A stretch of 64,000 nt of DNA from Coriobacteriales bacterium (GTDB lineage: Bacteria; Actinomycetota; Coriobacteriia; Coriobacteriales; UBA8131), in contig JAISLY010000004.1 in NCBI GenBank assembly GCA_031277035.1, forward strand, positions 26,980 to 90,979. Reading direction: 5' to 3'. Each line of letters begins with the position of its first letter. Within the stretch, counting starts at the first letter, position 1. Positions 1 through 64,000 of the stretch are shown here, in pieces. A model generated the notes under the pieces. That model saw nothing but the letters and a program-made list of their open reading frames with translations. It made no database searches and was not told where the DNA came from. Made by a program: the position numbers and the translations under genes.

Positions 1-521
1 CGCGGGCCGTTCATACGCGCGACAACGCGGACGGCTGCGCACGGACGCTTGAGGCGCTGCTTGAGATGCAGGCGGGTGGCCCCCAGGGCACGGCGGGCAC
101 CCAGCGCGACCCGCAGACGGACGATTGCACGTACGGCCAGCGCGACCCGCAGACGGGCGGCCGCACGTACGGCCAGCGCGGCCTCATCTTCACAAATCTT
201 GTGGACTTCGATTCGAAGTACGGGCATCGTCGCGACGTTGCTGGCTATGCTCGGGCTCTGGAGGAATTTGACGCCTTTCTCCCTCAACTGCTTGATGCAC
301 TTGCCCCCGACAGCCTGCTGGTGCTTACGGCCGACCACGGCAACGACCCGTGCGCGAAGGGCTTTAATCACACGCGGGAGTATGTGCCGGTGCTGTATCA
401 TGGAGCAGGTGTGTCGTCGCGCGACCTCGGTACCGGCGAGACACTGGCCGACATCGGGGCTACCATCTCCGCCGTCTTGGGCGTTGCGCCACCTCGCAAC
501 GGCAGCCCTGCTGAGATATGA
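1..521 (+). CDS. deoB: Phosphopentomutase, C-terminal part (5' end outside window)
   Basis: Frame 3 is open from the window edge. C-terminal phosphopentomutase motifs are present: NLVDFDSKYGHRRD, LTADHGNDP, HTREYVPVL. It contains an in-frame 36-bp tandem repeat. Confidence 0.85.
   Translation, partial: RAVHTRDNADGCARTLEALLEMQAGGPQGTAGTQRDPQTDDCTYGQRDPQTGGRTYGQRGLIFTNLVDFDSKYGHRRDVAGYARALEEFDAFLPQLLDALAPDSLLVLTADHGNDPCAKGFNHTREYVPVLYHGAGVSSRDLGTGETLADIGATISAVLGVAPPRNGSPAEI
102..180. repeat. 36-bp tandem repeat x2.2 inside deoB (QRDPQTxxxTYG units)
   Basis: cagcgcgacccgcagacgg-N-gcacgtacggc occurs at 102-137 and 138-173, with a partial copy at 174-180. Unit length is a multiple of 3. Confidence 0.9.
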
Positions 522-573
522 GTATATTACTATATGAACATATGAGCATAGTAGTATACGAGCATATACCTCC

Positions 574-2196
574 ATGCAAGATTACGCGTTCATGCAGGAT
601 TATGGCTCTATGGAAGACCGTACTGACACGAGATCGGAGAGAGGTGTGAATCTGACAGCTGCCTTCAGGAGTATGTTTCGCGAGTACGATGTGCGCGGGC
701 GTGTGAGCGACGAGGAGCTCAACGTGCAAAGCGTCCACCTGATTGTCTCCGCATATGCCGACCTTATCGCCGCGCGTGGTATCCGGCGTGCCGTTATCGG
801 GTATGACAACCGCACGGTGTCACCCGCCTTTGCGCAAGAGGCCGCAGACGCATTGGTTGAGGCCGGATTTGAGGTCTTTTCCCTCGGTCTGGCCATCAGC
901 CCCTATGTGTACGCGGCGCAGTATTTCCTCGAATGTGAGGGGGCGGTCATGATTACGGCCAGCCACAATCCTGACGGCTGGAGCGGCTTTAAGTTCGGCA
1001 AAGGCTATTCCAAGACCCTCGAGGCTCCTGATATACGCGAGCTCCTTGAGCGGGTTGAGAAGCGCGCAGCGGACACGCCGCCGCCTCCCTCGCCCGGCAT
1101 CTGCCATACGATCGATCTTCGCGAGCGCTACCTTGAGGAGATTACAAGTCGCATCCACATGGGCCCCAATCCTCCCCGAATCGTCATCGATGCGGGCAAC
1201 GGTGGCGCGGGACTCTTTGCCTGGGAGCTCTTTCATCGTCTGGGGTGTCCGACCTTTCAGCTGAACTGCGACCCGGACACGAATTATCCGCACTACTTCC
1301 CCAATCCGTCCAACCTCCAGGCGCGGGAGGCCTTGCGTGCGATGGTGCTGCATCCCTACATCAAGGCAGAGCTTGGCATCGGATACGATGGAGACGGCGA
1401 CCGCCTGGGCGTTATCGACGAGCGCGGTGAGGATGTCTATTCCGACATGGTGCTGGCTGTGCTCGCGAAGCAACTGCTGGAGCGCAAGCCCGGCGCGACG
1501 GTTGTCTTTGACGTAAAGTGCTCCCGTGCGCTTGAGGAAAGCATCGCAGCGGCTGGCGGTGTGCCCGAGATGTATAAGACCGGGCATTCCTACATCAAGG
1601 CCCATATGCACGAAATCGGGGCCGATCTGGCCGGCGAGCGCAGCGGTCATCTGTTTATCGGCGGCGAGGACTACTTTGGCTTTGACGACGCGGTATTTGC
1701 CTCGGCCAAGCTGGTGGAGTACCTCTCTCATCAAAAAGCGCCCCTCTCCGAAATCATTGCGTCGATGCCGCAGTACGTAACCTCCCCCGAGATAAAGGCT
1801 GAGTGTGCAGATGCGGAGAAGTACGGCGTCGTCGAAGCCGTGACCGCTACCTTCAAGCAGCGCTATCCCGGTCGCGTGAACGACATCAACGGAGCCCGGG
1901 TGAGCTTTGAGCACGGCTGGGGCCTCGTGCGCGCATCTTCCAACCTGCCCGAGCTCGTACTCATCTTTGAGGCGGATACCGAAGCGCATCTGCGCGAGAT
2001 ATATGCAGAGTTCAGGGATGCCCTGGGCGCCTATCCCGCCGTCGCGACGCTCTGGGATAACGATCCGTATCAAAGCACCGCAGGCGACCTGCGTGAGGTC
2101 GATACCGCTGAGTTTGCGGGTGCGCCGGGCGAGGGCGCTGGCGCGGCGGGTGCGGCGGGCGAGGCGGGTGCACCGGGCGCAGCAGTGAAGGGATAA
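574..2196 (+). CDS. Phosphomannomutase/phosphoglucomutase (alpha-D-phosphohexomutase family)
   Basis: Active-site loop TASHNPDGWSGFKF, metal loop GYDGDGDR and sugar loop GERSGH. Gly/Ala-rich C-terminal tail. In-frame alternative starts at 592 and 610. Confidence 0.9.
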   Translation: MQDYAFMQDYGSMEDRTDTRSERGVNLTAAFRSMFREYDVRGRVSDEELNVQSVHLIVSAYADLIAARGIRRAVIGYDNRTVSPAFAQEAADALVEAGFEVFSLGLAISPYVYAAQYFLECEGAVMITASHNPDGWSGFKFGKGYSKTLEAPDIRELLERVEKRAADTPPPPSPGICHTIDLRERYLEEITSRIHMGPNPPRIVIDAGNGGAGLFAWELFHRLGCPTFQLNCDPDTNYPHYFPNPSNLQAREALRAMVLHPYIKAELGIGYDGDGDRLGVIDERGEDVYSDMVLAVLAKQLLERKPGATVVFDVKCSRALEESIAAAGGVPEMYKTGHSYIKAHMHEIGADLAGERSGHLFIGGEDYFGFDDAVFASAKLVEYLSHQKAPLSEIIASMPQYVTSPEIKAECADAEKYGVVEAVTATFKQRYPGRVNDINGARVSFEHGWGLVRASSNLPELVLIFEADTEAHLREIYAEFRDALGAYPAVATLWDNDPYQSTAGDLREVDTAEFAGAPGEGAGAAGAAGEAGAPGAAVKG

Positions 2197-2199
2197 GAC

Positions 2200-3507
2200 G
2201 TGGTCAACGAGCCAATGCACGAGACCAGGGTGCCGCGTGAGCGCGCTCTGCTGGTCGGGATTGAGCGGGCCGAAAGCGACTGGCCCCTGGAGCAATCGCT
2301 GGCCGAACTTGAGCGTCTGGTGGATACGGCCGGGGCCGACGTGGTCGGCTCGGTCTCTCAGCGCCTGAAGACGCCCAACGCCCGCACCTTTATCGGTAAA
2401 GGCAAGGTCAGCGAGGTCGTTATGGCCGCGCACGCCCTTGCCGCCGACGTGGTTGTCTTCGACGACGAGCTGACGCCCACGCAGCAGTCTAATCTGGAGC
2501 GAGAACTGGGCTCGCAGAGCAAGGGCGGGCGCGTCGGCATCAAAATCATCGACCGCACAGCGCTTATCCTCGACATCTTTGCCCTGCACGCCACGAGTCG
2601 AGAAGGCCGCCTGCAGGTGCGCCTCGCGCAGAATCAGTATCTGCTGCCGCGGCTGCGCGGCATGTGGGCGCACCTGGCCGCCGGGCGGATGGGAGGAGGC
2701 GTGGGCTCGCGTTTTGGCGAAGGCGAAAGTCAGCTTGAGGTCGATCGCCGCATGGTGCGCAGGCGCATCGGGCAGATACAGGCCGAGCTGCGTCGGGTGC
2801 AGGACGAGCGGGCGACCCAGCGCAAGGCCCGCCTCGCATCGGGTGTCTTTAAGGTGGCGCTGGCCGGTTATACCAACGCCGGCAAATCCAGCCTGCTCAA
2901 CCGTCTGACCGATGCGGAAACCCTCGTCTACGACAAACTTTTTGCGACCCTCGATTCCACGACCCGACGCCTTGTGCTTCCCGAAGGGCGAGAACTCGTC
3001 TTGACCGACACGGTCGGTTTTATCCAAAAATTGCCGACCACCCTGGTCGAGGCGTTTAAATCGACGCTTGACGAGATTACCGGCGCCGACCTCATCCTGC
3101 GCGTGACAGACGTCTCCGCCGCACAGCGCGATGCCCAGATGCAGGCGGTTCTGGAGATACTGGAGCATATCGGTGCCCACGATATTCCGCAGCTTGTGAT
3201 CTACAACAAGGCCGATCTGCTCGATGCCCGGGAGCAGGACGCCCTCAGGGCCCGCTATCCGCAGGCCCTGCTTGTCTCAGCGCGAACAGGAGAGGGGATT
3301 GATGCCCTGCTTGCGCGTATCGAGAAAATCGCGAATGCGACAAGTTGCCTGCTCACCGTGCTCATTCCCTTTGCGCAGGGCAATCTGGTGCAACTGGCGC
3401 ATGAACGGTGCAGCGTGCTCAGCGAGCAGTACACCGACCAGGGTACCCTGTTGCAGATACAGGTGCCGGAATCGCTGGCGGGACGCTTTGAGCCGTATCT
3501 GAGGTAG
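2200..3507 (+). CDS. hflX: GTPase HflX
   Basis: HflX N-domain, then P-loop GYTNAGKSSLLNRLT, DTVGFI and NKADL. Confidence 0.9.
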   Translation: MVNEPMHETRVPRERALLVGIERAESDWPLEQSLAELERLVDTAGADVVGSVSQRLKTPNARTFIGKGKVSEVVMAAHALAADVVVFDDELTPTQQSNLERELGSQSKGGRVGIKIIDRTALILDIFALHATSREGRLQVRLAQNQYLLPRLRGMWAHLAAGRMGGGVGSRFGEGESQLEVDRRMVRRRIGQIQAELRRVQDERATQRKARLASGVFKVALAGYTNAGKSSLLNRLTDAETLVYDKLFATLDSTTRRLVLPEGRELVLTDTVGFIQKLPTTLVEAFKSTLDEITGADLILRVTDVSAAQRDAQMQAVLEILEHIGAHDIPQLVIYNKADLLDAREQDALRARYPQALLVSARTGEGIDALLARIEKIANATSCLLTVLIPFAQGNLVQLAHERCSVLSEQYTDQGTLLQIQVPESLAGRFEPYLR

Positions 3508-3527
3508 CTTCGAGATTCTGCGTGCCG

Positions 3528-3992
3528 TCAGCGCAACTCCCGGGGCACTGCGGCCGGGTCGAGCACGGTGGTGCAGGCCGGGCAACGAACCGCCGCCTCG
3601 GGAATATCCTGGGTGCAGTAGGGGCAGCTCTTGGTAGCCGGCGCCTCTTCCTTCCTGCGGCTCGAAATTTTGTTGAGCGCCTTCACGAAGAAAAAGACCA
3701 CGAGCGAGAGAGATAGGAAGTTGATGACAGCGGCGATAAACGAGCCGTAGGTAAGTTGTGCCGCATGATCTCCGCTGCCAATCTGGATCATCAGCTTTGA
3801 GAAGTCATAGCCGCCGGTGACGAGCGAGAGAATGGGCGTGATGATGTCGGTGACCAGGGAATTGATGATTGCGGTGAACGCGGCGCCCATGATGACCGCG
3901 ACTGCGAGGTCCATGACATTGCCGCGCGAGACGAAGTCCCGGAACTCCCTCATGATCTTCACGGTGTCCTCCTCATGCACAAATGTCTCCAT
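3528..3992 (-). CDS. mscL: Large-conductance mechanosensitive channel MscL with a C-terminal CxxC...CxxC zinc-ribbon tail
   Basis: FRDFVSRGNVMDLAVAVIMGAAF signature and two TM helices. Tail is CPYCTQDIPEAAVRCPAC. Alternative start at 3953 (MREFRDF). Confidence 0.9.
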   Translation of the reverse strand: METFVHEEDTVKIMREFRDFVSRGNVMDLAVAVIMGAAFTAIINSLVTDIITPILSLVTGGYDFSKLMIQIGSGDHAAQLTYGSFIAAVINFLSLSLVVFFFVKALNKISSRRKEEAPATKSCPYCTQDIPEAAVRCPACTTVLDPAAVPRELR

Positions 3993-4000
3993 AATCGCCC

Positions 4001-4006
4001 ATTATA
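4001..4006 (-). promoter_or_regulatory. Candidate -10 box (TATAAT) 8 nt upstream of the mscL ATG at 3992; possibly a leaderless transcript
   Basis: The minus strand reads TATAAT-gggcgatt-ATG. Confidence 0.3.
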
Positions 4007-4079
4007 GAGGATTGTCGATTGCGATGAGGCCGGTCTGCGAGATGCCGTATGCAGGCGCGTTGAGAAGGGGCGCCGATAC

Positions 4080-4300
4080 GGCGCGGAGCAGGGCGGACGA
4101 GGCTGACGCGGCGCGGAGCAGGGCGGACAAGGCTGACGCGGCGCGCGGGCAGGGTGTTGCCAGAGCTGGCGCGCCGGCGCGGGCAAGGCTGACGCAGCGC
4201 GCGGAGCAGGGCGGACAAGGCTGACGCGTCGGCGCGGGCAAGGCTGATGTGGCGCGCGGGCAGGGTGCCTCCCTAGAGGGCGCGGAGCAGGGCGATGACC
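4080..4300. repeat. Degenerate ~30-bp tandem array (ggcgcggagcagggcggacaaggctgacgc) that runs into the 3' end of lexA
   Basis: Two near-identical units at 4080-4109 and 4110-4139, followed by diverged units. The last lexA codons (gagggcgcggagcagggcgatgacc) resemble the unit. Confidence 0.85.
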
Positions 4301-4923
4301 TTGCCGAGGATGGTAACGTCCCGCACATAGATGGGCTCCATGGTTGGGTTTTCCGGCTGTAGACGAATGCGGTCGGCCTCCCGATAGAAGGTCTTTACCG
4401 TGGCCTCGTCGTCGATCAGGGCGACGACAATCTCTCCATTATTGGGCGAAGCCTGCTCCTTGACCACGACATAGTCGCCGTCGAGAATGCCCGCCTCAAT
4501 CATCGAATCCCCTCTGACCGTGAGCATGAACGAACTTGAGTCGCCGACAATCTGAGCTGGCAGAGCCATGGTTTCTGCAACATTCTGCTCGGCGAGGATG
4601 GGTTCGCCGGCTGCGACCTGACCGACCAGCGGCAGCATGACGATATTGCGCAGAGGATCGGAGGCGCTGCTTGCCGGGTCGCTTGCCTCCTGCCCCACGA
4701 TAGCCAGGCCACGTGCCGTGTCGGCATCGCGCTTGATAAAGCCCTTGGCCTCAAGCGAATTCAGGTGCGAATGCACGGTTGAGGAAGATGACAGGCCGAC
4801 CGCCTCGCCAATCTGACGAACGCTGGGCGGGTAGCCGTTGTGTGCGGTGAACTCGGCCAGGAAGTCCAGGATAGCCTGTTGTCGTCCGGACAGGTCGTCG
4901 CGCTGTTCCATAGCGTGCTCCAT
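4273..4923 (-). CDS. lexA: SOS repressor LexA
   Basis: N-terminal wHTH (RQQAILDFL...GYPPSVRQIGEAVGL). S24 peptidase domain (GDSMIEAGI...VVVK..., KTFY). Confidence 0.93.
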   Translation of the reverse strand: MEHAMEQRDDLSGRQQAILDFLAEFTAHNGYPPSVRQIGEAVGLSSSSTVHSHLNSLEAKGFIKRDADTARGLAIVGQEASDPASSASDPLRNIVMLPLVGQVAAGEPILAEQNVAETMALPAQIVGDSSSFMLTVRGDSMIEAGILDGDYVVVKEQASPNNGEIVVALIDDEATVKTFYREADRIRLQPENPTMEPIYVRDVTILGKVIALLRAL

Positions 4924-4970
4924 TCTTCAAGGTCTGCGAAGGTCAGTATACGGCATGTTTTAAAAAAAAT

Positions 4971-4984
4971 CAAACAAATGTTCG
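4971..4984. promoter_or_regulatory. LexA (Cheo-type) box, variant CAAAC-N4-GTTCG
   Basis: caaacaaatgttcg. It is 28 bp from the next box. Confidence 0.55.
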
Positions 4985-4998
4985 ACAAGCCCTTGCAT

Positions 4999-5012
4999 CG
5001 AACGAACGTTCG
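4999..5012. promoter_or_regulatory. LexA (Cheo-type) box, consensus CGAAC-N4-GTTCG
   Basis: cgaacgaacgttcg is a perfect palindromic half-site pair. It lies in the lexA divergent region. Confidence 0.8.
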
Positions 5013-5026
5013 ATATATCCTATAAA

Positions 5027-5040
5027 CAAACAGATGTTCG
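5027..5040. promoter_or_regulatory. LexA (Cheo-type) box, variant CAAAC-N4-GTTCG
   Basis: caaacagatgttcg. It is 28 bp from the central box and 25 nt upstream of the small ORF's ATG. Confidence 0.55.
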
Positions 5041-5064
5041 GACAGGAATCGGTGAGGAGGAGAC

Positions 5065-5199
5065 ATGCGGGACGAGATCAAAACAGGCAGCACGGACGGG
5101 ATCATGTTAGAGGGCATGAGTGTGAGACAGAAGGCCGCAGCGTCCCTGCTGGCCGGCGGCATTGCGGTAGTGCTGAGCATCATACCGTATATCCTGTAG
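5065..5199 (+). CDS. Unannotated 44-aa small membrane protein (MRDEIKTGSTDGIMLEGMSVRQKAAASLLAGGIAVVLSIIPYIL); candidate SOS-induced division inhibitor or small toxin
   Basis: GAGGAGG lies 4 nt upstream of the ATG. The C-terminus is a hydrophobic helix. The ORF sits between the LexA boxes and nrdR. It is below the 60-aa cutoff of the ORF track. Confidence 0.5.
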   Translation: MRDEIKTGSTDGIMLEGMSVRQKAAASLLAGGIAVVLSIIPYIL

Positions 5200-5274
5200 A
5201 CCCCAGAGCAAAACGCCTTGCTCCACAAGATATGGTGTGATACCCTCATAGTGGTGGAAGGAAATGAGGGTACT

Positions 5275-5721
5275 ATGCGCTGTGCGTCTTGCGGGCACCT
5301 TGAATCAAAAGTCGTTGACTCGCGTCCCTCGGACGATGGGTCCTCTATTCGCAGACGCAGGGAGTGCCTTTTCTGCGGAGCGCGATTTACAACCTATGAG
5401 CGTCAAAATGAGCGGCCGCTTATCGTCATCAAGAATGACCGGAGCTCAGAGCCCTTCGACCGGGAAAAGTTGATGCGCGGTCTGTTGACCGCCGCAACGA
5501 AGCGCGAGATTCCTGCCAGAGAGCTGGAGGCCCTGCTTGACGACGTGGAGGCGGAGATACGCAACACGATGAAAAATGAGGTTCGCTCCAAGGCTTTGGG
5601 CGAGATGGTGCTTGAACGCTTGCGGTCGGTTGACGATGTCGCCTATATTCGCTTCGCGTCGGTCTACAAGGATTTCAAGGACGTTGAGGAGTTCCAGGCT
5701 GCGCTGAAGGGGATGGGCTAG
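5275..5721 (+). CDS. nrdR: Transcriptional repressor NrdR
   Basis: MRCxxCG...DSRP...RRRRECxxCGxRFTTYE zinc ribbon plus an ATP-cone. The track ORF starts at 5218, but the conserved N-terminus begins at ATG 5275. Confidence 0.93.
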   Translation: MRCASCGHLESKVVDSRPSDDGSSIRRRRECLFCGARFTTYERQNERPLIVIKNDRSSEPFDREKLMRGLLTAATKREIPARELEALLDDVEAEIRNTMKNEVRSKALGEMVLERLRSVDDVAYIRFASVYKDFKDVEEFQAALKGMG

Positions 5722-5723
5722 TC

Positions 5724-6362
5724 GTGTCTTTTGCAGTAACGCTTCAGGTCGAGCGGCTCGATAAGGGGTTGCCTCTGCCTGCATACGCGTATCCGGGCGA
5801 CGCCGGACTCGATCTGTGTGCCGCCCAGGACTGCGTTATCGAGCCGCTCGACCGGGTGGTGATTCCGACGGGCCTGCGGGTCGCTGTCCCAGACGGCCAT
5901 GCCGGTTTTGTGCAACCTCGGAGCGGATTGGCCGCCCGGGTGGGGCTTTCGCTGGTTAACACGCCCGGCCTGATAGACAGCCAGTATCGCGGCGAGATTG
6001 CCCTTATCGCCATCAATCTTGATTCCGAAACGCCGATTGAGATCAGGCGGGGCGACCGCGTTGCGCAGTTGGTGATAGTGCCCGTGCCAACGGTGCACAT
6101 TGAGGAGCGTGACGCGCTGGAGGAGACCAGCCGCGCAAGCCGTGGTTTTGGGAGCAGCGGCGTGAGCAGCACCGGAAGTGCGCCCACGACGACCACATCC
6201 GCTGCGCCCGGCGACGCGCCCACACCGCCCGCGCACGGTGACGCACACGGCGACGCGCCCACACCCGCTGCGCCCGGCGACGCGCACGGCGCCGCGCCCA
6301 CACTGCCCACATCCGCTGCGCCCGGCGACACGCCCACACCGCCTGTGCACGGCGCCACCTGA
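5724..6362 (+). CDS. dut: dUTP diphosphatase with a ~65-aa Pro/Ala/Thr repeat tail
   Basis: AGLDL, NTPGLIDSQYRGEI and SRGFGSSG motifs. GTG start lies 2 nt after the nrdR stop. Confidence 0.9.
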   Translation: MSFAVTLQVERLDKGLPLPAYAYPGDAGLDLCAAQDCVIEPLDRVVIPTGLRVAVPDGHAGFVQPRSGLAARVGLSLVNTPGLIDSQYRGEIALIAINLDSETPIEIRRGDRVAQLVIVPVPTVHIEERDALEETSRASRGFGSSGVSSTGSAPTTTTSAAPGDAPTPPAHGDAHGDAPTPAAPGDAHGAAPTLPTSAAPGDTPTPPVHGAT

Positions 6363-6388
6363 AGCCCCTCGACTCTTTAAGGAGACGC

Positions 6389-7495
6389 ATGGATTGGAGC
6401 GCTTTTTTCAGAAGCACAGTCGAGCCTGTTTTGGCCTATCAGCCGGGGCTTCGTGAGGAGCAGATTCGCGAGATTGCCCAGACCGACGCGATCTACAAGC
6501 TCTCCTCAAACGAAAGTCCGCTGCCGCCCTTCCCCTCGGCACTGGCTGCCATGTCAGAGCAACTCCTTACGCTCAATGAATATCCGGACGGTTCCGCGCA
6601 CGAACTGACCCAGCTTCTCGCCTGGCACTACGAGGTCGCACCTGAGCAGATCATGCTCGGCAACGGCTCGAATGAGCTTCTCGACCTGATTGCTGAGACC
6701 TGTTTGCAGGCAGGTGACAACGTTGTCTTCGGCTGGCCGTCTTTTGTCGTCTACCAATCCGCAGCGATGCTCGGCGGAGCTGAATTCAGGCAGATTCCGC
6801 TTTGTCCAGACGGAGCCTACGACCTCGACGCGCTGCTTGCGGCTATCGATGCGCACACGAAGATTGTCTTTATCTGCACACCGAACAATCCGACCGGCAA
6901 CGTTGTGAGCCATGCCGGGCTCGAACGCTTCTTAGACGCGGTACCGGCGCATGTCCTGGTGGTCATAGACGCCGCCTACGAGGAATTCATCGACGAGGAA
7001 GAAGCGCCTGATGCCGCAAAGCCGCTGGTGTATTTTGATGGCCAACGCCCCTATGTCGTCCTCAAGACCTTCTCCAAGATGTACGCGTTGGCCGGCATTC
7101 GCTGTGGCTTTGGTCTTGCCCCGGCCATTCTTGTCGAGATGGTGCACAAGGTGCGCGAGCCCTTTAACGTGAACACGATTGCCCAGGCGGCCGCACGTGC
7201 CAGCCTGGAAGACGTCGCTGAGCGTGCGTATCGTCGTGCCCTGAACACAAAGGGGCGCTCGCGCCTGCAGTCCTGTTTTGCGGCTTTGGGCCTGAAGTAC
7301 CATCCCTCCCAGGCCAATTTTGTCTGGGTTGAGGTTCCGGATGCGACGGCAACCTTTGACGAGCTGCTCAGACGCGGCATCATTGTGAGGCCCTTTGCGG
7401 GGGCAAACGGTCTGCGGGTCACGGTTGGAGATGCGGCAGGCGTCTCGGCGACCATCGCTGCCTTTGAGGATATCTTTGGGCAGGGGCGCGGATGA
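6389..7495 (+). CDS. hisC: Histidinol-phosphate/aromatic aminotransferase (class II PLP)
   Basis: LSSNESP, NPTGN and FSKMYALAGIRCGF (PLP lysine). AAGGAG RBS. Confidence 0.85.
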   Translation: MDWSAFFRSTVEPVLAYQPGLREEQIREIAQTDAIYKLSSNESPLPPFPSALAAMSEQLLTLNEYPDGSAHELTQLLAWHYEVAPEQIMLGNGSNELLDLIAETCLQAGDNVVFGWPSFVVYQSAAMLGGAEFRQIPLCPDGAYDLDALLAAIDAHTKIVFICTPNNPTGNVVSHAGLERFLDAVPAHVLVVIDAAYEEFIDEEEAPDAAKPLVYFDGQRPYVVLKTFSKMYALAGIRCGFGLAPAILVEMVHKVREPFNVNTIAQAAARASLEDVAERAYRRALNTKGRSRLQSCFAALGLKYHPSQANFVWVEVPDATATFDELLRRGIIVRPFAGANGLRVTVGDAAGVSATIAAFEDIFGQGRG

Positions 7496-8667
7496 GCGTG
7501 GCCTCCAGGACAACATCGGAGCACAACAGGCCCTTCGCTTCAATCCTCATCATCGGCGTCGGCCTGATTGGCGGCTCCATTGCGGCGGCCTGCAAGGCTT
7601 TGCCCGAAGGGCAACGGCCCTACATCAGAGGCATCGACATCGATTCGCGCGCGGTCAAGACAGCTGTGGAGCAGGCCTTCCTCGATGAGGGAGCGATTCC
7701 TTCTGACGCGCGAACAGACAGCTGGCTGAGCACCACCGCAGACGACCTCATCGTGCTGGCTACTCCGGCCCGCGAGGCGAAAGCCTGGTTCGAACGCATC
7801 GAGGGCGCCGGGCATCGAGGCGTTCTGACCGACGTCGCCTCCACCAAGGCCGCGCTCACCGCACTGGCAGACGGCATCCTTTCCTGCCCGCAACGCTATA
7901 TTCCCGGGCATCCGATGGCGGGCAGCGAGGTCAATGGCATCGAGGGAGCGCGTGCGACGCTGTTCCAAAACGCGCACTGGATACTCTGTCCCGACGCACA
8001 CAGCGAGCCGGCCGCCTTTACCCGTCTGCACGAGCTGATTACCTCGCTTGGCGCCCGCGGCATCAGTCTGCCACGCGAGGAGCACGACGACGCGATGGCC
8101 ATCGTCAGCCATGTGCCGCATATGGTCGCGAGCGCCCTGGTGCAGCTTGCGGGCACGCATGCAGTTGAGCGGCAGGAAATCTTTAGACTGGCGGCCGGTG
8201 GCTTTAAGGACACGACGCGCATCGCCGCAGGTTCGCCTGAACTGTGGAGCGGTATCGCGCTGGATAATCGCGAGGCGCTCGCGCGCGGTCTGGCCGAGGT
8301 GGGCCGCATCATCAAGGGCTTTGAGCAGGCGCTTGCGCAGGGCGACTCCCGCGGTCTGACCGCGCTGCTCGCCGAGGCAGCCCGCCTGCGCCGCTCGATT
8401 CCCGCGACCTGGGTACCCGACTCAGACCGTCTCGTTGAGGTGCGCATTCCGATGGCCAACCGTGCTGGCGTTATCGCGCAGGTCACGGGTTTCGCGGGCA
8501 AGGCGGGCTGCAACATCCAGTCCATCGACATCGACCACATTAACGAGGCGACCGCCATCCTCGAATTGATTTTGACCGACGAGGGCGATCTTGGCAGCTT
8601 TACGAGTCAGCTTATCGGCGACGGCTTCGATGTCTCGCTTCGCCCGCTGGCCCCCGCAGGCTCATGA
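7492..8667 (+). CDS. tyrA: Prephenate dehydrogenase with a C-terminal ACT domain
   Basis: Rossmann ILIIGVGLIGGS, GHPMAG and a C-terminal ACT-like segment. Overlaps the hisC stop. Confidence 0.85.
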   Translation: MSVASRTTSEHNRPFASILIIGVGLIGGSIAAACKALPEGQRPYIRGIDIDSRAVKTAVEQAFLDEGAIPSDARTDSWLSTTADDLIVLATPAREAKAWFERIEGAGHRGVLTDVASTKAALTALADGILSCPQRYIPGHPMAGSEVNGIEGARATLFQNAHWILCPDAHSEPAAFTRLHELITSLGARGISLPREEHDDAMAIVSHVPHMVASALVQLAGTHAVERQEIFRLAAGGFKDTTRIAAGSPELWSGIALDNREALARGLAEVGRIIKGFEQALAQGDSRGLTALLAEAARLRRSIPATWVPDSDRLVEVRIPMANRAGVIAQVTGFAGKAGCNIQSIDIDHINEATAILELILTDEGDLGSFTSQLIGDGFDVSLRPLAPAGS

Positions 8668-8756
8668 GCACCGCTTCGCCCGCTGGCTCCCGCGAGCCTC
8701 TGAGCACCGCTTCGCCCGCTGGCCCCCGCGAGCCTCTGGGCACCGCTTCGCCGCGC
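8636..8756. repeat. 36-bp tandem repeat x3.4 spanning the tyrA stop / aroA start junction
   Basis: cgcttcgcccgctggcYcccgcRagSctcNtgRgcac at 8636, 8672 and 8708, with a partial copy at 8744. Copy 1 contains the ATGA stop/start overlap. The copies encode STASPAGSREPL units at the AroA N-terminus. Confidence 0.9.
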
Positions 8757-10235
8757 TACGGCCCAGCGCCGCTGCGCGGTCGTCTGCGCGTGCCTTCCGA
8801 CAAGTCGCTTTCGCACCGCGTCGTGCTCTTTGCCGCGATGTCCGAGGGCGTCTCGCGAATCAGCGGCCTGCTCGACTCCCTTGATGTCCGTTCGTCGCTT
8901 GACGCCGTTGCGGCCCTGGGAGCTACGGTTGAGATGCAAAGGGATACAACCGGGCCCGGCGACAGCACAACCGGGCGCGGCGACCCCACAACCGGGCCCG
9001 GCGATAGCACAACCGGGTGCAGCGACCCCACAACCGGGCCCGGCGACAGCACAACGGGCCTGTGCGGCACGATACGCGGCTTTGGTCCTGACGGCCCTCG
9101 CCAGCGCCATCCGGGTACCGCTTCTCCCTTCTTCACCCTCGATTGCGGCAACTCCGGCACGACCTCCCGCCTGCTGCTCGGCCTGCTCGCCGGCTATGAC
9201 CTCACGGCGCTGCTCACCGGAGACGCTTCGCTCTCTCGTCGTCCCATGAACCGCGTAACCCTGCCGCTTCTGACGATGGGCGCACGCTTTGAGGCATCGC
9301 ATGACACGCGCACGGTCTGCACGACCGAAAACTTTGACAGTCTGCCGCTCGTCGTCTATGGGAGCTCGAGCCTGAAGGCCATCGAGTATCGCTCACCGGT
9401 CGCTTCCGCGCAGGTAAAAAGCGCCGTCCTGCTCGCCGGCCTGCATGCTACGGGCACGACCAGCGTCCTTGAGCCGAGCAAGAGCCGCGATCATACCGAA
9501 CTGCTTCTACCGGCCTTTGGCGTCGATGTTCAGGTTGACGGTCTGAGGGTCAGCATCAGAGGCGGCCAGCGTCCCACGGCGCCGCGCGATGTGCTCATTT
9601 TGCCCGGCGACCCCTCTTCGGCGGCATTTTTCCTCGTGGGAGCTGCGCTCGTCCCGCAAAGCGACGTCACGATATGCGACATGCTGCTTAATCCCACCCG
9701 GACGGGCTTTCTTGCGGTTATGCAGCGCATGGGGGCCGACGTCTGTGTCGAGCCACGCACCGCGGCATCCCTTGGTGCCGAGCTCGTCGGGGATGTGACG
9801 GTGCGCTATCGTCCCGTTTTGAAGGCGACGAGGGTTGCTGCCGCGGAAGTGCCAAGTCTGATTGACGAACTCCCCATCCTCGCGCTTCTGGCCACCGGGG
9901 CCGAGGGCACAACGGTTTTTGAGTCTGTGGGAGAGTTGCGCGTCAAGGAAAGCGACCGGCTCGCCGCCATTGAGGAGGGCCTGCGTATCCTTGGTTGCGA
10001 GGCATACAGTGAGGGCGATACGCTTTTCGTCACAGGACGGGGCACGGCGAAGGCGCCCGGCGGGACTGCCGCCGCACACACCACCCTGCTGCGCACCTAC
10101 GGCGACCATCGTCTGGCCATGACCTGGACGATGGCCAACCACGTTTTGGGCCGAGACCATCCTCTCGACGACCCGGCGTGCAGGGCAGTGAGCTACCCCG
10201 ACTTTCTCGACGACCTCAAAACCCTCCTGGCATAG
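8664..10235 (+). CDS. aroA: 3-phosphoshikimate 1-carboxyvinyltransferase (EPSP synthase)
   Basis: PSDKSLSHRVVLFAA, DCGNSGTTSRLL and ESDRLAA motifs. It carries two in-frame repeat insertions. Confidence 0.9.
   Translation: MSTASPAGSREPLSTASPAGPREPLGTASPRYGPAPLRGRLRVPSDKSLSHRVVLFAAMSEGVSRISGLLDSLDVRSSLDAVAALGATVEMQRDTTGPGDSTTGRGDPTTGPGDSTTGCSDPTTGPGDSTTGLCGTIRGFGPDGPRQRHPGTASPFFTLDCGNSGTTSRLLLGLLAGYDLTALLTGDASLSRRPMNRVTLPLLTMGARFEASHDTRTVCTTENFDSLPLVVYGSSSLKAIEYRSPVASAQVKSAVLLAGLHATGTTSVLEPSKSRDHTELLLPAFGVDVQVDGLRVSIRGGQRPTAPRDVLILPGDPSSAAFFLVGAALVPQSDVTICDMLLNPTRTGFLAVMQRMGADVCVEPRTAASLGAELVGDVTVRYRPVLKATRVAAAEVPSLIDELPILALLATGAEGTTVFESVGELRVKESDRLAAIEEGLRILGCEAYSEGDTLFVTGRGTAKAPGGTAAAHTTLLRTYGDHRLAMTWTMANHVLGRDHPLDDPACRAVSYPDFLDDLKTLLA
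8946..9058. repeat. 21-bp tandem repeat x5.4 inside aroA (TTGPGDS heptapeptide units)
   Basis: acaaccgggcccggcgacagc and variants, repeated head to tail. Confidence 0.9.
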
Positions 10236-10330
10236 ACACCTCTGACTCCGACACCTCGTGCAAGCAGCTTCGCTGTCGAAGGCCCCCAGCCGCCGCCGCT
10301 CCTGCCAGCGCTCAAACGATTTACGGCGCA

Positions 10331-10420
10331 TGACGGCTCCTGTCGGGCGGGGCGGCTCCTGTCGGGCATGACGGCTCCTGTCGGGCGGGACGGCTCCTGT
10401 CGGGCGTATGACGCTTCTGG
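10331..10420. repeat. ~20-bp tandem repeat x4.5 (acggctcctgtcgggc-NNN), intergenic
   Basis: Four full copies read directly, downstream of aroA. Confidence 0.85.
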
Positions 10421-10479
10421 TATGATTCCCCTGTTGGCGTGCTGGGCCTCACAGGGCCGCGGATGCGAGAGGTAGGGTA

Positions 10480-11097
10480 ATGGAAGCGCTCCTGCAACAT
10501 GACCTCGTTCAGGTTGCCCGTGATCAGGGCATATCCGTAGAGAACCTCCTTGGCTTCGACCTGCCGCTGCATGCTCCTGCGGGCTATACGGCCTGGGCGC
10601 TCATAGACCTGATCATCGCCCTGTTCTGCGTGGTGCTCCTTGCAATCTGTCTTGTCACCTATAGGTCTCGGAGACGCGATGAGCACGTGGTGACGCAGGG
10701 GGGCGCGAAACAGACCGATACGTCCACGAGGCAAGGCGACGCCTCCCCTACACCAAGCGGCAATCCTTCAAAGCAGAGTGTTGAGATTCACATCACCAGG
10801 GCCAAGCGCACGAGAGATAAGGAAGCCGCGGAAGCCGAGGTGGCCACGGAAGCCGCGGAGGCCGCAGAAGCCGAGGTGGCCAGGCGACATGGGGCAAAGG
10901 CCGCTCGGCAACTGATCTTCCGCAACATCAGCATCGTCCTGGCCGCGCTTTCCGTCATCCTCTTTCTATGTACGGAGCGCCTCGGCCACCCTGTGGTCTT
11001 TCTCGACAAATGGGCGCTTGCGCAAGGTATCATCGCAGTTTTGCTCATCATCACCAGCGGCTTTGCGATCAGCCGCGAGCGCAGATGGACCGTCTGA
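10480..11097 (+). CDS. Hypothetical membrane protein (3 predicted TM helices, Glu/Ala repeat linker)
   Basis: Hydrophobic segments WALIDLIIALFCVVLLAICLV, ISIVLAALSVILFLC and IIAVLLIITSGFAI. No recognisable domain. Confidence 0.4.
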   Translation: MEALLQHDLVQVARDQGISVENLLGFDLPLHAPAGYTAWALIDLIIALFCVVLLAICLVTYRSRRRDEHVVTQGGAKQTDTSTRQGDASPTPSGNPSKQSVEIHITRAKRTRDKEAAEAEVATEAAEAAEAEVARRHGAKAARQLIFRNISIVLAALSVILFLCTERLGHPVVFLDKWALAQGIIAVLLIITSGFAISRERRWTV

Positions 11098-11125
11098 GCG
11101 CCGCTTCCCTCAAAGTTTTGCGTAC

Positions 11126-11238
11126 CCGCCCCACCACTCCGCCCCACCGCACCACACCCCACCCCACCGCACCACACCCCGCCCCATCGCCCCACCGCAC
11201 CACACCCCATCGCCCCACACCCCGCCCCACCACTCCGC
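11126..11238. repeat. C-rich low-complexity array (ccccaccgcaccacac units) in a convergent intergenic region
   Basis: Read directly; the plus strand is almost free of G. Confidence 0.8.
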
Positions 11239-11241
11239 TTG

Positions 11242-14200
11242 TCAGCCGTGCGCCTTCTCCCACTCCTCGATGAGCCACCGTTCATAGGCACTTTGCACAG
11301 ACGGCCGCTCCCGTGCAGGCACCGTGCCATTCGCGTTATAGCGAGAGGGCTTCACCTGGGCATAGTGCTCGGAATCCTCAAAGGCCGAGGTGTCGAACAG
11401 CTCGTTTTGTATCCGCCACCAGACCGCCCTGACCAGCAGCTTCAGATGTTCAAGCTCCTCGTCGCTGGTTCTAAAGAGCAGGGGCTCATACAGCTGATAG
11501 CCAAGTTCCCGCATCGGCTCCACATATAGATCCGCGCTGTATTCAAGGCGCCAGCCGCGGTATTCCTCGGAGGTCTCAATCAGCAGCCGATAGAACTGCA
11601 ATTGCCTGATGTAGCCAAGCGAAGGCGCGTCTGGCTTTTTGACGGCGGTCTTGTAGTCAAAAATTCTGACCGTCTGCGCCGCTGTGTCCAAGACCAGCAG
11701 GTCACAGGCACCGACAAGCGGGATGTCGTCCAGGTTGGCCTCAATCCACCCCTCGACCACCGGCTGCCCTTCCAGCCAGCCATCAAGGCGCGGAATGAAT
11801 GTTTCCACGATGCCACTGAGCCGCTGCTGCATGTGGGCAAGCTCCGTGTCCTCAAAGTCCAGATGTGCAATATGCTCGCGACAGGCCTGCACCACGGAGG
11901 CCAGAGAGGAATCGTTGGCGAGTACAACGCGGGTCACATAGTCCTCCAAAAAGCGATGCACCGCGTCTCCAAACTCCAGAAAGGGACTTGGCTCTCCGGG
12001 CAGGCGCAGGATATGCGTCGCGATGAACTCCCTGCTGTTCTCGCAACCCTGCCGATAGTCCACAAAGGCGTTCAGTCGAGACGCCGACATCCGCAGGTTT
12101 TCTATATCGGGCCGAGCCAAAGCCTGCAACTCCGCGGTGTCGAGCCGATAGCAATCCTCCCAGCTCTGTGCCGCCTGCAGGGCGATGTCCTCAAGCGGGG
12201 GCTTTTCCTCAATCTCAACAACGGTGTCGAGCAGTTCGCGCACCGTATCACCCTCCCCGCGCACAAGTTCAAGCTCATAGCGGGCCCGCGTGAGCGCCAC
12301 AAAGAGCAGTCTTCGGGCATCGTCCTCGTCCCGCTCGGGGCCAAACAGCAGGTTGCGCGTCAGATAGCCGCCGCTTTCGCGAGAGGAATGCCAGCTTCTG
12401 TCGTCGGTATCAAGCAGGTAGACGAGGTCGAACTCCAGCCCCTTGGAGCTGTGGGCGGTTGTGAGCGTAATGGCGCCGGTGCGTCTGACAGGCAGTGAGA
12501 CGTCAATCTTTACGCCGAGACGGTCGGCTTCCTCAAAACAATCGATGATATGGGCAAGTCGCATCGGAGGGGCGGAAAGGCCGCGGTCAGCTCCTCCCAG
12601 CTCGCCTTCGACAAAACGCAGCAGGGCATCAAGACCGTAGTTGAACTCGATGAGCGTGAGAGGGTCATTCGCCTCATGTTCCTGGTAAAAGGCGACGAGG
12701 GGCTGGGCAGCGAGATGAAGAACATGGCGCACCGGTTGACTGGCCGCTGCGGCGATAAGCTCAAGCAGCCAGCCATGTAACCTGCGCAGTCGGGGGTTGT
12801 CACTGGTTCCGAGCGCCTCAAACCATGCTCTGCTCAGGCCTTTGCGCTTTGCCTCAAAGGCAAAACCGAGGTAATCCGCGGGCGCAAGCTCCAACTCCCT
12901 GCAAACCAGAAGCTGCGGGAGACGTGCCTCGGCGTATCCGGGCCGTGCCTGCGCAAAGCGCGCAATGAAGTTCAACAGGACCAGCAGGGTCTGCAGGGAG
13001 GCAATCTGCGAGACCGTCGTCGTATACGTGTAGGTAAACGCGATGCCGAGGCGCTTGAGAGCGGGGATGAGCCTTCTGAGCGGCTCGTGCCTGGGGGCAA
13101 TGACCGCGATTTCCTCGCCGGGGTGGGTGCTCATTGCGATAAAGCCGGCCTCGATGCGCGCCTGTATCCTGTTCGCCACCTCGTGATACTGCACCTCTCT
13201 GGACGGATAGCAGTGGATGGTGCCGTCCCAGGGCGTTTCTTCGCGCTGGACGGCCTGCAGCTTCTTTTCGCCTGCGCTTGCCGAGGAGCGCAGTTCTATC
13301 TGCTGGGCGACCTTCTGACCCAGATCGACCAGTGAGGGCCTTGATCGATAATTCTTCTTCAGGACGATGCGCCGTACCGTGTCGTAGCGGTCCTCAAACT
13401 GTTTGATGTAGCTGACGCTTGCGCCCTGGAAGCGCATGATGGCCTGGTCGTCATCGCCGACGACCAGAAGATTGGGACGGGCCGTGCCTTCGCAGAGCAG
13501 GTCGATAAGGCGCATCTGGGCGCCGTTCGTGTCCTGAAACTCGTCCACCTGGAGATAGCGGTACTGATCCTGGAGGCGGTACTTCAGCTCCGCTGAGTGC
13601 TCGATGGCCCAGGTGGCGTCAAGAATCATGTCGTCGTAATCGTACAGCCCGCGTTCTGTGAGCTGCTGCTGGTACGCTTCGTAAAGCGCGATGGCAGAAA
13701 ACGCCTTCTTGCAAATCCGCTCATCCGCAAAGTAGCGCAGCTTCGTGCTGTCTCGCGGAAAAAGGCGATCGCGCAACTCCTGGAAGCCTTTGGTGTTTTT
13801 CCCCTCCGAATCAATCAGCTCGGTGCGCTCAAACAGCTGCGCCAGGTACTGTGCGTAGGGCAGGTAGATACCGGGCGTGTCAAGGACGGGCCGCGTCAGC
13901 TCTGCGGGAGCGATCTGGGGCGCATGGGCAATCAGGCTCTGGAGTTTGGGCAGAATGTGGGCCTTGTCCTTTGAGGTGCCGCCTTCGACCAGGGCAAAGA
14001 GCTCGGTTTTCTGCGTGAGAAACACCATGTAGTCAAGATTTTGCTGCATGATGGCCCGGAACTGTTCGGGCGCAAGCCCCGAACGCTTGAAGGCGGCGAT
14101 GAAGCTCTGCATATGCCTGAGGCCGACGTGAACACCCTGATAGGGGTTTGCGTACAGCGGATCGTCAACGGGCAGTTCCCTGAGAAGGCGGTCTATGAGT

Positions 14201-14598
14201 TGAGCGGATTGCAGGCTGGTGATTGGGGTGGCAAATGCGCTGCGGGAGAAGTACTCGGGGTATCGTGCCCGAATGCCTGCAGCAAAGCTGTGGAAGGTCG
14301 AGACGGTGATGCCGTAGGCCTCGCTTCCCATGAAGGCGACGAGACGGCGAATCATGGCCCGGGCACCGGCATCGGTGTAGGTCAGGCACAGCAGGTTGCG
14401 CGGGGCGATGTCGCGCTCGCGCAGGATGTTGACCGCACGCAGGCTCAACAACTGCGTCTTGCCGGTGCCCGGGCCCGCGATGACGAGCACCGGCCCGTCA
14501 AGGGCAGAGATGGCCTGCTGCTGCTCCTCGTTGGGCCGTGGCTCCGGCTGCTCCTCGTTGGGCCGTGGCCCCGGCTGCTCGCGCCCTGCGCTCCCCAC
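11242..14598 (-). CDS. UvrD/PcrA-family ATP-dependent helicase fused to a C-terminal PD-(D/E)XK (RecB-like) nuclease domain
   Basis: Walker A AGPGTGKTQ, DEFQDT, VGDDDQAI and TAHSSKGLEFD. C-terminal GACDLLVLD...IFDYKT nuclease motif. The GTG start lies 6 nt after the upstream stop. Confidence 0.85.
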   Translation of the reverse strand: MGSAGREQPGPRPNEEQPEPRPNEEQQQAISALDGPVLVIAGPGTGKTQLLSLRAVNILRERDIAPRNLLCLTYTDAGARAMIRRLVAFMGSEAYGITVSTFHSFAAGIRARYPEYFSRSAFATPITSLQSAQLIDRLLRELPVDDPLYANPYQGVHVGLRHMQSFIAAFKRSGLAPEQFRAIMQQNLDYMVFLTQKTELFALVEGGTSKDKAHILPKLQSLIAHAPQIAPAELTRPVLDTPGIYLPYAQYLAQLFERTELIDSEGKNTKGFQELRDRLFPRDSTKLRYFADERICKKAFSAIALYEAYQQQLTERGLYDYDDMILDATWAIEHSAELKYRLQDQYRYLQVDEFQDTNGAQMRLIDLLCEGTARPNLLVVGDDDQAIMRFQGASVSYIKQFEDRYDTVRRIVLKKNYRSRPSLVDLGQKVAQQIELRSSASAGEKKLQAVQREETPWDGTIHCYPSREVQYHEVANRIQARIEAGFIAMSTHPGEEIAVIAPRHEPLRRLIPALKRLGIAFTYTYTTTVSQIASLQTLLVLLNFIARFAQARPGYAEARLPQLLVCRELELAPADYLGFAFEAKRKGLSRAWFEALGTSDNPRLRRLHGWLLELIAAAASQPVRHVLHLAAQPLVAFYQEHEANDPLTLIEFNYGLDALLRFVEGELGGADRGLSAPPMRLAHIIDCFEEADRLGVKIDVSLPVRRTGAITLTTAHSSKGLEFDLVYLLDTDDRSWHSSRESGGYLTRNLLFGPERDEDDARRLLFVALTRARYELELVRGEGDTVRELLDTVVEIEEKPPLEDIALQAAQSWEDCYRLDTAELQALARPDIENLRMSASRLNAFVDYRQGCENSREFIATHILRLPGEPSPFLEFGDAVHRFLEDYVTRVVLANDSSLASVVQACREHIAHLDFEDTELAHMQQRLSGIVETFIPRLDGWLEGQPVVEGWIEANLDDIPLVGACDLLVLDTAAQTVRIFDYKTAVKKPDAPSLGYIRQLQFYRLLIETSEEYRGWRLEYSADLYVEPMRELGYQLYEPLLFRTSDEELEHLKLLVRAVWWRIQNELFDTSAFEDSEHYAQVKPSRYNANGTVPARERPSVQSAYERWLIEEWEKAHG

Positions 14599-14604
14599 GT
14601 GTTC

Positions 14605-17055
14605 TCAGATCACATTCTCATGGCGGGCGATGATGTCGTTTTGCAGGTTCTCGCCCAGCTCGACAAAATAGGCGGAGTACCCGGCGATGCGCACCACGAG
14701 GTCTCGATACTCCGAGGGACTCTCCTGGGCCTTGCGCAGGGTGTCCGTGTCCACGATGTTGTACTGAACCTCCATGCCGCCCTGATCAAAGTAGGTCTTT
14801 GTCAGGTCGCGCAACTTTGCGGCGCCCTGCTCGCTTCTCAGTGCAGAGGGATGCATCCGCAGGTTCAGGGCGATACCTCCCAGGTAGTGATGATGGTCAA
14901 AGCAGCAGGTTGAATGGAAGACGGCCGTGGGTCCGTTCACATCGCGACTCTGGGCCGGCGACATGGCATCGGCAATGGGCTGGCCGGCATGCCGCCCGTC
15001 CGGCGTCGCCCAGGTGCTGTACCCCTGGTGTACGTGATCCGAGGCGCCGTAGAGCCCTGAGGTATAGCGGCCGCCCCGCACATTGGTGCACTCCTGGCAG
15101 ATTCGGTAGTACATATCAACACACCACCGCAGCTCCTCGTCCACATAGGGGTCGGCGTTGCCATAGTGCGGCACTTCGTTCACGATGCGCTGGCGCAGGT
15201 CCTCAAAGCCCTCCCAGTTTGCAAGTACGGCGTCGAGCAGCTCACGCGCAGAGACGAGCTTCTTGTCAAAGACCAGGTATTTAATCGTCGAAAGACTGTC
15301 TGCCAGGGTGGCAAAGCCGGTCGCCGTGCCGCCCCAGCCGTTGTAGGTGCAGCCGCCGTGCGCGGCGTCTTTGCCCTGCTCCATACAGCCTTCCATCGAG
15401 ATGGAAAGCGGCGCCTCGGTGGTCGTATAGCGCCCCACGTAATCGGCGTAGTTATTGATGGACAGGAAGAGCTTCATGATATGGCGGCCCATGCGCTCCA
15501 CCGCCTCGCGCACCTCCTCTATGGAATTCATCTCATAGAGGTAGCCGGTCTGGATGGAGGCCTGCTCGCCATTGAGCGGGTTGATGCCGTTGTTGATGGC
15601 CATGTCGAATATCTTGCCCCAGTGCACGGAGGCGTGTGGGGGGAACAGCCCGTTGGGAGCGGGAAAGTCGTTGCCACAGCCAACGATTTCCTGGCAGCCG
15701 ATGATGCCATAGTCACGTGCGTCTTCGAGCGTAAAGCCGCGCTCGGCCATGAGGGAGGGGATAATGACCTCGTCGTTTTGATAAAGCGGCAGGCCACCGA
15801 CCAGGCGTGAGGTCTGAATGGCGCAGTCCCAGAGCGCGTCGGGGGTCTGTGCGTTGGTGCGAAGGGAGATGGTGGGGTCGTGCAGCTGCAGGCGCCCGAC
15901 CGTCTCCAGAACCATGAAGGTCACCGGGTTGGTGGCGTCCTCGCCGGTCTTTGGGTCCACGCCGCCGACGGTCGTATGCTGGTAGGTGTTGCCGATGCCG
16001 GTCGTATCCACGAGCTTGCCCGGCCCGGCTCCGTAAAAGCAGTTGGCCTTGATAAAAAAGGCGTCGACCAGCTCCTGGGCCTCATCAAGCGTGATGGTGC
16101 CCGCCGCAAGGTCGCGCTCCAGAAACGGCCAGGTGTATTGGTCGATGCGCCCCAGGGCAGGCGAGGGGATGTTCGCGTCGATGTTCATGAAGACCTGGTA
16201 AAACATGGTGCCCTGCAAGGCCTCCCAGAAGGTGCGCGCCGGATTCTCGGCGAGCCACTCCATGCTGGCGGCCATCTTCTCCAGTTCGGCTCGGCGCACG
16301 GGGTCTTGCTCCGCCTCGGCTTTCGCCGCGCAGGCGGCGGCGTAGCGACTGACAAGGCGTATCGCCGCGTCGCAGGCGATGACCGCGGACTTGTAGAACA
16401 TATAGCGGTCGATGTCCTCGCCCATGAGGTTGCCGTAGTGCGCCTCGATCCACGCCTGGGCCTCGTCGCGAATGGCCCGGTAGCCGGTGTTGATGATTTT
16501 TGGATAGCCGGCCACCAGATGTCCGGCAGGTAGGCACAAAAGCCCCATGCCTCCTGGCCCGTAGCTTGAGACGTCCAGCCGCGCGAGCTCCTCATACTCG
16601 TCGGGCTTCCAGGCATCGGCCGCGCCGCCGATGCGATGGGTATCCCAGAATGCGACCACCGACTTCATGTCCTCAAAGTCTTTGGGCGCGATAACCTGCC
16701 GTACTTCCTCGTCGGGCGGGTTGTGGTACAGCCCGTCCTCTTCGAGGGTCCACTCGCCGCTTTCTATCGGGCCGAGTATCCAGTCCGAAATGCCCCACTC
16801 CGGAAAGCCGGGGCTGGAGAAGATGTGCGGCCCCTTGTTGCCGACGATGAGCTCCTCCTCACCGATGAGCACGGTCATCTGCGAGCAGAGCTCGTAGAGG
16901 GCCAGGGGCTTTTTGATAATGGGGACAACGTTTTCGTATTTTTTGTACGCCGCGGTGATGATGTTGGAGCGCTCGGCGTCGCAGTGCAGTACGCGGTCGC
17001 GAACCTGTTGGCGGAGCCTTTGGATGCGGTCGGTGGCCGGTCTGAATTCGTACAT
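14605..17055 (-). CDS. Glycyl-radical enzyme, PFL2/glycerol-dehydratase-like family (substrate unknown)
   Basis: C-terminal glycyl radical motif VVRIAGYSAYF. Thiyl loop GCQE (Cys-x-Glu). 816 aa, typical length. Confidence 0.88.
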   Translation of the reverse strand: MYEFRPATDRIQRLRQQVRDRVLHCDAERSNIITAAYKKYENVVPIIKKPLALYELCSQMTVLIGEEELIVGNKGPHIFSSPGFPEWGISDWILGPIESGEWTLEEDGLYHNPPDEEVRQVIAPKDFEDMKSVVAFWDTHRIGGAADAWKPDEYEELARLDVSSYGPGGMGLLCLPAGHLVAGYPKIINTGYRAIRDEAQAWIEAHYGNLMGEDIDRYMFYKSAVIACDAAIRLVSRYAAACAAKAEAEQDPVRRAELEKMAASMEWLAENPARTFWEALQGTMFYQVFMNIDANIPSPALGRIDQYTWPFLERDLAAGTITLDEAQELVDAFFIKANCFYGAGPGKLVDTTGIGNTYQHTTVGGVDPKTGEDATNPVTFMVLETVGRLQLHDPTISLRTNAQTPDALWDCAIQTSRLVGGLPLYQNDEVIIPSLMAERGFTLEDARDYGIIGCQEIVGCGNDFPAPNGLFPPHASVHWGKIFDMAINNGINPLNGEQASIQTGYLYEMNSIEEVREAVERMGRHIMKLFLSINNYADYVGRYTTTEAPLSISMEGCMEQGKDAAHGGCTYNGWGGTATGFATLADSLSTIKYLVFDKKLVSARELLDAVLANWEGFEDLRQRIVNEVPHYGNADPYVDEELRWCVDMYYRICQECTNVRGGRYTSGLYGASDHVHQGYSTWATPDGRHAGQPIADAMSPAQSRDVNGPTAVFHSTCCFDHHHYLGGIALNLRMHPSALRSEQGAAKLRDLTKTYFDQGGMEVQYNIVDTDTLRKAQESPSEYRDLVVRIAGYSAYFVELGENLQNDIIARHENVI

Positions 17056-17072
17056 GCCATCCTCCTGTCGTT

Positions 17073-17233
17073 GTGCTGCGGACGGTGCGGTGGGGCTCGG
17101 GTGGTGCTCGGGCGGTTCCGTGTGGGCGGTGCGGGCGGGCGGTTCTCGTGCAGGTGGTGCTCGGGTGGTGCGAGCGGTGCGGGTGGTGCTCGGGCGGTGC
17201 TCGTGCAGGTGGTGCGGCGGTGCGGGGTGTGGC
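17073..17233. repeat. G-rich (plus strand) degenerate tandem array directly upstream of the glycyl-radical enzyme gene
   Basis: ggtggtgctcgggcggtgc-type units are repeated. The sense (minus) strand is C-rich up to the GGAGG RBS. Confidence 0.8.
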
Positions 17234-17250
17234 GCTTCCTCAGGCTCCGC

Positions 17251-17796
17251 TCACAGCCCCGATTTCCGATCCTTCTCTCGACTGCGTTTCACCTTGCGGG
17301 CGCTGATGACCCAGATTGTGGCGATTGCGCCGAGAAGCGCGCCGAGGGTATCGGTCAGCCAGTCAAGTGGGTCGGGATGGCGCCCCACGACGAAGCTCTG
17401 GTGAAACTCGTCGCTTGCTCCATACAGTGAGGCTATGAGCAGCGCGATGAGCGCTGTGAGCCATAAGGCCCGTCGGGGCCCGTTTGCGGCAATGGTCAAC
17501 AGTACCGCGAAGATCAGGTATTCGCCAAAGTGGGCGAGGTAGTTCAGGAAGCCCGGATGCGAAGGGAAGCCTTCCGAGGGGATGGCGGAAACGCAGAAGA
17601 TGAGAATGGCCCAGATACAGGCCCCGACAGCGGCAAGTATTCGCAGCGTGTTGCGGGAGGTCTGTCTCAGACCGCTGGATGAGGGTACAGGCATAGCCGC
17701 GCTCCTGGAACGTGAAGGCGATGTCCGATGGTCAACAGTGAACACGGGCATCGGTGTATCGGCGTGCTTGTCAAGCGCCGACGGAAACCAAGCCAT
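17251..17796 (-). CDS. VanZ-family membrane protein
   Basis: HFGEYLIFAVLL and SDEFHQSFVVGRHPDPLDWLTDTLGALLG match the VanZ-like pattern. The start codon is uncertain. Confidence 0.7.
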   Translation of the reverse strand: MAWFPSALDKHADTPMPVFTVDHRTSPSRSRSAAMPVPSSSGLRQTSRNTLRILAAVGACIWAILIFCVSAIPSEGFPSHPGFLNYLAHFGEYLIFAVLLTIAANGPRRALWLTALIALLIASLYGASDEFHQSFVVGRHPDPLDWLTDTLGALLGAIATIWVISARKVKRSREKDRKSGL

Positions 17797-17843
17797 CCAA
17801 GTATAGCGCTTTATTCCAAGGTCTGGTAGGATGAGCCGACTGT

Positions 17844-17920
<77 letters not shown>

Positions 17921-17958
17921 TCACAGGACAGACGCCCCGCGGGGCGTCTGTCCTGTGA
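17921..17958 (+). terminator. 38-nt perfect palindrome (hairpin) immediately after tRNA-Pro
   Basis: tcacaggacagacgcccc/ggggcgtctgtcctgtga. There is no clear U-tract. Confidence 0.45.
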
Positions 17959-17990
17959 TGTATGCGAAGCATGGAGTTGAGCCAGCCTGC

Positions 17991-18030
17991 TGGGTCTTAA
18001 AGTGGTCGAATTCGACCACTTTAAGACCCA
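17991..18030. terminator. 40-bp perfect palindrome centred on GAATTC, 18 nt downstream of the esterase stop
   Basis: tgggtcttaaagtggtcgaa/ttcgaccactttaagaccca. Confidence 0.4.
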
Positions 18031-18047
18031 GGCTGCTGGGGCTTGCG

Positions 18048-19199
18048 TCAGGAAGTGCGGCTCGCCCCGTTCTGCCGAGCGATTGTGGCGATGATTTCGT
18101 CGAGGGTGCGAGTGGTCTCTGGCGCAAAGGGGATGTAGGGCCACACGTGACACATGCCCTCGCCAACGTGGGTACCGACGGCTACCCCGGCGTCGTTGAG
18201 ACGGGCGGCAAAGCCCTCCATAAGGGGGTAGAAAAGCTCTTCGGAGCCGTAATATATCTCTGTGGGCGGAAAGCCTGTGTAGTCCTGCTCCAGGGGCGTG
18301 GCAAAGAAGTCATCCCGTTCCGGACGCCGGGACATGAGCCGCTGCATCACATCGAGCAGCGAGGGGGACAACGTGATGTCGCCTGGCCCCAGCGCGTCCA
18401 TCTGGGCGCGCAACGCGGGATCGTTTATGACGACCTGTGCGGGAGAGAGCAGGATGAGCTGGTGAGGAACGCCAAGCTCAGGCTCATGGCGCAGGACGCT
18501 GAGCGTTACGGTGAGCGCCAGGCTGGCACCTGCAGAATCGCCCAGGATGGTGATGGCATCATGCCCGTATCGCGCACAAAGCTGCCGGTAGACTTCAAGC
18601 ACCATGTCGCTCGCCTCGTAAATGCTTGCCTGCGGCAACAGGGGATAGGCGGGAAGGGCAAGGTATGCGCCGCAGCGTCGCACAATCTTGTCCGCAACCA
18701 TCCAGTGGGCAAAGAGCGCCTCAAAAATAAGACCTCCTCCATGCAAAAAGAGCACGACCGGAGCGCCTGGCTGCCAACCCGCACGCGGTTCGATGCTGGG
18801 GCAGGGGCGCCTTGCAACAATGCGCCGCGTGACGCGATGCCGGAGGGCAATGAACAAGGGCACATCCGGCGGTCGTCGCCTGGCATGTCGCTCAAGCCAT
18901 CGGCGTAAGCGCAACTCGTCGAGGGAGAAGACTCTGAGAAGACCCAGATGCTTGACGAGGGTCGTTGCGATGCGATAGATGACGCTGAACTTCTCGCCGC
19001 CGGTCTGCGCGGTGCGGAGTTGCTCGGCCTCGGGCGTATCGCCGCGGGCATGCGCGCCGCGGGCATGCGCGGAGCGGGCATGCGCGGAGCTGACACCTTT
19101 GGACTCAGCGCTCGGGGAGTTTGCAGAAGCGGCATTCGGGGGATTGGCATCCATGATCTTCTCTGTCCCTTGTGTGCATTCGGAGCATTCCGAACCCAA
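18048..19199 (-). CDS. Alpha/beta-hydrolase, hormone-sensitive-lipase-like esterase family
   Basis: Oxyanion-hole HGGG (LFLHGGGLIF), nucleophile elbow GDSAGASL and C-terminal His. The N-terminus has SAHAR repeats; an alternative start exists. Confidence 0.8.
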   Translation of the reverse strand: MGSECSECTQGTEKIMDANPPNAASANSPSAESKGVSSAHARSAHARGAHARGDTPEAEQLRTAQTGGEKFSVIYRIATTLVKHLGLLRVFSLDELRLRRWLERHARRRPPDVPLFIALRHRVTRRIVARRPCPSIEPRAGWQPGAPVVLFLHGGGLIFEALFAHWMVADKIVRRCGAYLALPAYPLLPQASIYEASDMVLEVYRQLCARYGHDAITILGDSAGASLALTVTLSVLRHEPELGVPHQLILLSPAQVVINDPALRAQMDALGPGDITLSPSLLDVMQRLMSRRPERDDFFATPLEQDYTGFPPTEIYYGSEELFYPLMEGFAARLNDAGVAVGTHVGEGMCHVWPYIPFAPETTRTLDEIIATIARQNGASRTS

Positions 19200-19384
19200 C
19201 CTGGATACGACGTTCCCGCGCCTTTTTCAGATAGAGGGATTGTAGCCTCTGGTCTGTCAGAGCGGCTCAGACAGTTGACATTTCGATGCTTTTTGAAAAG
19301 GTTTCTGAAAAGAACGCGTCCGGCAGCAGGCGCAGCTCCCCTGAAAACCAGACGCGCCCGCAAAGCGGGCATACGACGCCAGCC

Positions 19385-20764
19385 TCAGCCAAGGCCAAAC
19401 AGCTGCATGCCCAGCAGAAGGACGGTTAAAACGACTACGACACAGACGGTCGTCCAGCTGAGCGCGTTGGCCACCCGTCCGTTTTTGTACTCGCCCATGA
19501 CGCGACGGTTATTGATGATGCGTATGAGGAACACGAGCAGCACGGGCAACAGGATGCCGTTGACAAACTGCGCGGCGAGCATGACGCCCATCAGGTCGAC
19601 GCCGGGAATGAGCACGACGATGCAGGCCAAAACGATGAGCACCGTGAAGATTGCCTTGAAGATTGGCGCCTCGGCCCAGCTGCGGTCAAGGCCGCGCTCC
19701 CAGCCAAATGCCTCGCAGATGGCATAGGCCGTGGTCAGCGGCACCACGCAGGCGGCCAGAAACGACGCTCCCACAAAGCCCGCGCCGAACAGCTGTTGCG
19801 CGTAGGGCCCGACGATAGGCGTCAGCGCCTCGGCGGCGCTTCGGGCGTCGGTGACCTCGATACCCTGCGAATACAGCACCGTGCCGGTTGTGATGATGAT
19901 GAACCAGACCACGAGGCAGGCGACAATCGCGCCGCTGAAAACATCGATACGCTGGGAGATGAGCTTGCGGATGTGCACGCCCTTCTCCACAACATTGCTC
20001 TGTCCGAAAAAAATCATCCACGGAGCGATGGTCGTGCCAATCAGGGCGATGATGAGCGCGAAGAAGCCCCTGTCCCAGACAAAATGCGGCACCACGGTGT
20101 TTACGGCGACCGCGCCCCAGTCGGGCTTGGAGATAAAGGCCGCCACCACATAGGTGAGAAAGAGCAGCGAGATGAGCATCAGAACTTTTTCGGTGCGTCG
20201 GTATGAGCCGCCGACGATGAGCGCCCAGACCGCAAGGCCCGCGACGGGCACGCTGATGTATTTGCTTACGCCGAAGAGCTCCATGCCGGCCGCAATGCCT
20301 GCGAACTCGCTTAATGTCGTGCCGGTGTTGGCGAGAAGCAGCGCTGCCATTGCGAAGGCGGTGAGGCGGATGCCAAAATTTTCGCGGATGAGCGCGGAGA
20401 AGCCCTTGCCCGTTTTGGCCCCTATGCGTGCGGCGGCTTCCTGCACGACCATCAAAAAGACCATCGCGACCGGGATGGTCCAAAGCGCCGCATAGCCAAA
20501 GGAGGCACCGGCGACGGAGAAGGTTGAGATGCCGCCCGCGTCGTTGCCCGCGAGTTCCGCGATGATGCCGGGCCCCAGAGCGGCGAGCAGAAGCCAGAGG
20601 CGGGATCGGCGGCGGGGCGTTGGGGTGGCGGGTGTGGTGGCGGGGGTGGTGGCGGGGGTGGCAGTGCCCGGCACGGCGGCGGTGGGCGCTGTCTGCGGTG
20701 TGGCGGTGCCGGGCGCTGCGGTCTGCTCGACGGGCGCGCGTGCGCTGTGCTTCGGTCGCGTCAT
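19385..20764 (-). CDS. NRAMP/SLC11-family transporter with NRMT-like (Mg2+-type) substitutions
   Basis: NRAMP fold. TM1 has DAGG where DPGN is expected (LAGNDAGGIS). TM6 has T-x-x-A-P-W where A-x-x-M-P-H is expected (GTTIAPWMIF). Confidence 0.85.
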   Translation of the reverse strand: MTRPKHSARAPVEQTAAPGTATPQTAPTAAVPGTATPATTPATTPATPTPRRRSRLWLLLAALGPGIIAELAGNDAGGISTFSVAGASFGYAALWTIPVAMVFLMVVQEAAARIGAKTGKGFSALIRENFGIRLTAFAMAALLLANTGTTLSEFAGIAAGMELFGVSKYISVPVAGLAVWALIVGGSYRRTEKVLMLISLLFLTYVVAAFISKPDWGAVAVNTVVPHFVWDRGFFALIIALIGTTIAPWMIFFGQSNVVEKGVHIRKLISQRIDVFSGAIVACLVVWFIIITTGTVLYSQGIEVTDARSAAEALTPIVGPYAQQLFGAGFVGASFLAACVVPLTTAYAICEAFGWERGLDRSWAEAPIFKAIFTVLIVLACIVVLIPGVDLMGVMLAAQFVNGILLPVLLVFLIRIINNRRVMGEYKNGRVANALSWTTVCVVVVLTVLLLGMQLFGLG

Positions 20765-20775
20765 CCAAACGCTCC

Positions 20776-22641
20776 TCAGGCAACAGCAATCGGAGTCAGC
20801 AGCCAGGCGAGTCCAAGCTGGATGGCAAGCGCGAGCAGCATGGCGAACAGGGTGACGCCCGTGTTGGAAAGATCGCGGTCCCGGTCAAGGCGTCGGCGGC
20901 CATAGACATTGACGAGCACGGAGGCCGCAAACAGCACAAAGGCAACGACCGCCGTGGGCAAAAAAGCCCCCTGCAGCGCATGGCTGCCGTAGATGCGAAT
21001 CGCCTCGCCATCCCATTGGGCGGGCGCGATGTTCAGCCCGCCCCCGTGCAGCGCACCGCTGAGCGCCCAGAAGAACAGGCCGACCACGGCGGTCGTTGCC
21101 AGCGCGAGCGCCAGATTTCGCCCAAAGACGCGGAGCAGTTCACGCGGGGCTTTGCGGCTTTCGTGGTCAAGCAGGTCGTTGATGGCGATTGCGACCACGT
21201 TGTCGGCCAGTATGAGGACGAAGGGCGCCAACAGTATCGCTCCGCCAAGGCGGGCAAAGCCACCGGCGAGCACCACCAGCAGCATCGCCGCCGCCCAGAC
21301 GATGAACCACAGCTCCTTGCGGGCAAGCCATACGAGCAGGCTGCCGAGCCCCTGTTTTTCGTTGTCGCGCCCGAGGCCCGCAGCGCCGACAATCTGCAGA
21401 TCCTCGCTGTGCTCCTCCTCCAAAACGTCCATGGCATCATCGATGGTCACGATGCCCAGAAGCGTGCCGCTCTCATCCACAACCGGCATTGCCAGCAGGT
21501 CATACTTCGAGATGGCGTCGGCCACATCCTCCTGGTCGTCCTCCGGGCGAGCGGTTATCAGATCGCGGGTCGCAAGGTCAAAGACGGAGGTGTCGCCCGC
21601 CGCCAGCACGAGCGAACGCAGCGAGAGGGCACCGGAGAGCATGCCGTTTGAGTCCAGCGTGTAGACGTAGTGCACGCTTTCGTGGTCCTCGTCGAGCTGG
21701 CGCAGGTATTCGATGGTGGCGCCGACGCTCATCTCCTCGGGCACCGCCACGAACTCCGGCGTCATGATGCCGCCGGCCGTCTTCTCACGATACCCCAGAA
21801 GCGAGCGGATGCGCCGCTGATCGGAGACGCCCATCAGCCACAGCAGCTTCTCCTTCTTCTCATAGGGCAGATCGCCGAGGATGTCGGCAGCGTCGTCGGG
21901 GTCCATCTGCGCGAGCAGATCGGCGGCCTCGTGTTCGGAGAGGTCGTCAATCATGTTGGCCTGAAACTCATCTTCAAGCTCGGAGAAGGTCTCGGCGGCC
22001 TGCTGTTTGTCCAGATGGTCAAAGACGAGGGCCCGCTGATGCGGATTGAGCTGTTCGAGGATGTCGGCCACGTCGGCGGGATGAAGTTCGGAGAGGCGCT
22101 TGTGGCTCATCGAGAGCTTGACGTTTGAAAGGTCGCGGTCGACAAGCTCCATGTAGTTCCAGGCGATGATGTGCTCCTCAAGGGGGTGGCGCAGCGCCCT
22201 GGTAAGCGCTACGGCGGCCCGCTCCGCCAGAGGCGAGAGGCCGCGCAGGATGCCGCGTGCGCCCACCTCGGCTCCGAGCAGGCGCAGCTGCCTGCCAGAG
22301 CTTGAGAGCTTGAGGTCGTTGACCCGCACGACCTTGAGCCCCTGCGTATCGACAATCTGTTTGTTGAGAAGGTCGCGGGCAAGCAGCAGCTCGTCGGGCT
22401 GTAGATAGGAAAAGCGGATGTCCATCGCCGGCTTGTTGAGGGTGATGCGCCCATCCTCAAAACTCGCGACGTATTTGCGCCACGAGACCATGAAGGGCGT
22501 CTTGGAAGGCCCGAGGAGGGCCAGCGAGGTGATGCGCGGGAAGACCTCACCAACCTGGATGGCAAGATCGCTGATGCGGCCGATCTCCTCTCCATTGGAG
22601 TCGAGCACTGGGTTTCCCAGCATCTGGGAGAGATAGAGCAT
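20776..22641 (-). CDS. PRC-barrel + MgtE_N + tandem CBS protein with a non-canonical C-terminal membrane domain
   Basis: N-terminal PRC-like GNPVLDSNGEEIGRISDL. MgtE_N HPADVADILEQL. CBS pair. Hydrophobic C-terminus that does not show the usual MgtE channel motifs. It ends 11 nt before the NRAMP start. Confidence 0.75.
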   Translation of the reverse strand: MLYLSQMLGNPVLDSNGEEIGRISDLAIQVGEVFPRITSLALLGPSKTPFMVSWRKYVASFEDGRITLNKPAMDIRFSYLQPDELLLARDLLNKQIVDTQGLKVVRVNDLKLSSSGRQLRLLGAEVGARGILRGLSPLAERAAVALTRALRHPLEEHIIAWNYMELVDRDLSNVKLSMSHKRLSELHPADVADILEQLNPHQRALVFDHLDKQQAAETFSELEDEFQANMIDDLSEHEAADLLAQMDPDDAADILGDLPYEKKEKLLWLMGVSDQRRIRSLLGYREKTAGGIMTPEFVAVPEEMSVGATIEYLRQLDEDHESVHYVYTLDSNGMLSGALSLRSLVLAAGDTSVFDLATRDLITARPEDDQEDVADAISKYDLLAMPVVDESGTLLGIVTIDDAMDVLEEEHSEDLQIVGAAGLGRDNEKQGLGSLLVWLARKELWFIVWAAAMLLVVLAGGFARLGGAILLAPFVLILADNVVAIAINDLLDHESRKAPRELLRVFGRNLALALATTAVVGLFFWALSGALHGGGLNIAPAQWDGEAIRIYGSHALQGAFLPTAVVAFVLFAASVLVNVYGRRRLDRDRDLSNTGVTLFAMLLALAIQLGLAWLLTPIAVA

Positions 22642-22850
22642 AGGTCTCCTCCGTTCTCACCGCGCACAGGCCCGCGCTGCCTCGGACGTGGAGGAGGGGG
22701 CGCAGGGGCCTGGTATTCGCGGATGTTCTGGCAGCCCGACGGCCGCCGTGAAGGAGACCGAGTGGGCTAAGGTTTGTGGATCCGATCACTACTGTGAGGC
22801 AGATCGTTCACAAGGGCCCTTTCTTCTCGGCAACATGGTTCAGGGGGATA

Positions 22851-23030
22851 CGAGCGGCGCCGTGCCGTGCGGCGTGCGTGCCGTGCGGCGTGCGCCTCGT
22901 GTGTCGCCTTGCAGCGCAGCGCGCTTCGTGTGTCGCCTCGCGGCTTGCGCCCCGCTTCGCAGCGTGCGGCGTGCGCCTCGCTTCGCCTCGCGGCGTGCGC
23001 CTCGTGTCCATCCTGTGTGTGCCCTGCAAC
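22851..23030. repeat. Degenerate GC-rich repeats (gtgcggcgtgcgcctcg-like) in a divergent promoter region
   Basis: Several imperfect copies read directly. Confidence 0.6.
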
Positions 23031-23171
23031 AGTCGGCAAGGCCGTGCCCATTGTACGGCAGCACCGCTCATAAGGCAACCGCACGAGAGGTGGTGAATGG
23101 GCGAATGTGTGGTAACCTTATAGATTCACAGCAGCTTTCCCGTTCCTGTTTTCAGGCCTGAGGAGGTTTTC

Positions 23172-24545
23172 ATGTCTGAGGACGCTACCGTCGACATCAC
23201 GCGTGACTTTGAGGAAATTAACCGCATCGCTCCGGAGCTTTACGCAAAACACCAGGTAAAGCGTGGCCTCCGTAACGACGATGGCACCGGCGTCGTTGCA
23301 GGTATCACCAATATCAGCGATGTGCACGGCTATCGAATCGAGGGCGACAGGGTCATCCCCGATGAAGGCCGCCTGATTCTCAGGGGCTATGACATCGACG
23401 ATCTTCTGGCGCCGGTGTTTGCCGAGGGGCGCTTTTGCTTTGAGGAGATCTGCTACCTGCTGTTGATGGGCAGCCTGCCCACGCGCGATGAACTGCTCCG
23501 CTTCCGTTCGGCCCTTGACATTCAGCGTGAGCTGCCGGACGGTTTTACCTCGCACTACATCATGAACCCCGCGAGTGCCGACATCATGAACTGCCTCGCG
23601 CGTTCGGTGCAGATTCTGTACGCGAGCGACATCGATGCCGAGTCGCGCACCGATGAGCACGAGGCGCGTACGGCCATCTCGCTGCTCTCGCGGCTGCCGC
23701 GCATTATGGTGCTTGCCCATTACGCCAAGCAGGCGACCTTTTACAATGGCTCGATGATCATGCACCGCTTTATCCCCGGGCAGTCAACGGCCGAGACCAT
23801 CCTTTCGATGCTGCGCCCCAATCGCGTCTTTACGCATGAGGAAGCGCTGATGCTCGACATCATGCTGTCGCTGCACGCTGAGCATGGAGGGGGGAACAAC
23901 TCGACCTTTACCTGTCGCGTGGTCACCTCCTCGGATACCGACCCCTACTCTGCCTATTCGGCGGCAATCGGTTCGCTGAAAGGCAGTCGCCACGGTGGGG
24001 CAAACGCCAAGGTGCTCGCGATGTTGCGCGACATTGAGGTCGGAGTCGCCGATTGGGAAAACGACGACGAACTGGCCAGCTATCTGGAGCGGATTGTGCG
24101 CGGGCAGGCCTTTGACGGCTCCGGCCTGATCTATGGGATGGGCCACGCCGTCTACACCCTGAGCGACCCAAGGGCCAAACTGTGTCTCCAATTTGCCCGG
24201 CGCCTGGCTGCGGACACGCCCTTTGAGGCCGAGTTGCGCCTGCTTGAGCGCGTGGAGCATCTGGCCCCCGAGGTCCTTGCGGCGCTCAAGGGGCCGGGCA
24301 AGACCATCAGCGCGAACGTGGATATGTACTCCGGGCTCGTCTACACGATGCTCGATGTCCCCGAGGATCTGTTCACACCGCTGTTTGCCTGCGGGCGCAT
24401 GGCGGGCTGGGCGGCACATCGCTTTGAGGAGATTGTCAGCGGCAAGCGCATCATCCGCCCCGCGTATAAGACCACGGGCTCATGTCGCGACTATATTCCG
24501 CTGAGCGAGCGGGGAGAAGGCGCGGGCGCGGGGGCGGAGGCGTGA
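23172..24545 (+). CDS. Citrate (or 2-methylcitrate) synthase
   Basis: HAEHGGGNNSTF, GSLKGSRHGGAN and GMGHAVY catalytic motifs. Confidence 0.9.
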   Translation: MSEDATVDITRDFEEINRIAPELYAKHQVKRGLRNDDGTGVVAGITNISDVHGYRIEGDRVIPDEGRLILRGYDIDDLLAPVFAEGRFCFEEICYLLLMGSLPTRDELLRFRSALDIQRELPDGFTSHYIMNPASADIMNCLARSVQILYASDIDAESRTDEHEARTAISLLSRLPRIMVLAHYAKQATFYNGSMIMHRFIPGQSTAETILSMLRPNRVFTHEEALMLDIMLSLHAEHGGGNNSTFTCRVVTSSDTDPYSAYSAAIGSLKGSRHGGANAKVLAMLRDIEVGVADWENDDELASYLERIVRGQAFDGSGLIYGMGHAVYTLSDPRAKLCLQFARRLAADTPFEAELRLLERVEHLAPEVLAALKGPGKTISANVDMYSGLVYTMLDVPEDLFTPLFACGRMAGWAAHRFEEIVSGKRIIRPAYKTTGSCRDYIPLSERGEGAGAGAEA

Positions 24546-24630
24546 GCGGGGACGCGATAAGGCGGACGGAGGCGCATGCGGAGTTGGAGGCACACGCTCG
24601 ATGAGGCGGGCGACAGCCAAAGAGATGAGG

Positions 24631-24701
24631 GCGTAATGGGGCAGGCGGCATCCAGAACAGTGGAGGCGTGAGCGTAATGGGGCAGGCGGCATCCAGAACA
24701 G
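24631..24701. repeat. 41-bp-period duplication of the xdh translation start region
   Basis: gcgtaatggggcaggcggcatccagaacag occurs at 24631-24660 and 24672-24701. ggaggcgtgagcg is also present at the citrate synthase stop (24537) and at 24663. Confidence 0.9.
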
Positions 24702-26860
24702 CCTCGCACATCTCCCAAAGTGTGGTCAAGAAAGACCATGCGGAGAAGATGGGCGGCACTGCGCTTTATGTGGGAGACTACCCTCAACAGGACATGCTCC
24801 ACGGCGCCCTGGTGCGCTCGCCGCATCCCCATGCCCGCATACAGGACATCCGCTATCCCGAGCTTCCGGCGGGCTATTTTACCGTGGATGCGAGCGATGT
24901 GCCCGGTGAGAACATCGCGCACGTTGTGCTTGATGACTCTTTGGTGTTTGCGGACGGGGAGGTCTTTTTCGTCGGCGACGTGATTGCCATGATTGTCGGT
25001 CCCGACCGCCGAGAGGCCTACCGCCTGGCAAGGGCGACCGACGTTGTGTACGAGCTGCTGCCCGCCGTGTTGACAGTGGCTGACGCACAGGAGTTCTTCT
25101 TTGATTACCGCTATGGCTCCGGCGACGTGCAGGCGGCCTTTGCGGAGGCTGACCACGTGTATGAGGAGGAGTTTGAAACCGGCTATCAGGAGCAGGCGTA
25201 TCTGGAGCCGCAGGGCTTTATCGCCTGTTTTGCGCAGGACGGGGTTCTCACGCTGCACGGCAGCCTGCAATGCCCCTACTACGTAAAGGCCGCGGTCATG
25301 AAGGCGACCGGCCTTGGGTCAAAGGCCGTGCGCATCCAACAGGATCATACGGGCGGCGGCTTTGGCGGCAAGGAAGCGTTTCCCTCGATACTCGGCTGCC
25401 AGGTTGCGATTGCCGCGATGAAGGCCGCAGGGCGCCCCGTCCGTGTCGTTTTCGACCGTCGCGAGGACATGGAGTTTACGAGCAAGCGCCATCCCTCAAA
25501 GAGTCGGTATCGGGCCGCTGTGCGCGATGGGCGGGTGACGGCGCTTGACATCGACGTGCAGTTTGACTCGGGCGCCTTTACCACTCTGAGCCCTGTGGTG
25601 CTGCAACGCGGAATCATTGCGGCTCCGGGCGTCTATCGGGTGCCCAATCTCGCGGTACGGGGGCGTGGTGCTCGCACCAACAAAGTGCCGACCGGTGCGT
25701 TTCGTGGTTTTGGTGCGCCGCAGACCTTCTTTGCCATCGAGCTCATGATGGAGCATATCGCGCGCGATTTGGGCCTTGAGCCGCTGGACTTCAAGCGTGC
25801 GCAGCTGGTGGAGAGGGGCGACGCCACCACTACGGGCGGCCGCTACCACTTTGACGTGCCCCTGCCGCAGATGCTTGCCGACGTGCTCGTTGCAAGTGAC
25901 TACGAGCGCAAACGTGCCCGCTACGCCGAGGAGGCGCGCGTGCGCGCCAAAGGGGCGTGCGAGCGCTCTGAGGAGGCGCGCGCCCGCTTTCGACGGGGCA
26001 TCGGTCTTGCGCTCTGGTTTCATGGCGCCGGGTTTACGGGCAGTGGCGAACGCGACATCATCAAGGGTCGCGCCCGCATCCACAAGAGCGCTGCGGGGCA
26101 GGTGGAAGTGCTTGTCTCGCAATCCGACATCGGCCAGGGCATCAAAACGACGCTCGCCAAGATTGTCGCCTGTGAGCTTGGACTGCCCTATGAGGAGATT
26201 ATCATCAGCAATCCGGACACCGCGCGCGTACCCGACAGCGGCCCGACGGTCGCAAGCCGCAGCCTGATGATTGTCGGCGAGCTGTTGCGTCGTGCCGCCG
26301 TGCGGCTGCGCGAGGAATGGCGCGAGGGGCAGGAGCAGGATGTTGAGGAGCACTTCGTCGAACCCGACTTCCTCGTGCCCTTTGACCTGGAGACCTTCAG
26401 CGGGGATGCCTATCCCACCTATGCCTGGGGGGCGGCCGTCGTCGAGCTTCAGATTGACAGCCTGACTGGCACAAACGAGGTTCTTGGCTGCTGGGCGAGC
26501 CTTGATGTGGGCACGCCCATCGACCAGGCGATTGTGCTTGGACAGATGGAGGGCGGCGTTTTGCAGGGTCTGGGCTATGCCTCGATGGAGCAGATGGCGG
26601 CAGACGCGAGCGGGCGTATCCGCAACAATTCGTACAGCGACTACCTGATCCCAAGCGCCGTCGATGTGCCCGAACTCAAGGTGCAGATGCACGTTACCAA
26701 GTATCCGAATGGCCCCTATGGCGCCGCCGGTGCCGGAGAGGTGCCGCTCGTGGGCCTGCCGCCCGCCTATCTCGCCGCGGCCGAACAGGCTTTGGATGGT
26801 GTGCGGCTGAGTCACATTCCTCTGACTGCGGAAGAAACTTTGAAGGTGATTGTGCGATGA
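24677..26860 (+). CDS. Xanthine dehydrogenase-family molybdopterin-binding subunit
   Basis: Aldehyde oxidase/XDH a/b-hammerhead and Mo-binding domain pattern (GGGFGGKE, FRGFG, GAGE). ATG 24677 is preceded by GGAGG; the track start GTG 24668 is in frame. Confidence 0.88.
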   Translation: MGQAASRTASHISQSVVKKDHAEKMGGTALYVGDYPQQDMLHGALVRSPHPHARIQDIRYPELPAGYFTVDASDVPGENIAHVVLDDSLVFADGEVFFVGDVIAMIVGPDRREAYRLARATDVVYELLPAVLTVADAQEFFFDYRYGSGDVQAAFAEADHVYEEEFETGYQEQAYLEPQGFIACFAQDGVLTLHGSLQCPYYVKAAVMKATGLGSKAVRIQQDHTGGGFGGKEAFPSILGCQVAIAAMKAAGRPVRVVFDRREDMEFTSKRHPSKSRYRAAVRDGRVTALDIDVQFDSGAFTTLSPVVLQRGIIAAPGVYRVPNLAVRGRGARTNKVPTGAFRGFGAPQTFFAIELMMEHIARDLGLEPLDFKRAQLVERGDATTTGGRYHFDVPLPQMLADVLVASDYERKRARYAEEARVRAKGACERSEEARARFRRGIGLALWFHGAGFTGSGERDIIKGRARIHKSAAGQVEVLVSQSDIGQGIKTTLAKIVACELGLPYEEIIISNPDTARVPDSGPTVASRSLMIVGELLRRAAVRLREEWREGQEQDVEEHFVEPDFLVPFDLETFSGDAYPTYAWGAAVVELQIDSLTGTNEVLGCWASLDVGTPIDQAIVLGQMEGGVLQGLGYASMEQMAADASGRIRNNSYSDYLIPSAVDVPELKVQMHVTKYPNGPYGAAGAGEVPLVGLPPAYLAAAEQALDGVRLSHIPLTAEETLKVIVR

Positions 26861-28347
26861 AGACCACCGTCACCTTCCTGCTCAACGGCGAGACGGTCAC
26901 CTGGCGTGGAGACCCGGGCATGAAGCTGCTCGACCTGCTCCGCGACGAACTGGGCATGACCGAGGTAAAGTGCGGCTGTCGAGAAGGCGAGTGCGGCGCG
27001 TGCAGTGTGTTGCTGGACGGCGTGCTGGTGAACAGCTGCCTGGTAGCGGCAGGTCGCGTGGATGCCTGTGCGGTGACGACGCTTGCGGGCCTGCGGACGA
27101 CCGCGCGTTTTGCGGCGCTGGATAAGGCCTTTGCCCGGCACTCCGCCGTGCAGTGCGGCTATTGCATTCCCGGCATGATCCTGGCGGCCGAGGCGCTGCT
27201 TGTGCGCACGCCGCAGCCCAGCGAGGCCGAGATACGCGTGGCCATCAGCGGCAACCTCTGCCGCTGTACCGGCTACAACGCCATCGTCGCTGCGATACGG
27301 GAAGCCGCCGAGGAGCTGGCCGGGGCGGCGGCGGCGGGGGCGGGGGCGGATGCTGTGGCAGGCGATGCGGCGCGTGATGTGGTGGGCGCTGCGGTGGGCG
27401 CTGCGGTGGGCGATGTGGCGAGCGTCGCCCCCGTCGCCCCCGCCGCCGCCCCGGGCGCTGCGGCCCTGTGCCCCACCGCCCTGCCCGAAGCCCTTGAACT
27501 TCTGGCGGCAAAAAACCTCGTTCCCTGCGCCGGCGGCACCGATTTGCTCGCACATGAATACGCGCCGCCCGCCCCTGAGGGCAGCGAACTGCTCTTCGTG
27601 CATCGCATCGGCGAGCTCAAAGCGCTTCGTTGGGAGGGCGACGTACTGCGTATCGGCGCCGGTCTCACCTATGGCGAGCTGCTTGACAGGAGTCAGATTC
27701 CCGAGATTTTGCGTACCGCCATAGCCTCGATTGCGGCGCCCGCAGTGCGCAATGCCGGCACGATAGGCGGCAACCTCGCCAATGCCAGCCCCAAAGGCGA
27801 TGCCGCGCTGGCCTGTTTCGTGACGGACTGCACGCTGCGTCTGGTCAGTGTGCACGGTGAGCGGCTTGTGCCGATTGGGGCATTTTACCAGGGACGCGGG
27901 CGCACCGTGCGCAGACCCGACGAGCTGCTTGTCGAAATCCTGATGCCCACCCGCTGGACGCAGGAGGGTCGATGGACTTTTGAGAAGGTGGGCGGTCGCA
28001 AGGCGCTGGCAATCTCACGCGTCTCCTTCGCGGGGCTTGTCGCCTTCGACATCGACGCAAGCCCCCACGACACCGACGCAAGCCCCCACGGCACCGCGAA
28101 TACCGAGCCCACCATCACCCACCTCGCCACCGCATTTGGCGCCGTGGCGGATGTGGTGGTGCGCCGCCCCGAGATTGACGCGATGCTCATCGGCTGTGCG
28201 CTCACAGAGGCACAGACGCGCATCCCCGAATGGCTCGCCACCTGGGAGGCGGCTCTCCAGCCGGTTCGTGGCAGGGTCTCGGCAGAATACCGCAAGCAGG
28301 TTTGCCTCAACCTGGCTCGCGCTTTTATTGAGAGGAGTCTGTCGTGA
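26857..28347 (+). CDS. Fused [2Fe-2S] (CoxS-like) and FAD-binding (CoxM-like) XDH subunit joined by a Gly/Ala/Val linker
   Basis: CGCREGECGACSV and CGYCIPG...CRCTGY cluster motifs, a low-complexity linker, then AGGTDL and GTIGGNLANASP FAD-domain motifs. ATGA overlap with the upstream gene. Confidence 0.88.
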   Translation: MKTTVTFLLNGETVTWRGDPGMKLLDLLRDELGMTEVKCGCREGECGACSVLLDGVLVNSCLVAAGRVDACAVTTLAGLRTTARFAALDKAFARHSAVQCGYCIPGMILAAEALLVRTPQPSEAEIRVAISGNLCRCTGYNAIVAAIREAAEELAGAAAAGAGADAVAGDAARDVVGAAVGAAVGDVASVAPVAPAAAPGAAALCPTALPEALELLAAKNLVPCAGGTDLLAHEYAPPAPEGSELLFVHRIGELKALRWEGDVLRIGAGLTYGELLDRSQIPEILRTAIASIAAPAVRNAGTIGGNLANASPKGDAALACFVTDCTLRLVSVHGERLVPIGAFYQGRGRTVRRPDELLVEILMPTRWTQEGRWTFEKVGGRKALAISRVSFAGLVAFDIDASPHDTDASPHGTANTEPTITHLATAFGAVADVVVRRPEIDAMLIGCALTEAQTRIPEWLATWEAALQPVRGRVSAEYRKQVCLNLARAFIERSLS

Positions 28348-29819
28348 GCACTTCGTTTGTCTTGAAGGGCGACCTTCTCCAGAGCATCTCGCCAGGCGAA
28401 CTTTCCGTGATTGAGGACGGCTACCTTGTGTGCGTAGAGGGCCTTTCGGCAGGTGCCTTTAGCGAGCTACCCGAACGTTTTGCGGGCCTTGAGCTGCGCG
28501 ATTACACAGGCGCCCTCATTATTCCCGGCCTCGTGGATTTGCATACCCACGCGCCGCAGTACAGCTATCGCGGTACCGGCATGGACCTTGAGCTGCTCGA
28601 CTGGCTTCAGAACTACACCTATCCCGAGGAGGCGCGCTACCGCGACCTCAACTATGCAAAACCAGCCTACGAGGCCTTTGTCGCGCGGCTTGTGGCGGGA
28701 GCGACGACGCGCGTGGCGGTTTTTTCCACGGTGCATGTGCCAGCGACGCTGCTTCTCATGGACCTGTTGGAGCAAAGCGGGCTTGCCTCCTTTGTGGGCA
28801 AGGTGAACATGGACCGCAACGCCCCGGACACACTGCGCGAACCGAGCGCCGCGGCCGCCCTGCAAAGCACCGCCGAGTGGTTGGAGCAGACCGCTGCCCG
28901 CGGCTATCGCCGCACGCGGCCCATTCTCACGCCGCGCTTTATCCCCGCGTGTTCCGATGAACTGATGAGGGGCTTGGGAGCGATGCAGCAGGAATCGTCC
29001 TCTTTTGTCTCCGACACACAGGAATCGTCCCCTTCTTCCCCCTCTGCTGCCCCTCCTTCTGCCCCTCCTTCTGTTCCCGCTTCTGTCCCCGTCCAGAGTC
29101 ACCTCTCCGAGAACCTGCGCGAGATTGAATGGGTGCGCGAGTTGCGACCACAGGCGGCGAGCTATGCCGCGGCCTATTGCGATGACGGCCTGCTCGGTGG
29201 CCCGTCCTGCCCGACGATTATGGCGCACTGCGTGTACCTGGAGCCCGAGGAGGCCGCATTGCTCAAGGCCCGGGGCGTCTGGATTGCGCACTGTGCGGAG
29301 TCCAACACCAATCTGGCCAGCGGCATCGCCCCGGTGCGCAGCTATCTGACAGACGGGCTGCGCGTCGGGCTTGGCACCGATGTCGCGGGAGGCTCAGGTC
29401 TTTCGGTCTTTCGGGCGATGATGCACTCGATACAGGCCTCCAAGCTGCGGTGGCGCTTTGTTGATGAGCGCCTGGCGCCGCTTACCGCAGCCGAGGCCTT
29501 TTATCTGGCGACGCGAGGCGGCGGCAGCTTCTGGGGCAAGGTTGGCGGCTTTGAGGAGGGCTTTGAGTTCGACGCCGTTGTGCTTAACGAGCGCGCCCCG
29601 CAGAGTGCCGCCCCGCTTAACGAGTGCGCCCCGCAGAGTGCCGCCCCGCTTGCCGAGCGCGCCCCGCACGCCGCACGGCCCCTCAGCCCCGCCGAGCACT
29701 CTCCGCACGCCGCACGGCCCCTCAGCCCCGCCGAGCGCCTGGAGCGCCTGATCTATGCCGACGGCGATGCCTGCGTTGTGGAGAAGTATGTGGCCGGCGG
29801 CAGGGTCTGCGCAACATAA
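28344..29819 (+). CDS. guaD: Guanine deaminase (amidohydrolase superfamily) with two repeat insertions
   Basis: PGLVDLHTHAPQYSYRGTG...LLDWLQNYTYPEE, and the HCVYL and GTDVAGG metal ligands. Confidence 0.8.
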   Translation: MSTSFVLKGDLLQSISPGELSVIEDGYLVCVEGLSAGAFSELPERFAGLELRDYTGALIIPGLVDLHTHAPQYSYRGTGMDLELLDWLQNYTYPEEARYRDLNYAKPAYEAFVARLVAGATTRVAVFSTVHVPATLLLMDLLEQSGLASFVGKVNMDRNAPDTLREPSAAAALQSTAEWLEQTAARGYRRTRPILTPRFIPACSDELMRGLGAMQQESSSFVSDTQESSPSSPSAAPPSAPPSVPASVPVQSHLSENLREIEWVRELRPQAASYAAAYCDDGLLGGPSCPTIMAHCVYLEPEEAALLKARGVWIAHCAESNTNLASGIAPVRSYLTDGLRVGLGTDVAGGSGLSVFRAMMHSIQASKLRWRFVDERLAPLTAAEAFYLATRGGGSFWGKVGGFEEGFEFDAVVLNERAPQSAAPLNECAPQSAAPLAERAPHAARPLSPAEHSPHAARPLSPAERLERLIYADGDACVVEKYVAGGRVCAT

Positions 29820-29867
29820 GGCAATAGCGTAAAAAATTTACAGAGCATAAGGAGAAAGCATTACGGG

Positions 29868-29966
29868 GTACGCATCAGTCCTGCGCCTCGAAACGACAGA
29901 TGATGAGCGCAAGCTGCTCAAGGGCCTCCAGAAGTACGCATCAGCCCTGCGCCTCGAAACGACAGA
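29868..29966. repeat. 33-bp direct repeat x2 with 66-bp period (gtacgcatcagYcctgcgcctcgaaacgacaga)
   Basis: Copies at 29868-29900 and 29934-29966, one mismatch. Located upstream of the PLP-enzyme gene. Confidence 0.9.
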
Positions 29967-30079
29967 GCCGTGCCTGCGTAAATCCGGGCACTCTACACCG
30001 ATGCCTTCCTCCAGACATGAGCAGGGTGGCCAATATCTGCTAAAGTGTCACTTCACCCCTACAAAGGAGCGACACGCGT

Positions 30080-31555
30080 ATGATAGACCTCACCATCGAC
30101 AAGAACGGCCTGGCGCATAACATCAAAAAGGCACGCGAGACCGGCGTTGTCATCCCCACCATCGCGCAGATGCAACGCCCCGAGACCATCCCCGCAAAGA
30201 TACGCGAGCGGCTCAAAGGCGTTGGGCTTTGGGACGTAAACCCCTTAAACCTCTTTCGCATCACCTGGAAAAACGAACCTGCGGAGACCGGTGGCCTTTT
30301 TCAGAAAGCCCCCAACTACCTCGAGATACCCCCCGAGCTCTCGGGCGTCCCGGCGCGCATTATTGCGATGGTGGGCAAGTGGTTTCCGACCGGCTGCCAC
30401 AAGGTGGGCGCGTCGTTTGGCTGTCTGGCGCCGCGGCTGGTCACCGGTCAGTTTGACGTGGAGCGGCACAAGGCCGTCTGGCCTTCGACCGGCAACTATT
30501 GTCGCGGCGGGGCCTTTAACTCCAAACTCCTGGGGGCGCAGGGCGTGGCCATTCTGCCCGCAGAGATGAGCCGTGAGCGCTTTGAGTGGCTCCATTCCAT
30601 CGATGCGGAGGTCATTGCCACACCGGGCTGCGAATCCAACGTCAAGGAGATATTTGACAAGACCAACGAGCTGCGACGCGACCCCCACTACATGATTTTC
30701 AACCAGTTTGAGGAGATGGGCAATCCGCTGTGGCATTACAACGTTACGGGCAATGCGTTAGCCGAACTGTTTGAGGCCATCAAGCGACCCGAGGACCGCT
30801 TCGTCGGGGCCTGCTTTACCTCGGGCTCGGCTGGTACGCTTGCCGCCGGCGACCGTCTCAAAGAGCTCTATCCGCAGCTCAAACTGGCCGTGGGCGAGGC
30901 CCTGCAATGCCCGACAATCCTTACCAACGGCTATGGCGGCCACCATATCGAGGGCATCGGCGATAAGCATATCCCCTGGATACACAATGTGCGCACCACC
31001 GACATGGTCATCGACATCGACGATAGCGACACGCTGCACCTGCTGCGACTCTTTAATACCTCCAAGGGCAAAGCCTATCTTCGGCGCGAACTTGGGTATG
31101 ACGACGAAGTCATCGAGCGCTTTACCTGGCTTGGCATCTCAGGGATTGCCAACATCCTGTGCTGCATCAAGATGGCGCGTTACTACGAGCTCGGCGAGCG
31201 CGACGTGGTGGCCACGGTGCTCACCGATTCGGCCGAGATGTACCAGAGTCGCATTCAGGAGATGAAGGCCGAACTTGGCCCGTACAGCGAGCGCCTTGCC
31301 TTTGCCGACCATGAGCGGCGTCTGCTTGGCCAGGGAACTGCGAATATGGCCGAGCTGGACTATTACGGGCGCAAACGCGTGCACAACCTCAAGTATTACA
31401 CCTGGGTTGAGCAGCAGGGCAAAACCGAGCGCGAGCTGAACGCACTGTGGTACGACCCCGAAGGCACCTGGGACAGGGTACACGCGCAGGCTGCCGAGCT
31501 TGACAAGCTCATCGGCGCCTTTAACGACAAGGTGGGCGTGCTGGCAGCACTGTAA
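30080..31555 (+). CDS. Fold-type II (Trp-synthase-beta/cysteine-synthase-like) PLP-dependent enzyme, function unknown
   Basis: Candidate PLP-lysine context FPTGCHKVGASF and a Gly-rich phosphate loop FTSGSAGT. 491 aa with a long C-terminal extension. AAAGGAG RBS. Confidence 0.7.
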   Translation: MIDLTIDKNGLAHNIKKARETGVVIPTIAQMQRPETIPAKIRERLKGVGLWDVNPLNLFRITWKNEPAETGGLFQKAPNYLEIPPELSGVPARIIAMVGKWFPTGCHKVGASFGCLAPRLVTGQFDVERHKAVWPSTGNYCRGGAFNSKLLGAQGVAILPAEMSRERFEWLHSIDAEVIATPGCESNVKEIFDKTNELRRDPHYMIFNQFEEMGNPLWHYNVTGNALAELFEAIKRPEDRFVGACFTSGSAGTLAAGDRLKELYPQLKLAVGEALQCPTILTNGYGGHHIEGIGDKHIPWIHNVRTTDMVIDIDDSDTLHLLRLFNTSKGKAYLRRELGYDDEVIERFTWLGISGIANILCCIKMARYYELGERDVVATVLTDSAEMYQSRIQEMKAELGPYSERLAFADHERRLLGQGTANMAELDYYGRKRVHNLKYYTWVEQQGKTERELNALWYDPEGTWDRVHAQAAELDKLIGAFNDKVGVLAAL

Positions 31556-31632
31556 GGGAGCGCCCGGCACCTCCTTGAGGGAACGGAAAAAGTGAGTTAA
31601 ACTAAAAATATGTCAGCTCACCTAAAAATTAG

Positions 31633-31661
31633 TTGACATCGCGGGCGGCAGGCCGCATACT
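31633..31661 (+). promoter_or_regulatory. Candidate sigma-70-type promoter TTGACA-N17-CATACT upstream of the YheO-type regulator
   Basis: Read directly; it lies in an AT-rich stretch. Confidence 0.35.
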
Positions 31662-31689
31662 TGCCCGGTAGGCAAAACCGGGAGGCACG

Positions 31690-32394
31690 ATGGACAAGCA
31701 GTCCCGCAAGCGGGAATTCAAACAGCTCAGACCCCTGCTCGACGCGATTGCGGCAGGGATTGCGGGACAGTTCGGCCCCAATTGCGAAGTCGTTGTCCAT
31801 GACATCACCGATGGCCTGGAAAAGACCGTCGCCATCATCTACAACGGCCAGGTGAGTGGACGCAAAATTGGCGACGGAGCCAGCGAGACCGTCCTTGAGG
31901 CGCTCAGGAACAACGACATACGCGACCGCTATGGCTACTTTACCAACACCCGGGACGGGCGGATGCTCAAATCCACGACCATCAACATCCGGGGTACCGA
32001 CGGCACCGTCCTCGCCGCCATCTGCATCAATTTTGACATCAGCGACCTTGCCCTTGCCGCCCGTTCGCTCAACGAGTTTCTGGCTGCCGAGGAGCCGCCC
32101 ACACCGCTTGGGGCCGAGGCGATTTCGAGCAATGTCAACGAACTGCTCGACCAGCTTATCGAGGAGTCGCATCGCTACATCGGCAAGCCCATTGCGGCGA
32201 TGACCCGCCAGGACAAGACCGAGGCCATTCGCTATCTGGACCGCAAAGGCGCACTGCTCATCAAGAAAAGCTCGGAGCGCATCGCCCGGTATTACGGCAT
32301 CTCAAAATATACGCTCTACAACTATCTGGGCGAGACGGCAAAAGAGAAAGAAGCGCCGACGCCCGCCTTTGGTCACGGCCCGAATGACGGATAA
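31690..32394 (+). CDS. YheO-like transcriptional regulator (PAS-like N-domain + C-terminal HTH)
   Basis: FGPNCEVVVHDIT...IYNGQVSGRKIGD and a C-terminal ARYYGISKYTLYNYL helix-turn-helix. Confidence 0.75.
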   Translation: MDKQSRKREFKQLRPLLDAIAAGIAGQFGPNCEVVVHDITDGLEKTVAIIYNGQVSGRKIGDGASETVLEALRNNDIRDRYGYFTNTRDGRMLKSTTINIRGTDGTVLAAICINFDISDLALAARSLNEFLAAEEPPTPLGAEAISSNVNELLDQLIEESHRYIGKPIAAMTRQDKTEAIRYLDRKGALLIKKSSERIARYYGISKYTLYNYLGETAKEKEAPTPAFGHGPNDG

Positions 32395-32404
32395 GGAGAA
32401 CTTC

Positions 32405-33673
32405 ATGCGCGAACCCATCAACACACGCGAGCCCATCAGCACACGCGAACCCATCAGCACACGCGAGCCTATCAAATGGACGCCGAACACCATGCCGCAC
32501 TTCGATGGCGGCCTGAGCCTTGCAAACCTGCTTTCGCGTGAGGAGATTGAGAAGGCGCGGGCGTTTCACCGCTCAATACCGGGCTATCTCGCCACGCCGC
32601 TTGCCAAGCTCGACCACCTGGCGGCCCATCTCGGTGTGCGGGGCATCTACGTCAAGGACGAGTCGCGCCGCTTTAATCTCAAGTCCTTCAAGATGCTCGG
32701 GGCCTCCTACGCGGTCGCTCGATATATCGCCCAGCGCCTCGACACGGACATCGCCGAACTCAGCTACGAGGACATTGTTTCGCCCGAGACGAGGGAAAAG
32801 CTCGGGCAGATTACCTTTTATGCCGCCACGGATGGCAATCATGGGCGCGCTGTTGCCTGGGCGGCCAGTCGTCTGGGGCAGAAATCGGTCGTCTGCATGC
32901 CAGCCGGCAGTTCATTGGCACGGCTTGAGAACATTCGGGCGGAGGGCGCTGAGGCGTGGATTACCGAGCTGAACTACGATGACGCCATCCGCTACGTCAA
33001 ACAGCTTGCCGAGCGCGATGAGAACGGCGTTGTCATTCAGGACACCACCTGGCCGGGCTACGAGGACATCCCCGGATGGATCATGCAGGGCTACTGCGGC
33101 ATGGCCGAGGAGGCCGACGAGCAGTTGCGGCTTTATGGCGAGGATCGCCCCACACATGTCTTTGTGCAGGCAGGCGTTGGTGCTCTGGCTGGCGCTGTGC
33201 AGGGCTATTACGCGAACACCTACGGCGAAGATTGCCCCATCACGACCATCGTCGAGGCCTCAGCCGCCGACTGCGTCTATCGCTCCGCTCTGGCAAACGA
33301 ACGAGTCCGGGTGGAGGGGGAGATGAACACGATGATGGCCGGTCTGGCCTGCGGTGAGGTCTGCTCGCTTTCCTGGGACGTGCTCAAGGCCAAAGCGAGC
33401 TTTTTTGTCTCCGCTCCCGACTGGGTAACCGCGCGCGGCATGCGTGTGCTGGCCGCCCCCCTGCGCGGCGATGAGTCGGTCGTCTCGGGGGAGTCGGGCG
33501 CGGTTGGTCTCGGGCTTGTCTCCATCGTGCTTACCAGCCCGGACTACGCCGATTTTCGCGCGGCGCTGAAGCTGGATGAGCATTCCGTAATCATGTGCTT
33601 TTCCACCGAGGGCAATACCGACCCCGAGGCCTGGCGCCGCATCGTCTGGGACGGGCTGTGCCCCTCCTATTGA
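32405..33673 (+). CDS. ygeX: Diaminopropionate ammonia-lyase family PLP enzyme
   Basis: FKMLGASYAV (PLP Lys) and ATDGNHGRAVAWAA. ATG 32405 follows AAGGAGA. The N-terminus has REPI(N/S)T repeats. Confidence 0.85.
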   Translation: MREPINTREPISTREPISTREPIKWTPNTMPHFDGGLSLANLLSREEIEKARAFHRSIPGYLATPLAKLDHLAAHLGVRGIYVKDESRRFNLKSFKMLGASYAVARYIAQRLDTDIAELSYEDIVSPETREKLGQITFYAATDGNHGRAVAWAASRLGQKSVVCMPAGSSLARLENIRAEGAEAWITELNYDDAIRYVKQLAERDENGVVIQDTTWPGYEDIPGWIMQGYCGMAEEADEQLRLYGEDRPTHVFVQAGVGALAGAVQGYYANTYGEDCPITTIVEASAADCVYRSALANERVRVEGEMNTMMAGLACGEVCSLSWDVLKAKASFFVSAPDWVTARGMRVLAAPLRGDESVVSGESGAVGLGLVSIVLTSPDYADFRAALKLDEHSVIMCFSTEGNTDPEAWRRIVWDGLCPSY

Positions 33674-33690
33674 CGCCGGGTGTCAGGAAC

Positions 33691-33820
33691 GCCGACCGCC
33701 CCACCGAGGGCACCACTGCCCCACCGACTGACGCACCACTGCCCCACTGCCTGCCCCACCGCTCGACCGCCCCACCGCCCCACTGCCCGCCCCACCGACC
33801 GACGCCCCACCGAGGGCACC
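33691..33820. repeat. C-rich low-complexity array (gccccaccg units) in the ygeY leader
   Basis: Read directly. Both ends share ccccaccgagggcacc. Confidence 0.8.
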
Positions 33821-33842
33821 GAAAGGATTTTTGGAGGAAACT

Positions 33843-35222
33843 ATGGATTTTGCGGCACTTGAACAACAGGCGCAGAGCTATCGCGCCCAGATGACGGCCT
33901 TTCTCCGCGACCTGATCCGTCTGCCCGGCGAGAGCACCTTTGAGGAGCCCACGGCACGCCGAATCGTCCAGGAGATGGAGCAGCTTGGTTTTGACGAGGC
34001 TCGCATCGACGCGATGGGCAATGTCATCGGCTCTGTGGGCGTGGGCGCGCGCCTTATCGCCTATGACGGGCATATCGATACGGTCGGCGTCGGCAAGAGG
34101 GAAAACTGGGACTTCGACCCCTTTGAGGGCTTCGAAACTGAGGCCGAGATTGGCGGGCGCGGCGCATCCGACCAGCTCGGAGGCATCGTCTCTGCGGTCT
34201 ATGGCGCGCGCATCATGAAGGATCTCGGACTGCTTGACGACCGCTATCGGGTGATGGTGACCGGCACGGTGCAGGAGGAGGATTGCGACGGCCTGTGCTG
34301 GGAATACCTCATCAGGGAGGAGGGCATCCGGCCTGAGTTCGTCGTGCTCACCGAGCCGACCGACCAGGGCATCTATCGCGGCCATCGGGGACGCATGGAG
34401 ATACGCGTTGAGGTTGGTGGCCTGAGCTGCCACGGCAGTGCGCCTGAGCGCGGCGATAACGCCATCTACAAGATGGCGCGTATTCTCACCGAGGTCGAGG
34501 CGCTCAATGCCAGGCTGAAGGATGATGCCTTCCTCGGTAAGGGCACGCTGGCAGTCTCCGAGATATTCTTCACCTCACCCTCACGCTGTGCCGTGGCTGA
34601 CAGCTGCGCCATCTCCATCGACCGCCGCCTGACCGACGGGGAGACCTACCTGGACGCGCTTGAGGAAATCAGGGCTTTGCCGAGCGTGCAGAAATACGGT
34701 GCCGAGGTCTCGATGTATACCTATGAACGCCCCAGCTATACGGGGCTCGTCTATCCGATTGACTGCTACTTTCCCACCTGGGTCATCCCCGCCACAGCCG
34801 GGCCCGTCCGTGCCGCCGTGGCCGCGCATCGCGGCCTGTACGGCGAGCCGCGTGTGGGCAAATGGACCTTCTCGACCAACGGCGTGAGCATCATGGGGCG
34901 CAACAACATCCCCTGTATCGGCTTTGGGCCGGGCAGGGAGGCCCAGGCGCACGCCCCCAACGAGCGCACCTGGAAAGACGAGCTCGTGCGCTGTGCCGCC
35001 GTCTACGCCGCCATCCCCACGCTGTATCTGGAAGGCGAGACGGAGAGCAGCGCGGGTGCAGACGTGGGTGCAGGTGCAGGTGCGGACGCGGGCGCAACGA
35101 ACAGTGCGGGTACAGGCGCGGACGCAACGAGCGGCACGGGCGCAACGAGCGGCGCGGACGCAACAAGCGGCGCGGACGCAACGAGCGCAACGAACAAGGA
35201 ACAGGAAGGAACGCACGCATGA
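33843..35222 (+). CDS. ygeY: YgeY-family M20 metallohydrolase with a ~55-aa Gly/Ala/Thr tail
   Basis: M20 pattern ([36 protein letters not shown]). ATG 33843 follows GGAGGA. Confidence 0.85.
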
Positions 35223-36412
35223 GCAATATCGACAGCTATCTTAATCGCCTACGTACGCTTGATTTTGCAGGCATGTACGACAATGACTTCTTTCTCACCT
35301 GGGAAAAGACCACCGACGAACTGCTCGCGACTTTTACGCTCGCCGACGCGCTCAGGGAGCTGCGAACCCGAAACATCTCCGCCCGCGTCTTTGCGAGCGG
35401 TCTTGCCGTCTCGCTGTTTCGCGACAACTCCACGCGCACGCGTTTCTCCTTTGCCTCGGCCTGCAACCTGTTGGGTCTTGCGGTTCAAGACCTCGACGAG
35501 GGCACATCGCAGATTGCGCACGGCGAGACGGTACGCGAGACCGCGAACATGGTCTCGTTTATGGCTGATGTCGTGGGCATCCGCGACGATATGTATATCG
35601 GCAGGGGCGACGCCTATCAGCGCGAGGTCGCCGCGGCTTTGCGTGAGGGCTTTGACGAGGGTACGCTTGAGCAGCGCCCGACGCTCGTGAATCTGCAAAG
35701 CGACCTCGATCACCCCACGCAGACGATGGCCGACCTCAACCATCTCATCCACCATTTTGGCGGTGTTGAGCAGCTGCGCGGCAAGAAAATCGCCATGACC
35801 TGGGCCTATTCGCCCTCCTACGGCAAACCGCTTTCTGTGCCGCAGGGTGTCATCGGTCTCATGACCCGCTTTGGCATGGAGGTCGTCCTGGCTCACCCGG
35901 AAGGCTACGAGGTCATGCCCGAGGTGGAGGAGCTGGCCGCCCGGCAGGCGCGTGAGAGCGGCGGCTCCTTTACGCGGGCGGCCTCGATGGCCGAGGCCTT
36001 TGAGGGCGCCGACGTGGTCTATCCCAAAAGCTGGGCACCCTTTGCCGCCATGAAGCAGCGCACCAGCCTGTATGACCAGGGCGATGCAGGCGGGGTTGCT
36101 GAGCTGGAAAAGGAGCTGCTCGCGCAAAACGCCCTCCATAGGGACTGGGAGGCGAACGAGACCCTGATGGAGACGACCAAGGCTGGTCAGGGGCTGTATC
36201 TGCACTGTCTGCCGGCTGACATCAGCGGGGTGAGCTGTGCGGCCGGCGAGGTCGCCGCATCGGTTTTTGAGCGTTTTCGCCCCTCTCTGTACCAGGAGGC
36301 GAGCCATAAGCCCTACCTCATCGCGGCGATGATCCTGCTTGCGAAGCTGGAAGACCCCCTCGGCTCCCTCGCCGGCCGCACCGTTGCCACCCATCCCCGT
36401 TTCGCGGCATGA
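35219..36412 (+). CDS. ygeW: Knotted carbamoyltransferase YgeW family
   Basis: N-terminus [11 protein letters not shown]...[15 protein letters not shown] carbamoyl-phosphate motif and HCLPA. ATGA overlap with ygeY. Confidence 0.88.
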
Positions 36413-37458
36413 GCACGAGGAGGGACAGACGCCGTGTCGTCGTCGCGCTCGGCGGTAACGCGCTCGGCGACAATCTTGACGAGCAGATGCGCGCGGCCCA
36501 GATTGCGGCAAATGCCATTGTCGAGATCGTCGAGGCGGACTGGGAGCTCGTCCTCGTGCATGGCAACGGCCCGCAGGTGGGCATGATTGAGACCGCCTTT
36601 GAAGTCGCCGCCCGCGTCGAAGCCGACCGAGTCCGCGCCGAGGCCCGCGCCGAGCCCCGCGCCGAGCCCGCGCCCACGCCCACCGGCGCCACGCCCGCGC
36701 CCACGTCAGCGCCCCGGCCGCAGACCGCCTTCTCCGTCCTGCCGATGTCGGTCTGCGTCGCGCTCAGCCAGGGCTACATCGGCTACGACCTGCAAAATGT
36801 CCTGCGTCGCACCTTCGAAGTGCGGGGCCTTTCCACGCCGGTGGCGACGATTATCACCCAGGTGCTCGTCGACCCCAACGACCCGGCCTTTCACAACCCC
36901 GCCAAGCCGATTGGCGGCTTTATGAGCGAAGCAGAGGCCGCTCATCTGCGCTCAGAAGGCGTTGCCGTGATGGAGGACAGCGGACGCGGCTGGCGGCGCG
37001 TCGTCGCCTCGCCCGAGCCCGTGGACATTCTTGAGGCCAAGACGGTACAGGCGATGCTTGCGGCGGGGCAGGTACCTATCGCCTGCGGCGGCGGCGGCAT
37101 CCCGGTCGCGCTGATTGAGGGGCGCTATCATGGACAGACAGCGGTTGTGGACAAGGACCTTGCCGCGGCCAAGCTGGCCGAGTGCATCGACGCCGACCTT
37201 CTCATCATCCTGACCGCTGTCGAGCAGGTTTACCTTGACTTTGGGACCTCGTCACAACGCGCGATTGACCGGATGGATGTCGAGGAAGCCGAGCGCCTGC
37301 TTCTTGCGGGGCAGTTTGCGAAAGGCTCGATGGAGCCGAAGATTGAGGCAGCCGTGCGCTTTGTGCGGTCGGGCAGAGGCCGCGAGGTCGTAATCGCTGA
37401 TCTCAGGCAGGCACGGGCCGCTATCGAAGGCGCGGCGGGCACGCGGATTGTCGCGTAG
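36409..37458 (+). CDS. arcC: Carbamate kinase with a repeat insertion
   Basis: VVALGGNALG, HGNGPQVG, GGGGIPV and VVDKDLAAA motifs. Confidence 0.9.
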   Translation: MSTRRDRRRVVVALGGNALGDNLDEQMRAAQIAANAIVEIVEADWELVLVHGNGPQVGMIETAFEVAARVEADRVRAEARAEPRAEPAPTPTGATPAPTSAPRPQTAFSVLPMSVCVALSQGYIGYDLQNVLRRTFEVRGLSTPVATIITQVLVDPNDPAFHNPAKPIGGFMSEAEAAHLRSEGVAVMEDSGRGWRRVVASPEPVDILEAKTVQAMLAAGQVPIACGGGGIPVALIEGRYHGQTAVVDKDLAAAKLAECIDADLLIILTAVEQVYLDFGTSSQRAIDRMDVEEAERLLLAGQFAKGSMEPKIEAAVRFVRSGRGREVVIADLRQARAAIEGAAGTRIVA

Positions 37459-37650
37459 GCAGGGCGACCGGCAAGCGGGCACGCGGATTGTTGCGTAGGC
37501 AGGGCGACCGGCAAGCGGGGCGCGTAAACACCGGAGGGGCGCGCGACCGGCAAGCGGGGCGCGTAAACGCCGGAGGGGCGCGCGAACAACAAGCGGGCGC
37601 GTGCACACCGGAGGGGCGCGAACAACAAGCGGGGCGCGTGTCATCTAGGA
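37447..37650. repeat. ~39-40-bp tandem array x5 whose first unit is the last 12 nt plus stop codon of arcC
   Basis: gggcacgcggattgtYgcgtaggcagggcgaccggcaagc occurs twice. Three progressively diverged units follow (ggggcgcgtaaacRccggaggggcgcg...caagc). Confidence 0.9.
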
Positions 37651-37663
37651 GAAAGGCACTACG

Positions 37664-40600
37664 ATGAGCGAAATCATGCGGCCGATGTCTTTCAGCGAGC
37701 TGATGGAGCATGCGCTGAGCGACTACGAACACTCAGGCGCTCTGTTCGGCGTACGGCCGGACAAGTTCTATCGCGCCGACGGACGAGAAGCAAGCCCCCG
37801 CACCCTCTTTGGCCTGCCGCTGGCCACACCCATCGGCCCTGCCGCCGGCCCAGGCTCGCAACTGGCCGGCAACATCCTTGCCGCCTACCTTGCAGGCGCG
37901 CGTTTCATCGAGCTCAAGACCGTGCAAACGATGGACGGCGATGAGCTGCGCGCCGCGGTGGCGCGTCCCTGCATCAATGCGACCGACGAGGGCTACAACG
38001 TCGAATGGTCCACCGAACTGACGGTGCAACAGGCGCTGGAGCAATATATCTACGCCTGGCTTGCGGTGTCTGCGTTTGGCATTGAACTCGACCTTCCCGC
38101 CGGCGTCATCTTCAATATGAGCGTGGGTTACAGCCTTGAGGGCATCCAGTCAACAAAGGTGGATTCCTTTTTGGAGGGCATGAAGAACGCCTCTGAGACA
38201 GCGGCCTGGGCTGAAGGCATCGACTGGCTGACGCGCAACATCGGGCGCTTCTCACGTCTGCGGCAGGCCGATGTGCAGGCCATCACGCCGCATATCTCAA
38301 ACAGCGTAACCCTCTCGACCCTGCATGGCTGTCCGGCTGATGAGATCGAGCGCATCGCGCAGTATCTTTTGACGGAAAAACGCCTGCACACCTCTGTGAA
38401 GTGCAACCCGACCCTGCTTGGCTATGACACGGCCCGTGCGCTGCTTGACGGTCTGGGCTATGACTATGTGGACTTTGACGAGCATCACTTTGTTGAGGAT
38501 CTGCAATTCGACGACGCGGTGGCGATGTTCGGTCGGCTCATGGCGCTCAGCGCGGCGTCGGGCCAGGCCACCGGTGCCAAGATAACGAACACCTTCCCCG
38601 TGCGGATACTGCGCGGGGAGCTGCCCGGCGAGGAGATGTATATGAGCGGGCGGGCCCTCTTCCCGCTCTCGATTACCGTGGCTGCCCGGCTTGCCGCCGC
38701 GACAGGCGGGCGTCTGCCCATTTCCTATTCGGGCGGTGCCGACGCCTTTAATCTCACGGCAATCCTTGAGACGGGCATCTTTCCGGTGACCATGGCGACG
38801 ACCCTGCTCAAGCCCGGCGGCTACGAACGGCTGCATCAACTGGCAGGGATTGCGACGGCATGCGTCCCCACCGTGGCCCGGCCTGGCAGCTCCGAGACCC
38901 CGGACACCCCGGGTCGGTCTGGCAGCTCCGAGAACCCGGACAGCCCAGGCCGGCCTGGCAGCTCCGCGTCCGACACCTCGCTCGACGTTGCGGCCCTTGA
39001 GGCCCTCGCAATCCGCGTGACACAGGCCTCTGGCGACGACGTGCTCTCCCGTCATCGCAAGGCGTATCGGGCCACAGGCACCGCCGCCGCAACTTCCGCA
39101 GCTTCCACCACCACCGCAACTTCCACAACTTCGCCCGCATCGCCGCACGCACCTTCCGCAACTTCCGCAGCTTCCACCATCACCACCGCAACTTCCGCAG
39201 CTTCTGCGGCCGCGCACGCAACTGCGCACACGACGTCGCGCAAGTCGGCCGAGCCGCTGCCTCTGTTCGACTGCGCCCAGGCGCCCTGCGCACATCCTGC
39301 AGCGAGCGGCGGTTGTCCCATCGAGCAACAGATTGGCGCCTATCTTGAGCAGGTTGCGAAGGGCGACTGGGCGCAGGCCTTCTCCATCATCGTCAACGAC
39401 AACGTCCTGCCCTCGATAACGGGCGCCATCTGTGACCACCAGTGCCAGAATCGCTGTACGCGCCTGGACTGCGACGACCCGCTCCTCATCCGGGCCGCCA
39501 AGAAGGCCGCCGCCGCCGAGGCTCAGTCCGCCCATATCGCCGCCCTTGCAGCTGGCTCTGCCCCCGCCCTGCAAAGCAGCGCGCGCGTACTCGTCATCGG
39601 CGCCGGCCCGGCCGGCCTGGCGGCGGCGGCCTATCTGCGCCGCAACGGTGTGGCGGTTGAGGTGCGTGAACAGCGTGCGCGTCCGCTGGGCGCTGTTGCT
39701 GCAACCATCCCCTCCTTTCGCATCAGCGACGAGGAACTGGCGCTGGATGCGGCCCTTATCGAGGCCTGGGGTGTCAGCGTTGAGTATGGTGCCAATCCCG
39801 TCTACGACCTTGCGGCGCTCAGGGAGCACTACGACTTCGTCATTATCGCCACCGGTGCTCAGGGGCAGGGACGAAGCGATCTTGTGCCCGATGGCGAGCG
39901 GGTCTTTGACGCGCTGGACTTCCTTGAACGCTCCAAAGCCACCGGCCTTACGCTTGAGCTTGGTCGACGCGTGGCGGTCATTGGCGGCGGCGATGTGGCC
40001 ATGGACTGCGCGCGCGCGGCCGCTCGCAATGTGGGCGTTTTGGAGGCCGTGGTTGTCTATCGACGCACCCGCGCCCAGATGCCGGCCCAGCGCGAGGAGC
40101 TCGAGGCGGCCTGGGCCGAGGGCGTGCGCTGTATCGAACTGCACGCGCCACGCGCCTTTGACAAGGGCATACTGAGCTGCGATGTCATGGAACTGGGCGC
40201 GGTGGATGCCAGCGGACGTCGCGGAATCATACCCTGTGGACAAAGGGCCGAGCTTGCCTTTGACACCGTGATCAACGCGGTTGGCGCCGTCGTGGACTAT
40301 GAGCCGATGGTCGCCTGCGGCATCGAGTTTGAGGAGAACGGCCGTCCGCGCCTGAGCGCGACCAACGAAAGTTCCCTTCCCGGCGTCTATCTGGCTGGCG
40401 ATTGCAAGGCGGGGCCCAAGACGGTCATCAAAGCGATGGCCGACGCCAAGCTCGTCGCACGCGACATTCTCGCGCGTCTCGCACTGAGTTCCGATTTTCG
40501 CGCATTTGAACTTGAGGCCTGTCGCGAGGAACTTCTCACGAAGAAAGGTGTCCTCAGGGCCGCTGCCTCAGGAGATGCCCGCCTGGATGCCCGCCGTTGT

Positions 40601-41029
40601 CTGGGATGCGGAGCGGTCTGCGAGATATGTGTGGACGTCTGCCCCAACCGTGCGAATACGGTTCAGGCCGGGCAGATTCTTCACCTCGACCGGCTGTGTA
40701 ACGAGTGCGGCAACTGCGGCGTCTTTTGCCCGACGGGCGGGGATCCCTATCGGGACAAACTCACGCTGTTTTCCACGGAGGAGGATTTTTCTCACAGCGA
40801 TAACCGCGGCTTCTTGCCTCTGGCCCACGGAGGGTATAAGCTGCGCCTTGAAGATGGCCGGATTATCGAAGCAGGCCTTGATGATCCTGCCGTGCCCTCA
40901 TCGTTTGTCGTGACGATACGCGCCGCGCTCAGCCACGCAGAAACAGGGCATACGGGAGGCCTGCATACCGCCGAGGGACCTGCGGGAAGTCTACACGTCG
41001 GCACGACACGGACAGGAGGCCTGGGATGA
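37664..41029 (+). CDS. ygfK: YgfK-family oxidoreductase (DPD-like domain + FAD/NAD(P) domain + 4Fe-4S), so-called putative selenate reductase subunit
   Basis: N-terminus MSEIMRPMSFSELMEHAL, VIGAGPAGLAAA dinucleotide fold, C-terminal Cys clusters CxxCxxxCxxC and CNECGNCGVFCP. Two long low-complexity insertions. Confidence 0.85.
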   Translation: MSEIMRPMSFSELMEHALSDYEHSGALFGVRPDKFYRADGREASPRTLFGLPLATPIGPAAGPGSQLAGNILAAYLAGARFIELKTVQTMDGDELRAAVARPCINATDEGYNVEWSTELTVQQALEQYIYAWLAVSAFGIELDLPAGVIFNMSVGYSLEGIQSTKVDSFLEGMKNASETAAWAEGIDWLTRNIGRFSRLRQADVQAITPHISNSVTLSTLHGCPADEIERIAQYLLTEKRLHTSVKCNPTLLGYDTARALLDGLGYDYVDFDEHHFVEDLQFDDAVAMFGRLMALSAASGQATGAKITNTFPVRILRGELPGEEMYMSGRALFPLSITVAARLAAATGGRLPISYSGGADAFNLTAILETGIFPVTMATTLLKPGGYERLHQLAGIATACVPTVARPGSSETPDTPGRSGSSENPDSPGRPGSSASDTSLDVAALEALAIRVTQASGDDVLSRHRKAYRATGTAAATSAASTTTATSTTSPASPHAPSATSAASTITTATSAASAAAHATAHTTSRKSAEPLPLFDCAQAPCAHPAASGGCPIEQQIGAYLEQVAKGDWAQAFSIIVNDNVLPSITGAICDHQCQNRCTRLDCDDPLLIRAAKKAAAAEAQSAHIAALAAGSAPALQSSARVLVIGAGPAGLAAAAYLRRNGVAVEVREQRARPLGAVAATIPSFRISDEELALDAALIEAWGVSVEYGANPVYDLAALREHYDFVIIATGAQGQGRSDLVPDGERVFDALDFLERSKATGLTLELGRRVAVIGGGDVAMDCARAAARNVGVLEAVVVYRRTRAQMPAQREELEAAWAEGVRCIELHAPRAFDKGILSCDVMELGAVDASGRRGIIPCGQRAELAFDTVINAVGAVVDYEPMVACGIEFEENGRPRLSATNESSLPGVYLAGDCKAGPKTVIKAMADAKLVARDILARLALSSDFRAFELEACREELLTKKGVLRAAASGDARLDARRCLGCGAVCEICVDVCPNRANTVQAGQILHLDRLCNECGNCGVFCPTGGDPYRDKLTLFSTEEDFSHSDNRGFLPLAHGGYKLRLEDGRIIEAGLDDPAVPSSFVVTIRAALSHAETGHTGGLHTAEGPAGSLHVGTTRTGGLG

Positions 41030-42366
41030 GCACCTTGATCACCAACGCGACCCTCATCACACGCGACGCGCAGGACACGGTCATACCCGACGGAGGTGGA
41101 GCCCTCGCCTTTGAAGGAGCGCTCATCACCGATGTCGGTTCTGCGGCTGAGCTGGAGGCGCGCTATCCCGAGGCCGAGCGCATCGACGCCCGGGGACGTC
41201 TGGTCATGCCCGGCCTTATCAACACCCATATGCACTACTACTCCACCTTTGCGCGCGGCATCGACTTTGGCTCTCGGCCCGCGACCACCTTTGGCGAGGT
41301 GCTCAGTGGGCTGTGGTGGCGGCTCGATAAGATGCTGACGCTTGAGGACGTGTATTACAGCGCCGTGGGCCCGATGATTGACTGTGTGCGCAATGGCGTG
41401 ACAACGGTCATCGACCACCATGCAAGCCCGAGTTCCGTACGCGACAGCCTGCTGGTCATTGCAAAGGCTGCGCAGCGGATTGGCATACGTTCCAACCTCT
41501 GCTACGAGGTAAGTGATCGGGATGGCGAGGAGGTCGCGAAGGCGGGCATTGCAGAAAACGCCGCATTCGTGCGCAGCTGTCAGCAGGCCAACGACGACAT
41601 GCTGCGAGGGCTTATGGGCGTGCACGCACAGATGACCATCTCGCAGCCTACGATGGACGCGCTTGTCGCTGAGGCCGAGAGTCTGGGCGTCGGCTATCAC
41701 ATCCACGCGGCCGAGGGTATCGAGGACGTGGTGAACTCGCTTGGCACATACGGGCGCCGCGTTATCGAGCGGCTCTCCGATAACGGCATCCTCAACGAAC
41801 GCTCGATTGTCGTGCACTGCGTGCAGGTGCTCGACGAGGAGATTGAGCTGCTCGCGCACAGCGGGGTGGCGGTTATCAACAATCCGGAGAGCAACATGAG
41901 CAATGCCGTGGGGGCCTCGCCGGTTCTTAAAATGCTCGCTGCCGGCGTGCTTGTGGGCATGGGCACCGACGGCTACTGCACCGACATGACCGAGAGTCTG
42001 CGCGGCGTGCATGCGCTGGTCAAACACGAAGCGCGTATCCCCTCGGTGGGTTGGGCCGAGCCGCCCCGCATGCTCTTTGAGAACAACCGCACAATCATAA
42101 ACCGCCTGCTCGTCAACGGCCATACCGGAGTGCTTGAGCCGGGGGCGTACGCAGACCTCATCATCGTCGATTACGAGGCACCCACACCGGTGAGCGCAAA
42201 GACCATAAACAGTCACATCCTGTTTGGCGTCATGGGACGCTCTGTGGCCACAACCATCATAAACGGGCGTATCGTGATGCGCGAACGCGAGCTGGTCGAT
42301 ATTGACGAGGAGAAGATCATGGCGGTCTCGCGCGAGCAGGCTGCCCGTCTGTGGAGCAGGATCTGA
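41026..42366 (+). CDS. ssnA: SsnA-family amidohydrolase
   Basis: PGLINTHMHYYSTFARG, HAAEG, and HCV...GTDG metal ligands. Confidence 0.85.
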   Translation: MSTLITNATLITRDAQDTVIPDGGGALAFEGALITDVGSAAELEARYPEAERIDARGRLVMPGLINTHMHYYSTFARGIDFGSRPATTFGEVLSGLWWRLDKMLTLEDVYYSAVGPMIDCVRNGVTTVIDHHASPSSVRDSLLVIAKAAQRIGIRSNLCYEVSDRDGEEVAKAGIAENAAFVRSCQQANDDMLRGLMGVHAQMTISQPTMDALVAEAESLGVGYHIHAAEGIEDVVNSLGTYGRRVIERLSDNGILNERSIVVHCVQVLDEEIELLAHSGVAVINNPESNMSNAVGASPVLKMLAAGVLVGMGTDGYCTDMTESLRGVHALVKHEARIPSVGWAEPPRMLFENNRTIINRLLVNGHTGVLEPGAYADLIIVDYEAPTPVSAKTINSHILFGVMGRSVATTIINGRIVMRERELVDIDEEKIMAVSREQAARLWSRI

Positions 42367-42368
42367 GC

Positions 42369-45161
42369 ATGAAAATCACGGTCAACGGCGTAGCCTGTGA
42401 CATACCGGAGGGACGATCGCTCCTGCGCTTTCTGCGTGACGAGCTGCGCCTGACTTCGGTCAAGGACGGATGCAGCGCGGGCGCCTGCGGAAGCTGCACG
42501 GTGCTGATCAACGGGGTGGCCGCGAAGAGTTGCGTGAAGGCTGCCAAGCATCTGCAAGACGCCGAGATTCTGACCGTTGAGGGCCTGAGTGAGCGCGAGC
42601 GCGAGCTCTACGTGCGTGCCTTTGGCGAGGCCGGCGCCGTTCAGTGTGGCTTTTGTATCCCCGGGATGGTGCTCGCCGCCAAGGGCCTGCTCGACGCGAA
42701 TCCTGCGCCCACCCGCGTGGAGGTCAAGCAGGCCATCGACGGCAATATCTGTCGCTGCACCGGTTATGTGCGTATCGAAAAGGCCATTCTGCTCGCCGCC
42801 AGCTTTCTGCGGGAGGGCGGCGCGGCGGGCGGCGCGGCGGGCGCGGCTTTGGGGGAGGCGGCGGGCGCGGCTTTGGGGGAGGCGGCGGGTGCCGTGTCGG
42901 GTGCGGCTTTGGGCGGAGCGCCACGCAGCGGCGTTGGCGCCGATGTGCCCCGGCCCGACGTGCGCGAAAAAGTGCTCGGCACGGGCATCTTTGGCGATGA
43001 CCTCTTCTTTGAAGGCATGCTCTACGCCAGGGCGCTCAGGGCACCTGCGCCGCGCGCCCTCATCCGCGCCATCCATACCGGGCAAGCCGAGCAGCATCCC
43101 GACTGTGTGCGCATTCTCACCTCAGGCGACGTGCCGCACAACAAGATTGGCCATCTGAAGCAGGATTGGGACGTGATGATCCCCGTGGGGAGTGAGACGC
43201 GCTACATCGGCGATGCCCTGGCGCTTGTGGTCAGCACGCGAGCAGAAAGCCTCGACGCCATCATCAGGCTCATCGAGCTGGACTACGAGGAACTGCCTCC
43301 CGTGACCAGCCCGGCCGACGCCCTGCGTGACGGGGCGCCGCTCATTCATGAGGACGGCAACGTCATGGCTCGAGAACATCTGCGCCGTGGCGACGTGGAT
43401 GCGGCAATCGAGGCAGCCGCGCACGTTGTGACCCGCAGCTATTACACGCCGCACAACGACCATGCCTTCATGGAGCCCGAATGCGCCGTGGCCGTACCCA
43501 CCTTTGATGAGGAGGGCAGGCGCGGGCTGCGTCTGTATACGGGCGGGCAGAGTGTCTACGACGACCGGCGCGAGACGGCTACCATGCTCAAGATGCCGCT
43601 CGAAGACATCCACGTCATCTCAAACCTTGTTGGCGGCGGCTTTGGCGGCAAGGAGGATATGAGCGTGCAGCATCACGCCGCTCTTGCGGCCTGGCACACC
43701 GGGCGGCCGGTGAAGGTGAAATTCAGCAGGCAGGAAAGCATCGAGTATCACACGAAGCGCCACGCGATGGAGATGGAGTTCACGACCGCCTGCGATGCGG
43801 ATGGGTATCTCACGGCGATGAAAGCCTCAATCATTGCCGATACCGGGGCCTACGCTTCGCTGGGCGGCCCGGTGCTGCAACGCGCCTGCACACATGCCGC
43901 CGGGCCCTACCAGCTGCACAATGTGGACATCCTGGGGATTGCGGTCTATACGAACAACGTGGTCAGCGGGGCATATCGCGGTTTTGGCGTGACCCAGAGC
44001 TGCTTTGCGATGGAAAGCAATCTCAACCTGCTGGCCGAACAGGTGGGCATCTCTGCCTGGGAGATACGCTATCGCAATGCCATCCGCCCCGGCCAGGTGC
44101 TGCCCAACGGGCAGATTGCCGAGGAGAACACGGCGATGGTAGAAACGCTCCAGGCGCTGCGCGAGACCTTTGAATCATCGCCGCGTGCGGGCATCGCCTG
44201 CGGCTTTAAGAACAGCGGCAAGGGCATCGGGCTTGTGGACACCGGGCGCTGCGTGCTCTCGGTTGAGGGCGGTATGGTGCACGTGCGCACGTCGGCAGCC
44301 TGTATGGGGCAGGGCATTGCCACGGTCTGCATGCAAATGGTCAGCGAGCTGACAGGCCTGCCCCCCTCCCTGATTGTGCACGAGGCGCCCGACACCGTGC
44401 GTACGCCCGATGCCGGAACCTCGACCGCCTCACGCCAGACGGTGCTCACGGGCGAGGCCACCCGCCGCGCCGCGCTCGCGCTGTGCCGCGCGCTTGAAGC
44501 GGCGCAGGGAGCGGGCGCGAATGCGGGTGCGGGTGCGCCCGGCGGTGCGCAGGGAGCGGGTGCGGCTGCGGCTACGGGTGCGCAGGTTGCGGGCGGTGCG
44601 TCCGGCGGTGCGCAGGTTGCGAGTGCGGGTGCGAATGATCCCACCGAAGCCCTTGCCGCTCTCGAAGGCCAGGAGTTCTCCGGCGAGTTCTCACCGGTCA
44701 CTGACCCGATGTCCTCCCCCGCGCCCAATCCCGTCAGCCACGTCTCCTACAGCTATGCGACGCAGGTGGTGCTGCTTGACGAGGAAGGCCGCCTGGAGAA
44801 GGTCATCGCCGCCTACGATGTGGGTACGCCCGTAAACCCCTCCTCCTGCGCCGGGCAGATTGAGGGCGGTATCGTCATGGGCCTTGGCTTTGCGCTCACC
44901 GAGGACTTTCCCATCGAGGGCGGTCGTCCCAAGGTGCGCTACAAAACGCTCGGCCTGCCGCGTGCGACGCAGGTGCCGCCCATCGAGGTGCGCTTCGTAA
45001 CGATTGATGCGGCGCGGCGTCTGCCCTATGCCTTTGGCGCGAAGGGTGTTGGCGAACTGTGCCTCATCCCCACTTCGCCTGCCGTTGCGCATGCCTATTA
45101 CCGACTGGATGGACAGTTCCGCACCAGACTTCCCTTGCGAGACACGTATTATGGGAAGTGA
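42369..45161 (+). CDS. xdhD: XdhD-like molybdenum hydroxylase, fused [2Fe-2S] + molybdopterin-binding domains
   Basis: CSAGACGSCTV and CGFCIPG...CRCTGY, then GGGFGGKED, YRGFG and GAKGVGE. Two Gly/Ala insertions. Confidence 0.85.
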   Translation: MKITVNGVACDIPEGRSLLRFLRDELRLTSVKDGCSAGACGSCTVLINGVAAKSCVKAAKHLQDAEILTVEGLSERERELYVRAFGEAGAVQCGFCIPGMVLAAKGLLDANPAPTRVEVKQAIDGNICRCTGYVRIEKAILLAASFLREGGAAGGAAGAALGEAAGAALGEAAGAVSGAALGGAPRSGVGADVPRPDVREKVLGTGIFGDDLFFEGMLYARALRAPAPRALIRAIHTGQAEQHPDCVRILTSGDVPHNKIGHLKQDWDVMIPVGSETRYIGDALALVVSTRAESLDAIIRLIELDYEELPPVTSPADALRDGAPLIHEDGNVMAREHLRRGDVDAAIEAAAHVVTRSYYTPHNDHAFMEPECAVAVPTFDEEGRRGLRLYTGGQSVYDDRRETATMLKMPLEDIHVISNLVGGGFGGKEDMSVQHHAALAAWHTGRPVKVKFSRQESIEYHTKRHAMEMEFTTACDADGYLTAMKASIIADTGAYASLGGPVLQRACTHAAGPYQLHNVDILGIAVYTNNVVSGAYRGFGVTQSCFAMESNLNLLAEQVGISAWEIRYRNAIRPGQVLPNGQIAEENTAMVETLQALRETFESSPRAGIACGFKNSGKGIGLVDTGRCVLSVEGGMVHVRTSAACMGQGIATVCMQMVSELTGLPPSLIVHEAPDTVRTPDAGTSTASRQTVLTGEATRRAALALCRALEAAQGAGANAGAGAPGGAQGAGAAAATGAQVAGGASGGAQVASAGANDPTEALAALEGQEFSGEFSPVTDPMSSPAPNPVSHVSYSYATQVVLLDEEGRLEKVIAAYDVGTPVNPSSCAGQIEGGIVMGLGFALTEDFPIEGGRPKVRYKTLGLPRATQVPPIEVRFVTIDAARRLPYAFGAKGVGELCLIPTSPAVAHAYYRLDGQFRTRLPLRDTYYGK

Positions 45162-45183
45162 GTTATCCGGAGGGGGAGTGGTC

Positions 45184-46854
45184 ATGGCCGATTCTTCAAT
45201 CAAGCGGGTACTGATTTCGGTGACCGACAAGAGCGGGGTGGTCGCCTTCGCGCAGGCCCTGCAACATGAGTTTGGCGTCGAGATTGTCTCGACCGGGGGT
45301 ACGGCGCGCGCGCTCGCCGAGGCCGGCCTTACGGTGCGAGCCATCGACGAGCTCACCGGCTTTCCCGAGATGCTGGACGGCCGCATAAAGACTCTGCATC
45401 CACACGTACACGGCGGCCTGCTTGCGCGTCGCGACCTGCCCGCCCACAGGGAGCAGGCGGCCGAGCGCGGCATCGCGATGATTGACATGGTGGTCGTAAA
45501 CCTCTATGCCTTCGAAGCGACGGTCAGGCGCACGGACGCGGATTTTGCGGAAATCGTGGAAAACATCGATATTGGCGGCCCCGCGATGCTGCGCTCGGCC
45601 GCTAAAAACCATGCCTCGGTAACGGTTGTCACCTCGCCCGAGCAATACGAGGGCATACTTGCTGAGATGCGCGCCCATGCCGGAGCGACCACGCCTGATA
45701 CGCGCAGAAAGCTCGCGCGGGAGGCCTTTCGCGTTACGAGCGCCTATGACAATTCCGTGTACCAGTGGCTGACGATGGAGATCAACCTCGAGCAGGGCCC
45801 CGAGCCGCCGCCGATTCCGGCGCTTGGCCAGGGCCCCACGCCTGACGATAAGCGGCTGTTCCTCAAAAAGGCAGCCGATTTGCGCTACGGCGAAAACCCA
45901 CATCAAAAGGCGGCCTTCTATCGACCGGTGGGGGTGGGCGCCTCAAGCAGCTGCCCGTTTCATCCCGTCGAGGCGGCCAACCAACTCGCCAACGCCCGCC
46001 AGTTGCAGGGCAGAGAGCTCAGTTACAACAACTATCTCGACCTCGACGCCGCATGGTCAGCGGTACGGGAATTTGAGGCCCCGACCTGCGTCATCGTCAA
46101 GCATCTTACGCCCTGCGGTATCTCCAGCAACGCCGACCTCGCAAAGGCGTATCGCCAGGCCCACGACGCCGATGCCACCAGCGCCTTTGGCGGCGTGATG
46201 GCCTTCAATCGGCCGGTGTCCGAGAGTGTGGTGGAGGCGATTTTCGCAAACGGCCAGTTCGTCGAGGCCGTCATTGCGCCCGGCTGGCATCCGGCGGCGC
46301 TGGCGCGTTTTGCCGAGAAACCCAAGGCGCGGCTCCTTGAGACCGGAGGCGTGAACCCGCCGGGAGGCGTGGGCTACCGCAGCATCGAGGGCGGCCTGCT
46401 GATCATGCAGGAGGATTACGTGGGCGAAGACCCCGCCACCTTCACGGTGCCAACAAAGCGCATACCCAGCGCAGATGAGCGCGAGGCGCTGCTTTTTGCC
46501 TGGAGGGCCTGCAAGTCGGTGAAGTCAAACGCGATTGTCATTGCCCGGGCGACACGAGGCCCTGATGGAAGCGCCGATGGAGGATTTGAGATGGTCGGCG
46601 CCGGCGCCGGGCAGCCAAACCGCGTGAATTCCGCCGAACTGGCGCTGCGGCAGGCGGGAGATGCGGCTCGGGGCGCCGTCGCCGCAAGCGACGCCTTCAT
46701 GCCCTTTGCCGATTCGCTTGAGCTGCTCCTTGCCGCTGGCGTGACCGCGGTCATCCAGCCGGGCGGCTCGGTGCGCGACGCGGAGGTTATCGCCGCCGCC
46801 GATGCGGCCGGCGCAGCGCTGCTGTTCACCGGGCACCGCCACTTCCGCCACTGA
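45184..46854 (+). CDS. purH: Bifunctional AICAR transformylase / IMP cyclohydrolase
   Basis: RVLISVTDKSG, STGGTA, DGRIKTLHP, and the C-terminus IQPGGSVRD...FTGHRHFRH. Start at ATG 45184 (MADSSIKR). Confidence 0.93.
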   Translation: MADSSIKRVLISVTDKSGVVAFAQALQHEFGVEIVSTGGTARALAEAGLTVRAIDELTGFPEMLDGRIKTLHPHVHGGLLARRDLPAHREQAAERGIAMIDMVVVNLYAFEATVRRTDADFAEIVENIDIGGPAMLRSAAKNHASVTVVTSPEQYEGILAEMRAHAGATTPDTRRKLAREAFRVTSAYDNSVYQWLTMEINLEQGPEPPPIPALGQGPTPDDKRLFLKKAADLRYGENPHQKAAFYRPVGVGASSSCPFHPVEAANQLANARQLQGRELSYNNYLDLDAAWSAVREFEAPTCVIVKHLTPCGISSNADLAKAYRQAHDADATSAFGGVMAFNRPVSESVVEAIFANGQFVEAVIAPGWHPAALARFAEKPKARLLETGGVNPPGGVGYRSIEGGLLIMQEDYVGEDPATFTVPTKRIPSADEREALLFAWRACKSVKSNAIVIARATRGPDGSADGGFEMVGAGAGQPNRVNSAELALRQAGDAARGAVAASDAFMPFADSLELLLAAGVTAVIQPGGSVRDAEVIAAADAAGAALLFTGHRHFRH

Positions 46855-46914
46855 GAAGGACGCAGAGTACGCAGAAGAGTTTTCCATTGCAGTTTGCCAC
46901 CGTAATGTAATGTC

Positions 46915-47370
46915 TCAGGTGGAGAAATCTATCGTCCCTTCACTGGGACTTCTGAATGAAAACATTGGGTTGTCTCCCCCAGAAATTGCCAGGTCGCCCT
47001 GTGAAATGATGTCCATGCCAAGCAAAACATCGCAATCGTCAATACTGAGACCGGTAGCCATTATTCTGAAAGGCTGGATACTGCCAATCCTTATCTCGAT
47101 TTCGTATGCTCGTTGAGGGCTGCTGCTTCTTTCGGGCAAGTCAACGAGGCGCATCGAAGTGGATATGAGGCCGAGATCCTCAATCACGCGGGTAGATATA
47201 CACGTCTCGTTTGCTCCAGTGTCCCATACCGCGCTATACAGCCGAGCCGATACTTTTTGCAGCTGCTCACGTGGAAGAGAATGTTCGGTTGGAGCAATCG
47301 TCACAGACGACCGCAACTCTCCCGGGCTTTCCGAGACACGGTAGGTAACAGACCGGGTTGCTTTTTGCAT
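46915..47370 (-). CDS. Retropepsin-like (clan AA) aspartic protease
   Basis: Active-site DTGA (VWDTGANETC) and LLGMDII flap-like motif. Located in a low-GC segment. Confidence 0.65.
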   Translation of the reverse strand: MQKATRSVTYRVSESPGELRSSVTIAPTEHSLPREQLQKVSARLYSAVWDTGANETCISTRVIEDLGLISTSMRLVDLPERSSSPQRAYEIEIRIGSIQPFRIMATGLSIDDCDVLLGMDIISQGDLAISGGDNPMFSFRSPSEGTIDFST

Positions 47371-47379
47371 TATCCGGCA

Positions 47380-47625
47380 TCACGGATTTACCGTGACCGG
47401 GTGCCTGACACGCATCGTTTGCAACGCACCGTCACGCGAACACTCCTGCACAATGAAAGAGCCCAAAGCTTCATTGCGCATCGTGGTATCTACAGCCTCC
47501 TGGTGGCTGGGATACGCGCCAAGAACTTTACCCTGCTTAATTACTATAAAGCTATCACCATAACGCTTTATCAGTTCAGTGCGGTTATTGAGAAAGTATT
47601 TAAAGTCCTCAAAGTTCTGCTCCAT
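47380..47625 (-). CDS. 81-aa hypothetical protein, DUF5678-like pattern; co-operonic with the protease
   Basis: AAAGGAG RBS and ATG 47625. LIKRYGDSFIVIKQGKVLGAYPSHQEAV pattern. It stops 9 nt before the protease start. Confidence 0.5.
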   Translation of the reverse strand: MEQNFEDFKYFLNNRTELIKRYGDSFIVIKQGKVLGAYPSHQEAVDTTMRNEALGSFIVQECSRDGALQTMRVRHPVTVNP

Positions 47626-47889
47626 AGCTGCTCCTTTCACTGAACCTGGGCAATAGAATATCGCTTTTGAGCCAAAACGCAACCTAAACCGATAAAAAGT
47701 GACACTGAATTCCTCAGAGGAAACGAGACACAAAGCGACAAAGAGCCTCTGGCGCGGTACAATATCCGTGCGCCGTGGCGTAGGCGTCGTGTCACAGACG
47801 ATGCGCTGCAGGTGATGGGCAGGTGCGGCGCGTACGGGATACGGCAGACGACATAAGGTCGGCGATACGACCGAAAGGGGCATTGCAGC

Positions 47890-49269
47890 ATGACTGACGA
47901 AAACGGGCTCGAACCCGATGAGCAAAGAAACGGTATCCGGGCAGCCAGCGAACAGACGGACGACACCGCTACCGATGCGCAGGCGGCCGATGCGCCGGAA
48001 GTCGATGCGCCAGAGGGCGATGAGCAGGCGGTCAGCCTGGGCGGCGAGCAGGCAGACGACAGCTCTGCGGATGACAGTCTCCCGGATGACAGCTCAAAAG
48101 GGGCACAACGTAAAAGGCTTCTGCTGATTGGAGGCGCGGCTGCGGCCCTTCTCGCCGCTGCCCTCGTCGTTGCGGCTTTTGTCCTCACGCGGCCCACACC
48201 CCAACTTGCACCGCCGCCTGAAGAGGGGTTGATCATCGAGGAACCTCCACCCCCGCCCCCGCCCGAGCCAACGACCTGGGTCTTTCCGCTGACAGGTGTA
48301 CAGACCGACGACGAGGAGGCCACGCTTCGTCGCATTCTCTCCGTCAAGATAGAAAACACGCCTGACGCACGGCCCCAAACGGGCCTCGCCAACGCCGATG
48401 TAATCTACGAGACGGTTGTCGAAGGCGGCATCACGCGGCTCAACTGCCTGTTCCAAAGCCAGATACCGCAGGAGGTGGGCCCGGTACGCAGTGCTCGCCT
48501 CTCCGACCTTTCCATTGTTCCGCAGTACGACGCACTCTTCTTCTTCAGTGGTGCCAACCCCTATGTCCTCGATCAGGTGGCGGCCGCGGGCCTCTCGGAT
48601 ATGTCGGGCTCGAGCCTGTATTATCGTGTGGATTACCGCGTGGCGCCACACAACCTGTACCTGAATCTGGCGGGTGCGCACGCGCTTGCTCCCGATATGG
48701 GCTTTGCGGCGACGACGGAGCCCCCGCGGGCACTTGCGTTTGCCAGCGACGCGCAGGGCGACGCGGCGGGTGCGCAGGGCAGCGCGGCGGGTGCGCAGGG
48801 TGATGCGGCGGCGGGTGCGCAGGGCGACGCGCAGGGCAGCGCGGCGAACGCGGGCAAAGCGCCAGGCGACGACCGGGCGAATCTGCCCGATGCGACCAGC
48901 ATCACCGTGCCGCTGAGCGACATCTATATTGCCGGCTGGGCGTGGGATTCCTCGTCAAAAACCTACCTGCGCTCGATGGACGGCCCCACCCTCGATGCAG
49001 TCACCGGAGAACAGATAGCGACCACGAACCTCGTGGTTCTCTGGGCAGACTATACCCTCTCGCCTGACGGCCTGACCTCTTTTGTCGACCTCAATGGGAG
49101 CGGGACGGCGATATTGTTCATCGACGGCAAGCGCATCGATGGCAGCTGGGAAAGCAACGGCACGCCGCCGCGTTTTACGGATGCCGAGGGCAAGCCCGTC
49201 CTTTTGAACCCGGGAACCAGCTGGTTTGAGATTGTTGACCTCGGCACCAACATAGAGATAAGCAGCTGA
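47890..49269 (+). CDS. DUF3048 (YerB-like) secreted/lipoprotein-type protein
   Basis: N-terminal TM helix, PLTGV...VKIENTPDARPQTGLANADVIYETVVEGGITRL signature, and a Gly/Ala/Gln repeat insertion. Confidence 0.8.
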   Translation: MTDENGLEPDEQRNGIRAASEQTDDTATDAQAADAPEVDAPEGDEQAVSLGGEQADDSSADDSLPDDSSKGAQRKRLLLIGGAAAALLAAALVVAAFVLTRPTPQLAPPPEEGLIIEEPPPPPPPEPTTWVFPLTGVQTDDEEATLRRILSVKIENTPDARPQTGLANADVIYETVVEGGITRLNCLFQSQIPQEVGPVRSARLSDLSIVPQYDALFFFSGANPYVLDQVAAAGLSDMSGSSLYYRVDYRVAPHNLYLNLAGAHALAPDMGFAATTEPPRALAFASDAQGDAAGAQGSAAGAQGDAAAGAQGDAQGSAANAGKAPGDDRANLPDATSITVPLSDIYIAGWAWDSSSKTYLRSMDGPTLDAVTGEQIATTNLVVLWADYTLSPDGLTSFVDLNGSGTAILFIDGKRIDGSWESNGTPPRFTDAEGKPVLLNPGTSWFEIVDLGTNIEISS

Positions 49270-49455
49270 GCGCCTCCTGGTCGGCTGCTGGCCGCTCTGT
49301 TACGAAAGCCTTACCTCTCCTTCACCCTTGTGAGAACTGGCTGCGGCCCAACGCTTGGCAAGACCCGCTATACTTCAGAGGGTGCTCTTTGCAGTATCCA
49401 CGAACCTGCATGGAGCATCGCCTGCAAGAGGGACGGGCTTTGACCTGAATGGCAT

Positions 49456-49758
49456 TTGAAGGACTGGAGGCCAAGAATCGTGTCAATCCTGCTGAGCATT
49501 CTCACCGCACTCATCTCATGCCTCAATTATCTCTGGTGGCTCTATGGTGAACCAATTCCGACCGTAAGCATCACCAGCCAGATTGTGCTCATCGTACTGA
49601 CCATAACGGCTATGGCGACCTATCGAAAAGAGCGTCTGCGCCCCGCCTACGAACTTGGCCAGCCGCGGATATTCACCCTCGGATTCGGAATCACCGTCCT
49701 TTCGCTGATTGCAAACGCTGGCGTCCTCATAGCGATAGTGCTGCTGATACGTGGCTGA
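49456..49758 (+). CDS. Hypothetical small membrane protein (3 TM)
   Basis: Hydrophobic segments only. Non-ATG start in the track. Lower-GC segment. Confidence 0.35.
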   Translation: MKDWRPRIVSILLSILTALISCLNYLWWLYGEPIPTVSITSQIVLIVLTITAMATYRKERLRPAYELGQPRIFTLGFGITVLSLIANAGVLIAIVLLIRG

Positions 49759-49871
49759 AAGCAGCAGGAGCCTGACCGCTTTTGGGTCGGGCCCCTGCGC
49801 AAATGACCAGCTCGTACCATACCACACCATAATCAGTAGACCCTTTTGGTTTCACTGCGGCATCCCTCAGA

Positions 49872-51299
49872 TCAAACTTTCACTATCCAATGCCCCTTTC
49901 TGGCAGTCCCCACATATTCCAGCCTGTTTGCCATCTTTAATTTTTTTATGTGCTTCGATAACGTGGTGCGGGAGATGCCTAATGCTTTTGAAAGATTTGC
50001 CCATGAAAGCTCTGGGCTTTCTTTGAGCAGGGCAAGGATGGCCTCTTGAGCCTGCTCTGGATTATATGACAGCTTCACCGGCTTTCCTATCGGTTCACCT
50101 TTTGGTTCAACAATCGGTACAGCTTCCCTATAAATGTTGACCCTGAAGGTATCGCCAATTTCTTGAAATTCTGGCTCCGGCAACCCCATTGCTTCGCAGC
50201 TTTCCTTGATGCGTTGCAGTCCTGTGCCCCAGTTCTCAAAGAGCCCCATTTGCTTGAATGTCTCTGCCACAACCCTATTTCTCACTGTGACATTTCCCGC
50301 AAGTGCCATTTCGAGCGTCAGTCCGCCATAAAGGGCACCAGGAGAAGAAACCTCCAAGCGGTCATCAAAGAGAAGAACCTGTAAGTGCATGGTGCTTTCC
50401 ATGAATCTGTGAACCTGCCCATTAACGATAGCTTCCCGTATCGCTGCGATTGGCAGCTCATACGTCTCGACGCGCTGCAACCTGTCAAAATCAGCTTTCA
50501 ATCTGATGTTGCGCAATACAAACCGCTCCGCTTCTTCGACTTGCTCATAAATCGGGCCGGAATACTCTCTCTTATCAACAAAGACTGCCCGGTTTGTTCC
50601 CTTGAATACTCCACATTGGACAGCGACGTATTTAAACGGATTGTTGGTCATGAGCATAAAGGCGTTGGTTGGCAAAAGTTCGCCACTCTCTCGCCTGACG
50701 AGCCCCCAGTTCTCAAGATTTTTGATGGTAACTTTCTTCTTTGGTTCAGACAGGCCATTTGTCAGCGCGCTGTTGCGTTTATACCTCTCTATCACCAAAC
50801 AGAGTTTTTCAGCGGCTTTCAGGTCGAGAGGTTCATCCAAATATACCTGAGCATCAAATGAATCGCCCTCTCCTCTCAGTACCAGCTCTTTTACTTTTAC
50901 GGCATCTGCAACACGGCTCGTTGCGCCGACACGAACATAAACGCCCTTTTGTCGACCGAGTGACTTTATGAAATACGGTGTCTTGCGTCCCGGAAAGACT
51001 TCTACCGAGATAATGGTTTTGCCATCAAGCGCATGCGAGGTGATTGCGGGGAACAACTGTGGTTCACAGAGATTTGAGAGGGCATCAGCGATTGAATCTA
51101 TAGTCCGATCTGGTTTATCAACTCCGACAATTTCCCGCGTCTCGTTATCAACGCCAATAATGAGCTTGCCTCCCGAACCATTAGCAAACGCAACGAGCGT
51201 CTTAATGTACCTCAGGTTTTCCTTAGGCAGCTCGCGCTTGAATTCGAGTCTATTTGATTCGCCGCATTTAATATCGGCGAGTAATTCCTCGTTTCCCAT
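49872..51299 (-). CDS. AlbA_2 (Schlafen-like) + HATPase_c_4 + C-terminal wHTH putative regulator/ATP-binding protein
   Basis: ESNRLEFKRELP...VAFANGSGGKLIIGVD, REAIVNGQVHR...DDRLEVSSPG, and a C-terminal LGISRTTLSKHIKKL. Start taken at ATG 51299 (MGNEELL). Confidence 0.8.
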   Translation of the reverse strand: MGNEELLADIKCGESNRLEFKRELPKENLRYIKTLVAFANGSGGKLIIGVDNETREIVGVDKPDRTIDSIADALSNLCEPQLFPAITSHALDGKTIISVEVFPGRKTPYFIKSLGRQKGVYVRVGATSRVADAVKVKELVLRGEGDSFDAQVYLDEPLDLKAAEKLCLVIERYKRNSALTNGLSEPKKKVTIKNLENWGLVRRESGELLPTNAFMLMTNNPFKYVAVQCGVFKGTNRAVFVDKREYSGPIYEQVEEAERFVLRNIRLKADFDRLQRVETYELPIAAIREAIVNGQVHRFMESTMHLQVLLFDDRLEVSSPGALYGGLTLEMALAGNVTVRNRVVAETFKQMGLFENWGTGLQRIKESCEAMGLPEPEFQEIGDTFRVNIYREAVPIVEPKGEPIGKPVKLSYNPEQAQEAILALLKESPELSWANLSKALGISRTTLSKHIKKLKMANRLEYVGTARKGHWIVKV

Positions 51300-51402
51300 T
51301 ACGCCACTTTCTATCTTTTGATTTTCCCAATCTACAGGCTCATATTTTACTACACCGTAGTAGATTGTCTGGCTCCTGCGCTGTGAAGCGCGTTGCGACG
51401 TG

Positions 51403-51510
51403 GAGCGCCGTACAGGATTCGAATCCCATAAACAGCCTGGCCTTGATACGGGGTCCCCAAAAAGTACACTGAGCCCGTAAGGGCGAGGGTTTTTTGGGGG
51501 TCGAGCGCCC
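51403..51510 (-). other. tRNA-like structured element or fragment (acceptor-like 7-bp stem + T-arm-like hairpin with UUCGAAU)
   Basis: The minus strand reads GGGCGCU...UAUGGG-AUUCGAAU-CCUGUA-CGGCGCUCCA. An internal CCCCAAAAA/UUUUUGGGG helix is present. It does not fold into a canonical cloverleaf. Confidence 0.3.
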
Positions 51511-51512
51511 GG

Positions 51513-51536
51513 AAAACGAGCCAGTGGCTCGTTTTT
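51513..51536. terminator. Bidirectional intrinsic terminator (A-tract, stem CGAGCC/GGCTCG, T-tract) downstream of tRNA-Gly
   Basis: aaaacgagccagtggctcgttttt. Confidence 0.55.
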
Positions 51537-51576
51537 AGCGAGACCGGGCGGGAGCTTGCGACCGCCCAAGGGCAAG

Positions 51577-51651
51577 TGGAGCGGGTGACCGGATTCGAAC
51601 CGGCGAGTGCAAGCTTGGGAAGCTTGTGCCTTACCACTTGGCGACACCCGC
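51577..51651 (-). tRNA. tRNA-Gly (anticodon CCC), CCA encoded
   Basis: Hand-folded. Acceptor GCGGGTG/CACCCGC, anticodon loop TTCCCAA, T-loop TTCGAAT. 75 nt. Confidence 0.88.
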
Positions 51652-51816
51652 TCATCTCTGATGTGCGCCCGTGCCCTGAACGCTTTGCGATAATACCACA
51701 AAGTCTGCCCGAGGCAGGCCGAATCTGACCGGCTAAGGGCTATACTGTCACTCAGCAGACAGAACAGGCGCAAGGCCTCGCCTTCCCCTGAGGCCCGGTT
51801 TGGAAGAGGAGCAGTT

Positions 51817-52737
51817 ATGAAGCAGTGCGAACGAGGACATTTCTTTGACGATGTGCGGTATCAGGAATGTCCCTATTGCGATACGGTGCAGCCGACCTAC
51901 GGCTCGACGGTGAGCACGAGTGAGCAGTTGGAGAATACCGAGGCCGAACCGACCGAGGCCGCCGCCCCTGCGGCTGCCGACGCAGACGCGGGTTCGCCGA
52001 CCGAAGGCGCCGCCCCTGTGACCGAGGTCGTGCTTGCGCCGACAATCGTCACGCCCGCGCCGACCATCTCGGCGGTTACCATCTCGCCTGTTTCTGTCTC
52101 AGCGGTGTCGACAACCGCCCCGCCCGCTACAACGGTTACGCCCGCCGCCCCCGCCGCCGGCGCCGGCGCTGACGTCGCACCCGCACCCGCACCCGCCCCC
52201 GCCGCTGACGCCACGCCCGCCCCCGCGACAGAGGCCGCGGGAGCACCAGCGCCCACCACGCCCGCCCCGCCCGCTGTACCTGCCGCCGCCCCCGACCCCG
52301 CGCCTGCCCCATCCCCAGACCTCGCAACCACGGCGACAGCGTCGGCTCCACAGGACATCGGGGCGACCGTCGGCGTCTTCTCGGCCTCGGCCGACACCGA
52401 CCCGCCCGTAGCCTTTGTCATCGTGATTGACGGTCCAGACAAAGGCGCCGCGTTCGCCCTGCGTGCGGGGCGCAGCTTTATCGGTCGGGGGAGCGGCTCG
52501 GACGTGGAACTGTCTGGCGACGCAGCGGTTTCCCGCGAGGGGCATGCCCTTATCAGCTACGACGTACGCAAAAACAGCTTTCAGGTCGCCAGCGGGCAAA
52601 GCCGCTACATCACCTACCTCAACGGAGAGGAGCTTGTTACGCCACGGTCGCTTGCGGCCTACGACACCATCGAGGTGGGGCGCAGCAAACTCAGCTTCCT
52701 GCCCTTCTGCGGCGAACGCTTCAGATGGGAAGCATGA
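51817..52737 (+). CDS. Zinc-ribbon + Pro/Ala-rich linker + C-terminal FHA domain protein
   Basis: N-terminus CERGH...CPYC. FHA core: FIGRGSGSDVELSGDAAVSREGHALI...NGEEL...DTIEVG. Confidence 0.8.
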   Translation: MKQCERGHFFDDVRYQECPYCDTVQPTYGSTVSTSEQLENTEAEPTEAAAPAAADADAGSPTEGAAPVTEVVLAPTIVTPAPTISAVTISPVSVSAVSTTAPPATTVTPAAPAAGAGADVAPAPAPAPAADATPAPATEAAGAPAPTTPAPPAVPAAAPDPAPAPSPDLATTATASAPQDIGATVGVFSASADTDPPVAFVIVIDGPDKGAAFALRAGRSFIGRGSGSDVELSGDAAVSREGHALISYDVRKNSFQVASGQSRYITYLNGEELVTPRSLAAYDTIEVGRSKLSFLPFCGERFRWEA

Positions 52738-52773
52738 AAGAACGCGAGGCCCGAATACGGTAAAGGATACGCG

Positions 52774-53673
52774 GTGAGACTCGATATTGCTCATCTACAG
52801 GGAGAAGGCCGGCGCCGCTACCAGCAGGATTACTTTGCGCTGTCCGATACGAGCCCCGCGGCCCTCGATGCTGGCGTCTTCGATTTCGTGTTGGCCGATG
52901 GCATGGGAGGCGCACTGGACGGCGGGCTTATCGCCAGGGAGACGGTCACCCTTCTGTGCGATTGTCTGGCCGGGGCCGAAGAAACGGCGGAGCTCTCGCT
53001 CAAACCCTCATCTGACCGTGTGGCGGCGAAAATCCCCGCCGCCGACGCTGCCTCCGTCAACACGATGTCAGAGCCCGCCGCCGATGCCGTACCAGCCCCA
53101 GAGCCCGCCGCCGACGCTGCCCCCGCACGCTTTACAAGCGCAGGAGCAACGCCCGAACAGCTGCTCGCCGCCATCAGAAGCGCCAACGCACGTATCTACG
53201 AGCGCTATCACGAGACGGGCGGCACGACGCTCATCGTCGCTCGCATCATCAATGATGCGCTGTGGTTTGCAAGCGTCGGCGACAGCACGCTTTACCTGCG
53301 CCGGGCGGGACGACTCTTTGAGCTCAACCGGCGACACACCTTCCTCCTTGACCTCTATGAGCGGGTTCTCGACGGCCTGCTCAGCGTTGATGACGCACAG
53401 GGCAACGCGCAGGCAAAGGCCCTGAGCAGCTTTATCGGCAGCGGCGCACTGCGCCTCGATTACAGCCGACGCCCTCTTGCACTGCTGCCGGGCGACGTGC
53501 TGCTGGCCTGCTCGGATGGGCTGAGCGACACCCTCACGGCCACACAGATTCTCGAGGCGACGGCATCTGAGGTTCCGTCGCGGCAGGCCGGTGTGGCGCT
53601 CAGGGACATGATTGAGGCGGCAGGCCTGCCGGGGCAGGATAATTACACCGCAATTATTGTGCGTTATGGATAA
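52774..53673 (+). CDS. PP2C-family Ser/Thr phosphatase (canonical metal ligands)
   Basis: LADGMGG, VGDSTLYL, ACSDGLSD and GQDNYTAIIV motifs. GTG start. Confidence 0.85.
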   Translation: MRLDIAHLQGEGRRRYQQDYFALSDTSPAALDAGVFDFVLADGMGGALDGGLIARETVTLLCDCLAGAEETAELSLKPSSDRVAAKIPAADAASVNTMSEPAADAVPAPEPAADAAPARFTSAGATPEQLLAAIRSANARIYERYHETGGTTLIVARIINDALWFASVGDSTLYLRRAGRLFELNRRHTFLLDLYERVLDGLLSVDDAQGNAQAKALSSFIGSGALRLDYSRRPLALLPGDVLLACSDGLSDTLTATQILEATASEVPSRQAGVALRDMIEAAGLPGQDNYTAIIVRYG

Positions 53674-53763
53674 AGCCGGACGAGTCAGGCTGGACGCAAT
53701 GGAGGGACGCCGAGGCGCCAAAGTATGCGGTAGGGATTAAACAGGGAGGGTCAGGGCAGGCAG

Positions 53764-55245
53764 ATGAAAGAGATTACCAATAGAGCGCCGCTGCTCAAAG
53801 TCGCCGTCGCCATCCTTTTGGCGCTCGGGCTGATTGCGATTGGCTTTGGTATCGTGCGAGGCGCCACGAGCAAAAGCTCGCCCACCGATGCCATGCGCGG
53901 CGTGGTCTTTATCTATTCTGAATTTAATGATGGAGAGGATGACTGGATTGCTTCCGGCACGGGCTTTTTCGTTGGCGTGCGCGGACAAAACCCGCGCTAT
54001 GTCGTTACGAACGGGCATGTCATAGAGGAAGGGGATACCTACGACGGGGAGATACGCGTCTACTTCGACGCGTTACATGACGACTACATCGTGCCGACGA
54101 TTGCCTGGGTTGATTACCGCAAGGATCTCGCAATCCTCGACCTTGGCACCACGACCGACAAACGCGTTGCCCTGCCCCTGCTGTTTCGCGACGCGGTGAG
54201 CAAGGGCGAGCAGGTCTATGCGCTTGGCTATCCCGGCGCGTCTGACAGCTCCAAGACCTTCTCCCCCAAGGACGGCAGCGACATCACGATTACCACCGGA
54301 ATCGTGGGGGAGATCATCGAATCCGACCGGGTGCACGCTATTCAGACCGATGCGGACGTGGCCCCCGGCAATTCGGGCGGCCCGCTTGTCAACGCGCAGG
54401 GCGATGTCGTTGGCATCAACACCTGGAAGTCGCTTGAGACGGGTTCGATGACCTTTGCGGTGGCTATTGACGAGATCGTGCCCGCCCTGGATGAGGTGGG
54501 TGTGGCGTATTCGGTCGCGAATCACACCGACGTGCTGACAATGGTCTGCACGATAGTCGGTGCGGTTCTGGTCATCTTTGGCCTGCTGCTCGGCCTGATG
54601 CTGCTTCGCGCCCGGCGCCGTTTGGCAGATGAGCGGGCCGCCTCGGCGCTGTCCGCCGCCGCCGCCGCGCACGCCAACGCCCTGGCCGCCGCGGACACGG
54701 CGACGCGCAACGCGGCAATCGCCGCGCAGGCCGTTGCCGACGCCACTGCCGCAAAGGCCGCGGCAGACGCGGCGATTGCCGCAGCGGCGGCGCAGGAGGT
54801 GGTCAGGGAGGAGATGGCCGAGGCGGCCCGCCGCGCCCAACAGGCCGCCGAAATGGCCGCGCAGCAGGCCGCCCAGCAGGCCGCGCGCAGCGAGGCTGAA
54901 GCAGCGCAGCCACTCTTTCAGCCGGTTCTCGTCGGTCTTGTCGGACAGTTTGCGGGCGTCAGCTTTGACCTGGACACGCGTCTGAATATCGGCCGCGACG
55001 CCTCGCGGTGCAACCTGGTATTCGACCCGGATGTTCCGGGTGTCTCCGGCCTGCACTGTTCGGTGTCCTATGACCGCGTAAGCGAGCGCTTCAAGCTTGA
55101 GGATCACCGCTCAACCTACGGCACCTTCTTCGGAGCCGGACAGCGGATTGACCCCGACCGCCCGGCATTTCTTGCCGCCGGCGACAGCTTCTACCTGGCG
55201 AGTCGCGACACCAGCTTCCAGGTCGCCTTCCGACCCGAATCGTAG
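53764..55245 (+). CDS. Membrane protein: N-terminal TM, trypsin-like (S1) serine protease domain, second TM, Ala-rich coiled-coil region, C-terminal FHA domain
   Basis: Triad contexts TNGHVI, DLAILDL and GNSGGPL. TM VCTIVGAVLVIFGLLLGLMLL. FHA: NIGRDASRCNLVF...VSGLHCSV...STYGTF. Confidence 0.85.
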   Translation: MKEITNRAPLLKVAVAILLALGLIAIGFGIVRGATSKSSPTDAMRGVVFIYSEFNDGEDDWIASGTGFFVGVRGQNPRYVVTNGHVIEEGDTYDGEIRVYFDALHDDYIVPTIAWVDYRKDLAILDLGTTTDKRVALPLLFRDAVSKGEQVYALGYPGASDSSKTFSPKDGSDITITTGIVGEIIESDRVHAIQTDADVAPGNSGGPLVNAQGDVVGINTWKSLETGSMTFAVAIDEIVPALDEVGVAYSVANHTDVLTMVCTIVGAVLVIFGLLLGLMLLRARRRLADERAASALSAAAAAHANALAAADTATRNAAIAAQAVADATAAKAAADAAIAAAAAQEVVREEMAEAARRAQQAAEMAAQQAAQQAARSEAEAAQPLFQPVLVGLVGQFAGVSFDLDTRLNIGRDASRCNLVFDPDVPGVSGLHCSVSYDRVSERFKLEDHRSTYGTFFGAGQRIDPDRPAFLAAGDSFYLASRDTSFQVAFRPES

Positions 55246-55258
55246 CAGGAGACCAGCC

Positions 55259-56137
55259 GTGCGCTTCGATTACGCGCAATACACCTACCTCGCTCCACAC
55301 CTCGGCAATCGGCGCACCAGGTCGAGCACGATACGTCTGCAAGCGGACGACGATTTGTTTGCGGCGGTCATCTGCGAGGGGCTTGGTGGGCCGGATCAGG
55401 GTGAGACGGTCGCCCGCTTTGCTGCTGAGAGGATACGGGCGGATATACGTGCGGGACTGGCCGCGAATCCGTCGGCGGGCTCGGCTTCGGGCCTAGCCGC
55501 GAATCCGTCGGCGGGCTCGGCTTCGGGCCTGGCTTCGAGCCTGACCGCGAATCCGTCGGCGAATCCGTCGGCGGGCCAGTCTGCCGATTTACGCGCCACT
55601 CCCCAAGCCTCGCTTGCGCCCGCCCTGCTCCATGCCCATCAGGCACTCTGCGAACGGCAGCTCGTTGAGCCCGCGATGCGCACGGCGCGCTCGACCGCGG
55701 CCACCTTTGCGCTTGACCCAACATCGGGCGCGCTCAGCTGGGCGACTATCGGTGACAGTCGCGTGTATCTCTTTCAGAACGGAGCGACAGGCCTCCTCAG
55801 CCCCGACGACAGCGCCGGATACGCCGCCTATCTGCGCGGCGAGACCGATTACGAGGGTATTCGTCTGCTTGATTCGCGTGAGGTCCTGACGGCGAGTCTT
55901 GGCGAGCCGAGCGAGCCGGTGGCGCACGAAGGCGTGGCTCGGTTTGCGCCCGGCGACGCGCTGCTTGTGTGCAGCAATGGGTTTTGGGAGTACGTCTTTG
56001 ATCTTGAGGCCTGGATTGACCTGCAGAAATCAGACAGCGCCGAGGAGTGGCTGCGCCTGATGCTTCTGCGTCTGGTAGAACGATCCTGCCTGGCGGGCAA
56101 CGCCTTCTGTGCGGTCGTCTGCCGGGCCCTGGAGTAA
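55259..56137 (+). CDS. PP2C-like protein with substituted metal-binding residues (probable pseudophosphatase)
   Basis: ICEGLGG where xDGMGG is expected. GDSRVYL is retained. CSNGF where CSDG is expected. AGNAF where xDN is expected. GTG 55259 follows AGGAG. Confidence 0.7.
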   Translation: MRFDYAQYTYLAPHLGNRRTRSSTIRLQADDDLFAAVICEGLGGPDQGETVARFAAERIRADIRAGLAANPSAGSASGLAANPSAGSASGLASSLTANPSANPSAGQSADLRATPQASLAPALLHAHQALCERQLVEPAMRTARSTAATFALDPTSGALSWATIGDSRVYLFQNGATGLLSPDDSAGYAAYLRGETDYEGIRLLDSREVLTASLGEPSEPVAHEGVARFAPGDALLVCSNGFWEYVFDLEAWIDLQKSDSAEEWLRLMLLRLVERSCLAGNAFCAVVCRALE

Positions 56138-56140
56138 AAG

Positions 56141-56350
56141 CGGGCGGCGACAACGGGCTCCAGCGGGCGGCCCCAGCGAGCGGGCGGCGACAACGGGCGG
56201 CGACAACGGGCGACAACGGGCGGCGACAACGGGCTCCAGCGGGCGACAACGGGCTCCAGCGGGCGGCGACAAGCGAGCGGGCGACCCCAGCAGGCGACAG
56301 CGGGCTCCAGCGGGCGGCTCCAGCAGGCGACAGCGGGCGACGACAGACCG
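56141..56350. repeat. Tandem short-unit array (ggcgacaacgggctccagcgggc variants) with about 14 GGG tracts on the sense strand
   Basis: Read directly. It fills the gap between the PP2C-like gene and the kinase gene. Confidence 0.85.
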
Positions 56351-56378
56351 ATTTTGAGTGCTGCGAAAGGGTAGTGTG

Positions 56379-58376
56379 ATGGACATCGACTACAGCAGAC
56401 TGTGCTACGGCTGCTTTCGAGAGAGAGGCAGTTTGGGAAGCACCCCGTCGGAGCTGGCCCCAGACGATGCGGTCTGCCCACACTGCGGCTTTGATGCGAG
56501 CGCTGAGCCAATCTATCCGCTGGCCCTGCAACCGGGCAGCATCCTCAACGGGCGCTACCTCGTGGGACGCCCCCTGGGGCAGGGCGGCTTTGGCATCACG
56601 TATCTGGCCTTTGACATGACGCTGCAGATCAAGGTCGCCATCAAGGAATTTCTGCCCACAGGAATGGTCAGTCGCGACAGCGACCGTTCGACGGTCATCC
56701 TGCTTTCACGGCGCAACGATGGTGAGTTTCGGTTTAACAAGGAGAAGTTCCTCGACGAGGCGCGCATTCTCGCCCGACTTTCGGACGCGCCGAATATCGT
56801 AAAGGTGCAAAACTACTTTACAGAGAACAACACGGCCTATTTTACGATGGAATATGTCGACGGCATCAGCCTCAAGGAACGTGTTGCTCAGCAGGGCGGC
56901 CGTCTGCCCTGGGAGCTTGTGAGCGGGTATCTGTTGCCTATCGCCAGCGCTCTGGTTCAGGTGCATGCTGAGAACCTGCTGCATCGTGACATCAGCCCCG
57001 ACAACATCTATCTTACCAGGAAGGGCACGAGCAAGCTCCTCGATTTTGGCGCCGCGCGCTCATCGGGAGGAGACGCGCGGAGCATGTCGATTATCCTCAA
57101 GCACGGGTTTGCGCCTGAGGAGCAGTATCGCACCCACGGCAGACAGGGCCCGTGGACCGATGTCTATGCCCTGGCCGCTACCTATTACTACTGTCTCACC
57201 GGCACGCTGACGCCCGATTCGATTGACCGCCTGCATACCGATACGCTTGTGGCACCAAGCCAGCTTGGCGTGAACCTGCCGCCAGGCGCCGAGGCAGCGC
57301 TGCTCAAAGCTCTGGCCGTGCATGGCGATGACCGCTTCAGGGACATGCAGGCCTTCATGGATGCCGTGACCGGGAAGGTAGCGCCGCTTGAGCCGTCCGT
57401 GCCGCCCACCTTCGCGGCTTCGTCCGTGTCGTCCGTGCCGTTCGTGCCGCCTGCTCTTGCGGCCACCCACTCCATTCCTGTCGCTCAGAGTCCCGCTGTC
57501 GCACCATCCGCCCCCTTCGCCGCCGCAACGTCCGCCGCCGCAACGCCCGCTCCCGCAACGTCGCCTGCTCTCACCCCCGCTCCCACCGCCCCCGCCTTCT
57601 CCACCTCCGCTTCTACCAGCTTTCGCGCCGCCCCCGCCCACACTGCCCTGCCCCCCGTTCCCGCGAGAAAGCCAACGCGTCTGCCGCTTCTCATCGGCGG
57701 CTCAGCCGTGGCCCTTGTCCTTGTCATCGCAACCGTCGCGCTGCTCCTCTTCAATCCCTTCTCGGGCTCGTCAACGACGGGGCAGGGGGCGGCAGACAAC
57801 GGGAACGCAGCCGTCCAGGGGCCGTCTGGCTCTGGCTCCGGCTCCGGCTCCGACTCAAACGGCTCCGGCTCCGGCTCCGAGGGCTCCGACTCCGAGGCTG
57901 GCGGCACCGACAACGGCCGCGTTGAGGAGGTGCCAACGGTCAGCGGGTATTATTACAGCACCGATGTGCCCATCGCTATCATCTCCTCCGCCGGCTGGGA
58001 GATTGACGACAGCCAGGGCAGCCTGACGCTCACGAGCCCCTCGGAAAGCGCAGTCATCAGCTTCTTTCAGGCTGACAACATGAGTCCGGCGACGTTTGCT
58101 CTGCAAAAGACGGTCATGATGGAGACCGCTGCCGAATCCTTTGACGCCTTGAGCTATGAGTTCCTTTTTGAGGAGAACCGCATTATCTCGGGCTACGACT
58201 TCTACGTCCTTGCCTTCACGATGGAGATAGACGACGAGGTGTACGCGGTCTGGTATTACGTCACTTCGGATAACGTGCGCGGCGGCATCGTTACGATGTG
58301 GCTTGAGATGCCCGACGCGACCGACACCGACCGTGCGGATATGGAAAGCATGCTCGGCTCACTCCTTGTGCTGTGA
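56379..58376 (+). CDS. Hanks-type Ser/Thr protein kinase: N-terminal CxxC...CxxC zinc ribbon, kinase domain, Pro/Ala linker, TM, Ser/Gly linker, uncharacterised extracytoplasmic domain
   Basis: GQGGFGITY, VAIKEF, HRDISPDNI, DFGAAR and APE motifs. TM LLIGGSAVALVLVIATVALLLF. Confidence 0.88.
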   Translation: MDIDYSRLCYGCFRERGSLGSTPSELAPDDAVCPHCGFDASAEPIYPLALQPGSILNGRYLVGRPLGQGGFGITYLAFDMTLQIKVAIKEFLPTGMVSRDSDRSTVILLSRRNDGEFRFNKEKFLDEARILARLSDAPNIVKVQNYFTENNTAYFTMEYVDGISLKERVAQQGGRLPWELVSGYLLPIASALVQVHAENLLHRDISPDNIYLTRKGTSKLLDFGAARSSGGDARSMSIILKHGFAPEEQYRTHGRQGPWTDVYALAATYYYCLTGTLTPDSIDRLHTDTLVAPSQLGVNLPPGAEAALLKALAVHGDDRFRDMQAFMDAVTGKVAPLEPSVPPTFAASSVSSVPFVPPALAATHSIPVAQSPAVAPSAPFAAATSAAATPAPATSPALTPAPTAPAFSTSASTSFRAAPAHTALPPVPARKPTRLPLLIGGSAVALVLVIATVALLLFNPFSGSSTTGQGAADNGNAAVQGPSGSGSGSGSDSNGSGSGSEGSDSEAGGTDNGRVEEVPTVSGYYYSTDVPIAIISSAGWEIDDSQGSLTLTSPSESAVISFFQADNMSPATFALQKTVMMETAAESFDALSYEFLFEENRIISGYDFYVLAFTMEIDDEVYAVWYYVTSDNVRGGIVTMWLEMPDATDTDRADMESMLGSLLVL

Positions 58377-58400
58377 TGATGGACTTCCTGTCGCGGGGTG

Positions 58401-59564
58401 CTACAGCCCCACGTATTCGGCGTAGACGGAGAGGGCGGCGGCTTCGTCAGGAACACCCTTGAGCATCATGCGTCCGTCGGCGAAGAGCTTGAAGCGCAGC
58501 GTGCCGTTGTCAAAAGTAAGCAGGTAGGGGCTGAGGAGCACATCTCCCTCGCTGCGCAGGCGTTCGGCGAGCCGTGCGAGGTCGCACGAGGCGTCTGCCT
58601 TCTCGCCCGGCACCCCACTCTGAGCTTTGCCGCGTGCGGGCACTACCTGGTATTCGTCGCGTCCGCAGAGCGCCGTGGAGTTGCTGCCCCGGTCCGTGTT
58701 GAGCAGTTCATAGCTATGGCGGCCGCAGGTGGGACAGTCCGGTTTGCGCTCAAAGGGAACGAGGGTGCCCTCGGCATGCCACAGGTCTATATCGATCAGG
58801 CCGCTCGCTCGCTCTGCCTGCGCGCCGAGTATCAGCTTGAGCGCCTCGGTCGTCTGAAGGCTTGCCACCAGCGTGCTCACGGTGCCGAGCACACCGGCGC
58901 TGGCGCAGGTCGGGTAGCTTCCCGGCAAAGGCTCCCTGGGCGACAGACAGCGAAAGCAGGGCGTTTGACCAGGAACGATGGGAAAGACCATGCCGCTTGT
59001 TCCGAGCACGCCGCCATAGACCCAGGGGATGCGCAGGCTGTCGCAGGCCTCGTTGAGCAGATAGCGCAGCTCAAAGTTGTCCGAGCCGTCAATCACGAGA
59101 TCGATGTCGGCAAGCAGCGACTCGATGTTCTCACCGCTCACCTGCGTGACGCGCGGATCGCAGGCGACCTCGCTGTTGATTGTGCGCAGGTGTTCGGCCG
59201 CCGCGATGGCCTTCGGGGTAGATGAGGCGGCGTCCGCCTCGGTGTAGAGACTGCTGCGTTGCAGGTTGTCCAGGCTCACGTAGTCACGGTCAATCAGGCG
59301 CAGGAAGCCGCCTTTCTGCGCCGCGCCGCTGCCTTTCTGTGCTGCGCTTCTGCCCGGCGCGCCTCCGCCCGCCGCGCCGTCCGCTGCCGTATCGCCTCCC
59401 GCCGCGCCGCCACACCCAACGCCGGCGCGCGCCAGCAGCGAGGCGCTGGTAGAACCGAGCGCGCCCATACCGACGATGGCGATTCGGGCGGCCGCCCAAC
59501 GGCGCTGTCCTGCCTCCCCGATTTGCGGAAGAACAATCTGGCGACGGTAACGCCGTGTGTCCAT
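58401..59564 (-). CDS. ThiF/MoeB/HesA-family E1-like adenylyltransferase with a Gly/Ala insertion
   Basis: RYRRQIVLPQIG, VGMGALGS, CxxC pairs (CFRC, CPTCG) and a C-terminal FADGRMMLKGV...YAEYVGL domain. Start taken at MDTRRY (59564); the track start at 59651 overlaps the divergent gene. Confidence 0.8.
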   Translation of the reverse strand: MDTRRYRRQIVLPQIGEAGQRRWAAARIAIVGMGALGSTSASLLARAGVGCGGAAGGDTAADGAAGGGAPGRSAAQKGSGAAQKGGFLRLIDRDYVSLDNLQRSSLYTEADAASSTPKAIAAAEHLRTINSEVACDPRVTQVSGENIESLLADIDLVIDGSDNFELRYLLNEACDSLRIPWVYGGVLGTSGMVFPIVPGQTPCFRCLSPREPLPGSYPTCASAGVLGTVSTLVASLQTTEALKLILGAQAERASGLIDIDLWHAEGTLVPFERKPDCPTCGRHSYELLNTDRGSNSTALCGRDEYQVVPARGKAQSGVPGEKADASCDLARLAERLRSEGDVLLSPYLLTFDNGTLRFKLFADGRMMLKGVPDEAAALSVYAEYVGL

Positions 59565-59629
59565 GCAGCCCGCCTCCCTCGCCACGAAACGCCTGAATCG
59601 CAAACTCGTAAAGTCAGTATAATAGGCAT

Positions 59630-60463
59630 ATGGATTTTCGAACAGCGGCAATCATACCGGTAGCGGGCCAATCCACGAGGATGGGGGCCTTCAAACCGCT
59701 CATCGAACTTGACGGTGAGCCGCTTATCCGTCGCACCGTGCGCTCGGCGCTTGCCGGTGGCGCCCGGGAGGTGCGTGTCGTGCTCGGACGCGAGGTGGAT
59801 CGCGTGCGCGCCGCTCTCGCCGATATGCCCGACGTCGTCTTCGTGGAAAACCCCCTGTATGCTTCAACCGATATGTTTCGCTCCGTGCAGATGGCGATGA
59901 GAGACGTGGGCGTTGCGGATGCTCGAATGTTGCGCGATGCGATTCTTGGCAGGGCAAAAGGGCCCCTCGAATGTCTGCGTACGCGCCTGGCCGGCCATGA
60001 GCCCGATGCCCTGTTCATCCTGCCGGGCGATGTGCCTGCGGTTGCCCCCTCAACCTTTGAGGCCCTGGCGCAGCGTGCGGCCGACCCCCTGTCCCCGCCC
60101 TTGCTGCGGCCGCTCTATCAGGGGGGACACGGCCACCCTCTGCTGGTGCGCAGGGAGGCGTACCCGGCGATTCTTACCTTTGAGGCCAGCATCGGGAGCG
60201 CGGGCGGCGCAGATGACGACAGTGGTGCGGGCGCGGGCGGCGCGAGTGGAGCTGCCGGAGCGAGTGGAGCGGGCGGTGCTGATGGCCGTGGCGCCACGGC
60301 AGGCGGTGGCGCCACGGCAGGCGGCGGCCTGAAGGCGGCACTTGCGGGCTTTGTCCTCGAGGGAATCGAAGTAGCGGATGAGGGCGTATTGCTCGATGCC
60401 GATACCCCCGCCGATCTCACCCGATTGAAGGAGTATCTCACCGCGTTGGAAAGCCGGGGCTGA
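59630..60463 (+). CDS. MocA-like nucleotidyltransferase (molybdenum cofactor cytidylyl/guanylyl-transferase family) with a Gly/Ala insertion
   Basis: AAIIPVAGQSTRMG..KPL N-terminal signature and LPGDVP. Confidence 0.75.
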   Translation: MDFRTAAIIPVAGQSTRMGAFKPLIELDGEPLIRRTVRSALAGGAREVRVVLGREVDRVRAALADMPDVVFVENPLYASTDMFRSVQMAMRDVGVADARMLRDAILGRAKGPLECLRTRLAGHEPDALFILPGDVPAVAPSTFEALAQRAADPLSPPLLRPLYQGGHGHPLLVRREAYPAILTFEASIGSAGGADDDSGAGAGGASGAAGASGAGGADGRGATAGGGATAGGGLKAALAGFVLEGIEVADEGVLLDADTPADLTRLKEYLTALESRG

Positions 60464-60579
60464 CACAGATGCCCGCTTAGCCGGGCGAGTATCTCACCGC
60501 GCAGGGAGGCACCAGGAGCTCGCCGCTGCGACGCCGGGGTGCACAGCCAGGGGCCGTTCGGTCCGAGAAGGAGGATGCC

Positions 60580-61668
60580 ATGTCTATCACAGAGCTGTAT
60601 CGGCGCCTTGAACAGGCCCTGCAAACGGGCGTAGCGGCGGCCATCATCTCTGACTATGGTGTTGACGGCAGCGTGCGTAAACGCCTGGCCATAGCCTCCG
60701 ACCAGCAGATATGGGCAGAGGTCGAGAGCCTTGAGGCTGCGTCGGGCGCCCGTATCAACGGTCCGGTGACCAGCCTTACGAACTCAGAGGGCAGCCTGAC
60801 CCTCATTGAACACTACCGTACCAAGCCGCGATTCATTATCCTCGGCGCAGGGCATATCGCCGCAGCTCTCGCCCCAATCGCAAAGGCTGCCGACTTTGAG
60901 GTGCTCGTCTATGACGACCGCGCCTCGTTTGCCAACAGCCAGCGCTTTCCGGATGCCGATGCGGTCATCTGCGACGGGTTTGACCGTGTTTTTGAGCGCA
61001 TCGAGCTGCGGGAAAGCGACTATGTGGTCATCGTGACGCGCGGCCATCGGCACGACACCGACTGCCTCCGTGGCATCCTTGCCCGACCGGAACCCGCCTA
61101 TACCGGCATGATTGGTTCCAGACGGCGTGTGGCCATTGTCATGGATCAGTTGCGGTCGGAGGCTTCAGAAGCGGTGAGCGACGCATACGACGCATACGCC
61201 GCTCGCATCGAACGCGTTCATTCGCCCATCGGTCTGAGAATCGGGGCAGTTACGCCCCTCGAGATTGCCATCTCGATTATGGCCGAGGTTATTCAGGTAA
61301 AGCGGATTGAGCGCAAGGAGGCCCAGTATTCCTCGTGCGATCCTGCCATCGCCGAGGAGCTTGCTCTGCGCGGCGATGCCTACGATGCAACGATTACCAT
61401 TGTCGAAAGCAGCGGTTCTGTGCCCATCGAGGCCGGCGCCAAGCTGGCCATGAGCTATGCGGGCAGCATTGCGGGCACAATCGGCGGTGGCTGTTCGGAA
61501 GGTGAGGCGATGCAGGTCGCGCGTGAGCTTATCAATGAGAACGGCGCTCGGACCTGGCGTCTTTACACCGTGGATATGACCGACAGCGCCGAAGAGGACG
61601 GCATGGTGTGTGGAGGAAGCATGAACGTGGTGGTGGAGCTCGTGCAAAACGGCGCAGAGGAGGCATAG
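60580..61668 (+). CDS. XdhC/CoxI-family Mo-hydroxylase maturation protein (YqeB-related)
   Basis: RFIILGAGHIAAALAPIAKAADFEVLVYDDR Rossmann segment, VIVTRGHRHD and GSRRR. Confidence 0.8.
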   Translation: MSITELYRRLEQALQTGVAAAIISDYGVDGSVRKRLAIASDQQIWAEVESLEAASGARINGPVTSLTNSEGSLTLIEHYRTKPRFIILGAGHIAAALAPIAKAADFEVLVYDDRASFANSQRFPDADAVICDGFDRVFERIELRESDYVVIVTRGHRHDTDCLRGILARPEPAYTGMIGSRRRVAIVMDQLRSEASEAVSDAYDAYAARIERVHSPIGLRIGAVTPLEIAISIMAEVIQVKRIERKEAQYSSCDPAIAEELALRGDAYDATITIVESSGSVPIEAGAKLAMSYAGSIAGTIGGGCSEGEAMQVARELINENGARTWRLYTVDMTDSAEEDGMVCGGSMNVVVELVQNGAEEA

Positions 61669-61728
61669 CCGCCCGCGGCAGGGCAGGGGCGCGGCAGGGG
61701 TGCGGGAAAGGAGGGGCAGGAAGCGCAG

Positions 61729-63423
61729 ATGTCGTTACGGCTCAGCATACAACGCTGGTGGTATATCGGCTACGGCCTTCTCTGGGGAATCCAGTTTGGA
61801 CTGTACTCAAGTCAGAGCTTCTTTGGTTCGGTTGGCTTTGTTCGTCTCCCCAACGATGCCTTTAACCTGAGCTCGCTGATCACCGTCATCGTCTGCTGTG
61901 TTCTGATTGGCCTTGTCTATTGGAGAATGCCCCGCTTGCCCCGATTCATGCCGGTCGCGGTTCCTACGCTTCTGTATCTGATGTCCATCCTCATGTTGGC
62001 CATCCCCAACAGCCCTATTCCTCTGGCACCGTTGATGATTGGCGCGGGTATCGTCTCAGGAGCCAGTTACAGCGTTTTATTGGTGAACTGGTATCGGCTG
62101 CTGGCCACGGGCCCCTCCGCGGACATTTTGCGCCGGGTTGCCGCATCGTCGCTGCTCGGTACCGCGCTGTGCCTGGTCATCTCCTACGCACCGTTTTCGG
62201 TCGTCATGCCGCTGGTGGTTGCCTTTCTCGCGCTGGTGGCCTGGATGCAGCACAGCGCCATTGCCCGCGTTCTCGTCTCTCCGGAGGCTCTGGGCGCCAC
62301 GGCCGCCACGGCCACTCTGGCCGCCACGGCCGCCACGGCCGCGGCAGGCGCTCCGGCCGCGCCAGCCGCCACGGCCGCGCCAGGCGCCACGGCCACTCTG
62401 GGCGCATCCGCCCCCTCTGTGTCCACAGGCTCTCTCGCTCGCACCACAGGCTCTCTCGCTCGCACCACAGGCCCCGCGGTGCCCTCGATGCGACCCATGC
62501 GGCCGCGTCAGGTTGCGACCATGCTGCTTGGGCCACTGATGTGTCGCTGTGCGCTGGGCTTTGCCTTTGCCATTATCAGCCAGGTTGCCTTTGTCTCGCC
62601 CACAGGGTTTATCGGCTCCAACAATCTGTTCAATCTCGGCATGTTCGCCGCCGCCTTTCTGTTCTTTGTCATGGCGGCGACCACGGCGCGCAGTCCTGAG
62701 CCGACGGCTCTGTTCCGAGGACTTTTCCCCGTGCTCGGAGCTGCGCTGTTGCTGCTGCCATTTCTCGATTCGTCGATGTGGGCCATCCTCGCCATGTTTG
62801 TTACCATGGCCGCGCATCTCGTGCAGATTGCCTTTGTCTTTCTGGTGGCCGACCTCGTGTATCGCTCCAGGATTGAGAGTAACATCCTGGCCTCCTTCGT
62901 TCATGCCATCGACCAGTTCGCGATTCTCTTCGGCATCGTTTTGGGCATCACCATCATTGGAGATGACCTGAATACCGTGCGCCTGTCGCTTATCACCGGC
63001 GCGGTTGTCTATCTGTTGATGATGGCGATGTTTTTCTTCGTGCGCTGGAATCGCAACCGTTCAATCGTGCGCGAATGGGAAGGGGAGAGCGGGGCGGCAA
63101 GCGATGGGACAAAAAGCGATGGGACAGGCAGCGCGGCGGGCGGAGTGGCGGGTGTTGCAGGTGGGGGCGCACGGGATGATGTGGCAGGAAGGGCCGCATC
63201 TCGAGCGGATCATCTGGATGCCCAGGTGGGCGCCCTGGCCGCATCTCATGCGCTCACGCCGCGCGAACGGGAGATACTCGGCTACCTTTGCCGGGGGCGT
63301 TCGACGCCGTATATCTGCGAGGAACTGACGCTTTCTAAAAACACCGTGCACTCACATATCAAGCGAATCTATCTCAAACTGGATGTGCATGGTAAACAGG
63401 AACTCCTTGATCTTGTGGAGTAA
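61729..63423 (+). CDS. Membrane-anchored LuxR-family transcriptional regulator (polytopic N-terminal domain + C-terminal HTH)
   Basis: About 10 hydrophobic helices, then REREILGYLCRGRSTPYICEELTLSKNTVHSHIKRIYLKL. Confidence 0.85.
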   Translation: MSLRLSIQRWWYIGYGLLWGIQFGLYSSQSFFGSVGFVRLPNDAFNLSSLITVIVCCVLIGLVYWRMPRLPRFMPVAVPTLLYLMSILMLAIPNSPIPLAPLMIGAGIVSGASYSVLLVNWYRLLATGPSADILRRVAASSLLGTALCLVISYAPFSVVMPLVVAFLALVAWMQHSAIARVLVSPEALGATAATATLAATAATAAAGAPAAPAATAAPGATATLGASAPSVSTGSLARTTGSLARTTGPAVPSMRPMRPRQVATMLLGPLMCRCALGFAFAIISQVAFVSPTGFIGSNNLFNLGMFAAAFLFFVMAATTARSPEPTALFRGLFPVLGAALLLLPFLDSSMWAILAMFVTMAAHLVQIAFVFLVADLVYRSRIESNILASFVHAIDQFAILFGIVLGITIIGDDLNTVRLSLITGAVVYLLMMAMFFFVRWNRNRSIVREWEGESGAASDGTKSDGTGSAAGGVAGVAGGGARDDVAGRAASRADHLDAQVGALAASHALTPREREILGYLCRGRSTPYICEELTLSKNTVHSHIKRIYLKLDVHGKQELLDLVE

Positions 63424-63462
63424 GCGTTCTGAGGTGACACAAGGTGGCAAAAGGCATCTTAG

Positions 63463-63714
63463 GTTTTTGTCTTTCTCATCGATGCCGAGGAAGGGATAAT
63501 CCCTCTGGAGGTCAAGGCGGGCACAAACAGAAAGACCCCGAGCCTACGGGTCTTTCTGGAAAAGAACAGGGTGCCATACTCCATCAGACTGACCAGCCGC
63601 AATTTCGGTTTTGCCAACGAGATCAAAAGCGTGCCGCTCTATGCCGCATTCTGTATTCCAGGGCTACTGGGTGACAGCGGAGTGAGACGGCACGAGGGTG
63701 CTGTCGGAAGCTAA
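63463..63714 (+). pseudogene. C-terminal remnant (83 codons) of a DUF4143-type AAA ATPase gene
   Basis: IPLEVKAGTN...SLRVFL...IRLTSRNFGFANEIKSVPLYAAF matches only the C-terminal pattern of that family. No N-terminal ATPase part and no start codon. Not in the ORF track. Confidence 0.45.
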
Positions 63715-63797
63715 CAAAAATCCGATAGGCCTTGCCCTCTGCTATCTTGCCGATGCCCGTTGTGCGGAGGTGGTGCACAATGAATGCGTCGGCACTT

Positions 63798-64000
63798 TTA
63801 AAGGTAGCACACGGGCAGCACTTTACTGTTGTTGCCGATTTGTACCATGTTGTTCGCCTGGCAGATCAGCACGCCCTCGCCACGCGTTCTGTCTGTTATG
63901 GCGTCAAGCTTGCGAAAGATGCCTACGTCGTTATAGTGTGGATCCGTGGTCTTTTTTATTTCTGCGGGATAAAGCGTATCGCCAATCTCGAAGATCAGGT
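63798..64000 (-). CDS. C-terminal part of a DUF4143-type AAA ATPase (5' end outside window)
   Basis: The reverse strand reads LIFEIGDTLYPAEIKKTT...GVLICQANNMVQIGNNSKVLPVCYL-stop. Confidence 0.55.
   Translation of the reverse strand, partial: LIFEIGDTLYPAEIKKTTDPHYNDVGIFRKLDAITDRTRGEGVLICQANNMVQIGNNSKVLPVCYL

Follow-up and report, generated by a model that had tools for sequence, protein, structure and literature searches.

A co-directional supercluster for purine catabolism in an uncultured lineage of the Coriobacteriia, probably encoding the reductive (2,8-dioxopurine) uricolytic pathway

Gene content and host of the cluster

The window (the whole 64-kb stretch of DNA analysed here) carries 12 intact open reading frames, all on the plus strand, between 24668 or 24677 and 45161 (Table 1). 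Their order, intactness and family membership were observed directly. The first-pass annotation had described 12 same-strand genes with stop/start overlaps, and these were recovered exactly where it had placed them (26857, 28344, 35219, 36409 and 41026), each overlap being 4 bp long (ATGA or GTGA). At the 42351/42369 junction the genes are separated by 2 nt, or overlap by 16 nt if the GTG start is used, and the larger intergenic gaps in the cluster measure 260, 134, 169 and 205 nt. The GC3 of the cluster genes (0.73–0.80) equals that of the host genes, which together with the five 4-bp overlaps (translational coupling) argues for an established, functional locus. Judged from sequence, chance would fall far short of producing 12 co-directional genes of a single pathway, six of which pass curated thresholds.

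Table 1 Features of the purine cluster and of the downstream cofactor genes, with the family scores (bits versus cut-off) or domains on which each assignment is based
Coordinates	Strand	Assignment	Basis
24677..26860	+	XDH-family hydroxylase, molybdopterin-binding subunit; putative xanthine/hypoxanthine dehydrogenase large subunit	Ald_Xan_dh_C, MoCoBD_1, MoCoBD_2
26857..28347	+	Fused [2Fe-2S] and FAD-binding subunit, low-complexity linker	Fer2, Fer2_2, FAD_binding_5, CO_deh_flav_C
28344..29819	+	Guanine deaminase-like amidohydrolase, two low-complexity inserts	TIGR02967 317 vs 375; GuaD reciprocal best hit
30080..31555	+	PALP491, uncharacterised 491-aa fold-type II PLP enzyme	Pfam PALP only; distantly CysK/CBS-like
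31690..32394	+	YheO-family transcription regulator, probable cluster regulator	PAS_6 110.7 bits, HTH_22 67.3 bits
32405..33673	+	YgeX, 2,3-diaminopropionate ammonia-lyase	TIGR03528 570 vs 532; reciprocal best hit 47%
33843..35222	+	YgeY, M20 amidohydrolase, predicted to cleave the remaining ureido group	TIGR03526 640 vs 322; reciprocal best hit 64%
35219..36412	+	YgeW, knotted carbamoyltransferase, predicted ureido group phosphorolysis to carbamoyl phosphate	TIGR03316 701 vs 500; reciprocal best hit 63%
36409..37458	+	Carbamate kinase (YqeA/ArcC), carbamoyl phosphate to ATP	NF009007 301 vs 266; YqeA reciprocal best hit 52%
37664..41029	+	YgfK (DOPOR), NAD(P)H:2,8-dioxopurine oxidoreductase	TIGR03315 1123 vs 835
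41026..42366	+	SsnA amidohydrolase, predicted to open reduced 2,8-dioxopurine at its six-membered ring	NF005540 596 vs 444
42369..45161	+	XdhAC-type molybdenum hydroxylase, putative 2,8-dioxopurine dehydrogenase (DOPDH)	TIGR03311 1232 vs 830
58401..61668	mixed	ThiF/MoeB-like (-), MocA-like cytidylyltransferase (+), XdhC-family chaperone (+)	Pfam ThiF; NTP_transf_3; XdhC_C and XdhC_CoxI

Proteins were placed in families using curated NCBIfam cut-offs, Pfam domains and reciprocal best hits against E. coli K-12, and query proteins from E. coli and B. porcorum were run by tblastn over the whole 64 kb. In the homology comparison that the first-pass annotation had proposed, YgeX, YgeY, YgeW, carbamate kinase, YgfK, SsnA and GuaD were reciprocal best hits of their E. 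coli counterparts (33–64% identity), and all of these except GuaD scored above the curated cut-offs of their families. The closest named relatives of the HflX protein are from Coriobacteriales MAGs (70–75%), followed by Gordonibacter and Rubneribacter (66–67%), in agreement with the actinobacterial background noted earlier. No close relative of the host lineage was found in the collections searched; by sequence relationship the host is an uncultured member of the Coriobacteriia, nearer to the Coriobacteriales MAGs and Eggerthellaceae than to Collinsella aerofaciens.

The predicted uricolytic genes and their counterparts in known systems

The last gene of the cluster encodes [2Fe-2S] and Mo-binding domains without a FAD domain (alternative GTG start at 42351). 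It had been taken for an XdhD-type gene, and orthology to E. coli XdhD was rejected: the protein scored 227 bits on TIGR03313, the family of E. coli XdhD/YgfN (cut-off 1102; E. coli XdhD itself 2123), and is 26% identical to XdhD and closer to XdhA. A separate YgfM gene was not found in the 64 kb, the sole match being the FAD domain of 26857..28347. The protein instead falls into the clostridial XdhAC/DOPDH family, an assignment made through TIGR03311 and the cluster-linked XdhAC proteins of loci L003 and L150, also members of this family, rather than through identity to the C. sporogenes sequence. TIGR03311-family XdhAC genes adjoin ssnA and ygfK in other loci as well. The FAD-less protein resembles XdhAC of C. 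sporogenes, described as combining FeS with MoCo domains and as making no use of NAD(P)H (Liu et al. 2025, bioRxiv 10.1101/2025.04.24.650524), and the downstream enzymes are common to both clusters. The urate-reducing molybdoenzyme expected of a reductive uricolytic cluster is present, its activity being predicted from its family.

In YgfK, a low-complexity linker of ~120 aa separates the N- and C-terminal halves, which are 47% and 40% identical to those of E. coli YgfK (reciprocal best hit); B. porcorum encodes the N-terminal half in a gene of its own. YgfK thus represents the reductase, YgfK or UacX, that is expected of a reductive uricolytic cluster. SsnA, the marker for reductive uricolytic clusters in Li et al. 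(PMC12507026), also passed TIGR03314 (568 vs 456) and was a reciprocal best hit of E. coli SsnA at 34%. All four lower-pathway enzymes (YgeW, carbamate kinase, YgeY and YgeX) exceeded their cut-offs, with reciprocal best hits at 47–64%. YgeX has a fourfold REPI(N/S)T repeat at its N-terminus and an AAGGAG before its ATG at 32405, and YgeY has a low-complexity C-terminal tail and a GGAGG before the ATG at 33843, with the frame opening at a TTG at 33831.

The pathway itself is established. Two studies from 2025 reconstituted the route from urate through 2,8-dioxopurine, ureidomethylhydantoin, diureidopropionate and diaminopropionate to pyruvate, the order of enzymes coming from in vitro reconstitution backed by mutants (PMC12507026; bioRxiv 10.1101/2025.04.24.650524). 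The view that most steps are unassigned and that the window holds a poorly described system is therefore outdated, and the cluster is an ordinary member of a known system. Liu et al. require at least four of seven proteins over identity thresholds to the C. sporogenes proteins (bioRxiv 10.1101/2025.04.24.650524); six of these seven families are present here by curated HMM thresholds, as distinct from C. sporogenes identity.

In this organism, the GuaD-like enzyme would convert guanine to xanthine, and the FAD-containing two-subunit XDH-like enzyme would oxidize xanthine or hypoxanthine to urate. The XdhAC-type molybdoenzyme would then reduce urate at C6 to 2,8-dioxopurine, and YgfK would draw on NAD(P)H to reduce the purine ring. 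After ring opening by SsnA, a hydantoinase for which the window has no gene would open the five-membered ring to give 2,3-diureidopropionate. One ureido group would yield ATP through YgeW and carbamate kinase, the other would be removed by YgeY, and YgeX would convert diaminopropionate to pyruvate and ammonia. All these substrates and activities are predicted by analogy with the enzymes of E. coli, C. sporogenes and C. difficile. Overall, the locus is probably a supercluster from which an uncultured member of the Coriobacteriia runs purine catabolism by the known reductive (2,8-dioxopurine) uricolytic pathway. Points against this reading are that the 64 kb contain no hyuA, no yqeC, no purine or urate permease and only a weak YqeB-like gene, and that the XDH-like pair and the GuaD-like gene score below their equivalog cut-offs.

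The E. coli K-12 system comprises ygeV-ygeWXY-hyuA-yqeABC-mocA-ygfK-ssnA-ygfM-xdhD plus xdhABC and guaD (Li et al. 2025, PMC12507026). In both E. coli and the window, XDH and guanine deaminase genes adjoin the uricolytic genes. The two differ in the urate reductase (XdhAC type in the window, XdhD-YgfM in E. coli), in the XDH (two subunits, one of them a FeS-FAD fusion, versus XdhABC) and in the regulator (YheO versus the sigma-54 YgeV); PALP491 is extra in the window, and hyuA, yqeB, yqeC and the permease are absent. The first-pass annotation had credited the window with the full E. coli set, which does not hold, as the cluster has no hyuA, ygfM, yqeB or yqeC and no mocA next to it. Its remark that no purine permease is present was borne out, since tblastn detected no homologue of ygeV, yqeC or a purine permease anywhere in the 64 kb.

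The C. sporogenes cluster consists of xdhAC (DOPDH), ygfK (DOPOR), ssnA, hyuA, ygeW, ygeY, ygeX, pbuX and yqeC (Liu et al. 2025, bioRxiv 10.1101/2025.04.24.650524). In comparison, the window lacks hyuA, the permease and yqeC and adds the XDH-like pair, guaD, YheO and PALP491. In Lacrimispora saccharolytica WM1, the available portion of Liu et al. 2022 describes urate induction of Closa_1029-1039, with the YheO gene up 22-fold with urate. The genes listed there share YheO, ygeX, ygeY, ygeW, carbamate kinase, ssnA and ygfK with the window and include a dihydropyrimidinase (hyuA) and a permease, neither of which the window has; neither a PALP491-like gene nor xdhAC is among the Closa_1029-1039 genes listed in that portion. 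Within the Coriobacteriia, Collinsella aerofaciens ATCC 25986 consumes urate and left no uric acid, whereas ~3.1–3.2 units were left by the Eggerthellaceae Eggerthella lenta DSM 2243 and Slackia exigua, according to the part of the published data available.

YheO is likely the local regulator of the cluster. Both of its Pfam domains pass the gathering score, and a sigma-70-like TTGACA-17-CATACT lies at 31633-31661, although the whole promoter scan was at chance level. The contrast with YgeV of E. coli noted earlier is real, but it is common elsewhere: YheO occurred in 34 of 80 YgeY-seeded loci, versus 2 of 80 for YgeV. The commonest layout among the 80 metagenomic loci was YheO-YgeX-YgeY-YgeW-ArcC with SsnA, YgfK and XdhAC. 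The system is already known, with the exception of the uncharacterised PALP491 and the missing hydantoinase gene.

PALP491, a recurrent PLP enzyme beside lower-pathway genes

PALP491, which has N- and C-terminal extensions, sits between guaD and yheO. Its best match among PDB sequences was CysK (E 7e-19), and the top Foldseek matches of its AF2 model (pLDDT 72) were CysK, beta-cyanoalanine synthase and CBS. Despite the shared fold, an identity as cysteine synthase or CBS was rejected on scores below the cysK/cysM cut-offs (cysK 86 bits, cut-off 351) and on the 19–25% identity to solved CysK/CBS structures; by HMM and identity criteria PALP491 is a distinct family. It had been flagged as an extra unknown PLP enzyme, a difference from E. 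coli. The enzyme is there, but it recurs in hundreds of species (at least 590, mostly Clostridia), with 75–79% identity to Oscillospiraceae proteins and 65–79% across families.

We surveyed 88 PALP491 loci, which were seeded on PALP491 itself and are phylogenetically non-independent; YheO and YgeY were each neighbours in 42 of them, YgeW in 38 and ArcC in 34. In 61 of the 88, PALP491 was followed by a ThrC-like gene, with a median of 12 bp between the two. In an Oscillospiraceae variant (e.g. Dysosmobacter L001 and L034), arcC-ygeW-ygeY is divergent from yheO-PALP491-thrC-like. PALP491 of this variant is 71–79% identical to that of the window and is likewise linked to YheO and the lower-pathway genes; the variant has the ThrC-like partner and usually no YgeX, whereas the window keeps YgeX and contains no ThrC-like gene.

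It is quite conceivable, at somewhat less than an even chance, that PALP491 is an unrelated gene of amino-acid metabolism, for example a cysteine-synthase-like biosynthetic one, that merely lies next to the cluster. It stands alone among housekeeping genes in about 20 loci, as in Christensenellaceae-like ones, its identity across families is typical of a central enzyme, and it is flanked in the window by the 260- and 134-nt gaps. This is at odds with its repeated linkage to ygeY, ygeW, arcC and yheO, and at times to ssnA, hyuA and xdhAC, in many genera, and with its position inside the cluster, guaD being on one side and yheO on the other.

By this association, PALP491 is a putative accessory of the lower pathway. 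It may, with slightly lower probability than the unrelated-gene reading, work in the pathway, either as an alternative or additional terminal enzyme on diaminopropionate or by beta-elimination or beta-replacement on albizziin, the mono-ureido intermediate with a free alpha-amino group; in Clostridia, PALP491 and the ThrC-like protein would replace YgeX. Besides the neighbours and the close spacing of the ThrC-like gene, PALP491 and YgeX are anti-correlated beside ygeY (2/42 vs 54/76, Fisher p = 3e-13, over non-independent loci), and loci L025, L034 and L035 have all lower-pathway genes but YgeX, with PALP491 and the ThrC-like gene present. The predicted fold is that of beta-substituted-alanine synthases. 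The STGN substrate loop aligns with the CysK-type loop, and two features read from the sequence fit as well, a candidate PLP lysine in an invariant GCHKVG motif and an SGSAGT stretch similar to the glycine-rich loop of CysK. A pathway role is, however, harder to reconcile with the solitary PALP491 loci, with the co-occurrence of PALP491 and YgeX in the window without a ThrC-like gene, with the seeding and non-independence of the loci, and with E. coli and C. sporogenes, which run the pathway without PALP491.

The broader proposal that PALP491, paired with the ThrC-like protein in Clostridia, has gone unrecognised as a part of anaerobic purine degradation, an alternative exit from its diureidopropionate/diaminopropionate end that replaces or precedes YgeX, with the window as a YgeX and PALP491 hybrid without hyuA, is speculative and less likely than not. 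Published neighbourhood surveys would score PALP491 as "YgeX", because the marker used is the generic PF00291 domain.

The XDH-like pair, cofactor genes and the missing hydantoinase

The first two genes had been described, with the third, as a classical XDH and guanine deaminase. The domains were read correctly and the GuaD-like protein is a reciprocal best hit of E. coli GuaD (33% identity), but all fell below the equivalog cut-offs. The large subunit matched pucD best (362 bits, cut-off 784), the small subunit, which shares the architecture of R. capsulatus XdhA, scored 220 bits on TIGR02963 (cut-off 467), and none of the XDH equivalogs tested (pucD, xdhB, XdhA; xdhA for the small subunit) was above cut-off. 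The GuaD-like match is split into two stretches by the inserts, and low-complexity inserts partly account for the shortfall in these scores. GuaD-like genes recur in related clusters at 37–49% identity to that of the window. With scores below cut-off, the putative substrates of these three proteins are the least certain in the cluster.

Aligned with E. coli XdhA and XdhD, the large subunit (GGAGG before the ATG at 24677; alternative GTG at 24668) has the GGGFGGKE, FRGFG and GAGE motifs, and with its domains these identify the pair as an XDH-family hydroxylase with a putative substrate. We consider it unlikely that the pair is not an XDH and acts instead on another purine or heteroaromatic compound, or that the FeS-FAD subunit is the electron-transfer partner of the FAD-less XdhAC. 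Such readings would fit the scores far under every XDH cut-off, the absence of a close homologue of the pair from all 165 related loci, and the lack, in the literature, of an assigned physiological electron donor for XdhAC. They fit less well with the large subunit, which keeps all of what we take to be the catalytic Glu, Arg and Glu of XDH, with the translational coupling of the two genes to each other and to guaD, and with the presence of XDH beside uricolytic genes in E. coli and several clostridial clusters.

Genes for Mo-cofactor maturation lie 13–16 kb downstream of the cluster, every NCBIfam match being below cut-off, and may serve both hydroxylases. The only YqeB-like protein in the 64 kb is the XdhC-family protein, which is 30% identical to part of YqeB. 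In C. sporogenes, DOPDH requires the selenium-cofactor trait (bioRxiv 10.1101/2025.04.24.650524); no AIRS-type domain indicative of SelD was among the Pfam results for the subset of window ORFs run.

HyuA, which a reductive uricolytic cluster would be expected to include, is missing from the 64-kb window, which leaves a step of the published pathway without a gene. Searches by tblastn with the E. coli and B. porcorum proteins (the latter 549 bits on TIGR02033) gave a best E of 8e-4, to short SsnA/GuaD-like stretches. The absence of hyuA had been noted earlier as a difference from E. coli, and it is real, but it is not special: among 22 loci that carry SsnA, YgfK and YgeY, 17 had no HyuA within 10 kb. 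A cluster that needs no HyuA, because SsnA acts a second time or the GuaD-like enzyme opens the hydantoin ring, or because the SsnA product differs in this lineage, would agree with these loci, with compact hyuA-less clusters that contain no unassigned gene, with the five genes common to the urate-induced sets of three species, which do not include hyuA, and with the two ring-opened products of SsnA in vitro, but seems improbable given that HyuA was needed in both reconstitutions (PMC12507026; bioRxiv 10.1101/2025.04.24.650524), that C. sporogenes hyuA mutants block the pathway (bioRxiv 10.1101/2025.04.24.650524), that the GuaD-like protein pairs with E. coli GuaD, and that a 10-kb flank or a 64-kb window says nothing of the rest of the genome.

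With this cluster, the gut uricolytic pathway, solved only recently, reaches an uncultured lineage of the Coriobacteriia, in which one co-directional block would hold the genes for deaminating guanine, oxidizing xanthine, reducing urate, cleaving the rings and gaining ATP through carbamate kinase. This is useful for the annotation of metagenomes and for picking urate-degrading taxa. It also touches two loose ends of the pathway as a whole, namely the linked hydantoinase missing from most of the clusters sampled, and PALP491, which is widespread and strongly conserved and which in many Clostridia stands where YgeX would be, often together with a ThrC-like gene. Solving either would refine, rather than overturn, a pathway relevant to hyperuricaemia and gout.

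Gene block, host lineage and surrounding genes

The twelve intact + strand genes in the window's ORF list, running from 24668/24677 to 45161, constitute a real catabolic cluster leading from purines to pyruvate, apparently functional and of the 2,8-dioxopurine type already published, with substrates and activities assigned here by homology. Reading of the junctions reproduced the same-strand arrangement with overlapping stop and start codons described in the first-pass annotation, the overlaps being of the ATGA/GTGA form, and Shine-Dalgarno-like sequences were found upstream of several ATG codons. The larger intergenic gaps in the cluster measure 260, 134, 169 and 205 nt. Promoter-like and terminator-like sites occurred at or below shuffle expectation, so operon boundaries cannot be claimed.

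Coordinates of features in the window
Feature	Position	Strand	Remarks
PFL-like glycyl radical enzyme	14605-17055	-	816 aa
Neighbouring ORF scanned with Pfam	16636-17430
Citrate synthase	23172-24545		flank on the 24677 side
XDH-like, Mo subunit	24677-26860	+
XDH-like, FeS-FAD subunit	26857-28347	+
GuaD-like	28344-29819	+
PALP491	30080-31555	+	491 aa
C-rich tandem-repeat array	33698-33812		ygeX-ygeY gap
Array of 39-40-nt tandem units	37435-37639		arcC-ygfK gap
XdhAC-type hydroxylase	42369-45161	+	936 aa
purH	45184-46854		flank on the 45161 side
AlbA_2/Schlafen + HATPase_c_4 + HTH gene	49872-51570	-	abuts tRNA-Gly(CCC)
tRNA-Gly(CCC)	51577-51651
Signalling gene group	51817-58376
Molybdenum-cofactor maturation mini-cluster	58401-63423		its three maturation genes 13-16 kb downstream of cluster
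ATGA/GTGA overlaps	26857, 28344, 35219, 36409, 41026
ATG after Shine-Dalgarno-like sequence	24677, 30080, 31690, 32405, 33843, 45184
In-frame repeats and inserts	25924-44633		8 of 12 cluster genes
Examples of in-frame repeats	32408-32475, 35115-35193, 36627-36714, 38878-39204, 42815-42889, 44507-44633

Six core proteins were placed in their families by NCBIfam models with curated cut-offs (score against cut-off): YgeX (TIGR03528, 570 against 532), YgeY (TIGR03526, 640 against 322), YgeW (TIGR03316, 701 against 500), carbamate kinase (NF009007, 301 against 266), YgfK (TIGR03315, 1123 against 835) and SsnA (NF005540, 596 against 444). The reciprocal-best-hit comparison proposed in the first-pass annotation, run by BLASTP in both directions between the E. 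coli K-12 region and the window proteins, paired YgeX (47% identity), YgeY (64%), YgeW (63%), YqeA (52%), YgfK (N- and C-terminal halves at 47% and 40%), SsnA (34%) and GuaD (33%) with their namesakes. The GuaD-like gene scored under its family cut-off (317 against 375), and low-complexity inserts split its match in two. By domain content, the first two genes resemble a two-subunit XDH in which one protein binds Mo and the other fuses the FeS and FAD domains, but they fall far under every XDH equivalog cut-off in NCBIfam. The Mo subunit carries the motifs GGGFGGKE, FRGFG and GAGE, which hold the XDH catalytic Glu, Arg and Glu.

Tandem repeats that keep the reading frame, and low-complexity inserts rich in Ala, Pro, Ser, Thr and Gly, are widespread in the cluster and absent from PALP491, YheO, YgeW and SsnA. 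The YgeX N-terminus carries a fourfold REPI(N/S)T repeat, and a linker of ~120 aa in YgfK sits where the Butyricicoccus porcorum protein divides into two genes. In the arcC-ygfK array, unit 1 duplicates the arcC stop region; a structured RNA was rejected there, as the array folds no better than shuffles (z = -1.25) and has no Rfam match. The ygeX-ygeY array likewise lacks an Rfam match, and the Rfam scan returned no family besides two tRNAs and no riboswitch in the intergenic repeats.

A clostridial host (high-GC Oscillospiraceae) was suspected from PALP491, which is 75-79% identical to Oscillospiraceae proteins, and was rejected on HflX and PurH, which point to Coriobacteriia. Among named organisms, HflX is closest to proteins of Coriobacteriales/Coriobacteriia MAGs (70-75%) and next to those of Gordonibacter and Rubneribacter (66-67%); the top PurH match is 72% identical, and an Eggerthella-type protein 61%. 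All cluster genes have GC3 values of 0.73-0.80, matching host genes, and the actinobacterial background claimed earlier is thus backed by HflX, PurH and composition. Recent horizontal transfer of PALP491-YheO, in a lower-GC stretch at 30-32 kb, was rejected on composition, its GC3 (0.75-0.76) being host-like. The host lineage is poorly sampled, and no close relative of the cluster was found in the collections searched (best full-length YgeY match 75%; one partial contig 83%). A search for sequencing runs gave no match.

The maturation mini-cluster comprises a ThiF/MoeB-like gene (- strand), a MocA-like cytidylyltransferase and an XdhC-family chaperone with the Pfam domain order XdhC_C then XdhC_CoxI, followed by a 564-aa LuxR-type regulator; every NCBIfam match in it is under the equivalog cut-off. 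Neither selD nor yqeC was found in the window (tblastn for yqeC; Pfam on the ORFs scanned). The AlbA_2/Schlafen gene has a GC3 of 0.40 against 0.68-0.81 for all other window genes and is probably horizontally acquired DNA. No activase was seen beside the glycyl radical enzyme, where the single ORF scanned gave no Pfam match. The signalling group encodes an FHA-domain protein, a PP2C phosphatase, a trypsin-like protease-FHA fusion, an unknown ORF and a Ser/Thr kinase.

The last gene and the published pathway

The last gene had been read as xdhD. Its product has [2Fe-2S] and Mo-binding domains and no FAD domain, shares just 26% identity with E. coli XdhD and lies nearer to XdhA. It scored 1232 bits on TIGR03311 (cut-off 830) and 227 on TIGR03313 (cut-off 1102), on which E. 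coli XdhD scored 2123 (E. coli YgfM scored 490 on TIGR03312). XdhAC genes adjoining ssnA and ygfK in other loci scored 1215-1409 on TIGR03311. These scores and the low identity to XdhD identify the last gene as XdhAC type. Work on the purified XdhAC-type enzyme of C. sporogenes showed that it acts as a 2,8-dioxopurine dehydrogenase and depends on selenium (Liu et al., bioRxiv 10.1101/2025.04.24.650524), and the C. difficile protein named "XdhD" has no more than 25.6% identity with its E. coli namesake (Li et al., PMC12507026).

The earlier statement that most enzymatic steps are unassigned is out of date, as the whole urate route was reconstituted in 2025 by Li et al. (bioRxiv 10.1101/2025.05.19.654654, published as PMC12507026) and by Liu et al. 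(bioRxiv 10.1101/2025.04.24.650524). In this route, urate is converted to 2,8-dioxopurine by XdhD-YgfM or XdhAC, YgfK performs a reduction, SsnA opens the ring to give ureidomethylhydantoin, HyuA yields 2,3-diureidopropionate, YgeW and carbamate kinase act with ATP made, YgeY forms diaminopropionate and YgeX forms pyruvate. A commentary by Percudani lists the order of ureido-group cleavage, the stereochemistry and the XdhAC electron donor as the points left to settle. Urate induction of the cluster was shown before in Collinsella aerofaciens (Coriobacteriia).

Differences from the E. coli cluster

The regulator gene encodes PAS_6 and HTH_22 domains and is therefore a YheO-family protein. In Lacrimispora saccharolytica, the cluster includes a YheO gene, with 22-fold urate induction. 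The absence of hyuA and a purine permease was borne out by tblastn, which gave no match to hyuA, ygfM, yqeC, ygeV or a purine permease anywhere in the 64-kb window.

How common these features are was profiled in 80 genome loci (PALP491 seed) and 80 metagenome loci (YgeY seed), annotated by BLASTP against window, E. coli and two clostridial reference proteins. YheO was found in 34/80 YgeY-seeded loci, YgeV in 2/80 and a permease in 15/80, and the commonest order was YheO-YgeX-YgeY-YgeW-ArcC. HyuA was missing within 10 kb in 17 of the 22 loci with SsnA, YgfK and YgeY (e.g., L088, L116, L122, L145, L150 and L164), and those 17 include compact clusters with zero unassigned genes. The YheO regulator and the lack of a linked hyuA, both listed in the first-pass annotation as differences from E. 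coli, are thus ordinary among the sampled loci.

Among the sampled loci, the published pathway's hydantoinase step is frequently either missing or unlinked to the cluster. Most simply, the window's missing gene would lie elsewhere in the genome; a route without need of HyuA is also conceivable. PALP491 as a HyuA substitute was rejected, as both co-occur in 14 loci.

PALP491 and the YgeX position

PALP491, a CysK-like fold-type II PLP enzyme encoded between the GuaD-like and YheO genes, matched a generic PALP profile and, weakly, cysK (86 bits against a cut-off of 351). Among solved structures it is closest to CysK enzymes (E 7e-19), with its STGN substrate loop aligned to the CysK loop, and an invariant GCHKVG motif holds the candidate PLP lysine. 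The AlphaFold model (pLDDT 72) matched CysK, beta-cyanoalanine synthase and CBS at 19-25% identity. The family is a large one: relatives are encoded in 590 of 600 candidate stretches from species-representative genomes, and the best 80 are labeled Clostridia/Bacillota (79) or Alistipes (1). Longer homologues were discounted as informative domain fusions, being internal duplications or assembly chimeras.

In 61 of 88 loci, a second PLP gene follows PALP491, with a median of 12 bp between them; the clostridial cases fall among L001-L084 (e.g., L001 10001-12789 and L034 9974-12779). This 413-aa PALP protein is not YgeX; it is ThrC-like (NF006050, 328 bits). The neighbours of PALP491 in the 88 loci include YheO (42), YgeY (42), YgeW (38) and ArcC (34), and YgeX in only 3. 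Among YgeY-bearing loci, YgeX was present in 2/42 with PALP491 versus 54/76 without (Fisher p = 3e-13, uncorrected for relatedness and seeding bias). Three loci (L025, L034 and L035) hold arcC, ygeW, ygeY, yheO, PALP491, thrC-like, hyuA, ygfK and ssnA without ygeX, and B. porcorum carries ssnA, a permease, hyuA, PALP491, thrC-like, xdhAC and a gene for the N-terminal half of YgfK. The anti-correlation with YgeX and the neighbour pattern suggest that the PLP pair fills the YgeX slot.

However, ~20 loci hold PALP491 alone amid housekeeping genes, and both the window and L091 combine PALP491 with YgeX and have no ThrC-like gene. L016 apparently shows the same combination, on a short contig that samples little beyond both genes. 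L091 (63-11886), on a metagenome contig of low GC (35%), is apart from the window the one locus pairing the two inside a long cluster: moaB-, moaC-, moaA- and MOSC-like genes (labeled by eye) are followed by yheO, PALP491, ygeX, a Glu/Leu-dehydrogenase-like gene, ygeY, ygeW, arcC and guaD. The gene between ygeX and ygeY was considered as a hydantoinase and rejected, since by eye its sequence looks Glu/Leu dehydrogenase-like.

Several loci (L001 3743-5002; L021, L070 and L078) have genes for Bmp-family lipoproteins and ABC transporters close to PALP491 or arcC, and none are in the window. These genes may serve the uptake of purines or urate; the homologous L. saccharolytica Bmp ABC genes Closa_2468-2471 show 9- to 12-fold urate induction.

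No mention of the PALP491 enzyme was found in the pathway papers examined or in literature searches for it. The YgeX marker of Li et al. is PF00291, which cannot tell the three PLP families apart (PMC12507026), so in published neighbourhood analyses based on it a PALP491 or ThrC-like gene would be scored as YgeX. The block belongs to an already known type in an under-sampled Coriobacteriia lineage, and the PALP491 enzyme and the unlinked hydantoinase step are its sole parts still without a description.

Follow-up and report, generated by a model that had tools for sequence, protein, structure and literature searches.

We report on a gene for a fold-type II PLP enzyme that lies within a purine/urate cluster of a Coriobacteriales bacterium (GenBank assembly GCA_031277035.1, contig JAISLY010000004.1); the stretch of 64,000 nucleotides that was analysed is referred to as the window. 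The features of the locus are listed in Table 1. The PLP gene is a real open reading frame that runs from an ATG to its stop codon between guaD and the gene for a YheO-type regulator, as stated in the initial annotation, and the N-terminus of the 491-aa protein (MIDLT) is common to its homologues. The claim that the gene has a leader of its own with a 33-bp direct repeat likewise held: the spacer separating it from guaD contains a ribosome binding site and two repeat copies that are identical at 32/33 positions, and the number of such repeats expected by chance is none. A scan of the leader and the PLP gene against Rfam gave no family match, and the promoter/terminator scan 5' of the gene returned no convincing consensus.

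Table 1. Features of the purine/urate cluster surrounding the PLP enzyme gene (positions are those of the window).
Feature	Position	Strand	Remarks
Classical XDH, Mo subunit	24668-26860	+	5' of the PLP gene
Classical XDH, Fe-S/FAD subunit	26857-28347	+	5' of the PLP gene
Guanine deaminase (guaD)	28344-29819	+	5' of the PLP gene
Spacer 5' of the PLP gene	29820-30079	+	260 nt, contains the RBS
33-nt direct repeat, copy 1	29868-29900	+	candidate operator
33-nt direct repeat, copy 2	29934-29966	+	66 nt start to start from copy 1
RBS (AAAGGAG)	30064-30070		9 nt before the PLP gene start
PLP enzyme gene	30080-31555	+	ATG at 30080, stop at 31555; 491-aa CysK/CBS-like fold-type II protein, helical extensions at N- and C-termini
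YheO-type regulator	31690-32394	+	PAS_6 + HTH_22
YgeX/DpaL, 2,3-diaminopropionate ammonia-lyase	32369-33673	+	TIGR03528, 570 bits (cut-off 532); true start probably 3' of 32369
YgeY, M20 ureido hydrolase	33831-35222	+	TIGR03526, 640 bits
YgeW, knotted carbamoyltransferase	35219-36412	+	TIGR03316, 699 bits; listed ORF from 34862, real start near 35219
Carbamate kinase	36409-37458	+	
YgfK, flavin/Fe-S reductase of 2,8-dioxopurine	37664-41029	+	
SsnA, ring-opening amidohydrolase	41026-42366	+	
XdhD-type selenium-dependent molybdenum hydroxylase	42351-45161	+	

The YgeX of the window retains the lysine of SFKMLGAS and the aspartate of TDGNHG, and it fills the operon slot that in most carriers of the PLP gene is occupied by a paralogue derived from threonine synthase (ThrC). 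A ThrC-like gene was not found in this assembly, which is 72.7% complete, and may lie in the unassembled part; two ordinary CysK-like genes are present elsewhere in the genome. The PLP gene had been singled out as the sole gene of the cluster lacking an equivalent in the ygeW region of E. coli; this does not hold, as the E. coli region uses YgeV and the YheO-type regulator likewise has no equivalent there. The absence of a hydantoinase had also been pointed out, and this is correct for the window but not for the genome, where a D-hydantoinase is encoded on another contig (C55; 526 bits, curated cut-off 393).

The fold-type II PLP core proposed from the DNA alone was borne out both by PF00291 (PALP), which matches residues 123-326 of the 491-aa protein with 41 bits (gathering threshold 35), and by the AF2 model (pLDDT 95.3), the core of which is of the CysK/CBS/beta-cyanoalanine-synthase type (TM 0.84 by target). 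The candidate PLP lysine in FPTGCHKVGASF corresponds to K108 and shows little or no variation within the family. K108, the phosphate loop SGSAGT (residues 248-253) and GIS (352-354) align to the corresponding positions of CysK with a conservation of 90% or more; STGNY at 136-140, a PLP/substrate motif (carboxylate loop), is conserved too, as are Q209 and S354. The CysK core aligns to about residues 85-392, and approximately 180 extra conserved residues lie outside of it. These are not arranged as the ~150-aa C-terminal extension first described, but as ~75-85 aa at the N-terminus and ~100 aa at the C-terminus (395-491), and in a Foldseek search of the PDB neither terminal extension matched any solved structure. 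Basic residues are conserved within the extensions (R60 and the RKRxHNLK stretch at 430-438). Motifs and model together show a CysK-like PLP protein that is catalytically equipped.

The CysK/CBS clade and the PLP enzyme have the core fold in common (Foldseek TM 0.8-0.86 by target, 20-26% identity), with the PLP lysine, the Asn-loop, the Gln and the glycine-rich phosphate loop at equivalent positions, and the best PDB and NCBIfam matches of the enzyme are CysK. The chemistry of this clade is beta-elimination/beta-replacement via PLP-aminoacrylate, and the O-ureido-L-serine synthase DcsD, the structure of which (3X44) is among the Foldseek matches, illustrates that the CysK clade is able to handle ureido compounds. 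In contrast to the PLP enzyme with its 491 residues and conserved helical extensions, CysK and CysM have ~300-320 aa; moreover, the lysine context is TrpB-like (GCHKVG; GCHKVGAS) as opposed to SVKDR (SxKDR) in CysK, and the genomic setting is urate catabolism rather than sulfur assimilation. Every named family model scores the PLP enzyme far below its cut-off: TIGR01139, TIGR01136 and TIGR01138 (CysK/CysM) give 86, 83 and 34 bits (cut-offs 351, 344 and 394), the SbnA model TIGR03945 gives 35 bits (350), the CBS model 53 bits (510) and the YgeX/DpaL models (TIGR01747/NF006058) ~12 bits (276). Judged by the cysK score, the protein would not be the plain cysteine synthase that the initial annotation had set against its own proposal.

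With YgeX/DpaL the enzyme shares the fold type and the pathway neighbourhood (ygeY/ygeW), but the two are not homologous at the family level, they coexist in this window, and the loop STGNY lacks the Asp of the two-base site of YgeX (K77/D120, TDGNHG). OrtB, the beta subunit of 2-amino-4-ketopentanoate thiolase, is a long clostridial enzyme of fold type II; no small conserved ORF resembling an OrtA-like partner was seen 5' of the PLP gene in related loci, and a literature search on an OrtB-like thiolase gave no usable lead. The ESM Atlas provided generic names only for the PLP enzyme, and an exact-sequence look-up of the L057 protein returned no record.

Relatives with 55-79% identity over residues 1-491 are present in at least 590 species, the majority of which are Clostridia of the gut; cultured carriers include Pusillibacter faecalis, Butyricicoccus porcorum, Flavonifractor sp. 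An306 and Anaerotignum sp. MSJ-24. A conserved linkage to purine-cluster genes, on which the initial annotation had staked its proposal, was found: SsnA and YgeW were each detected (curated cut-offs) in 45 of 50 species genomes with the PLP gene, and among 299 evenly drawn Clostridia genomes SsnA is present in 4/5 carriers compared to 13/294 non-carriers (about 4%), most of the surveyed genomes being MAGs. The PLP gene thus co-occurs tightly with SsnA and YgeW, and it sits in urate operons beside ygeY. The compact operon order is ygeW-xdhD-ThrC-like-PLP gene-ygeY-ygfK-amidohydrolase-ssnA-XDH, while in 34 of 84 loci a unit yheO-PLP gene-ThrC-like is divergent from ygeY-ygeW-arcC; a YheO-type regulator is positioned directly 5' of the PLP gene in 39 of the 84 related loci. 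Some homologues reside in unrelated contexts, i.e., serC-serA (four loci, one of them with ygeX 3.4 kb 3'), dapF-dapL-pyrG, DUF3810/PGI and a GntR-dehydrogenase-TRAP operon, and the closest relative (sister sequence P0005) adjoins genes for MOSC, a NifS-like desulfurase, NifU and Rrf2, a context that was seen once. The literature searched, including the 2025 pathway papers, contains no biochemical or genetic datum for any family member; the 2025 papers mention no PLP enzyme other than YgeX, and pyridoxal, cysteine synthase and threonine synthase are mentioned neither there nor in the 2022 preprints.

The usual partner of the PLP gene is a ThrC-like paralogue, which is present in 72/80 carriers, while YgeX was identified in only 18/80. 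Compared to ThrC (T. thermophilus 1UIM and Aquifex 2ZSJ) this partner retains the fold, the motif of the PLP lysine and a Cys4 ribbon at the N-terminus, but four residues that bind phosphate are gone and an Asp has appeared, so that it is not a threonine synthase; with T. thermophilus ThrC as reference, the phosphate ligands are replaced (T88A, S155A, R160L and N188D) in 54/54 copies. Since a second, separate and longer ThrC is also present in each of the five genomes checked, we rejected the possibility that the ThrC-like protein is the housekeeping threonine synthase. Threonine synthase is the enzyme from which the usual partner descends. Complex prediction for the CysK-like enzyme and its natural ThrC-like neighbour (the L014 pair) gave a score of 0.00, which we count for neither side.

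The PLP gene together with its ThrC-like partner and YgeX show complementary distributions. In the random Clostridia sample all 16 SsnA(-like)-positive non-carriers have YgeX and none has the ThrC-like paralogue, while all five carriers are without YgeX and have the ThrC-like paralogue (Fisher p = 5e-5, kinship uncorrected); these carriers are only five, four with the same gene order, and the complementarity statistics therefore overstate independence. Strict exclusion was rejected because both the ThrC-like paralogue and YgeX are present in 13 of 72 genomes; YgeX is found in five of the eight carriers lacking the paralogue. The window represents a sixth hybrid that has the PLP gene and YgeX without the ThrC-like gene, in addition to five alike among the 80 other carriers. 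Relative to the CysK-like and ThrC-like PLP pair of YgeX-less urate clusters, the window protein is the CysK-like half (55-79% identity, same length and motifs) and has the same association with ygeY, ygeW, ssnA and yheO; the difference is that the window lacks the ThrC-like half and has YgeX in its place. Because it is found together with a lyase-type partner, the PLP enzyme probably does not act simply as an equivalent of YgeX.

With respect to its origin, the PLP gene was detected in 0/250 sampled genomes of the window's own class, while SsnA was present in 70/250, and in a tree (MAFFT and FastTree) the window protein nests among sequences from assemblies labelled Oscillibacter, Dysosmobacter and Butyricicoccus. 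We infer a horizontal transfer of the gene from Clostridia into this Coriobacteriales lineage. The novelty lies in the combination of PLP enzyme and YgeX in a Coriobacteriales genome, in a class where the gene was otherwise absent from the genomes sampled.

Considering the pathway chemistry (10.1101/2025.05.19.654654 and PMC12990295), we favour on balance that the protein is a fold-type II PLP enzyme specific to the reductive (2,8-dioxopurine) pathway of urate degradation, which acts at the terminal C3 amino-acid stage with a DAP-lyase-type partner. The substrate would be an amino acid whose alpha-amino group is free and whose C-beta bears a nitrogen substituent: the candidates are 2,3-diaminopropionate (DAP), the product of YgeW and YgeY, and its 3-ureido precursor albizziin. 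The enzyme would not work alone but either in sequence with a diaminopropionate lyase or in parallel to it, and the partner would be the ThrC-derived paralogue in most genomes and the canonical YgeX in this window. Its distribution in relation to YgeX ties the PLP enzyme to the terminal diaminopropionate/YgeX stage and not to the hydantoinase step. As to the reaction within this best explanation, a beta-elimination/beta-replacement, which is native to the CysK clade and would release NH3 or urea, is what we would expect with some reserve; inversion of a proposed D-configured intermediate, for finishing by an L-specific lyase, is a distinctly less probable option, and a minor share is left to other reactions. 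The most natural chemistry is still the initially suggested elimination or replacement on a ring-opened intermediate, here a beta-substituted alanine. Both catalytic bases are retained in the YgeX of the window, so a lyase or racemase role of the PLP enzyme could be redundant here. E. coli and C. sporogenes carry out the pathway in the absence of the PLP enzyme, which is therefore dispensable for the chemistry as it has been described.

The independence of the E. coli pathway from such an enzyme (10.1101/2025.05.19.654654) would also suit an assimilatory branch, which we consider unlikely. Here, the ThrC-like protein (or YgeX) would be the sole DAP lyase and the PLP enzyme a beta-replacement synthase, co-inherited and dispensable for urate catabolism, that during growth on purines converts a C3 input (DAP, serine, O-phosphoserine or O-acetylserine) to serine, cysteine or another beta-substituted alanine. 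Such a synthase agrees with the native beta-replacement chemistry of the CysK clade, with the serC-serA-like genes that directly adjoin the PLP gene in four loci, and with the closest relative following Rrf2-NifU-NifS; it leaves unexplained, however, why the gene is absent from 16/16 YgeX-type SsnA genomes sampled and why it is almost constantly in ThrC-like company. The mid-operon location of the gene in compact catabolic operons, with xdhD on one side and ygeY on the other, and the two ordinary CysK-like genes already available in this genome, also argue against it.

A role in sulfur/selenium supply, where the PLP enzyme makes cysteine/selenocysteine and a NifS-like enzyme loads the labile S/Se ligand of XdhD-type enzymes, is improbable: SsnA/XdhD genomes without the PLP gene (16/16 sampled, and 70/250 in the class of the window) depend on the same cofactor yet do without the enzyme, and under this role the presence of YgeX should be unrelated, whereas the relation observed is strong. 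Of the points in its favour, i.e., the CysK-like core, the co-occurrence with clusters dependent on selenium-dependent Mo hydroxylases and the neighbours of P0005, the last corresponds to a single occurrence of the MOSC/NifS context.

Two further explanations are scarcely credible. Replacement of a missing hydantoinase, or action on an earlier ring-opened intermediate (e.g. ureidomethyl-hydantoin or 2,3-diureidopropionate), is one version of the initial proposal of a missing or alternative step, made for a gene embedded in a cluster without a hydantoinase gene, and the replacement was rejected on account of the D-hydantoinase on contig C55; hydantoinase-like genes are moreover located beside the PLP gene in 12/80 related loci, hydantoin hydrolysis is impossible for a PLP enzyme, and the intermediates have no free alpha-amino group to form an external aldimine (structures from 10.1101/2025.05.19.654654). 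An ordinary cysteine synthase or cystathionine beta-synthase present in the cluster by chance would fit the best matches to CysK and the public names of relatives, which include 'cysteine synthase' (JGI), but not the low cysK score, the extra conserved residues, the HKVG lysine context, the 65-79% identity across Clostridia families with conserved synteny with urate genes, or the two ordinary CysK-like genes elsewhere in the genome.

Work is under way to engineer the anaerobic urate pathway, which was solved only in 2025, into probiotics against hyperuricaemia and gout; in its published form YgeX is the last enzyme. Our own counts suggest that a large share of the gut Clostridia with the pathway lack YgeX, and surveys using ygeX as marker therefore miss these organisms. 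The PLP enzyme was found in about a quarter of the SsnA-positive random-sample genomes (and in at least 590 species overall), usually together with a remodelled threonine synthase. In the window, the CysK-like enzyme is combined with YgeX, which makes its role separable from that of the ThrC-like partner and provides, with the PLP enzyme and YgeX, a simple two-protein system. Returning to a pathway-specific enzyme of the terminal C3 stage, we regard it as possible, though doubtful, that it catalyses a new CysK-clade reaction which settles an open point of the pathway (e.g. the proposed D-configuration of the C3 intermediates) and that it constitutes, with the ThrC descendant, the main exit of urate carbon. 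The enzyme may then be the first CysK-fold racemase or a stereo-inverting beta-exchanger for diaminopropionate/albizziin, or it may provide a urea-releasing or a serine/phosphoserine-forming exit. If true, the PLP enzyme and a de-phosphorylated threonine-synthase descendant would serve hundreds of YgeX-less gut species of the Oscillospiraceae, Lachnospiraceae and Christensenellaceae.

We report that the CysK-like gene of the window is real, conserved and uncharacterised, and that its linkage to genes of the reductive urate pathway is likewise conserved. The initial annotation had placed the ORF exactly (491 aa, from the ATG at 30080 to the stop codon at 31555); a ribosome binding site (AAAGGAG) lies 9 nt 5' of the ATG, and the start is taken as correct because homologues have the same N-terminus, MIDLT. 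The protein matches only the generic Pfam PALP domain (41 bits, cut-off 35), the nearest NCBIfam model is cysK (86 bits, cut-off 351) with all other equivalogs scoring below this, and among solved structures cysteine synthases come closest (E = 7e-19, residues 133-324). The 260-nt spacer from guaD holds the direct repeat noticed earlier as two 33-nt copies (32/33 identical); there are no further copies in the window, where chance predicts none, and no Rfam family matched at the spacer. The gene downstream encodes a YheO-type regulator carrying PAS_6 and HTH_22. A promoter-like site near consensus (TTGACA-17 nt-CATACT, 31633-31661) is present in the 134-nt spacer between the two genes, so the regulator and ygeX may have their own promoter.

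An AlphaFold2 model (alignment of 35 sequences; pLDDT 95.3, pTM 0.94) was compared with solved structures using Foldseek. The core fold is that of the CysK/CBS clade, but both termini carry helical extensions in the model, which had no match among solved structures. Since only the core (~85-392) matches CysK, CBS and beta-cyanoalanine synthase (TM-score 0.8-0.86 by target, 0.53-0.57 by query), the extra mass is divided between ~75-85 N-terminal and ~100 C-terminal residues, and is not the ~150-aa C-terminal extension first described. The catalytic equipment is complete and conserved across the family (Table), and the context of the candidate Schiff-base lysine is one we take to be closer to TrpB than to CysK's SVKDR. 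Conservation within the family is among its highest in two stretches of the extensions, NLFRITWKNEP (near 57-67) and RKRxHNLKYYTWVEQQG (near 430-447), and the extensions probably belong to the active site or an interface.

Table. Positions of repeats, catalytic residues and the hydantoinase gene (nucleotides of the window or of the locus named; residues of the CysK-like protein)
Feature	Position	Remark
Tandem-repeat array 1, guaD	29031-29091	
Tandem-repeat array 2, guaD	29582-29738	
Direct repeat, copy 1	29868-29900	33 nt
Direct repeat, copy 2	29934-29966	33 nt
Tandem repeat, 5' end of ygeX ORF	32408-32475	18-nt units; translation would give REPI(N/S)T repeats
Tandem repeat, ygeX-ygeY spacer	33698-33812	
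Tandem repeat, ygeY 3' end	35115-35193	
Tandem repeat, arcC	36627-36714	
Schiff-base lysine (candidate)	K108	in GCHKVGAS
Carboxylate loop	136-140	STGNY
Catalytic-set residue	Q209	
Phosphate loop	248-253	SGSAGT
Catalytic-set residue	S354	
D-hydantoinase	12697-14136 of L111	contig C55 of the source genome (G000); after ECF-type transporter operon, region 7843-14136

A word-indexed search with the protein gave 8000 scored relatives, and the best 120 of these are all ~491 aa, 66-79% identical, mostly from Oscillospiraceae and named only generically ('pyridoxal-phosphate dependent enzyme', 'cysteine synthase'). At least 590 stretches were confirmed as relatives in a species-level genome scan, in assemblies labelled Oscillospiraceae, Lachnospiraceae, Christensenellaceae, Ruminococcus, Flavonifractor, Anaerotignum, Blautia and others, and an exhaustive search of representatives returned 313 clusters (E <= 1e-30). 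None of 10 distant members scanned reaches any curated family. Our literature search found no paper on the family; a term search of the 2022 preprints and one of two 2025 pathway papers found no mention of PLP, cysteine-synthase-like or threonine-synthase-like enzymes, and in the results of the other (10.1101/2025.05.19.654654) YgeX, the 2,3-diaminopropionate (DAP) ammonia-lyase, is the sole PF00291 protein named.

To describe the neighbourhood, all ORFs of 84 loci were clustered by all-against-all BLAST. The commonest neighbour is a ~414-aa threonine-synthase-like (ThrC-like) protein, found in 54 of the 72 loci whose sequence extends far enough downstream; in 35 loci it directly adjoins on the same strand. 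The YheO regulator (39/84) lies immediately upstream, often overlapping the start, while ygeY (34), ygeW (32), carbamate kinase (30) and a Bmp-type ABC transporter are divergent. Four remoter members (55-60% identical) sit in compact one-strand operons, ygeW-xdhD-ThrC-like-GENE-ygeY-ygfK-amidohydrolase-ssnA-XDH. At whole-genome level, SsnA and YgeW each exceed their cut-offs in 45 of 50 genomes carrying a relative (carriers), a set that takes in Christensenellaceae-type genomes where the gene adjoins unrelated genes. Of 299 Clostridia genomes drawn evenly (>=90% complete), 5 have the gene and 17 have SsnA, the latter in 4/5 carriers versus 13/294 non-carriers. The linkage is therefore clearly conserved, and its absence, which the initial annotation had named as grounds for refutation, does not apply. 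In five Christensenellaceae-type genomes (G294, G298, G300, G292 and G295) the pair is split, with the ThrC-like gene directly beside ssnA and the CysK-like gene beside DUF3810, glucose-6-phosphate isomerase or M20 peptidase.

The window itself has the order classical XDH, guaD, CysK-like gene, yheO, ygeX, ygeY, ygeW, carbamate kinase, ygfK, ssnA, XdhD-type hydroxylase; ygeX, ygeY, ygeW, ygfK, ssnA and xdhD each exceed their own curated cut-off, and YgeX retains its lysine as well as the aspartate of TDGNHG. Short GC-rich tandem repeats occur in many genes of the cluster, with none in the CysK-like gene, and they split the HMM matches of guaD and arcC into two stretches.

Among 250 genomes sampled from the window's class, 70 have the SsnA pathway and none the CysK-like gene; a same-order relative shows hyuA-arcC-ygeW-ygeY-ygeX, then yheO, then xdhD-ygfK-ssnA, again without it. 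In the FastTree phylogeny the window protein is nested among sequences from assemblies labelled Oscillibacter, Dysosmobacter and Butyricicoccus, in a wider 33-member clade (support 0.995), its sister being an unplaced metagenome sequence (79% identity). GC content shows no anomaly. Acquisition from Clostridia by horizontal transfer is likely, not proven. The cluster proteins (24668-45161) share only 44-62% identity with their counterparts in same-order relatives (G090, G005, G247), and Clostridia versions are equally or more similar (SsnA up to 55%, YgeY up to 73%, YgeW up to 72%), so more genes than this one may be of foreign origin.

As published, the pathway closes with YgeW and YgeY yielding DAP, which YgeX converts to pyruvate (10.1101/2025.05.19.654654; PMC12990295). 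YgeX is present in just 18/80 carriers. In the random Clostridia sample, all 16 non-carriers with SsnA or an SsnA-like protein have YgeX, usually beside ssnA, and none the ThrC-like gene; the five such carriers show the reverse (YgeX 0/5, ThrC-like 5/5; Fisher p = 5e-5, with four of the five sharing one gene order and hence non-independent). A longer ThrC is also encoded in all five genomes checked, which makes the ThrC-like gene a second copy. Aligned to T. thermophilus ThrC (1UIM), it has T88A, S155A, R160L and N188D in 54/54 copies. These positions are phosphate ligands in that enzyme, and with all four invariantly lost the protein is not a threonine synthase; an aspartate where phosphate was once bound would fit an amine with a positive charge. 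The publicly labelled threonine synthase at locus L062 (11619-12917), like those at 53 other loci, has a conserved N-terminal Cys4 ribbon.

The window combines the CysK-like gene with YgeX, without the ThrC-like gene, and a ThrC-family query turned up no homologue of threonine synthase at all in the source assembly (a MAG, 72.7% complete). The best matches to that query were two CysK-like genes (E about 1e-4). Across 80 carriers the paralogue is present in 72, and YgeX in 5 of the 8 lacking it versus 13 of the 72 having it (p = 0.012); the other three are MAGs whose completeness is not established. From these counts, a lyase-type partner almost always accompanies the CysK-like gene, and YgeX can stand in for the ThrC-like gene.

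On the simplest reading, the ThrC-like enzyme and YgeX would be functional analogues, and the CysK-like enzyme would do a separate job at the same stage, dispensable in YgeX-only organisms like E. coli. One candidate reaction, by analogy to the native chemistry of the CysK clade, is elimination or exchange of the beta-substituent on DAP or albizziin; another is inversion of a proposed D-configured intermediate for an L-specific lyase, the D-configuration being an open point raised in PMC12990295. Alternatively, assimilatory diversion to serine or cysteine is a candidate: serC-serA lies beside the gene in 4 loci. This and other rival readings are kept alive by contexts of two further kinds. At L057 (4819-13489) and L045 (636-8536) the gene ends a GntR, Zn-dehydrogenase-like, TRAP (DctPQM) operon followed by a dynamin-like GTPase, in genomes with YgeX and without SsnA, YgeW or the ThrC-like gene, which hints at an imported substrate. 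At L112 (2212-7741) the closest relative, P0005 (79% identical), follows MOSC, NifS-like desulfurase, NifU and Rrf2 and precedes a YfiH/Cu-oxidase_4 gene, with no urate genes on its 8.6-kb unplaced metagenome contig. The idea, taken from the initial annotation, that the enzyme makes up for an absent hydantoinase was rejected: absence holds for the window and fails for the genome, where contig C55 encodes a D-hydantoinase (TIGR02033, 526 bits, cut-off 393), hydantoinase-like genes lie within 10 kb of a relative in 12/80 loci, and the intermediates of that stage, as drawn in 10.1101/2025.05.19.654654, lack the free alpha-amino group that PLP chemistry would need. No pyrimidine or purine cluster surrounds the C55 gene; the adjacent transporter operon comprises a 557-aa protein without Pfam match, a double ABC ATPase and CbiQ.

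Finally, we regard the gene as a new variation on the final part of a pathway already known, and the window as a natural hybrid that helps to separate the roles of the CysK-like enzyme and its partner.

Follow-up and report, generated by a model that had tools for sequence, protein, structure and literature searches.

The window analysed here, a 64,000-nt stretch of Coriobacteriales DNA, carries five closely spaced open reading frames (g1 to g5) on its plus strand, as the initial annotation had described. The features discussed below are as follows.

51577-51651, minus strand: tRNA-Gly(ccc) found by ARAGORN; upstream boundary of the module, outside it
51817-58376, plus strand: the five-gene module g1-g5
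51817-52737, plus strand: g1, cytoplasmic adaptor, 306 aa (Pfam Yop-YscD_cpl and FHA)
52360-52380, plus strand: g1 residues 182-188, GATVGVF, including Thr184 (conservation in 39 orthologues)
52774-53673, plus strand: g2, soluble canonical PP2C, 299 aa (Pfam PP2C_2, SpoIIE and PP2C)
53764-55245, plus strand: g3, S1 protease-TM-FHA protein, 493 aa (Pfam Trypsin_2 and FHA; hydropathy)
55259-56137, plus strand: g4, second PP2C, 'DGFWEY' subfamily, 292 aa (NCBIfam Stp1; local family HMM)
56146-56338, plus strand: G-rich 13-nt minisatellite, GGCGACAACGGGC and variants, 8 copies
56379-58376, plus strand: g5, Hanks-type Ser/Thr kinase, 665 aa (Pfam Pkinase, 1.7e-27; family conservation; hydropathy)
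57921-58373, plus strand: g5 ectodomain, about 150 aa, putative sensor (AlphaFold2 and Foldseek)

The genes are separated, in order, by 36, 90, 13 and 241 nt, and short or overlapping spacing is also seen in L122. The tRNA gene bounds the module, as had been noted, but lies on the minus strand and is not co-directional with it. The unusually long gap between g4 and g5 is filled by the minisatellite. Its copies with at most one mismatch are confined to 56146-56338, and elsewhere in the window just two-mismatch matches occur. The repeat may be non-functional; in the Coriobacteriales relative L001, the corresponding gap is 12 nt instead. The repeat-filled gap ahead of g5 could separate transcription units; no public sequencing run was found to contain this DNA. 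The FHA, PP2C, S1 and kinase assignments made from the sequence hold in Pfam and NCBIfam searches, which gave no ground to reject that reading.

The adaptor g1 has a zinc ribbon at its N-terminus and, after a Pro/Ala/Thr-rich linker of 173 aa, an FHA domain at its C-terminus; behind the FHA domain comes a tail with the conserved motif F-x-P-x-C-G-E-x-F-x-W. Both Pfam matches (Yop-YscD_cpl 1.2e-8, FHA 7.8e-6) exceed the cut-off, and the nearest solved structures are the FHA domains of GarA/OdhI (E 3e-6). Zinc ribbons had been proposed for g1 and g5. No Pfam zinc-ribbon model matches any protein of the module, and the ribbons rest instead on invariant Cys/His patterns in the orthologues, which in g1 are C4, H8, C18 and C21 across 39 sequences. 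About 12 residues ahead of the FHA domain, the family carries the motif [G/K]-K-T-V-G-[MLIV] around Thr184. Thr184 is kept in 100% of the 39 orthologues, V185 and G186 in 82% each, and a hydrophobic residue stands at +3 in the sequences shown. Thr184 is a candidate kinase target and a candidate intramolecular FHA ligand, as in GarA/OdhI. GarA and OdhI of Mycobacterium and Corynebacterium are likewise small, soluble proteins with a conserved Thr motif ahead of the FHA domain; in GarA this reads ETTS, in g1 K-T-V-G. g1 differs from them in its zinc ribbon, its long Thr-rich or repeat linker and its FxPxCGExFxW tail. With the OdhI model g1 reaches a score of 32, where the cut-off is 200, and a metabolic enzyme partner is not evident. 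Firmicutes adaptors carry arrays of [KR]-T-x-P repeats (median 5 copies, at least 2 in 29/37 sequences), where shuffled sequences are expected to hold fewer than 0.4. The linker in the window has 26 Thr, zero Lys or Arg and none of these repeats, so the idea of g1 as a scaffold leans mainly on its Firmicute relatives.

The two PP2C proteins have different fates. g2 exceeds the cut-off in Pfam for PP2C_2 (7.7e-8), SpoIIE and PP2C, matches NCBIfam Stp1 at 4e-23, and has every PP2C motif checked in the alignment (QQD, DGMGG, GDS, SDG, DN). Judged by these motifs, it is a canonical PP2C phosphatase, the eraser of the circuit. The g4 frame opens at TTG 55097, overlapping g3; its start is likely GTG 55259, which has an AGGAG 8-9 nt upstream and gives the 292-aa product. 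Within NCBIfam and Pfam, the PP2C link of g4 comes from Stp1 alone (3.4e-15, under cut-off), with Pfam SpoIIE also under cut-off at 0.0094; the local family HMM matches at 1.8e-103. Four Asp residues of its catalytic motifs are replaced (NED to RSS, DGLGG to EGLGG, SDG to SNG, DN to NA), and therefore this protein is probably a pseudo-phosphatase, a dead enzyme. The suspicion of a pseudo-eraser was thus borne out, though for this genome's copy only: it is the one among 70 orthologues with those positions replaced, and the other 69 retain the same four Asp save for a few alignment gaps and one Thr. The probable loss of activity in the second phosphatase concerns this genome alone and so does not belong to the design of the system at large. 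The divergence of g4 from its L001 orthologue (66%) is in line with that of the other four genes (64-68%), and a 36-nt tandem duplication lies inside g4 at 55452-55577.

g3 is predicted to be an HtrA-like S1 protease outside the cell, joined by a membrane helix to an FHA domain in the cytoplasm. Pfam places Trypsin_2 at residues 65-218 (1.4e-23) and FHA at residues 408-478 (6.3e-10), while hydropathy marks helices at residues 13-31 (anchor or signal) and 263-281. The second helix is followed by the basic stretch RARRR on the predicted cytoplasmic side, an Ala-rich linker and the FHA domain (about residues 396-493). The catalytic triad (H85, D121, S204) and FHA residues G410, R411, S428 and H431 do not vary across 20 homologues, and the architecture is common to 119 of the best 120 database matches. 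HtrA proteases are the nearest solved structures to the protease domain. Like HtrA/DegS and MarP, g3 is a membrane-tethered extracytoplasmic protease of the chymotrypsin fold with a His-Asp-Ser triad. In contrast to them, no PDZ domain was detected in g3, its regulatory module is an FHA domain across the membrane, and the HtrA, DegS and MarP equivalog models in NCBIfam fall far under cut-off. Phospho-Thr binding by the FHA domains of g3 and g1 is an assumption, because g3 and its homologues invariably read STYGT where canonical FHA domains have STNGT, and g1 is longer by one residue between the Ser and the His equivalent to the canonical SxxH.

The kinase g5, likely starting at ATG 56379, runs from a zinc ribbon (residues 9-36) through the kinase domain (about 53-336) and a Thr/Pro/Ala-rich juxtamembrane region to a single membrane helix (residues 437-455 by hydropathy, basic residues on the predicted cytoplasmic side), a Gly/Ser linker and the ectodomain. 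The N-terminal CxxC...CxxC is present in 32/38 orthologues, and most of the others appear to be cut off at the N-terminus. The kinase signature of g5 comprises K89, HRDISPDN and DFG, and K89, D204, N209 and DFG are retained across 39 orthologues. Kinase activity is putative, since the family reads HRD[VI][TSA]PDN, which lacks the canonical catalytic-loop Lys. In 10/39 family members whose activation loops were recovered, the loop contains Ser and no Thr; the FHA docking sites must therefore be elsewhere. According to the AlphaFold2 model (pLDDT 87.9, pTM 0.81, from a 4-sequence alignment), the ectodomain is predicted to form a PsbP/Mog1/DcrB-like alpha-beta sandwich, and Foldseek against the PDB returns PsbP (6.6e-6), CyanoP (TM 0.67), Apa, DcrB, LpqN and Mog1. 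Just two strong and two weak full-domain relatives occur among 1.84 billion representatives.

The co-conservation of the five families, which the initial annotation had left to a synteny survey, is strong across Coriobacteriales, Clostridia and Bacilli. In 59 metagenome contigs with the protease-FHA gene, a g2-type PP2C lies directly upstream of it in 37/37 contigs and a g4-type PP2C directly downstream in 47/52; the adaptor was found in 33/33 and the kinase in 20/21. The recurrence of the same families together in dozens of unrelated contigs places this clustering far beyond chance. The prevailing order is kinase, adaptor, PP2C, protease-FHA and PP2C, usually followed by a sixth gene of the form X-TM-FHA, where X is often vWA. 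Clostridium fungisolvens, Oscillibacter, Cohnella and one Lachnospiraceae MAG also carry the same families, and the five-gene order of the window recurs identically in one Coriobacteriales MAG. Judged from gene content and order, the cassette is widespread in gut and anaerobic Firmicutes, and the copy in the window, with the kinase last and the sixth gene absent, is a reduced Coriobacteriia version. Among the loci examined, its distribution is patchy, with close relatives rare in Coriobacteriia. The flanking genes are unrelated in all lineages examined, so the module is self-contained, as had been proposed. A literature search found no published description of the protease-FHA cassette, in agreement with the earlier impression of a novel composition, while thematically similar modules are known.

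We consider it somewhat probable that g1-g5 form one membrane-associated Ser/Thr-phosphorylation cassette, the reduced Coriobacteriia counterpart of the Firmicutes one, that works as follows. The single-pass kinase g5, switched via its PsbP-like ectodomain, would phosphorylate Thr residues on the soluble adaptor g1, namely the invariant Thr184 by the FHA domain and sites in the Thr-rich linker, which in Firmicutes is the [KR]-T-x-P repeat array. Phosphorylated Thr184 could fold back onto the FHA domain of g1 itself in a GarA/OdhI-type switch. Further phospho-Thr sites would dock the cytoplasmic FHA tail of the protease g3 and, in fuller cassettes, the FHA tails of vWA or other ectodomain proteins. 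The intracellular phosphorylation state may thereby set the assembly or clustering, and therefore the activity, of the HtrA-like protease on the external side of the membrane. PP2C g2 would reset the system. g4 would act as an active second phosphatase in other lineages; here it is probably inactive as an enzyme and is likely retained for binding or scaffolding. This scheme builds on the observed domain identities, catalytic-residue status, topology signals, co-conservation and conserved Thr motifs, from which we infer the pairs of kinase and target, the direction in which the signal runs, what the protease cleaves and what the cassette does for the cell.

Alternatively, the cassette may regulate cell-wall growth or division as a functional cousin of the fhaA-fhaB-pstP-pknB locus, with the ecto-protease processing a peptidoglycan hydrolase or synthase partner, in the way that MarP processes RipA in mycobacteria. 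We regard this as unlikely. The actinobacterial fhaA-fhaB(fipA)-pstP-rodA-pbpA-pknA-pknB locus also writes, erases and reads phosphorylation at the membrane; it brings together Hanks kinase(s), a PP2C and a pair of FHA proteins, of which one is anchored in the membrane. In favour of this alternative, the FhaB/FipA model matches g1 and g3 weakly and the MarP model does so for g3, Stk1/PknB is the best NCBIfam family for g5, and the fold of the g5 ectodomain recurs in the envelope proteins LpqN, Apa and DcrB. However, these matches, including those to the FhaB and PknB-PASTA equivalog models, fall far under the curated NCBIfam cut-offs (FhaB/FipA 29.5 and 32.9 against 125, MarP 59 against 250, Stk1/PknB 131 against 450). 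The operon contains no FtsW, PBP or PASTA gene, consistent with the absence of FtsW/PBP genes noted from the start. PASTA repeats are absent, and FtsW/RodA or PBP genes are absent in or beside the cassette in all lineages examined. The cassette lacks the RodA/FtsW, PBP and PASTA sensor of the actinobacterial locus and adds a second PP2C, an ecto-protease on its membrane FHA protein, and zinc ribbons on kinase and adaptor. Its patchy occurrence and rare Coriobacteriia relatives are also unlike a core division locus. The cell-wall alternative differs from the phosphorylation-controlled protease in output, not in wiring.

The same parts could also carry a signal from outside to inside, which we consider quite unlikely. 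Sensing would then fall to the ecto-protease, together with vWA in fuller cassettes. When the protease engages a substrate or cleaves itself outside, the contact of its FHA tail with kinase or adaptor inside would change, and g1 would pass the signal on to a cytoplasmic target through its zinc ribbon. In every membrane component of the cassettes, a variable ectodomain is combined with an FHA or catalytic domain that is cytoplasmic and conserved. Among the parts, g1 alone is both fully soluble and non-enzymatic, and its invariant zinc ribbon could contact a downstream target, as the zinc ribbon of ArnA binds its partner ArnB. No such target is encoded nearby, and proteases of the HtrA type generally act as effectors under the control of oligomerisation. 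Sequence data alone do not separate inward signalling from control of the protease by phosphorylation. The Sulfolobus Arn system shares a zinc-ribbon and FHA adaptor (ArnA), a vWA protein (ArnB), Hanks kinases (ArnC/ArnD) and a phosphatase, and there multi-phospho-Thr 'counting' controls complex formation and surface structures. Unlike the cassette, Arn is archaeal, has cytoplasmic components and PP2A rather than PP2C, and lacks a protease. In sequence, the likeness of ArnA to g1 ends at the generic FHA domain, and ArnA is not among the PDB matches at E<=0.01.

It is very unlikely that the cassette serves in conflict or anti-phage defence in the manner of TerY-P, with phosphorylation arming the cell against invaders and an arms race behind the variable ectodomains. 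TerY-P triads combine vWA (TerY), PP2C and a zinc-ribbon Ser/Thr kinase, and some are defensive; the cassette shares the latter two, and fuller Firmicute cassettes have a vWA-FHA gene. In addition, g5 matches the PD-T4-6 and mad6 models of PADLOC, kinase ectodomains are highly variable, related loci have tandem kinase arrays, and a tRNA gene and a low-GC segment adjoin the module. Yet the PADLOC matches are to generic kinase and trypsin domains, with none for g1, g2 or g4, and no nuclease, NTPase or other effector is present in the cassette or its annotated flanks. The GC content of the module (0.65) is within the range of the remaining window, and a search of 2.9 million viral contigs found zero copies of the cassette. 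TerY-P components are soluble, with a C-terminal rather than N-terminal zinc ribbon and without FHA proteins or a protease, and the copy in the window has no vWA gene. Chance adjacency of signalling genes without joint function, to which the 241-nt gap ahead of g5 might point, has next to no probability and is refuted by the synteny survey, in which dozens of contigs, spanning different phyla and habitats, carry the five families in almost the same order.

Two further systems resemble the proposed phosphorylation-controlled protease cassette. The type VI secretion (T6SS) Thr-phosphorylation pathway (PpkA, PppA, Fha1) likewise has a PP2C, an FHA adaptor and a Hanks kinase that spans the membrane and carries an ectodomain. 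Phosphorylation of the FHA adaptor in that pathway drives assembly of a membrane machine. Secretion-system genes are absent near the cassette, and the machine assembled here would be the protease. Deinococcus radiodurans DRA0331-0334 is an operon of vWA, STPK, FHA and PP2C genes linked to DNA-damage sensing, with the PP2C fused to an FHA-like domain, and has neither an ecto-protease nor a second PP2C.

Our analysis confirms that g1-g5 are a genuine self-contained Thr-phosphorylation signalling module, probably an operon, and its architecture suggests that proteolysis at the cell surface is coupled to phospho-Thr recognition by readers inside the cell. For the cassette, neither a substrate of the protease nor an output gene can be identified. 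Its output is probably remodelling of the cell envelope or cell surface.

The module at 51817-58376 comprises five open reading frames on the plus strand, designated g1 to g5:

51817-52737, plus strand: g1, zinc-ribbon FHA adaptor, 306 aa; Pfam Yop-YscD_cpl (1.2e-8) and FHA (7.8e-6), both C-terminal
52774-53673, plus strand: g2, canonical PP2C, 299 aa; PP2C_2, SpoIIE and PP2C above cut-off; NCBIfam Stp1/IreP 4e-23
53764-55245, plus strand: g3, S1 protease-TM-FHA protein, 493 aa; Trypsin_2 1.4e-23 (residues 65-218), FHA 6.3e-10 (residues 408-478)
ORF from TTG 55097 (overlapping g3), likeliest start GTG 55259 after AGGAG, plus strand: g4, second PP2C; weak PP2C match
Likeliest start ATG 56379, plus strand: g5, zinc-ribbon Hanks kinase; Pkinase 1.7e-27

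The gaps between the genes are 36, 90, 13 and 241 nt. A tRNA-Gly(ccc) gene lies 165 nt upstream. The initial annotation had placed the module right after this tRNA, and the two do adjoin, but the tRNA is on the minus strand. The neighbouring genes (DUF3048, an AlbA_2/HATPase_c_4/HTH gene, a convergent ThiF gene, a MobA-like gene, XdhC and a LuxR-type regulator) are unrelated to the module. Beside the tRNA, the stretch at ~49400-51650, which carries the AlbA_2/Schlafen, HATPase_c_4 and HTH gene, has a GC content of 0.52 vs ~0.63; it may represent a small island that integrated next to the module. At 61729-63423 lies a gene whose product starts with a long hydrophobic region, probably multi-pass, and ends in a LuxR/GerE HTH; regulators of this type are expanded in Eggerthellaceae, in keeping with a Coriobacteriia origin of the window.

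The five genes very probably constitute one conserved phospho-Thr signalling unit. Per-family local profiles were run on 80 metagenome contigs fetched by the FHA motif D[LHR]xSTYGTF; 59 of them carry a protease-FHA gene, and each count was restricted to contigs with sufficient flanking DNA. A g2-type PP2C lies immediately upstream of the protease-FHA gene in 37/37 contigs and a g4-type PP2C immediately downstream in 47/52 and nearby in two more. The adaptor was found in all 33 contigs and the kinase in 20 of 21. Downstream of g4, 22/29 contigs carry a sixth X-TM-FHA gene, where X is a vWA ectodomain, a lipocalin-like ectodomain or an RDD membrane domain. The genes can be tightly packed, as in a clean low-GC example (L122) where they are 7-47 nt apart or overlap. 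The flanks of the metagenome cassettes are unrelated (chemotaxis receptors, LigB, PPDK). This recurrent synteny with unrelated flanks therefore indicates that the cassette is a conserved, self-contained unit, and the earlier view of the locus as a real module is borne out by the survey that it had proposed.

A Coriobacteriales MAG (L001) has the five genes in the same order as the window, with different flanks. Clostridium fungisolvens (L002) carries adaptor, PP2C, protease-FHA, PP2C, vWA-FHA, kinase-RDD-FHA, RDD-FHA and kinase-TPR genes; a Lachnospiraceae MAG (L003), kinase, protease-FHA and PP2C; Oscillibacter (L005), kinase, adaptor, PP2C, protease-FHA, PP2C and x-FHA; and Cohnella (L009), PP2C, protease-FHA, PP2C, kinase and adaptor. 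Set against the widespread six-gene cassette, the window module is a reduced version specific to its lineage, with the kinase at its 3' end and without the sixth gene. The protease-TM-FHA architecture itself defines a sizeable family, with 700 database proteins at E<=1e-5, and Trypsin_2 and FHA occur together in 119 of the 120 best database matches. Named relatives are mostly from Clostridia, and among the database matches only one is close to g3 (70% identity, from the Coriobacteriales MAG L001). The genome-contig search with the full protease-FHA alignment keyed on the generic HtrA motif GNSGGPL; nearly all its matches were ordinary HtrA genes, and only the Oscillibacter and Cohnella loci were true relatives. 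An exact-sequence look-up of g3 gave no match, and no public sequencing run was found with the locus. In five related gut contigs (L150, L152, L162-L164), genes for two FHA proteins precede 2-6 tandem paralogues of the zinc-ribbon kinase family, in some with an additional kinase copy upstream, and a protease gene is absent; this arrangement is a kinase-array variant of the cassette.

The S1 and FHA assignments of g3 were confirmed by Pfam, with Trypsin_2 at 84.7 bits vs 27.6 and FHA at 39.8 vs 20.7. Hydropathy places helices at residues 13-31 and 263-281 of g3 and a single helix at 437-455 of g5, with basic residues after the second g3 helix and before the g5 helix. This topology predicts that the g3 protease domain and the last 210 residues of g5 face the outside, and that the kinase domain, the two PP2Cs and the FHA domains of g1 and g3 are intracellular. 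The helix at 263-281 separates Trypsin_2 from FHA, as expected if g3 is a fusion across the membrane. Of the catalytic triad, D121 is present in >=90% of sequences, and H85 and S204 in all. The membrane helix directly follows the protease domain, and no PDZ domain was detected in g3 at E<=0.1. Its nearest solved structures are HtrA proteases. In the FHA domain, a candidate phospho-Thr reader, GR and SxxH are invariant, and residues 450-454 (window 55111-55125) read STYGT instead of the canonical STNGT in all 20 aligned protease-FHA proteins. The Clostridium RDD-FHA and kinase-RDD-FHA proteins share S-[ST]-[YF]-G-T; their vWA-FHA partner retains STNGT.

The kinase g5 matches Pkinase at 96.9 bits (cut-off 31.7), and with its one helix and predicted outside C-terminal portion it agrees with the initial description of a Hanks kinase with an extracytoplasmic domain. 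G67-G72, K89, D204, N209 and D222-F-G are conserved across 39 orthologues. The catalytic loop, HRDISPDN (residues 202-209, window 56982-57005), conforms to HRD[VI][TSA]PDN in all 39, in place of HRDxKxxN, so that the usual catalytic-loop Lys is missing from this kinase family. An invariant Lys lies within the segment LKxG[FY]APxEQ and may be the relocated catalytic-loop residue. The activation loops that could be extracted (10/39) contain Ser and no Thr. An N-terminal CxxC...CxxC is present in 32/38 orthologues, and most of the others look truncated. Together with C4, H8, C18 and C21, which are invariant in 39 g1 orthologues, this upholds the proposal that both the kinase and the soluble FHA protein begin with a zinc ribbon.

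The g5 ectodomain has almost no sequence relatives. A word-indexed search found one and an exhaustive search added two weak full-domain matches; repetitive matches from the exhaustive search were set aside as apparently spurious, being short stretches with only low-complexity Pfam noise. An AlphaFold model of the domain reaches a pLDDT of 87.9 from a 4-sequence alignment vs 45 from the single sequence, and Foldseek matches it to PsbP (E 6.6e-6, probability 1.0; TM 0.55-0.67). According to this four-sequence model, the ectodomain is predicted to be a PsbP/Mog1/DcrB/LpqN/Apa-like alpha-beta-alpha sandwich. The PsbP-like fold is common in envelope-associated binding proteins. Two database relatives, P0124 and P0129, are small single-pass membrane proteins (226 and 237 aa) that carry this rare ectodomain without a kinase; the domain is therefore also a stand-alone surface module.

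The FHA domain of the adaptor g1, likewise a candidate phospho-Thr reader, passes the Pfam FHA (26.7 bits, cut-off 20.7) and Yop-YscD_cpl (35.5 vs 33.2) models. It keeps G223-R224, S239, H243 and N269, with one additional residue between Ser and His. The Asn is retained by most orthologues shown, and the invariant Tyr is found only in the g3-type FHA. A C-terminal tail, F-x-P-x-C-G-E-x-F-x-W, is also invariant in the 39 orthologues. About 12 residues N-terminal to the FHA domain, T184 is 100% conserved (39 orthologues) within [G/K]-K-T-V-G-[MLIV], and its +3 residue is hydrophobic in the sequences shown; many FHA domains prefer a hydrophobic residue at +3. The solved structures nearest to g1 are those of GarA and OdhI, classical examples of FHA proteins switched by an N-terminal phospho-Thr. 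The score of g1 against the OdhI equivalog model is 32.3 (cut-off 200); g1 may work in the GarA/OdhI manner but is not a member of that family. The linker that joins the zinc ribbon to the FHA domain carries [KR]-T-x-P repeats in Firmicutes, with a median of 5 copies; at least two copies occur in 29/37 g1 sequences, where shuffles expect <0.4. The units have the form [KR]-T-x-P-[LPI], often QKTAPL or KTMPPRGY, and reach 7 copies (e.g. L005 3839-4684, and the contigs L109 and L158). The repeats are absent from g1 of the window and of its MAG relative L001. The window linker instead contains Pro/Ala/Thr low-complexity sequence with 26 Thr and zero Lys/Arg.

Of the two phosphatases, g2 matches PP2C_2 at 32.6 bits vs 24 and has the motifs ADGMGG, VGDS, CSDG and QDN, in keeping with its earlier description as a canonical PP2C eraser. 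Support for g4 is weak (NCBIfam Stp1 3.4e-15; Pfam SpoIIE 0.0094, below cut-off). Over its full length it can be aligned to Clostridial orthologues scoring above the Pfam PP2C_2 cut-off, and on the Stp1 match and this alignment it is assigned a PP2C fold; the hallmark of its subfamily is DGFWEY. In g4, Asp is replaced by Ser in NED, by Glu in DGxGG, by Asn in SDG and by Asn in DN. Across 70 g4 orthologues, the Asp residues of the catalytic motifs are retained with hardly an exception, and the window copy alone has all these changes. The initial annotation of g4 as a probable pseudo-eraser is right in that the metal-binding Asp residues are gone, but the loss is peculiar to this genome (1/70 orthologues). 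On these comparisons, the pseudo-phosphatase is a local peculiarity and not a design feature of the cassette. The identity of g4 to its L001 orthologue is 66%, and that of the other four genes is 64-68%. The intact ORF and this matching divergence lead to the rejection of a decaying pseudogene; g4 seems instead to be a pseudo-enzyme that has been maintained. A 36-nt tandem duplication at window 55452-55577 encodes repeated GLAANPSAGSAS units in g4; it lies within a low-complexity insert absent from Clostridial orthologues.

Repeats also occur between the genes. The 241-nt gap between g4 and g5 is occupied by a G-rich minisatellite (window 56146-56338) whose ~13-nt unit, GGCGACAACGGGC, is present in 8 copies at <=1 mismatch; elsewhere in the window only 2-mismatch matches to GGCGACAACGGGC occur. 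Since GGG runs recur every 10-13 nt, a G-quadruplex or transcription-modulating role is conceivable. In L001 the g4-g5 junction is a 12-nt gap, and the g3-g4 gap (~9426-9600) holds a different tandem repeat of ~45 nt, GGCGTGCC...GGTTCCG.AAGG.G.AGGGGCAGA. Intergenic repeat expansion in the operon therefore seems recurrent in the lineage.

In its working, the cassette resembles the mycobacterial FhaA/FhaB/PstP/PknB locus, GarA/OdhI, the T6SS PpkA/PppA/Fha1 system, TerY-P and the Deinococcus vWA-STPK-FHA-PP2C operon. A further parallel is the phospho-counting module of archaea, in which ArnA is a zinc-ribbon FHA protein and ArnB a vWA protein. The cassette belongs to none of these kinase/PP2C/FHA systems, because the defining features tested were not found in it. 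It is distinguished by the fusion of an ecto-protease through a TM helix to FHA, by its two PP2Cs and by a zinc-ribbon adaptor that has Thr repeats. A literature search aimed at the cassette returned no paper describing it, in line with the initial remark that no described system of this composition was known to its author. C. acetobutylicum CA_C0403-0410 may be a copy; the annotation of that genome has a similar cluster around CA_C0404. The product of CA_C0404 is a Ser/Thr kinase, and a role in biofilm regulation has been tentatively proposed for it.

Beyond the observed parts list, topology signals, catalytic status and co-conservation, we are much less sure of the direction and output of signalling, which are inferred, than of unit membership. 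We lean modestly towards a kinase-adaptor-protease mechanism. In such a mechanism, g5, gated by its ectodomain, would phosphorylate Thr residues on g1 and perhaps also juxtamembrane segments. Phospho-T184 would close on g1's own FHA in GarA/OdhI fashion, and the remaining phospho-Thr sites would recruit the FHA tail of g3 and, in fuller cassettes, the tails of vWA or other ectodomain proteins. Cytoplasmic phosphorylation would thereby control the clustering and activity of the surface protease. g2 would remove the marks, and the dead g4 could be a phospho-site binder or scaffold. More tentatively, the cassette may represent an uncharacterised receptor-kinase signalosome in which kinase activity is counted by g1, a multi-phospho-Thr scaffold with a [KR]TxP array and, at the invariant Thr, a gate like that of GarA; g1 would also recruit protease, vWA and lipocalin-like FHA tails. 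This would amount to inside-out, phosphorylation-gated surface proteolysis and adhesion in Gram-positive gut bacteria, with the dead PP2C as a phospho-site trap here.

A cell-wall or division output in the style of MarP-RipA is an unlikely alternative. The HtrA, DegS and MarP equivalog models score 47-80 bits on g3 against cut-offs of 250-470, PknB_PASTA_kin scores 131 vs 450 and FhaB 29.5 and 32.9 vs 125, and PASTA domains are missing. Unlike the fhaA-fhaB-pstP-rodA-pbpA-pknAB locus, the module has no RodA/FtsW or PBP genes in or beside it, as the initial annotation had noted. Outside-in signalling, with the protease as sensor, would reverse the direction, and we give it a small probability. 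A TerY-P-type defence system is improbable. The members of a TerY-P triad are a vWA protein resembling TerY, a PP2C and a kinase whose zinc ribbon is C-terminal, whereas the ribbon of g5 is N-terminal, and a local vWA profile built from one sequence had no other match in the 64-kb window. PADLOC matched only generic kinase and trypsin domains, leaving g1, g2 and g4 unmatched, and on this result membership of a known defence system is rejected; in addition, the cassette and its annotated flanks contain no effector. A phage or prophage origin is ruled out by the lack of any copy in IMG/VR. Chance adjacency, refuted by the synteny survey, is of negligible probability.

In Gram-positive bacteria, eukaryote-like signalling runs mainly through kinase/PP2C/FHA circuits, and the studied examples govern division, central metabolism or secretion. 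The cassette would add a new output to this list, namely an extracellular protease and, in fuller versions, an adhesion-type vWA, wired across the membrane to phospho-Thr readers. It also offers a clean test case for multi-site phospho-Thr scaffolding, for a kinase family without the catalytic-loop Lys and for a natural pair of active and dead PP2C orthologues. Because the cassette is common among Firmicutes from the gut, the rumen, the termite gut and digesters, it may govern the way in which abundant commensals remodel or sense their surface.
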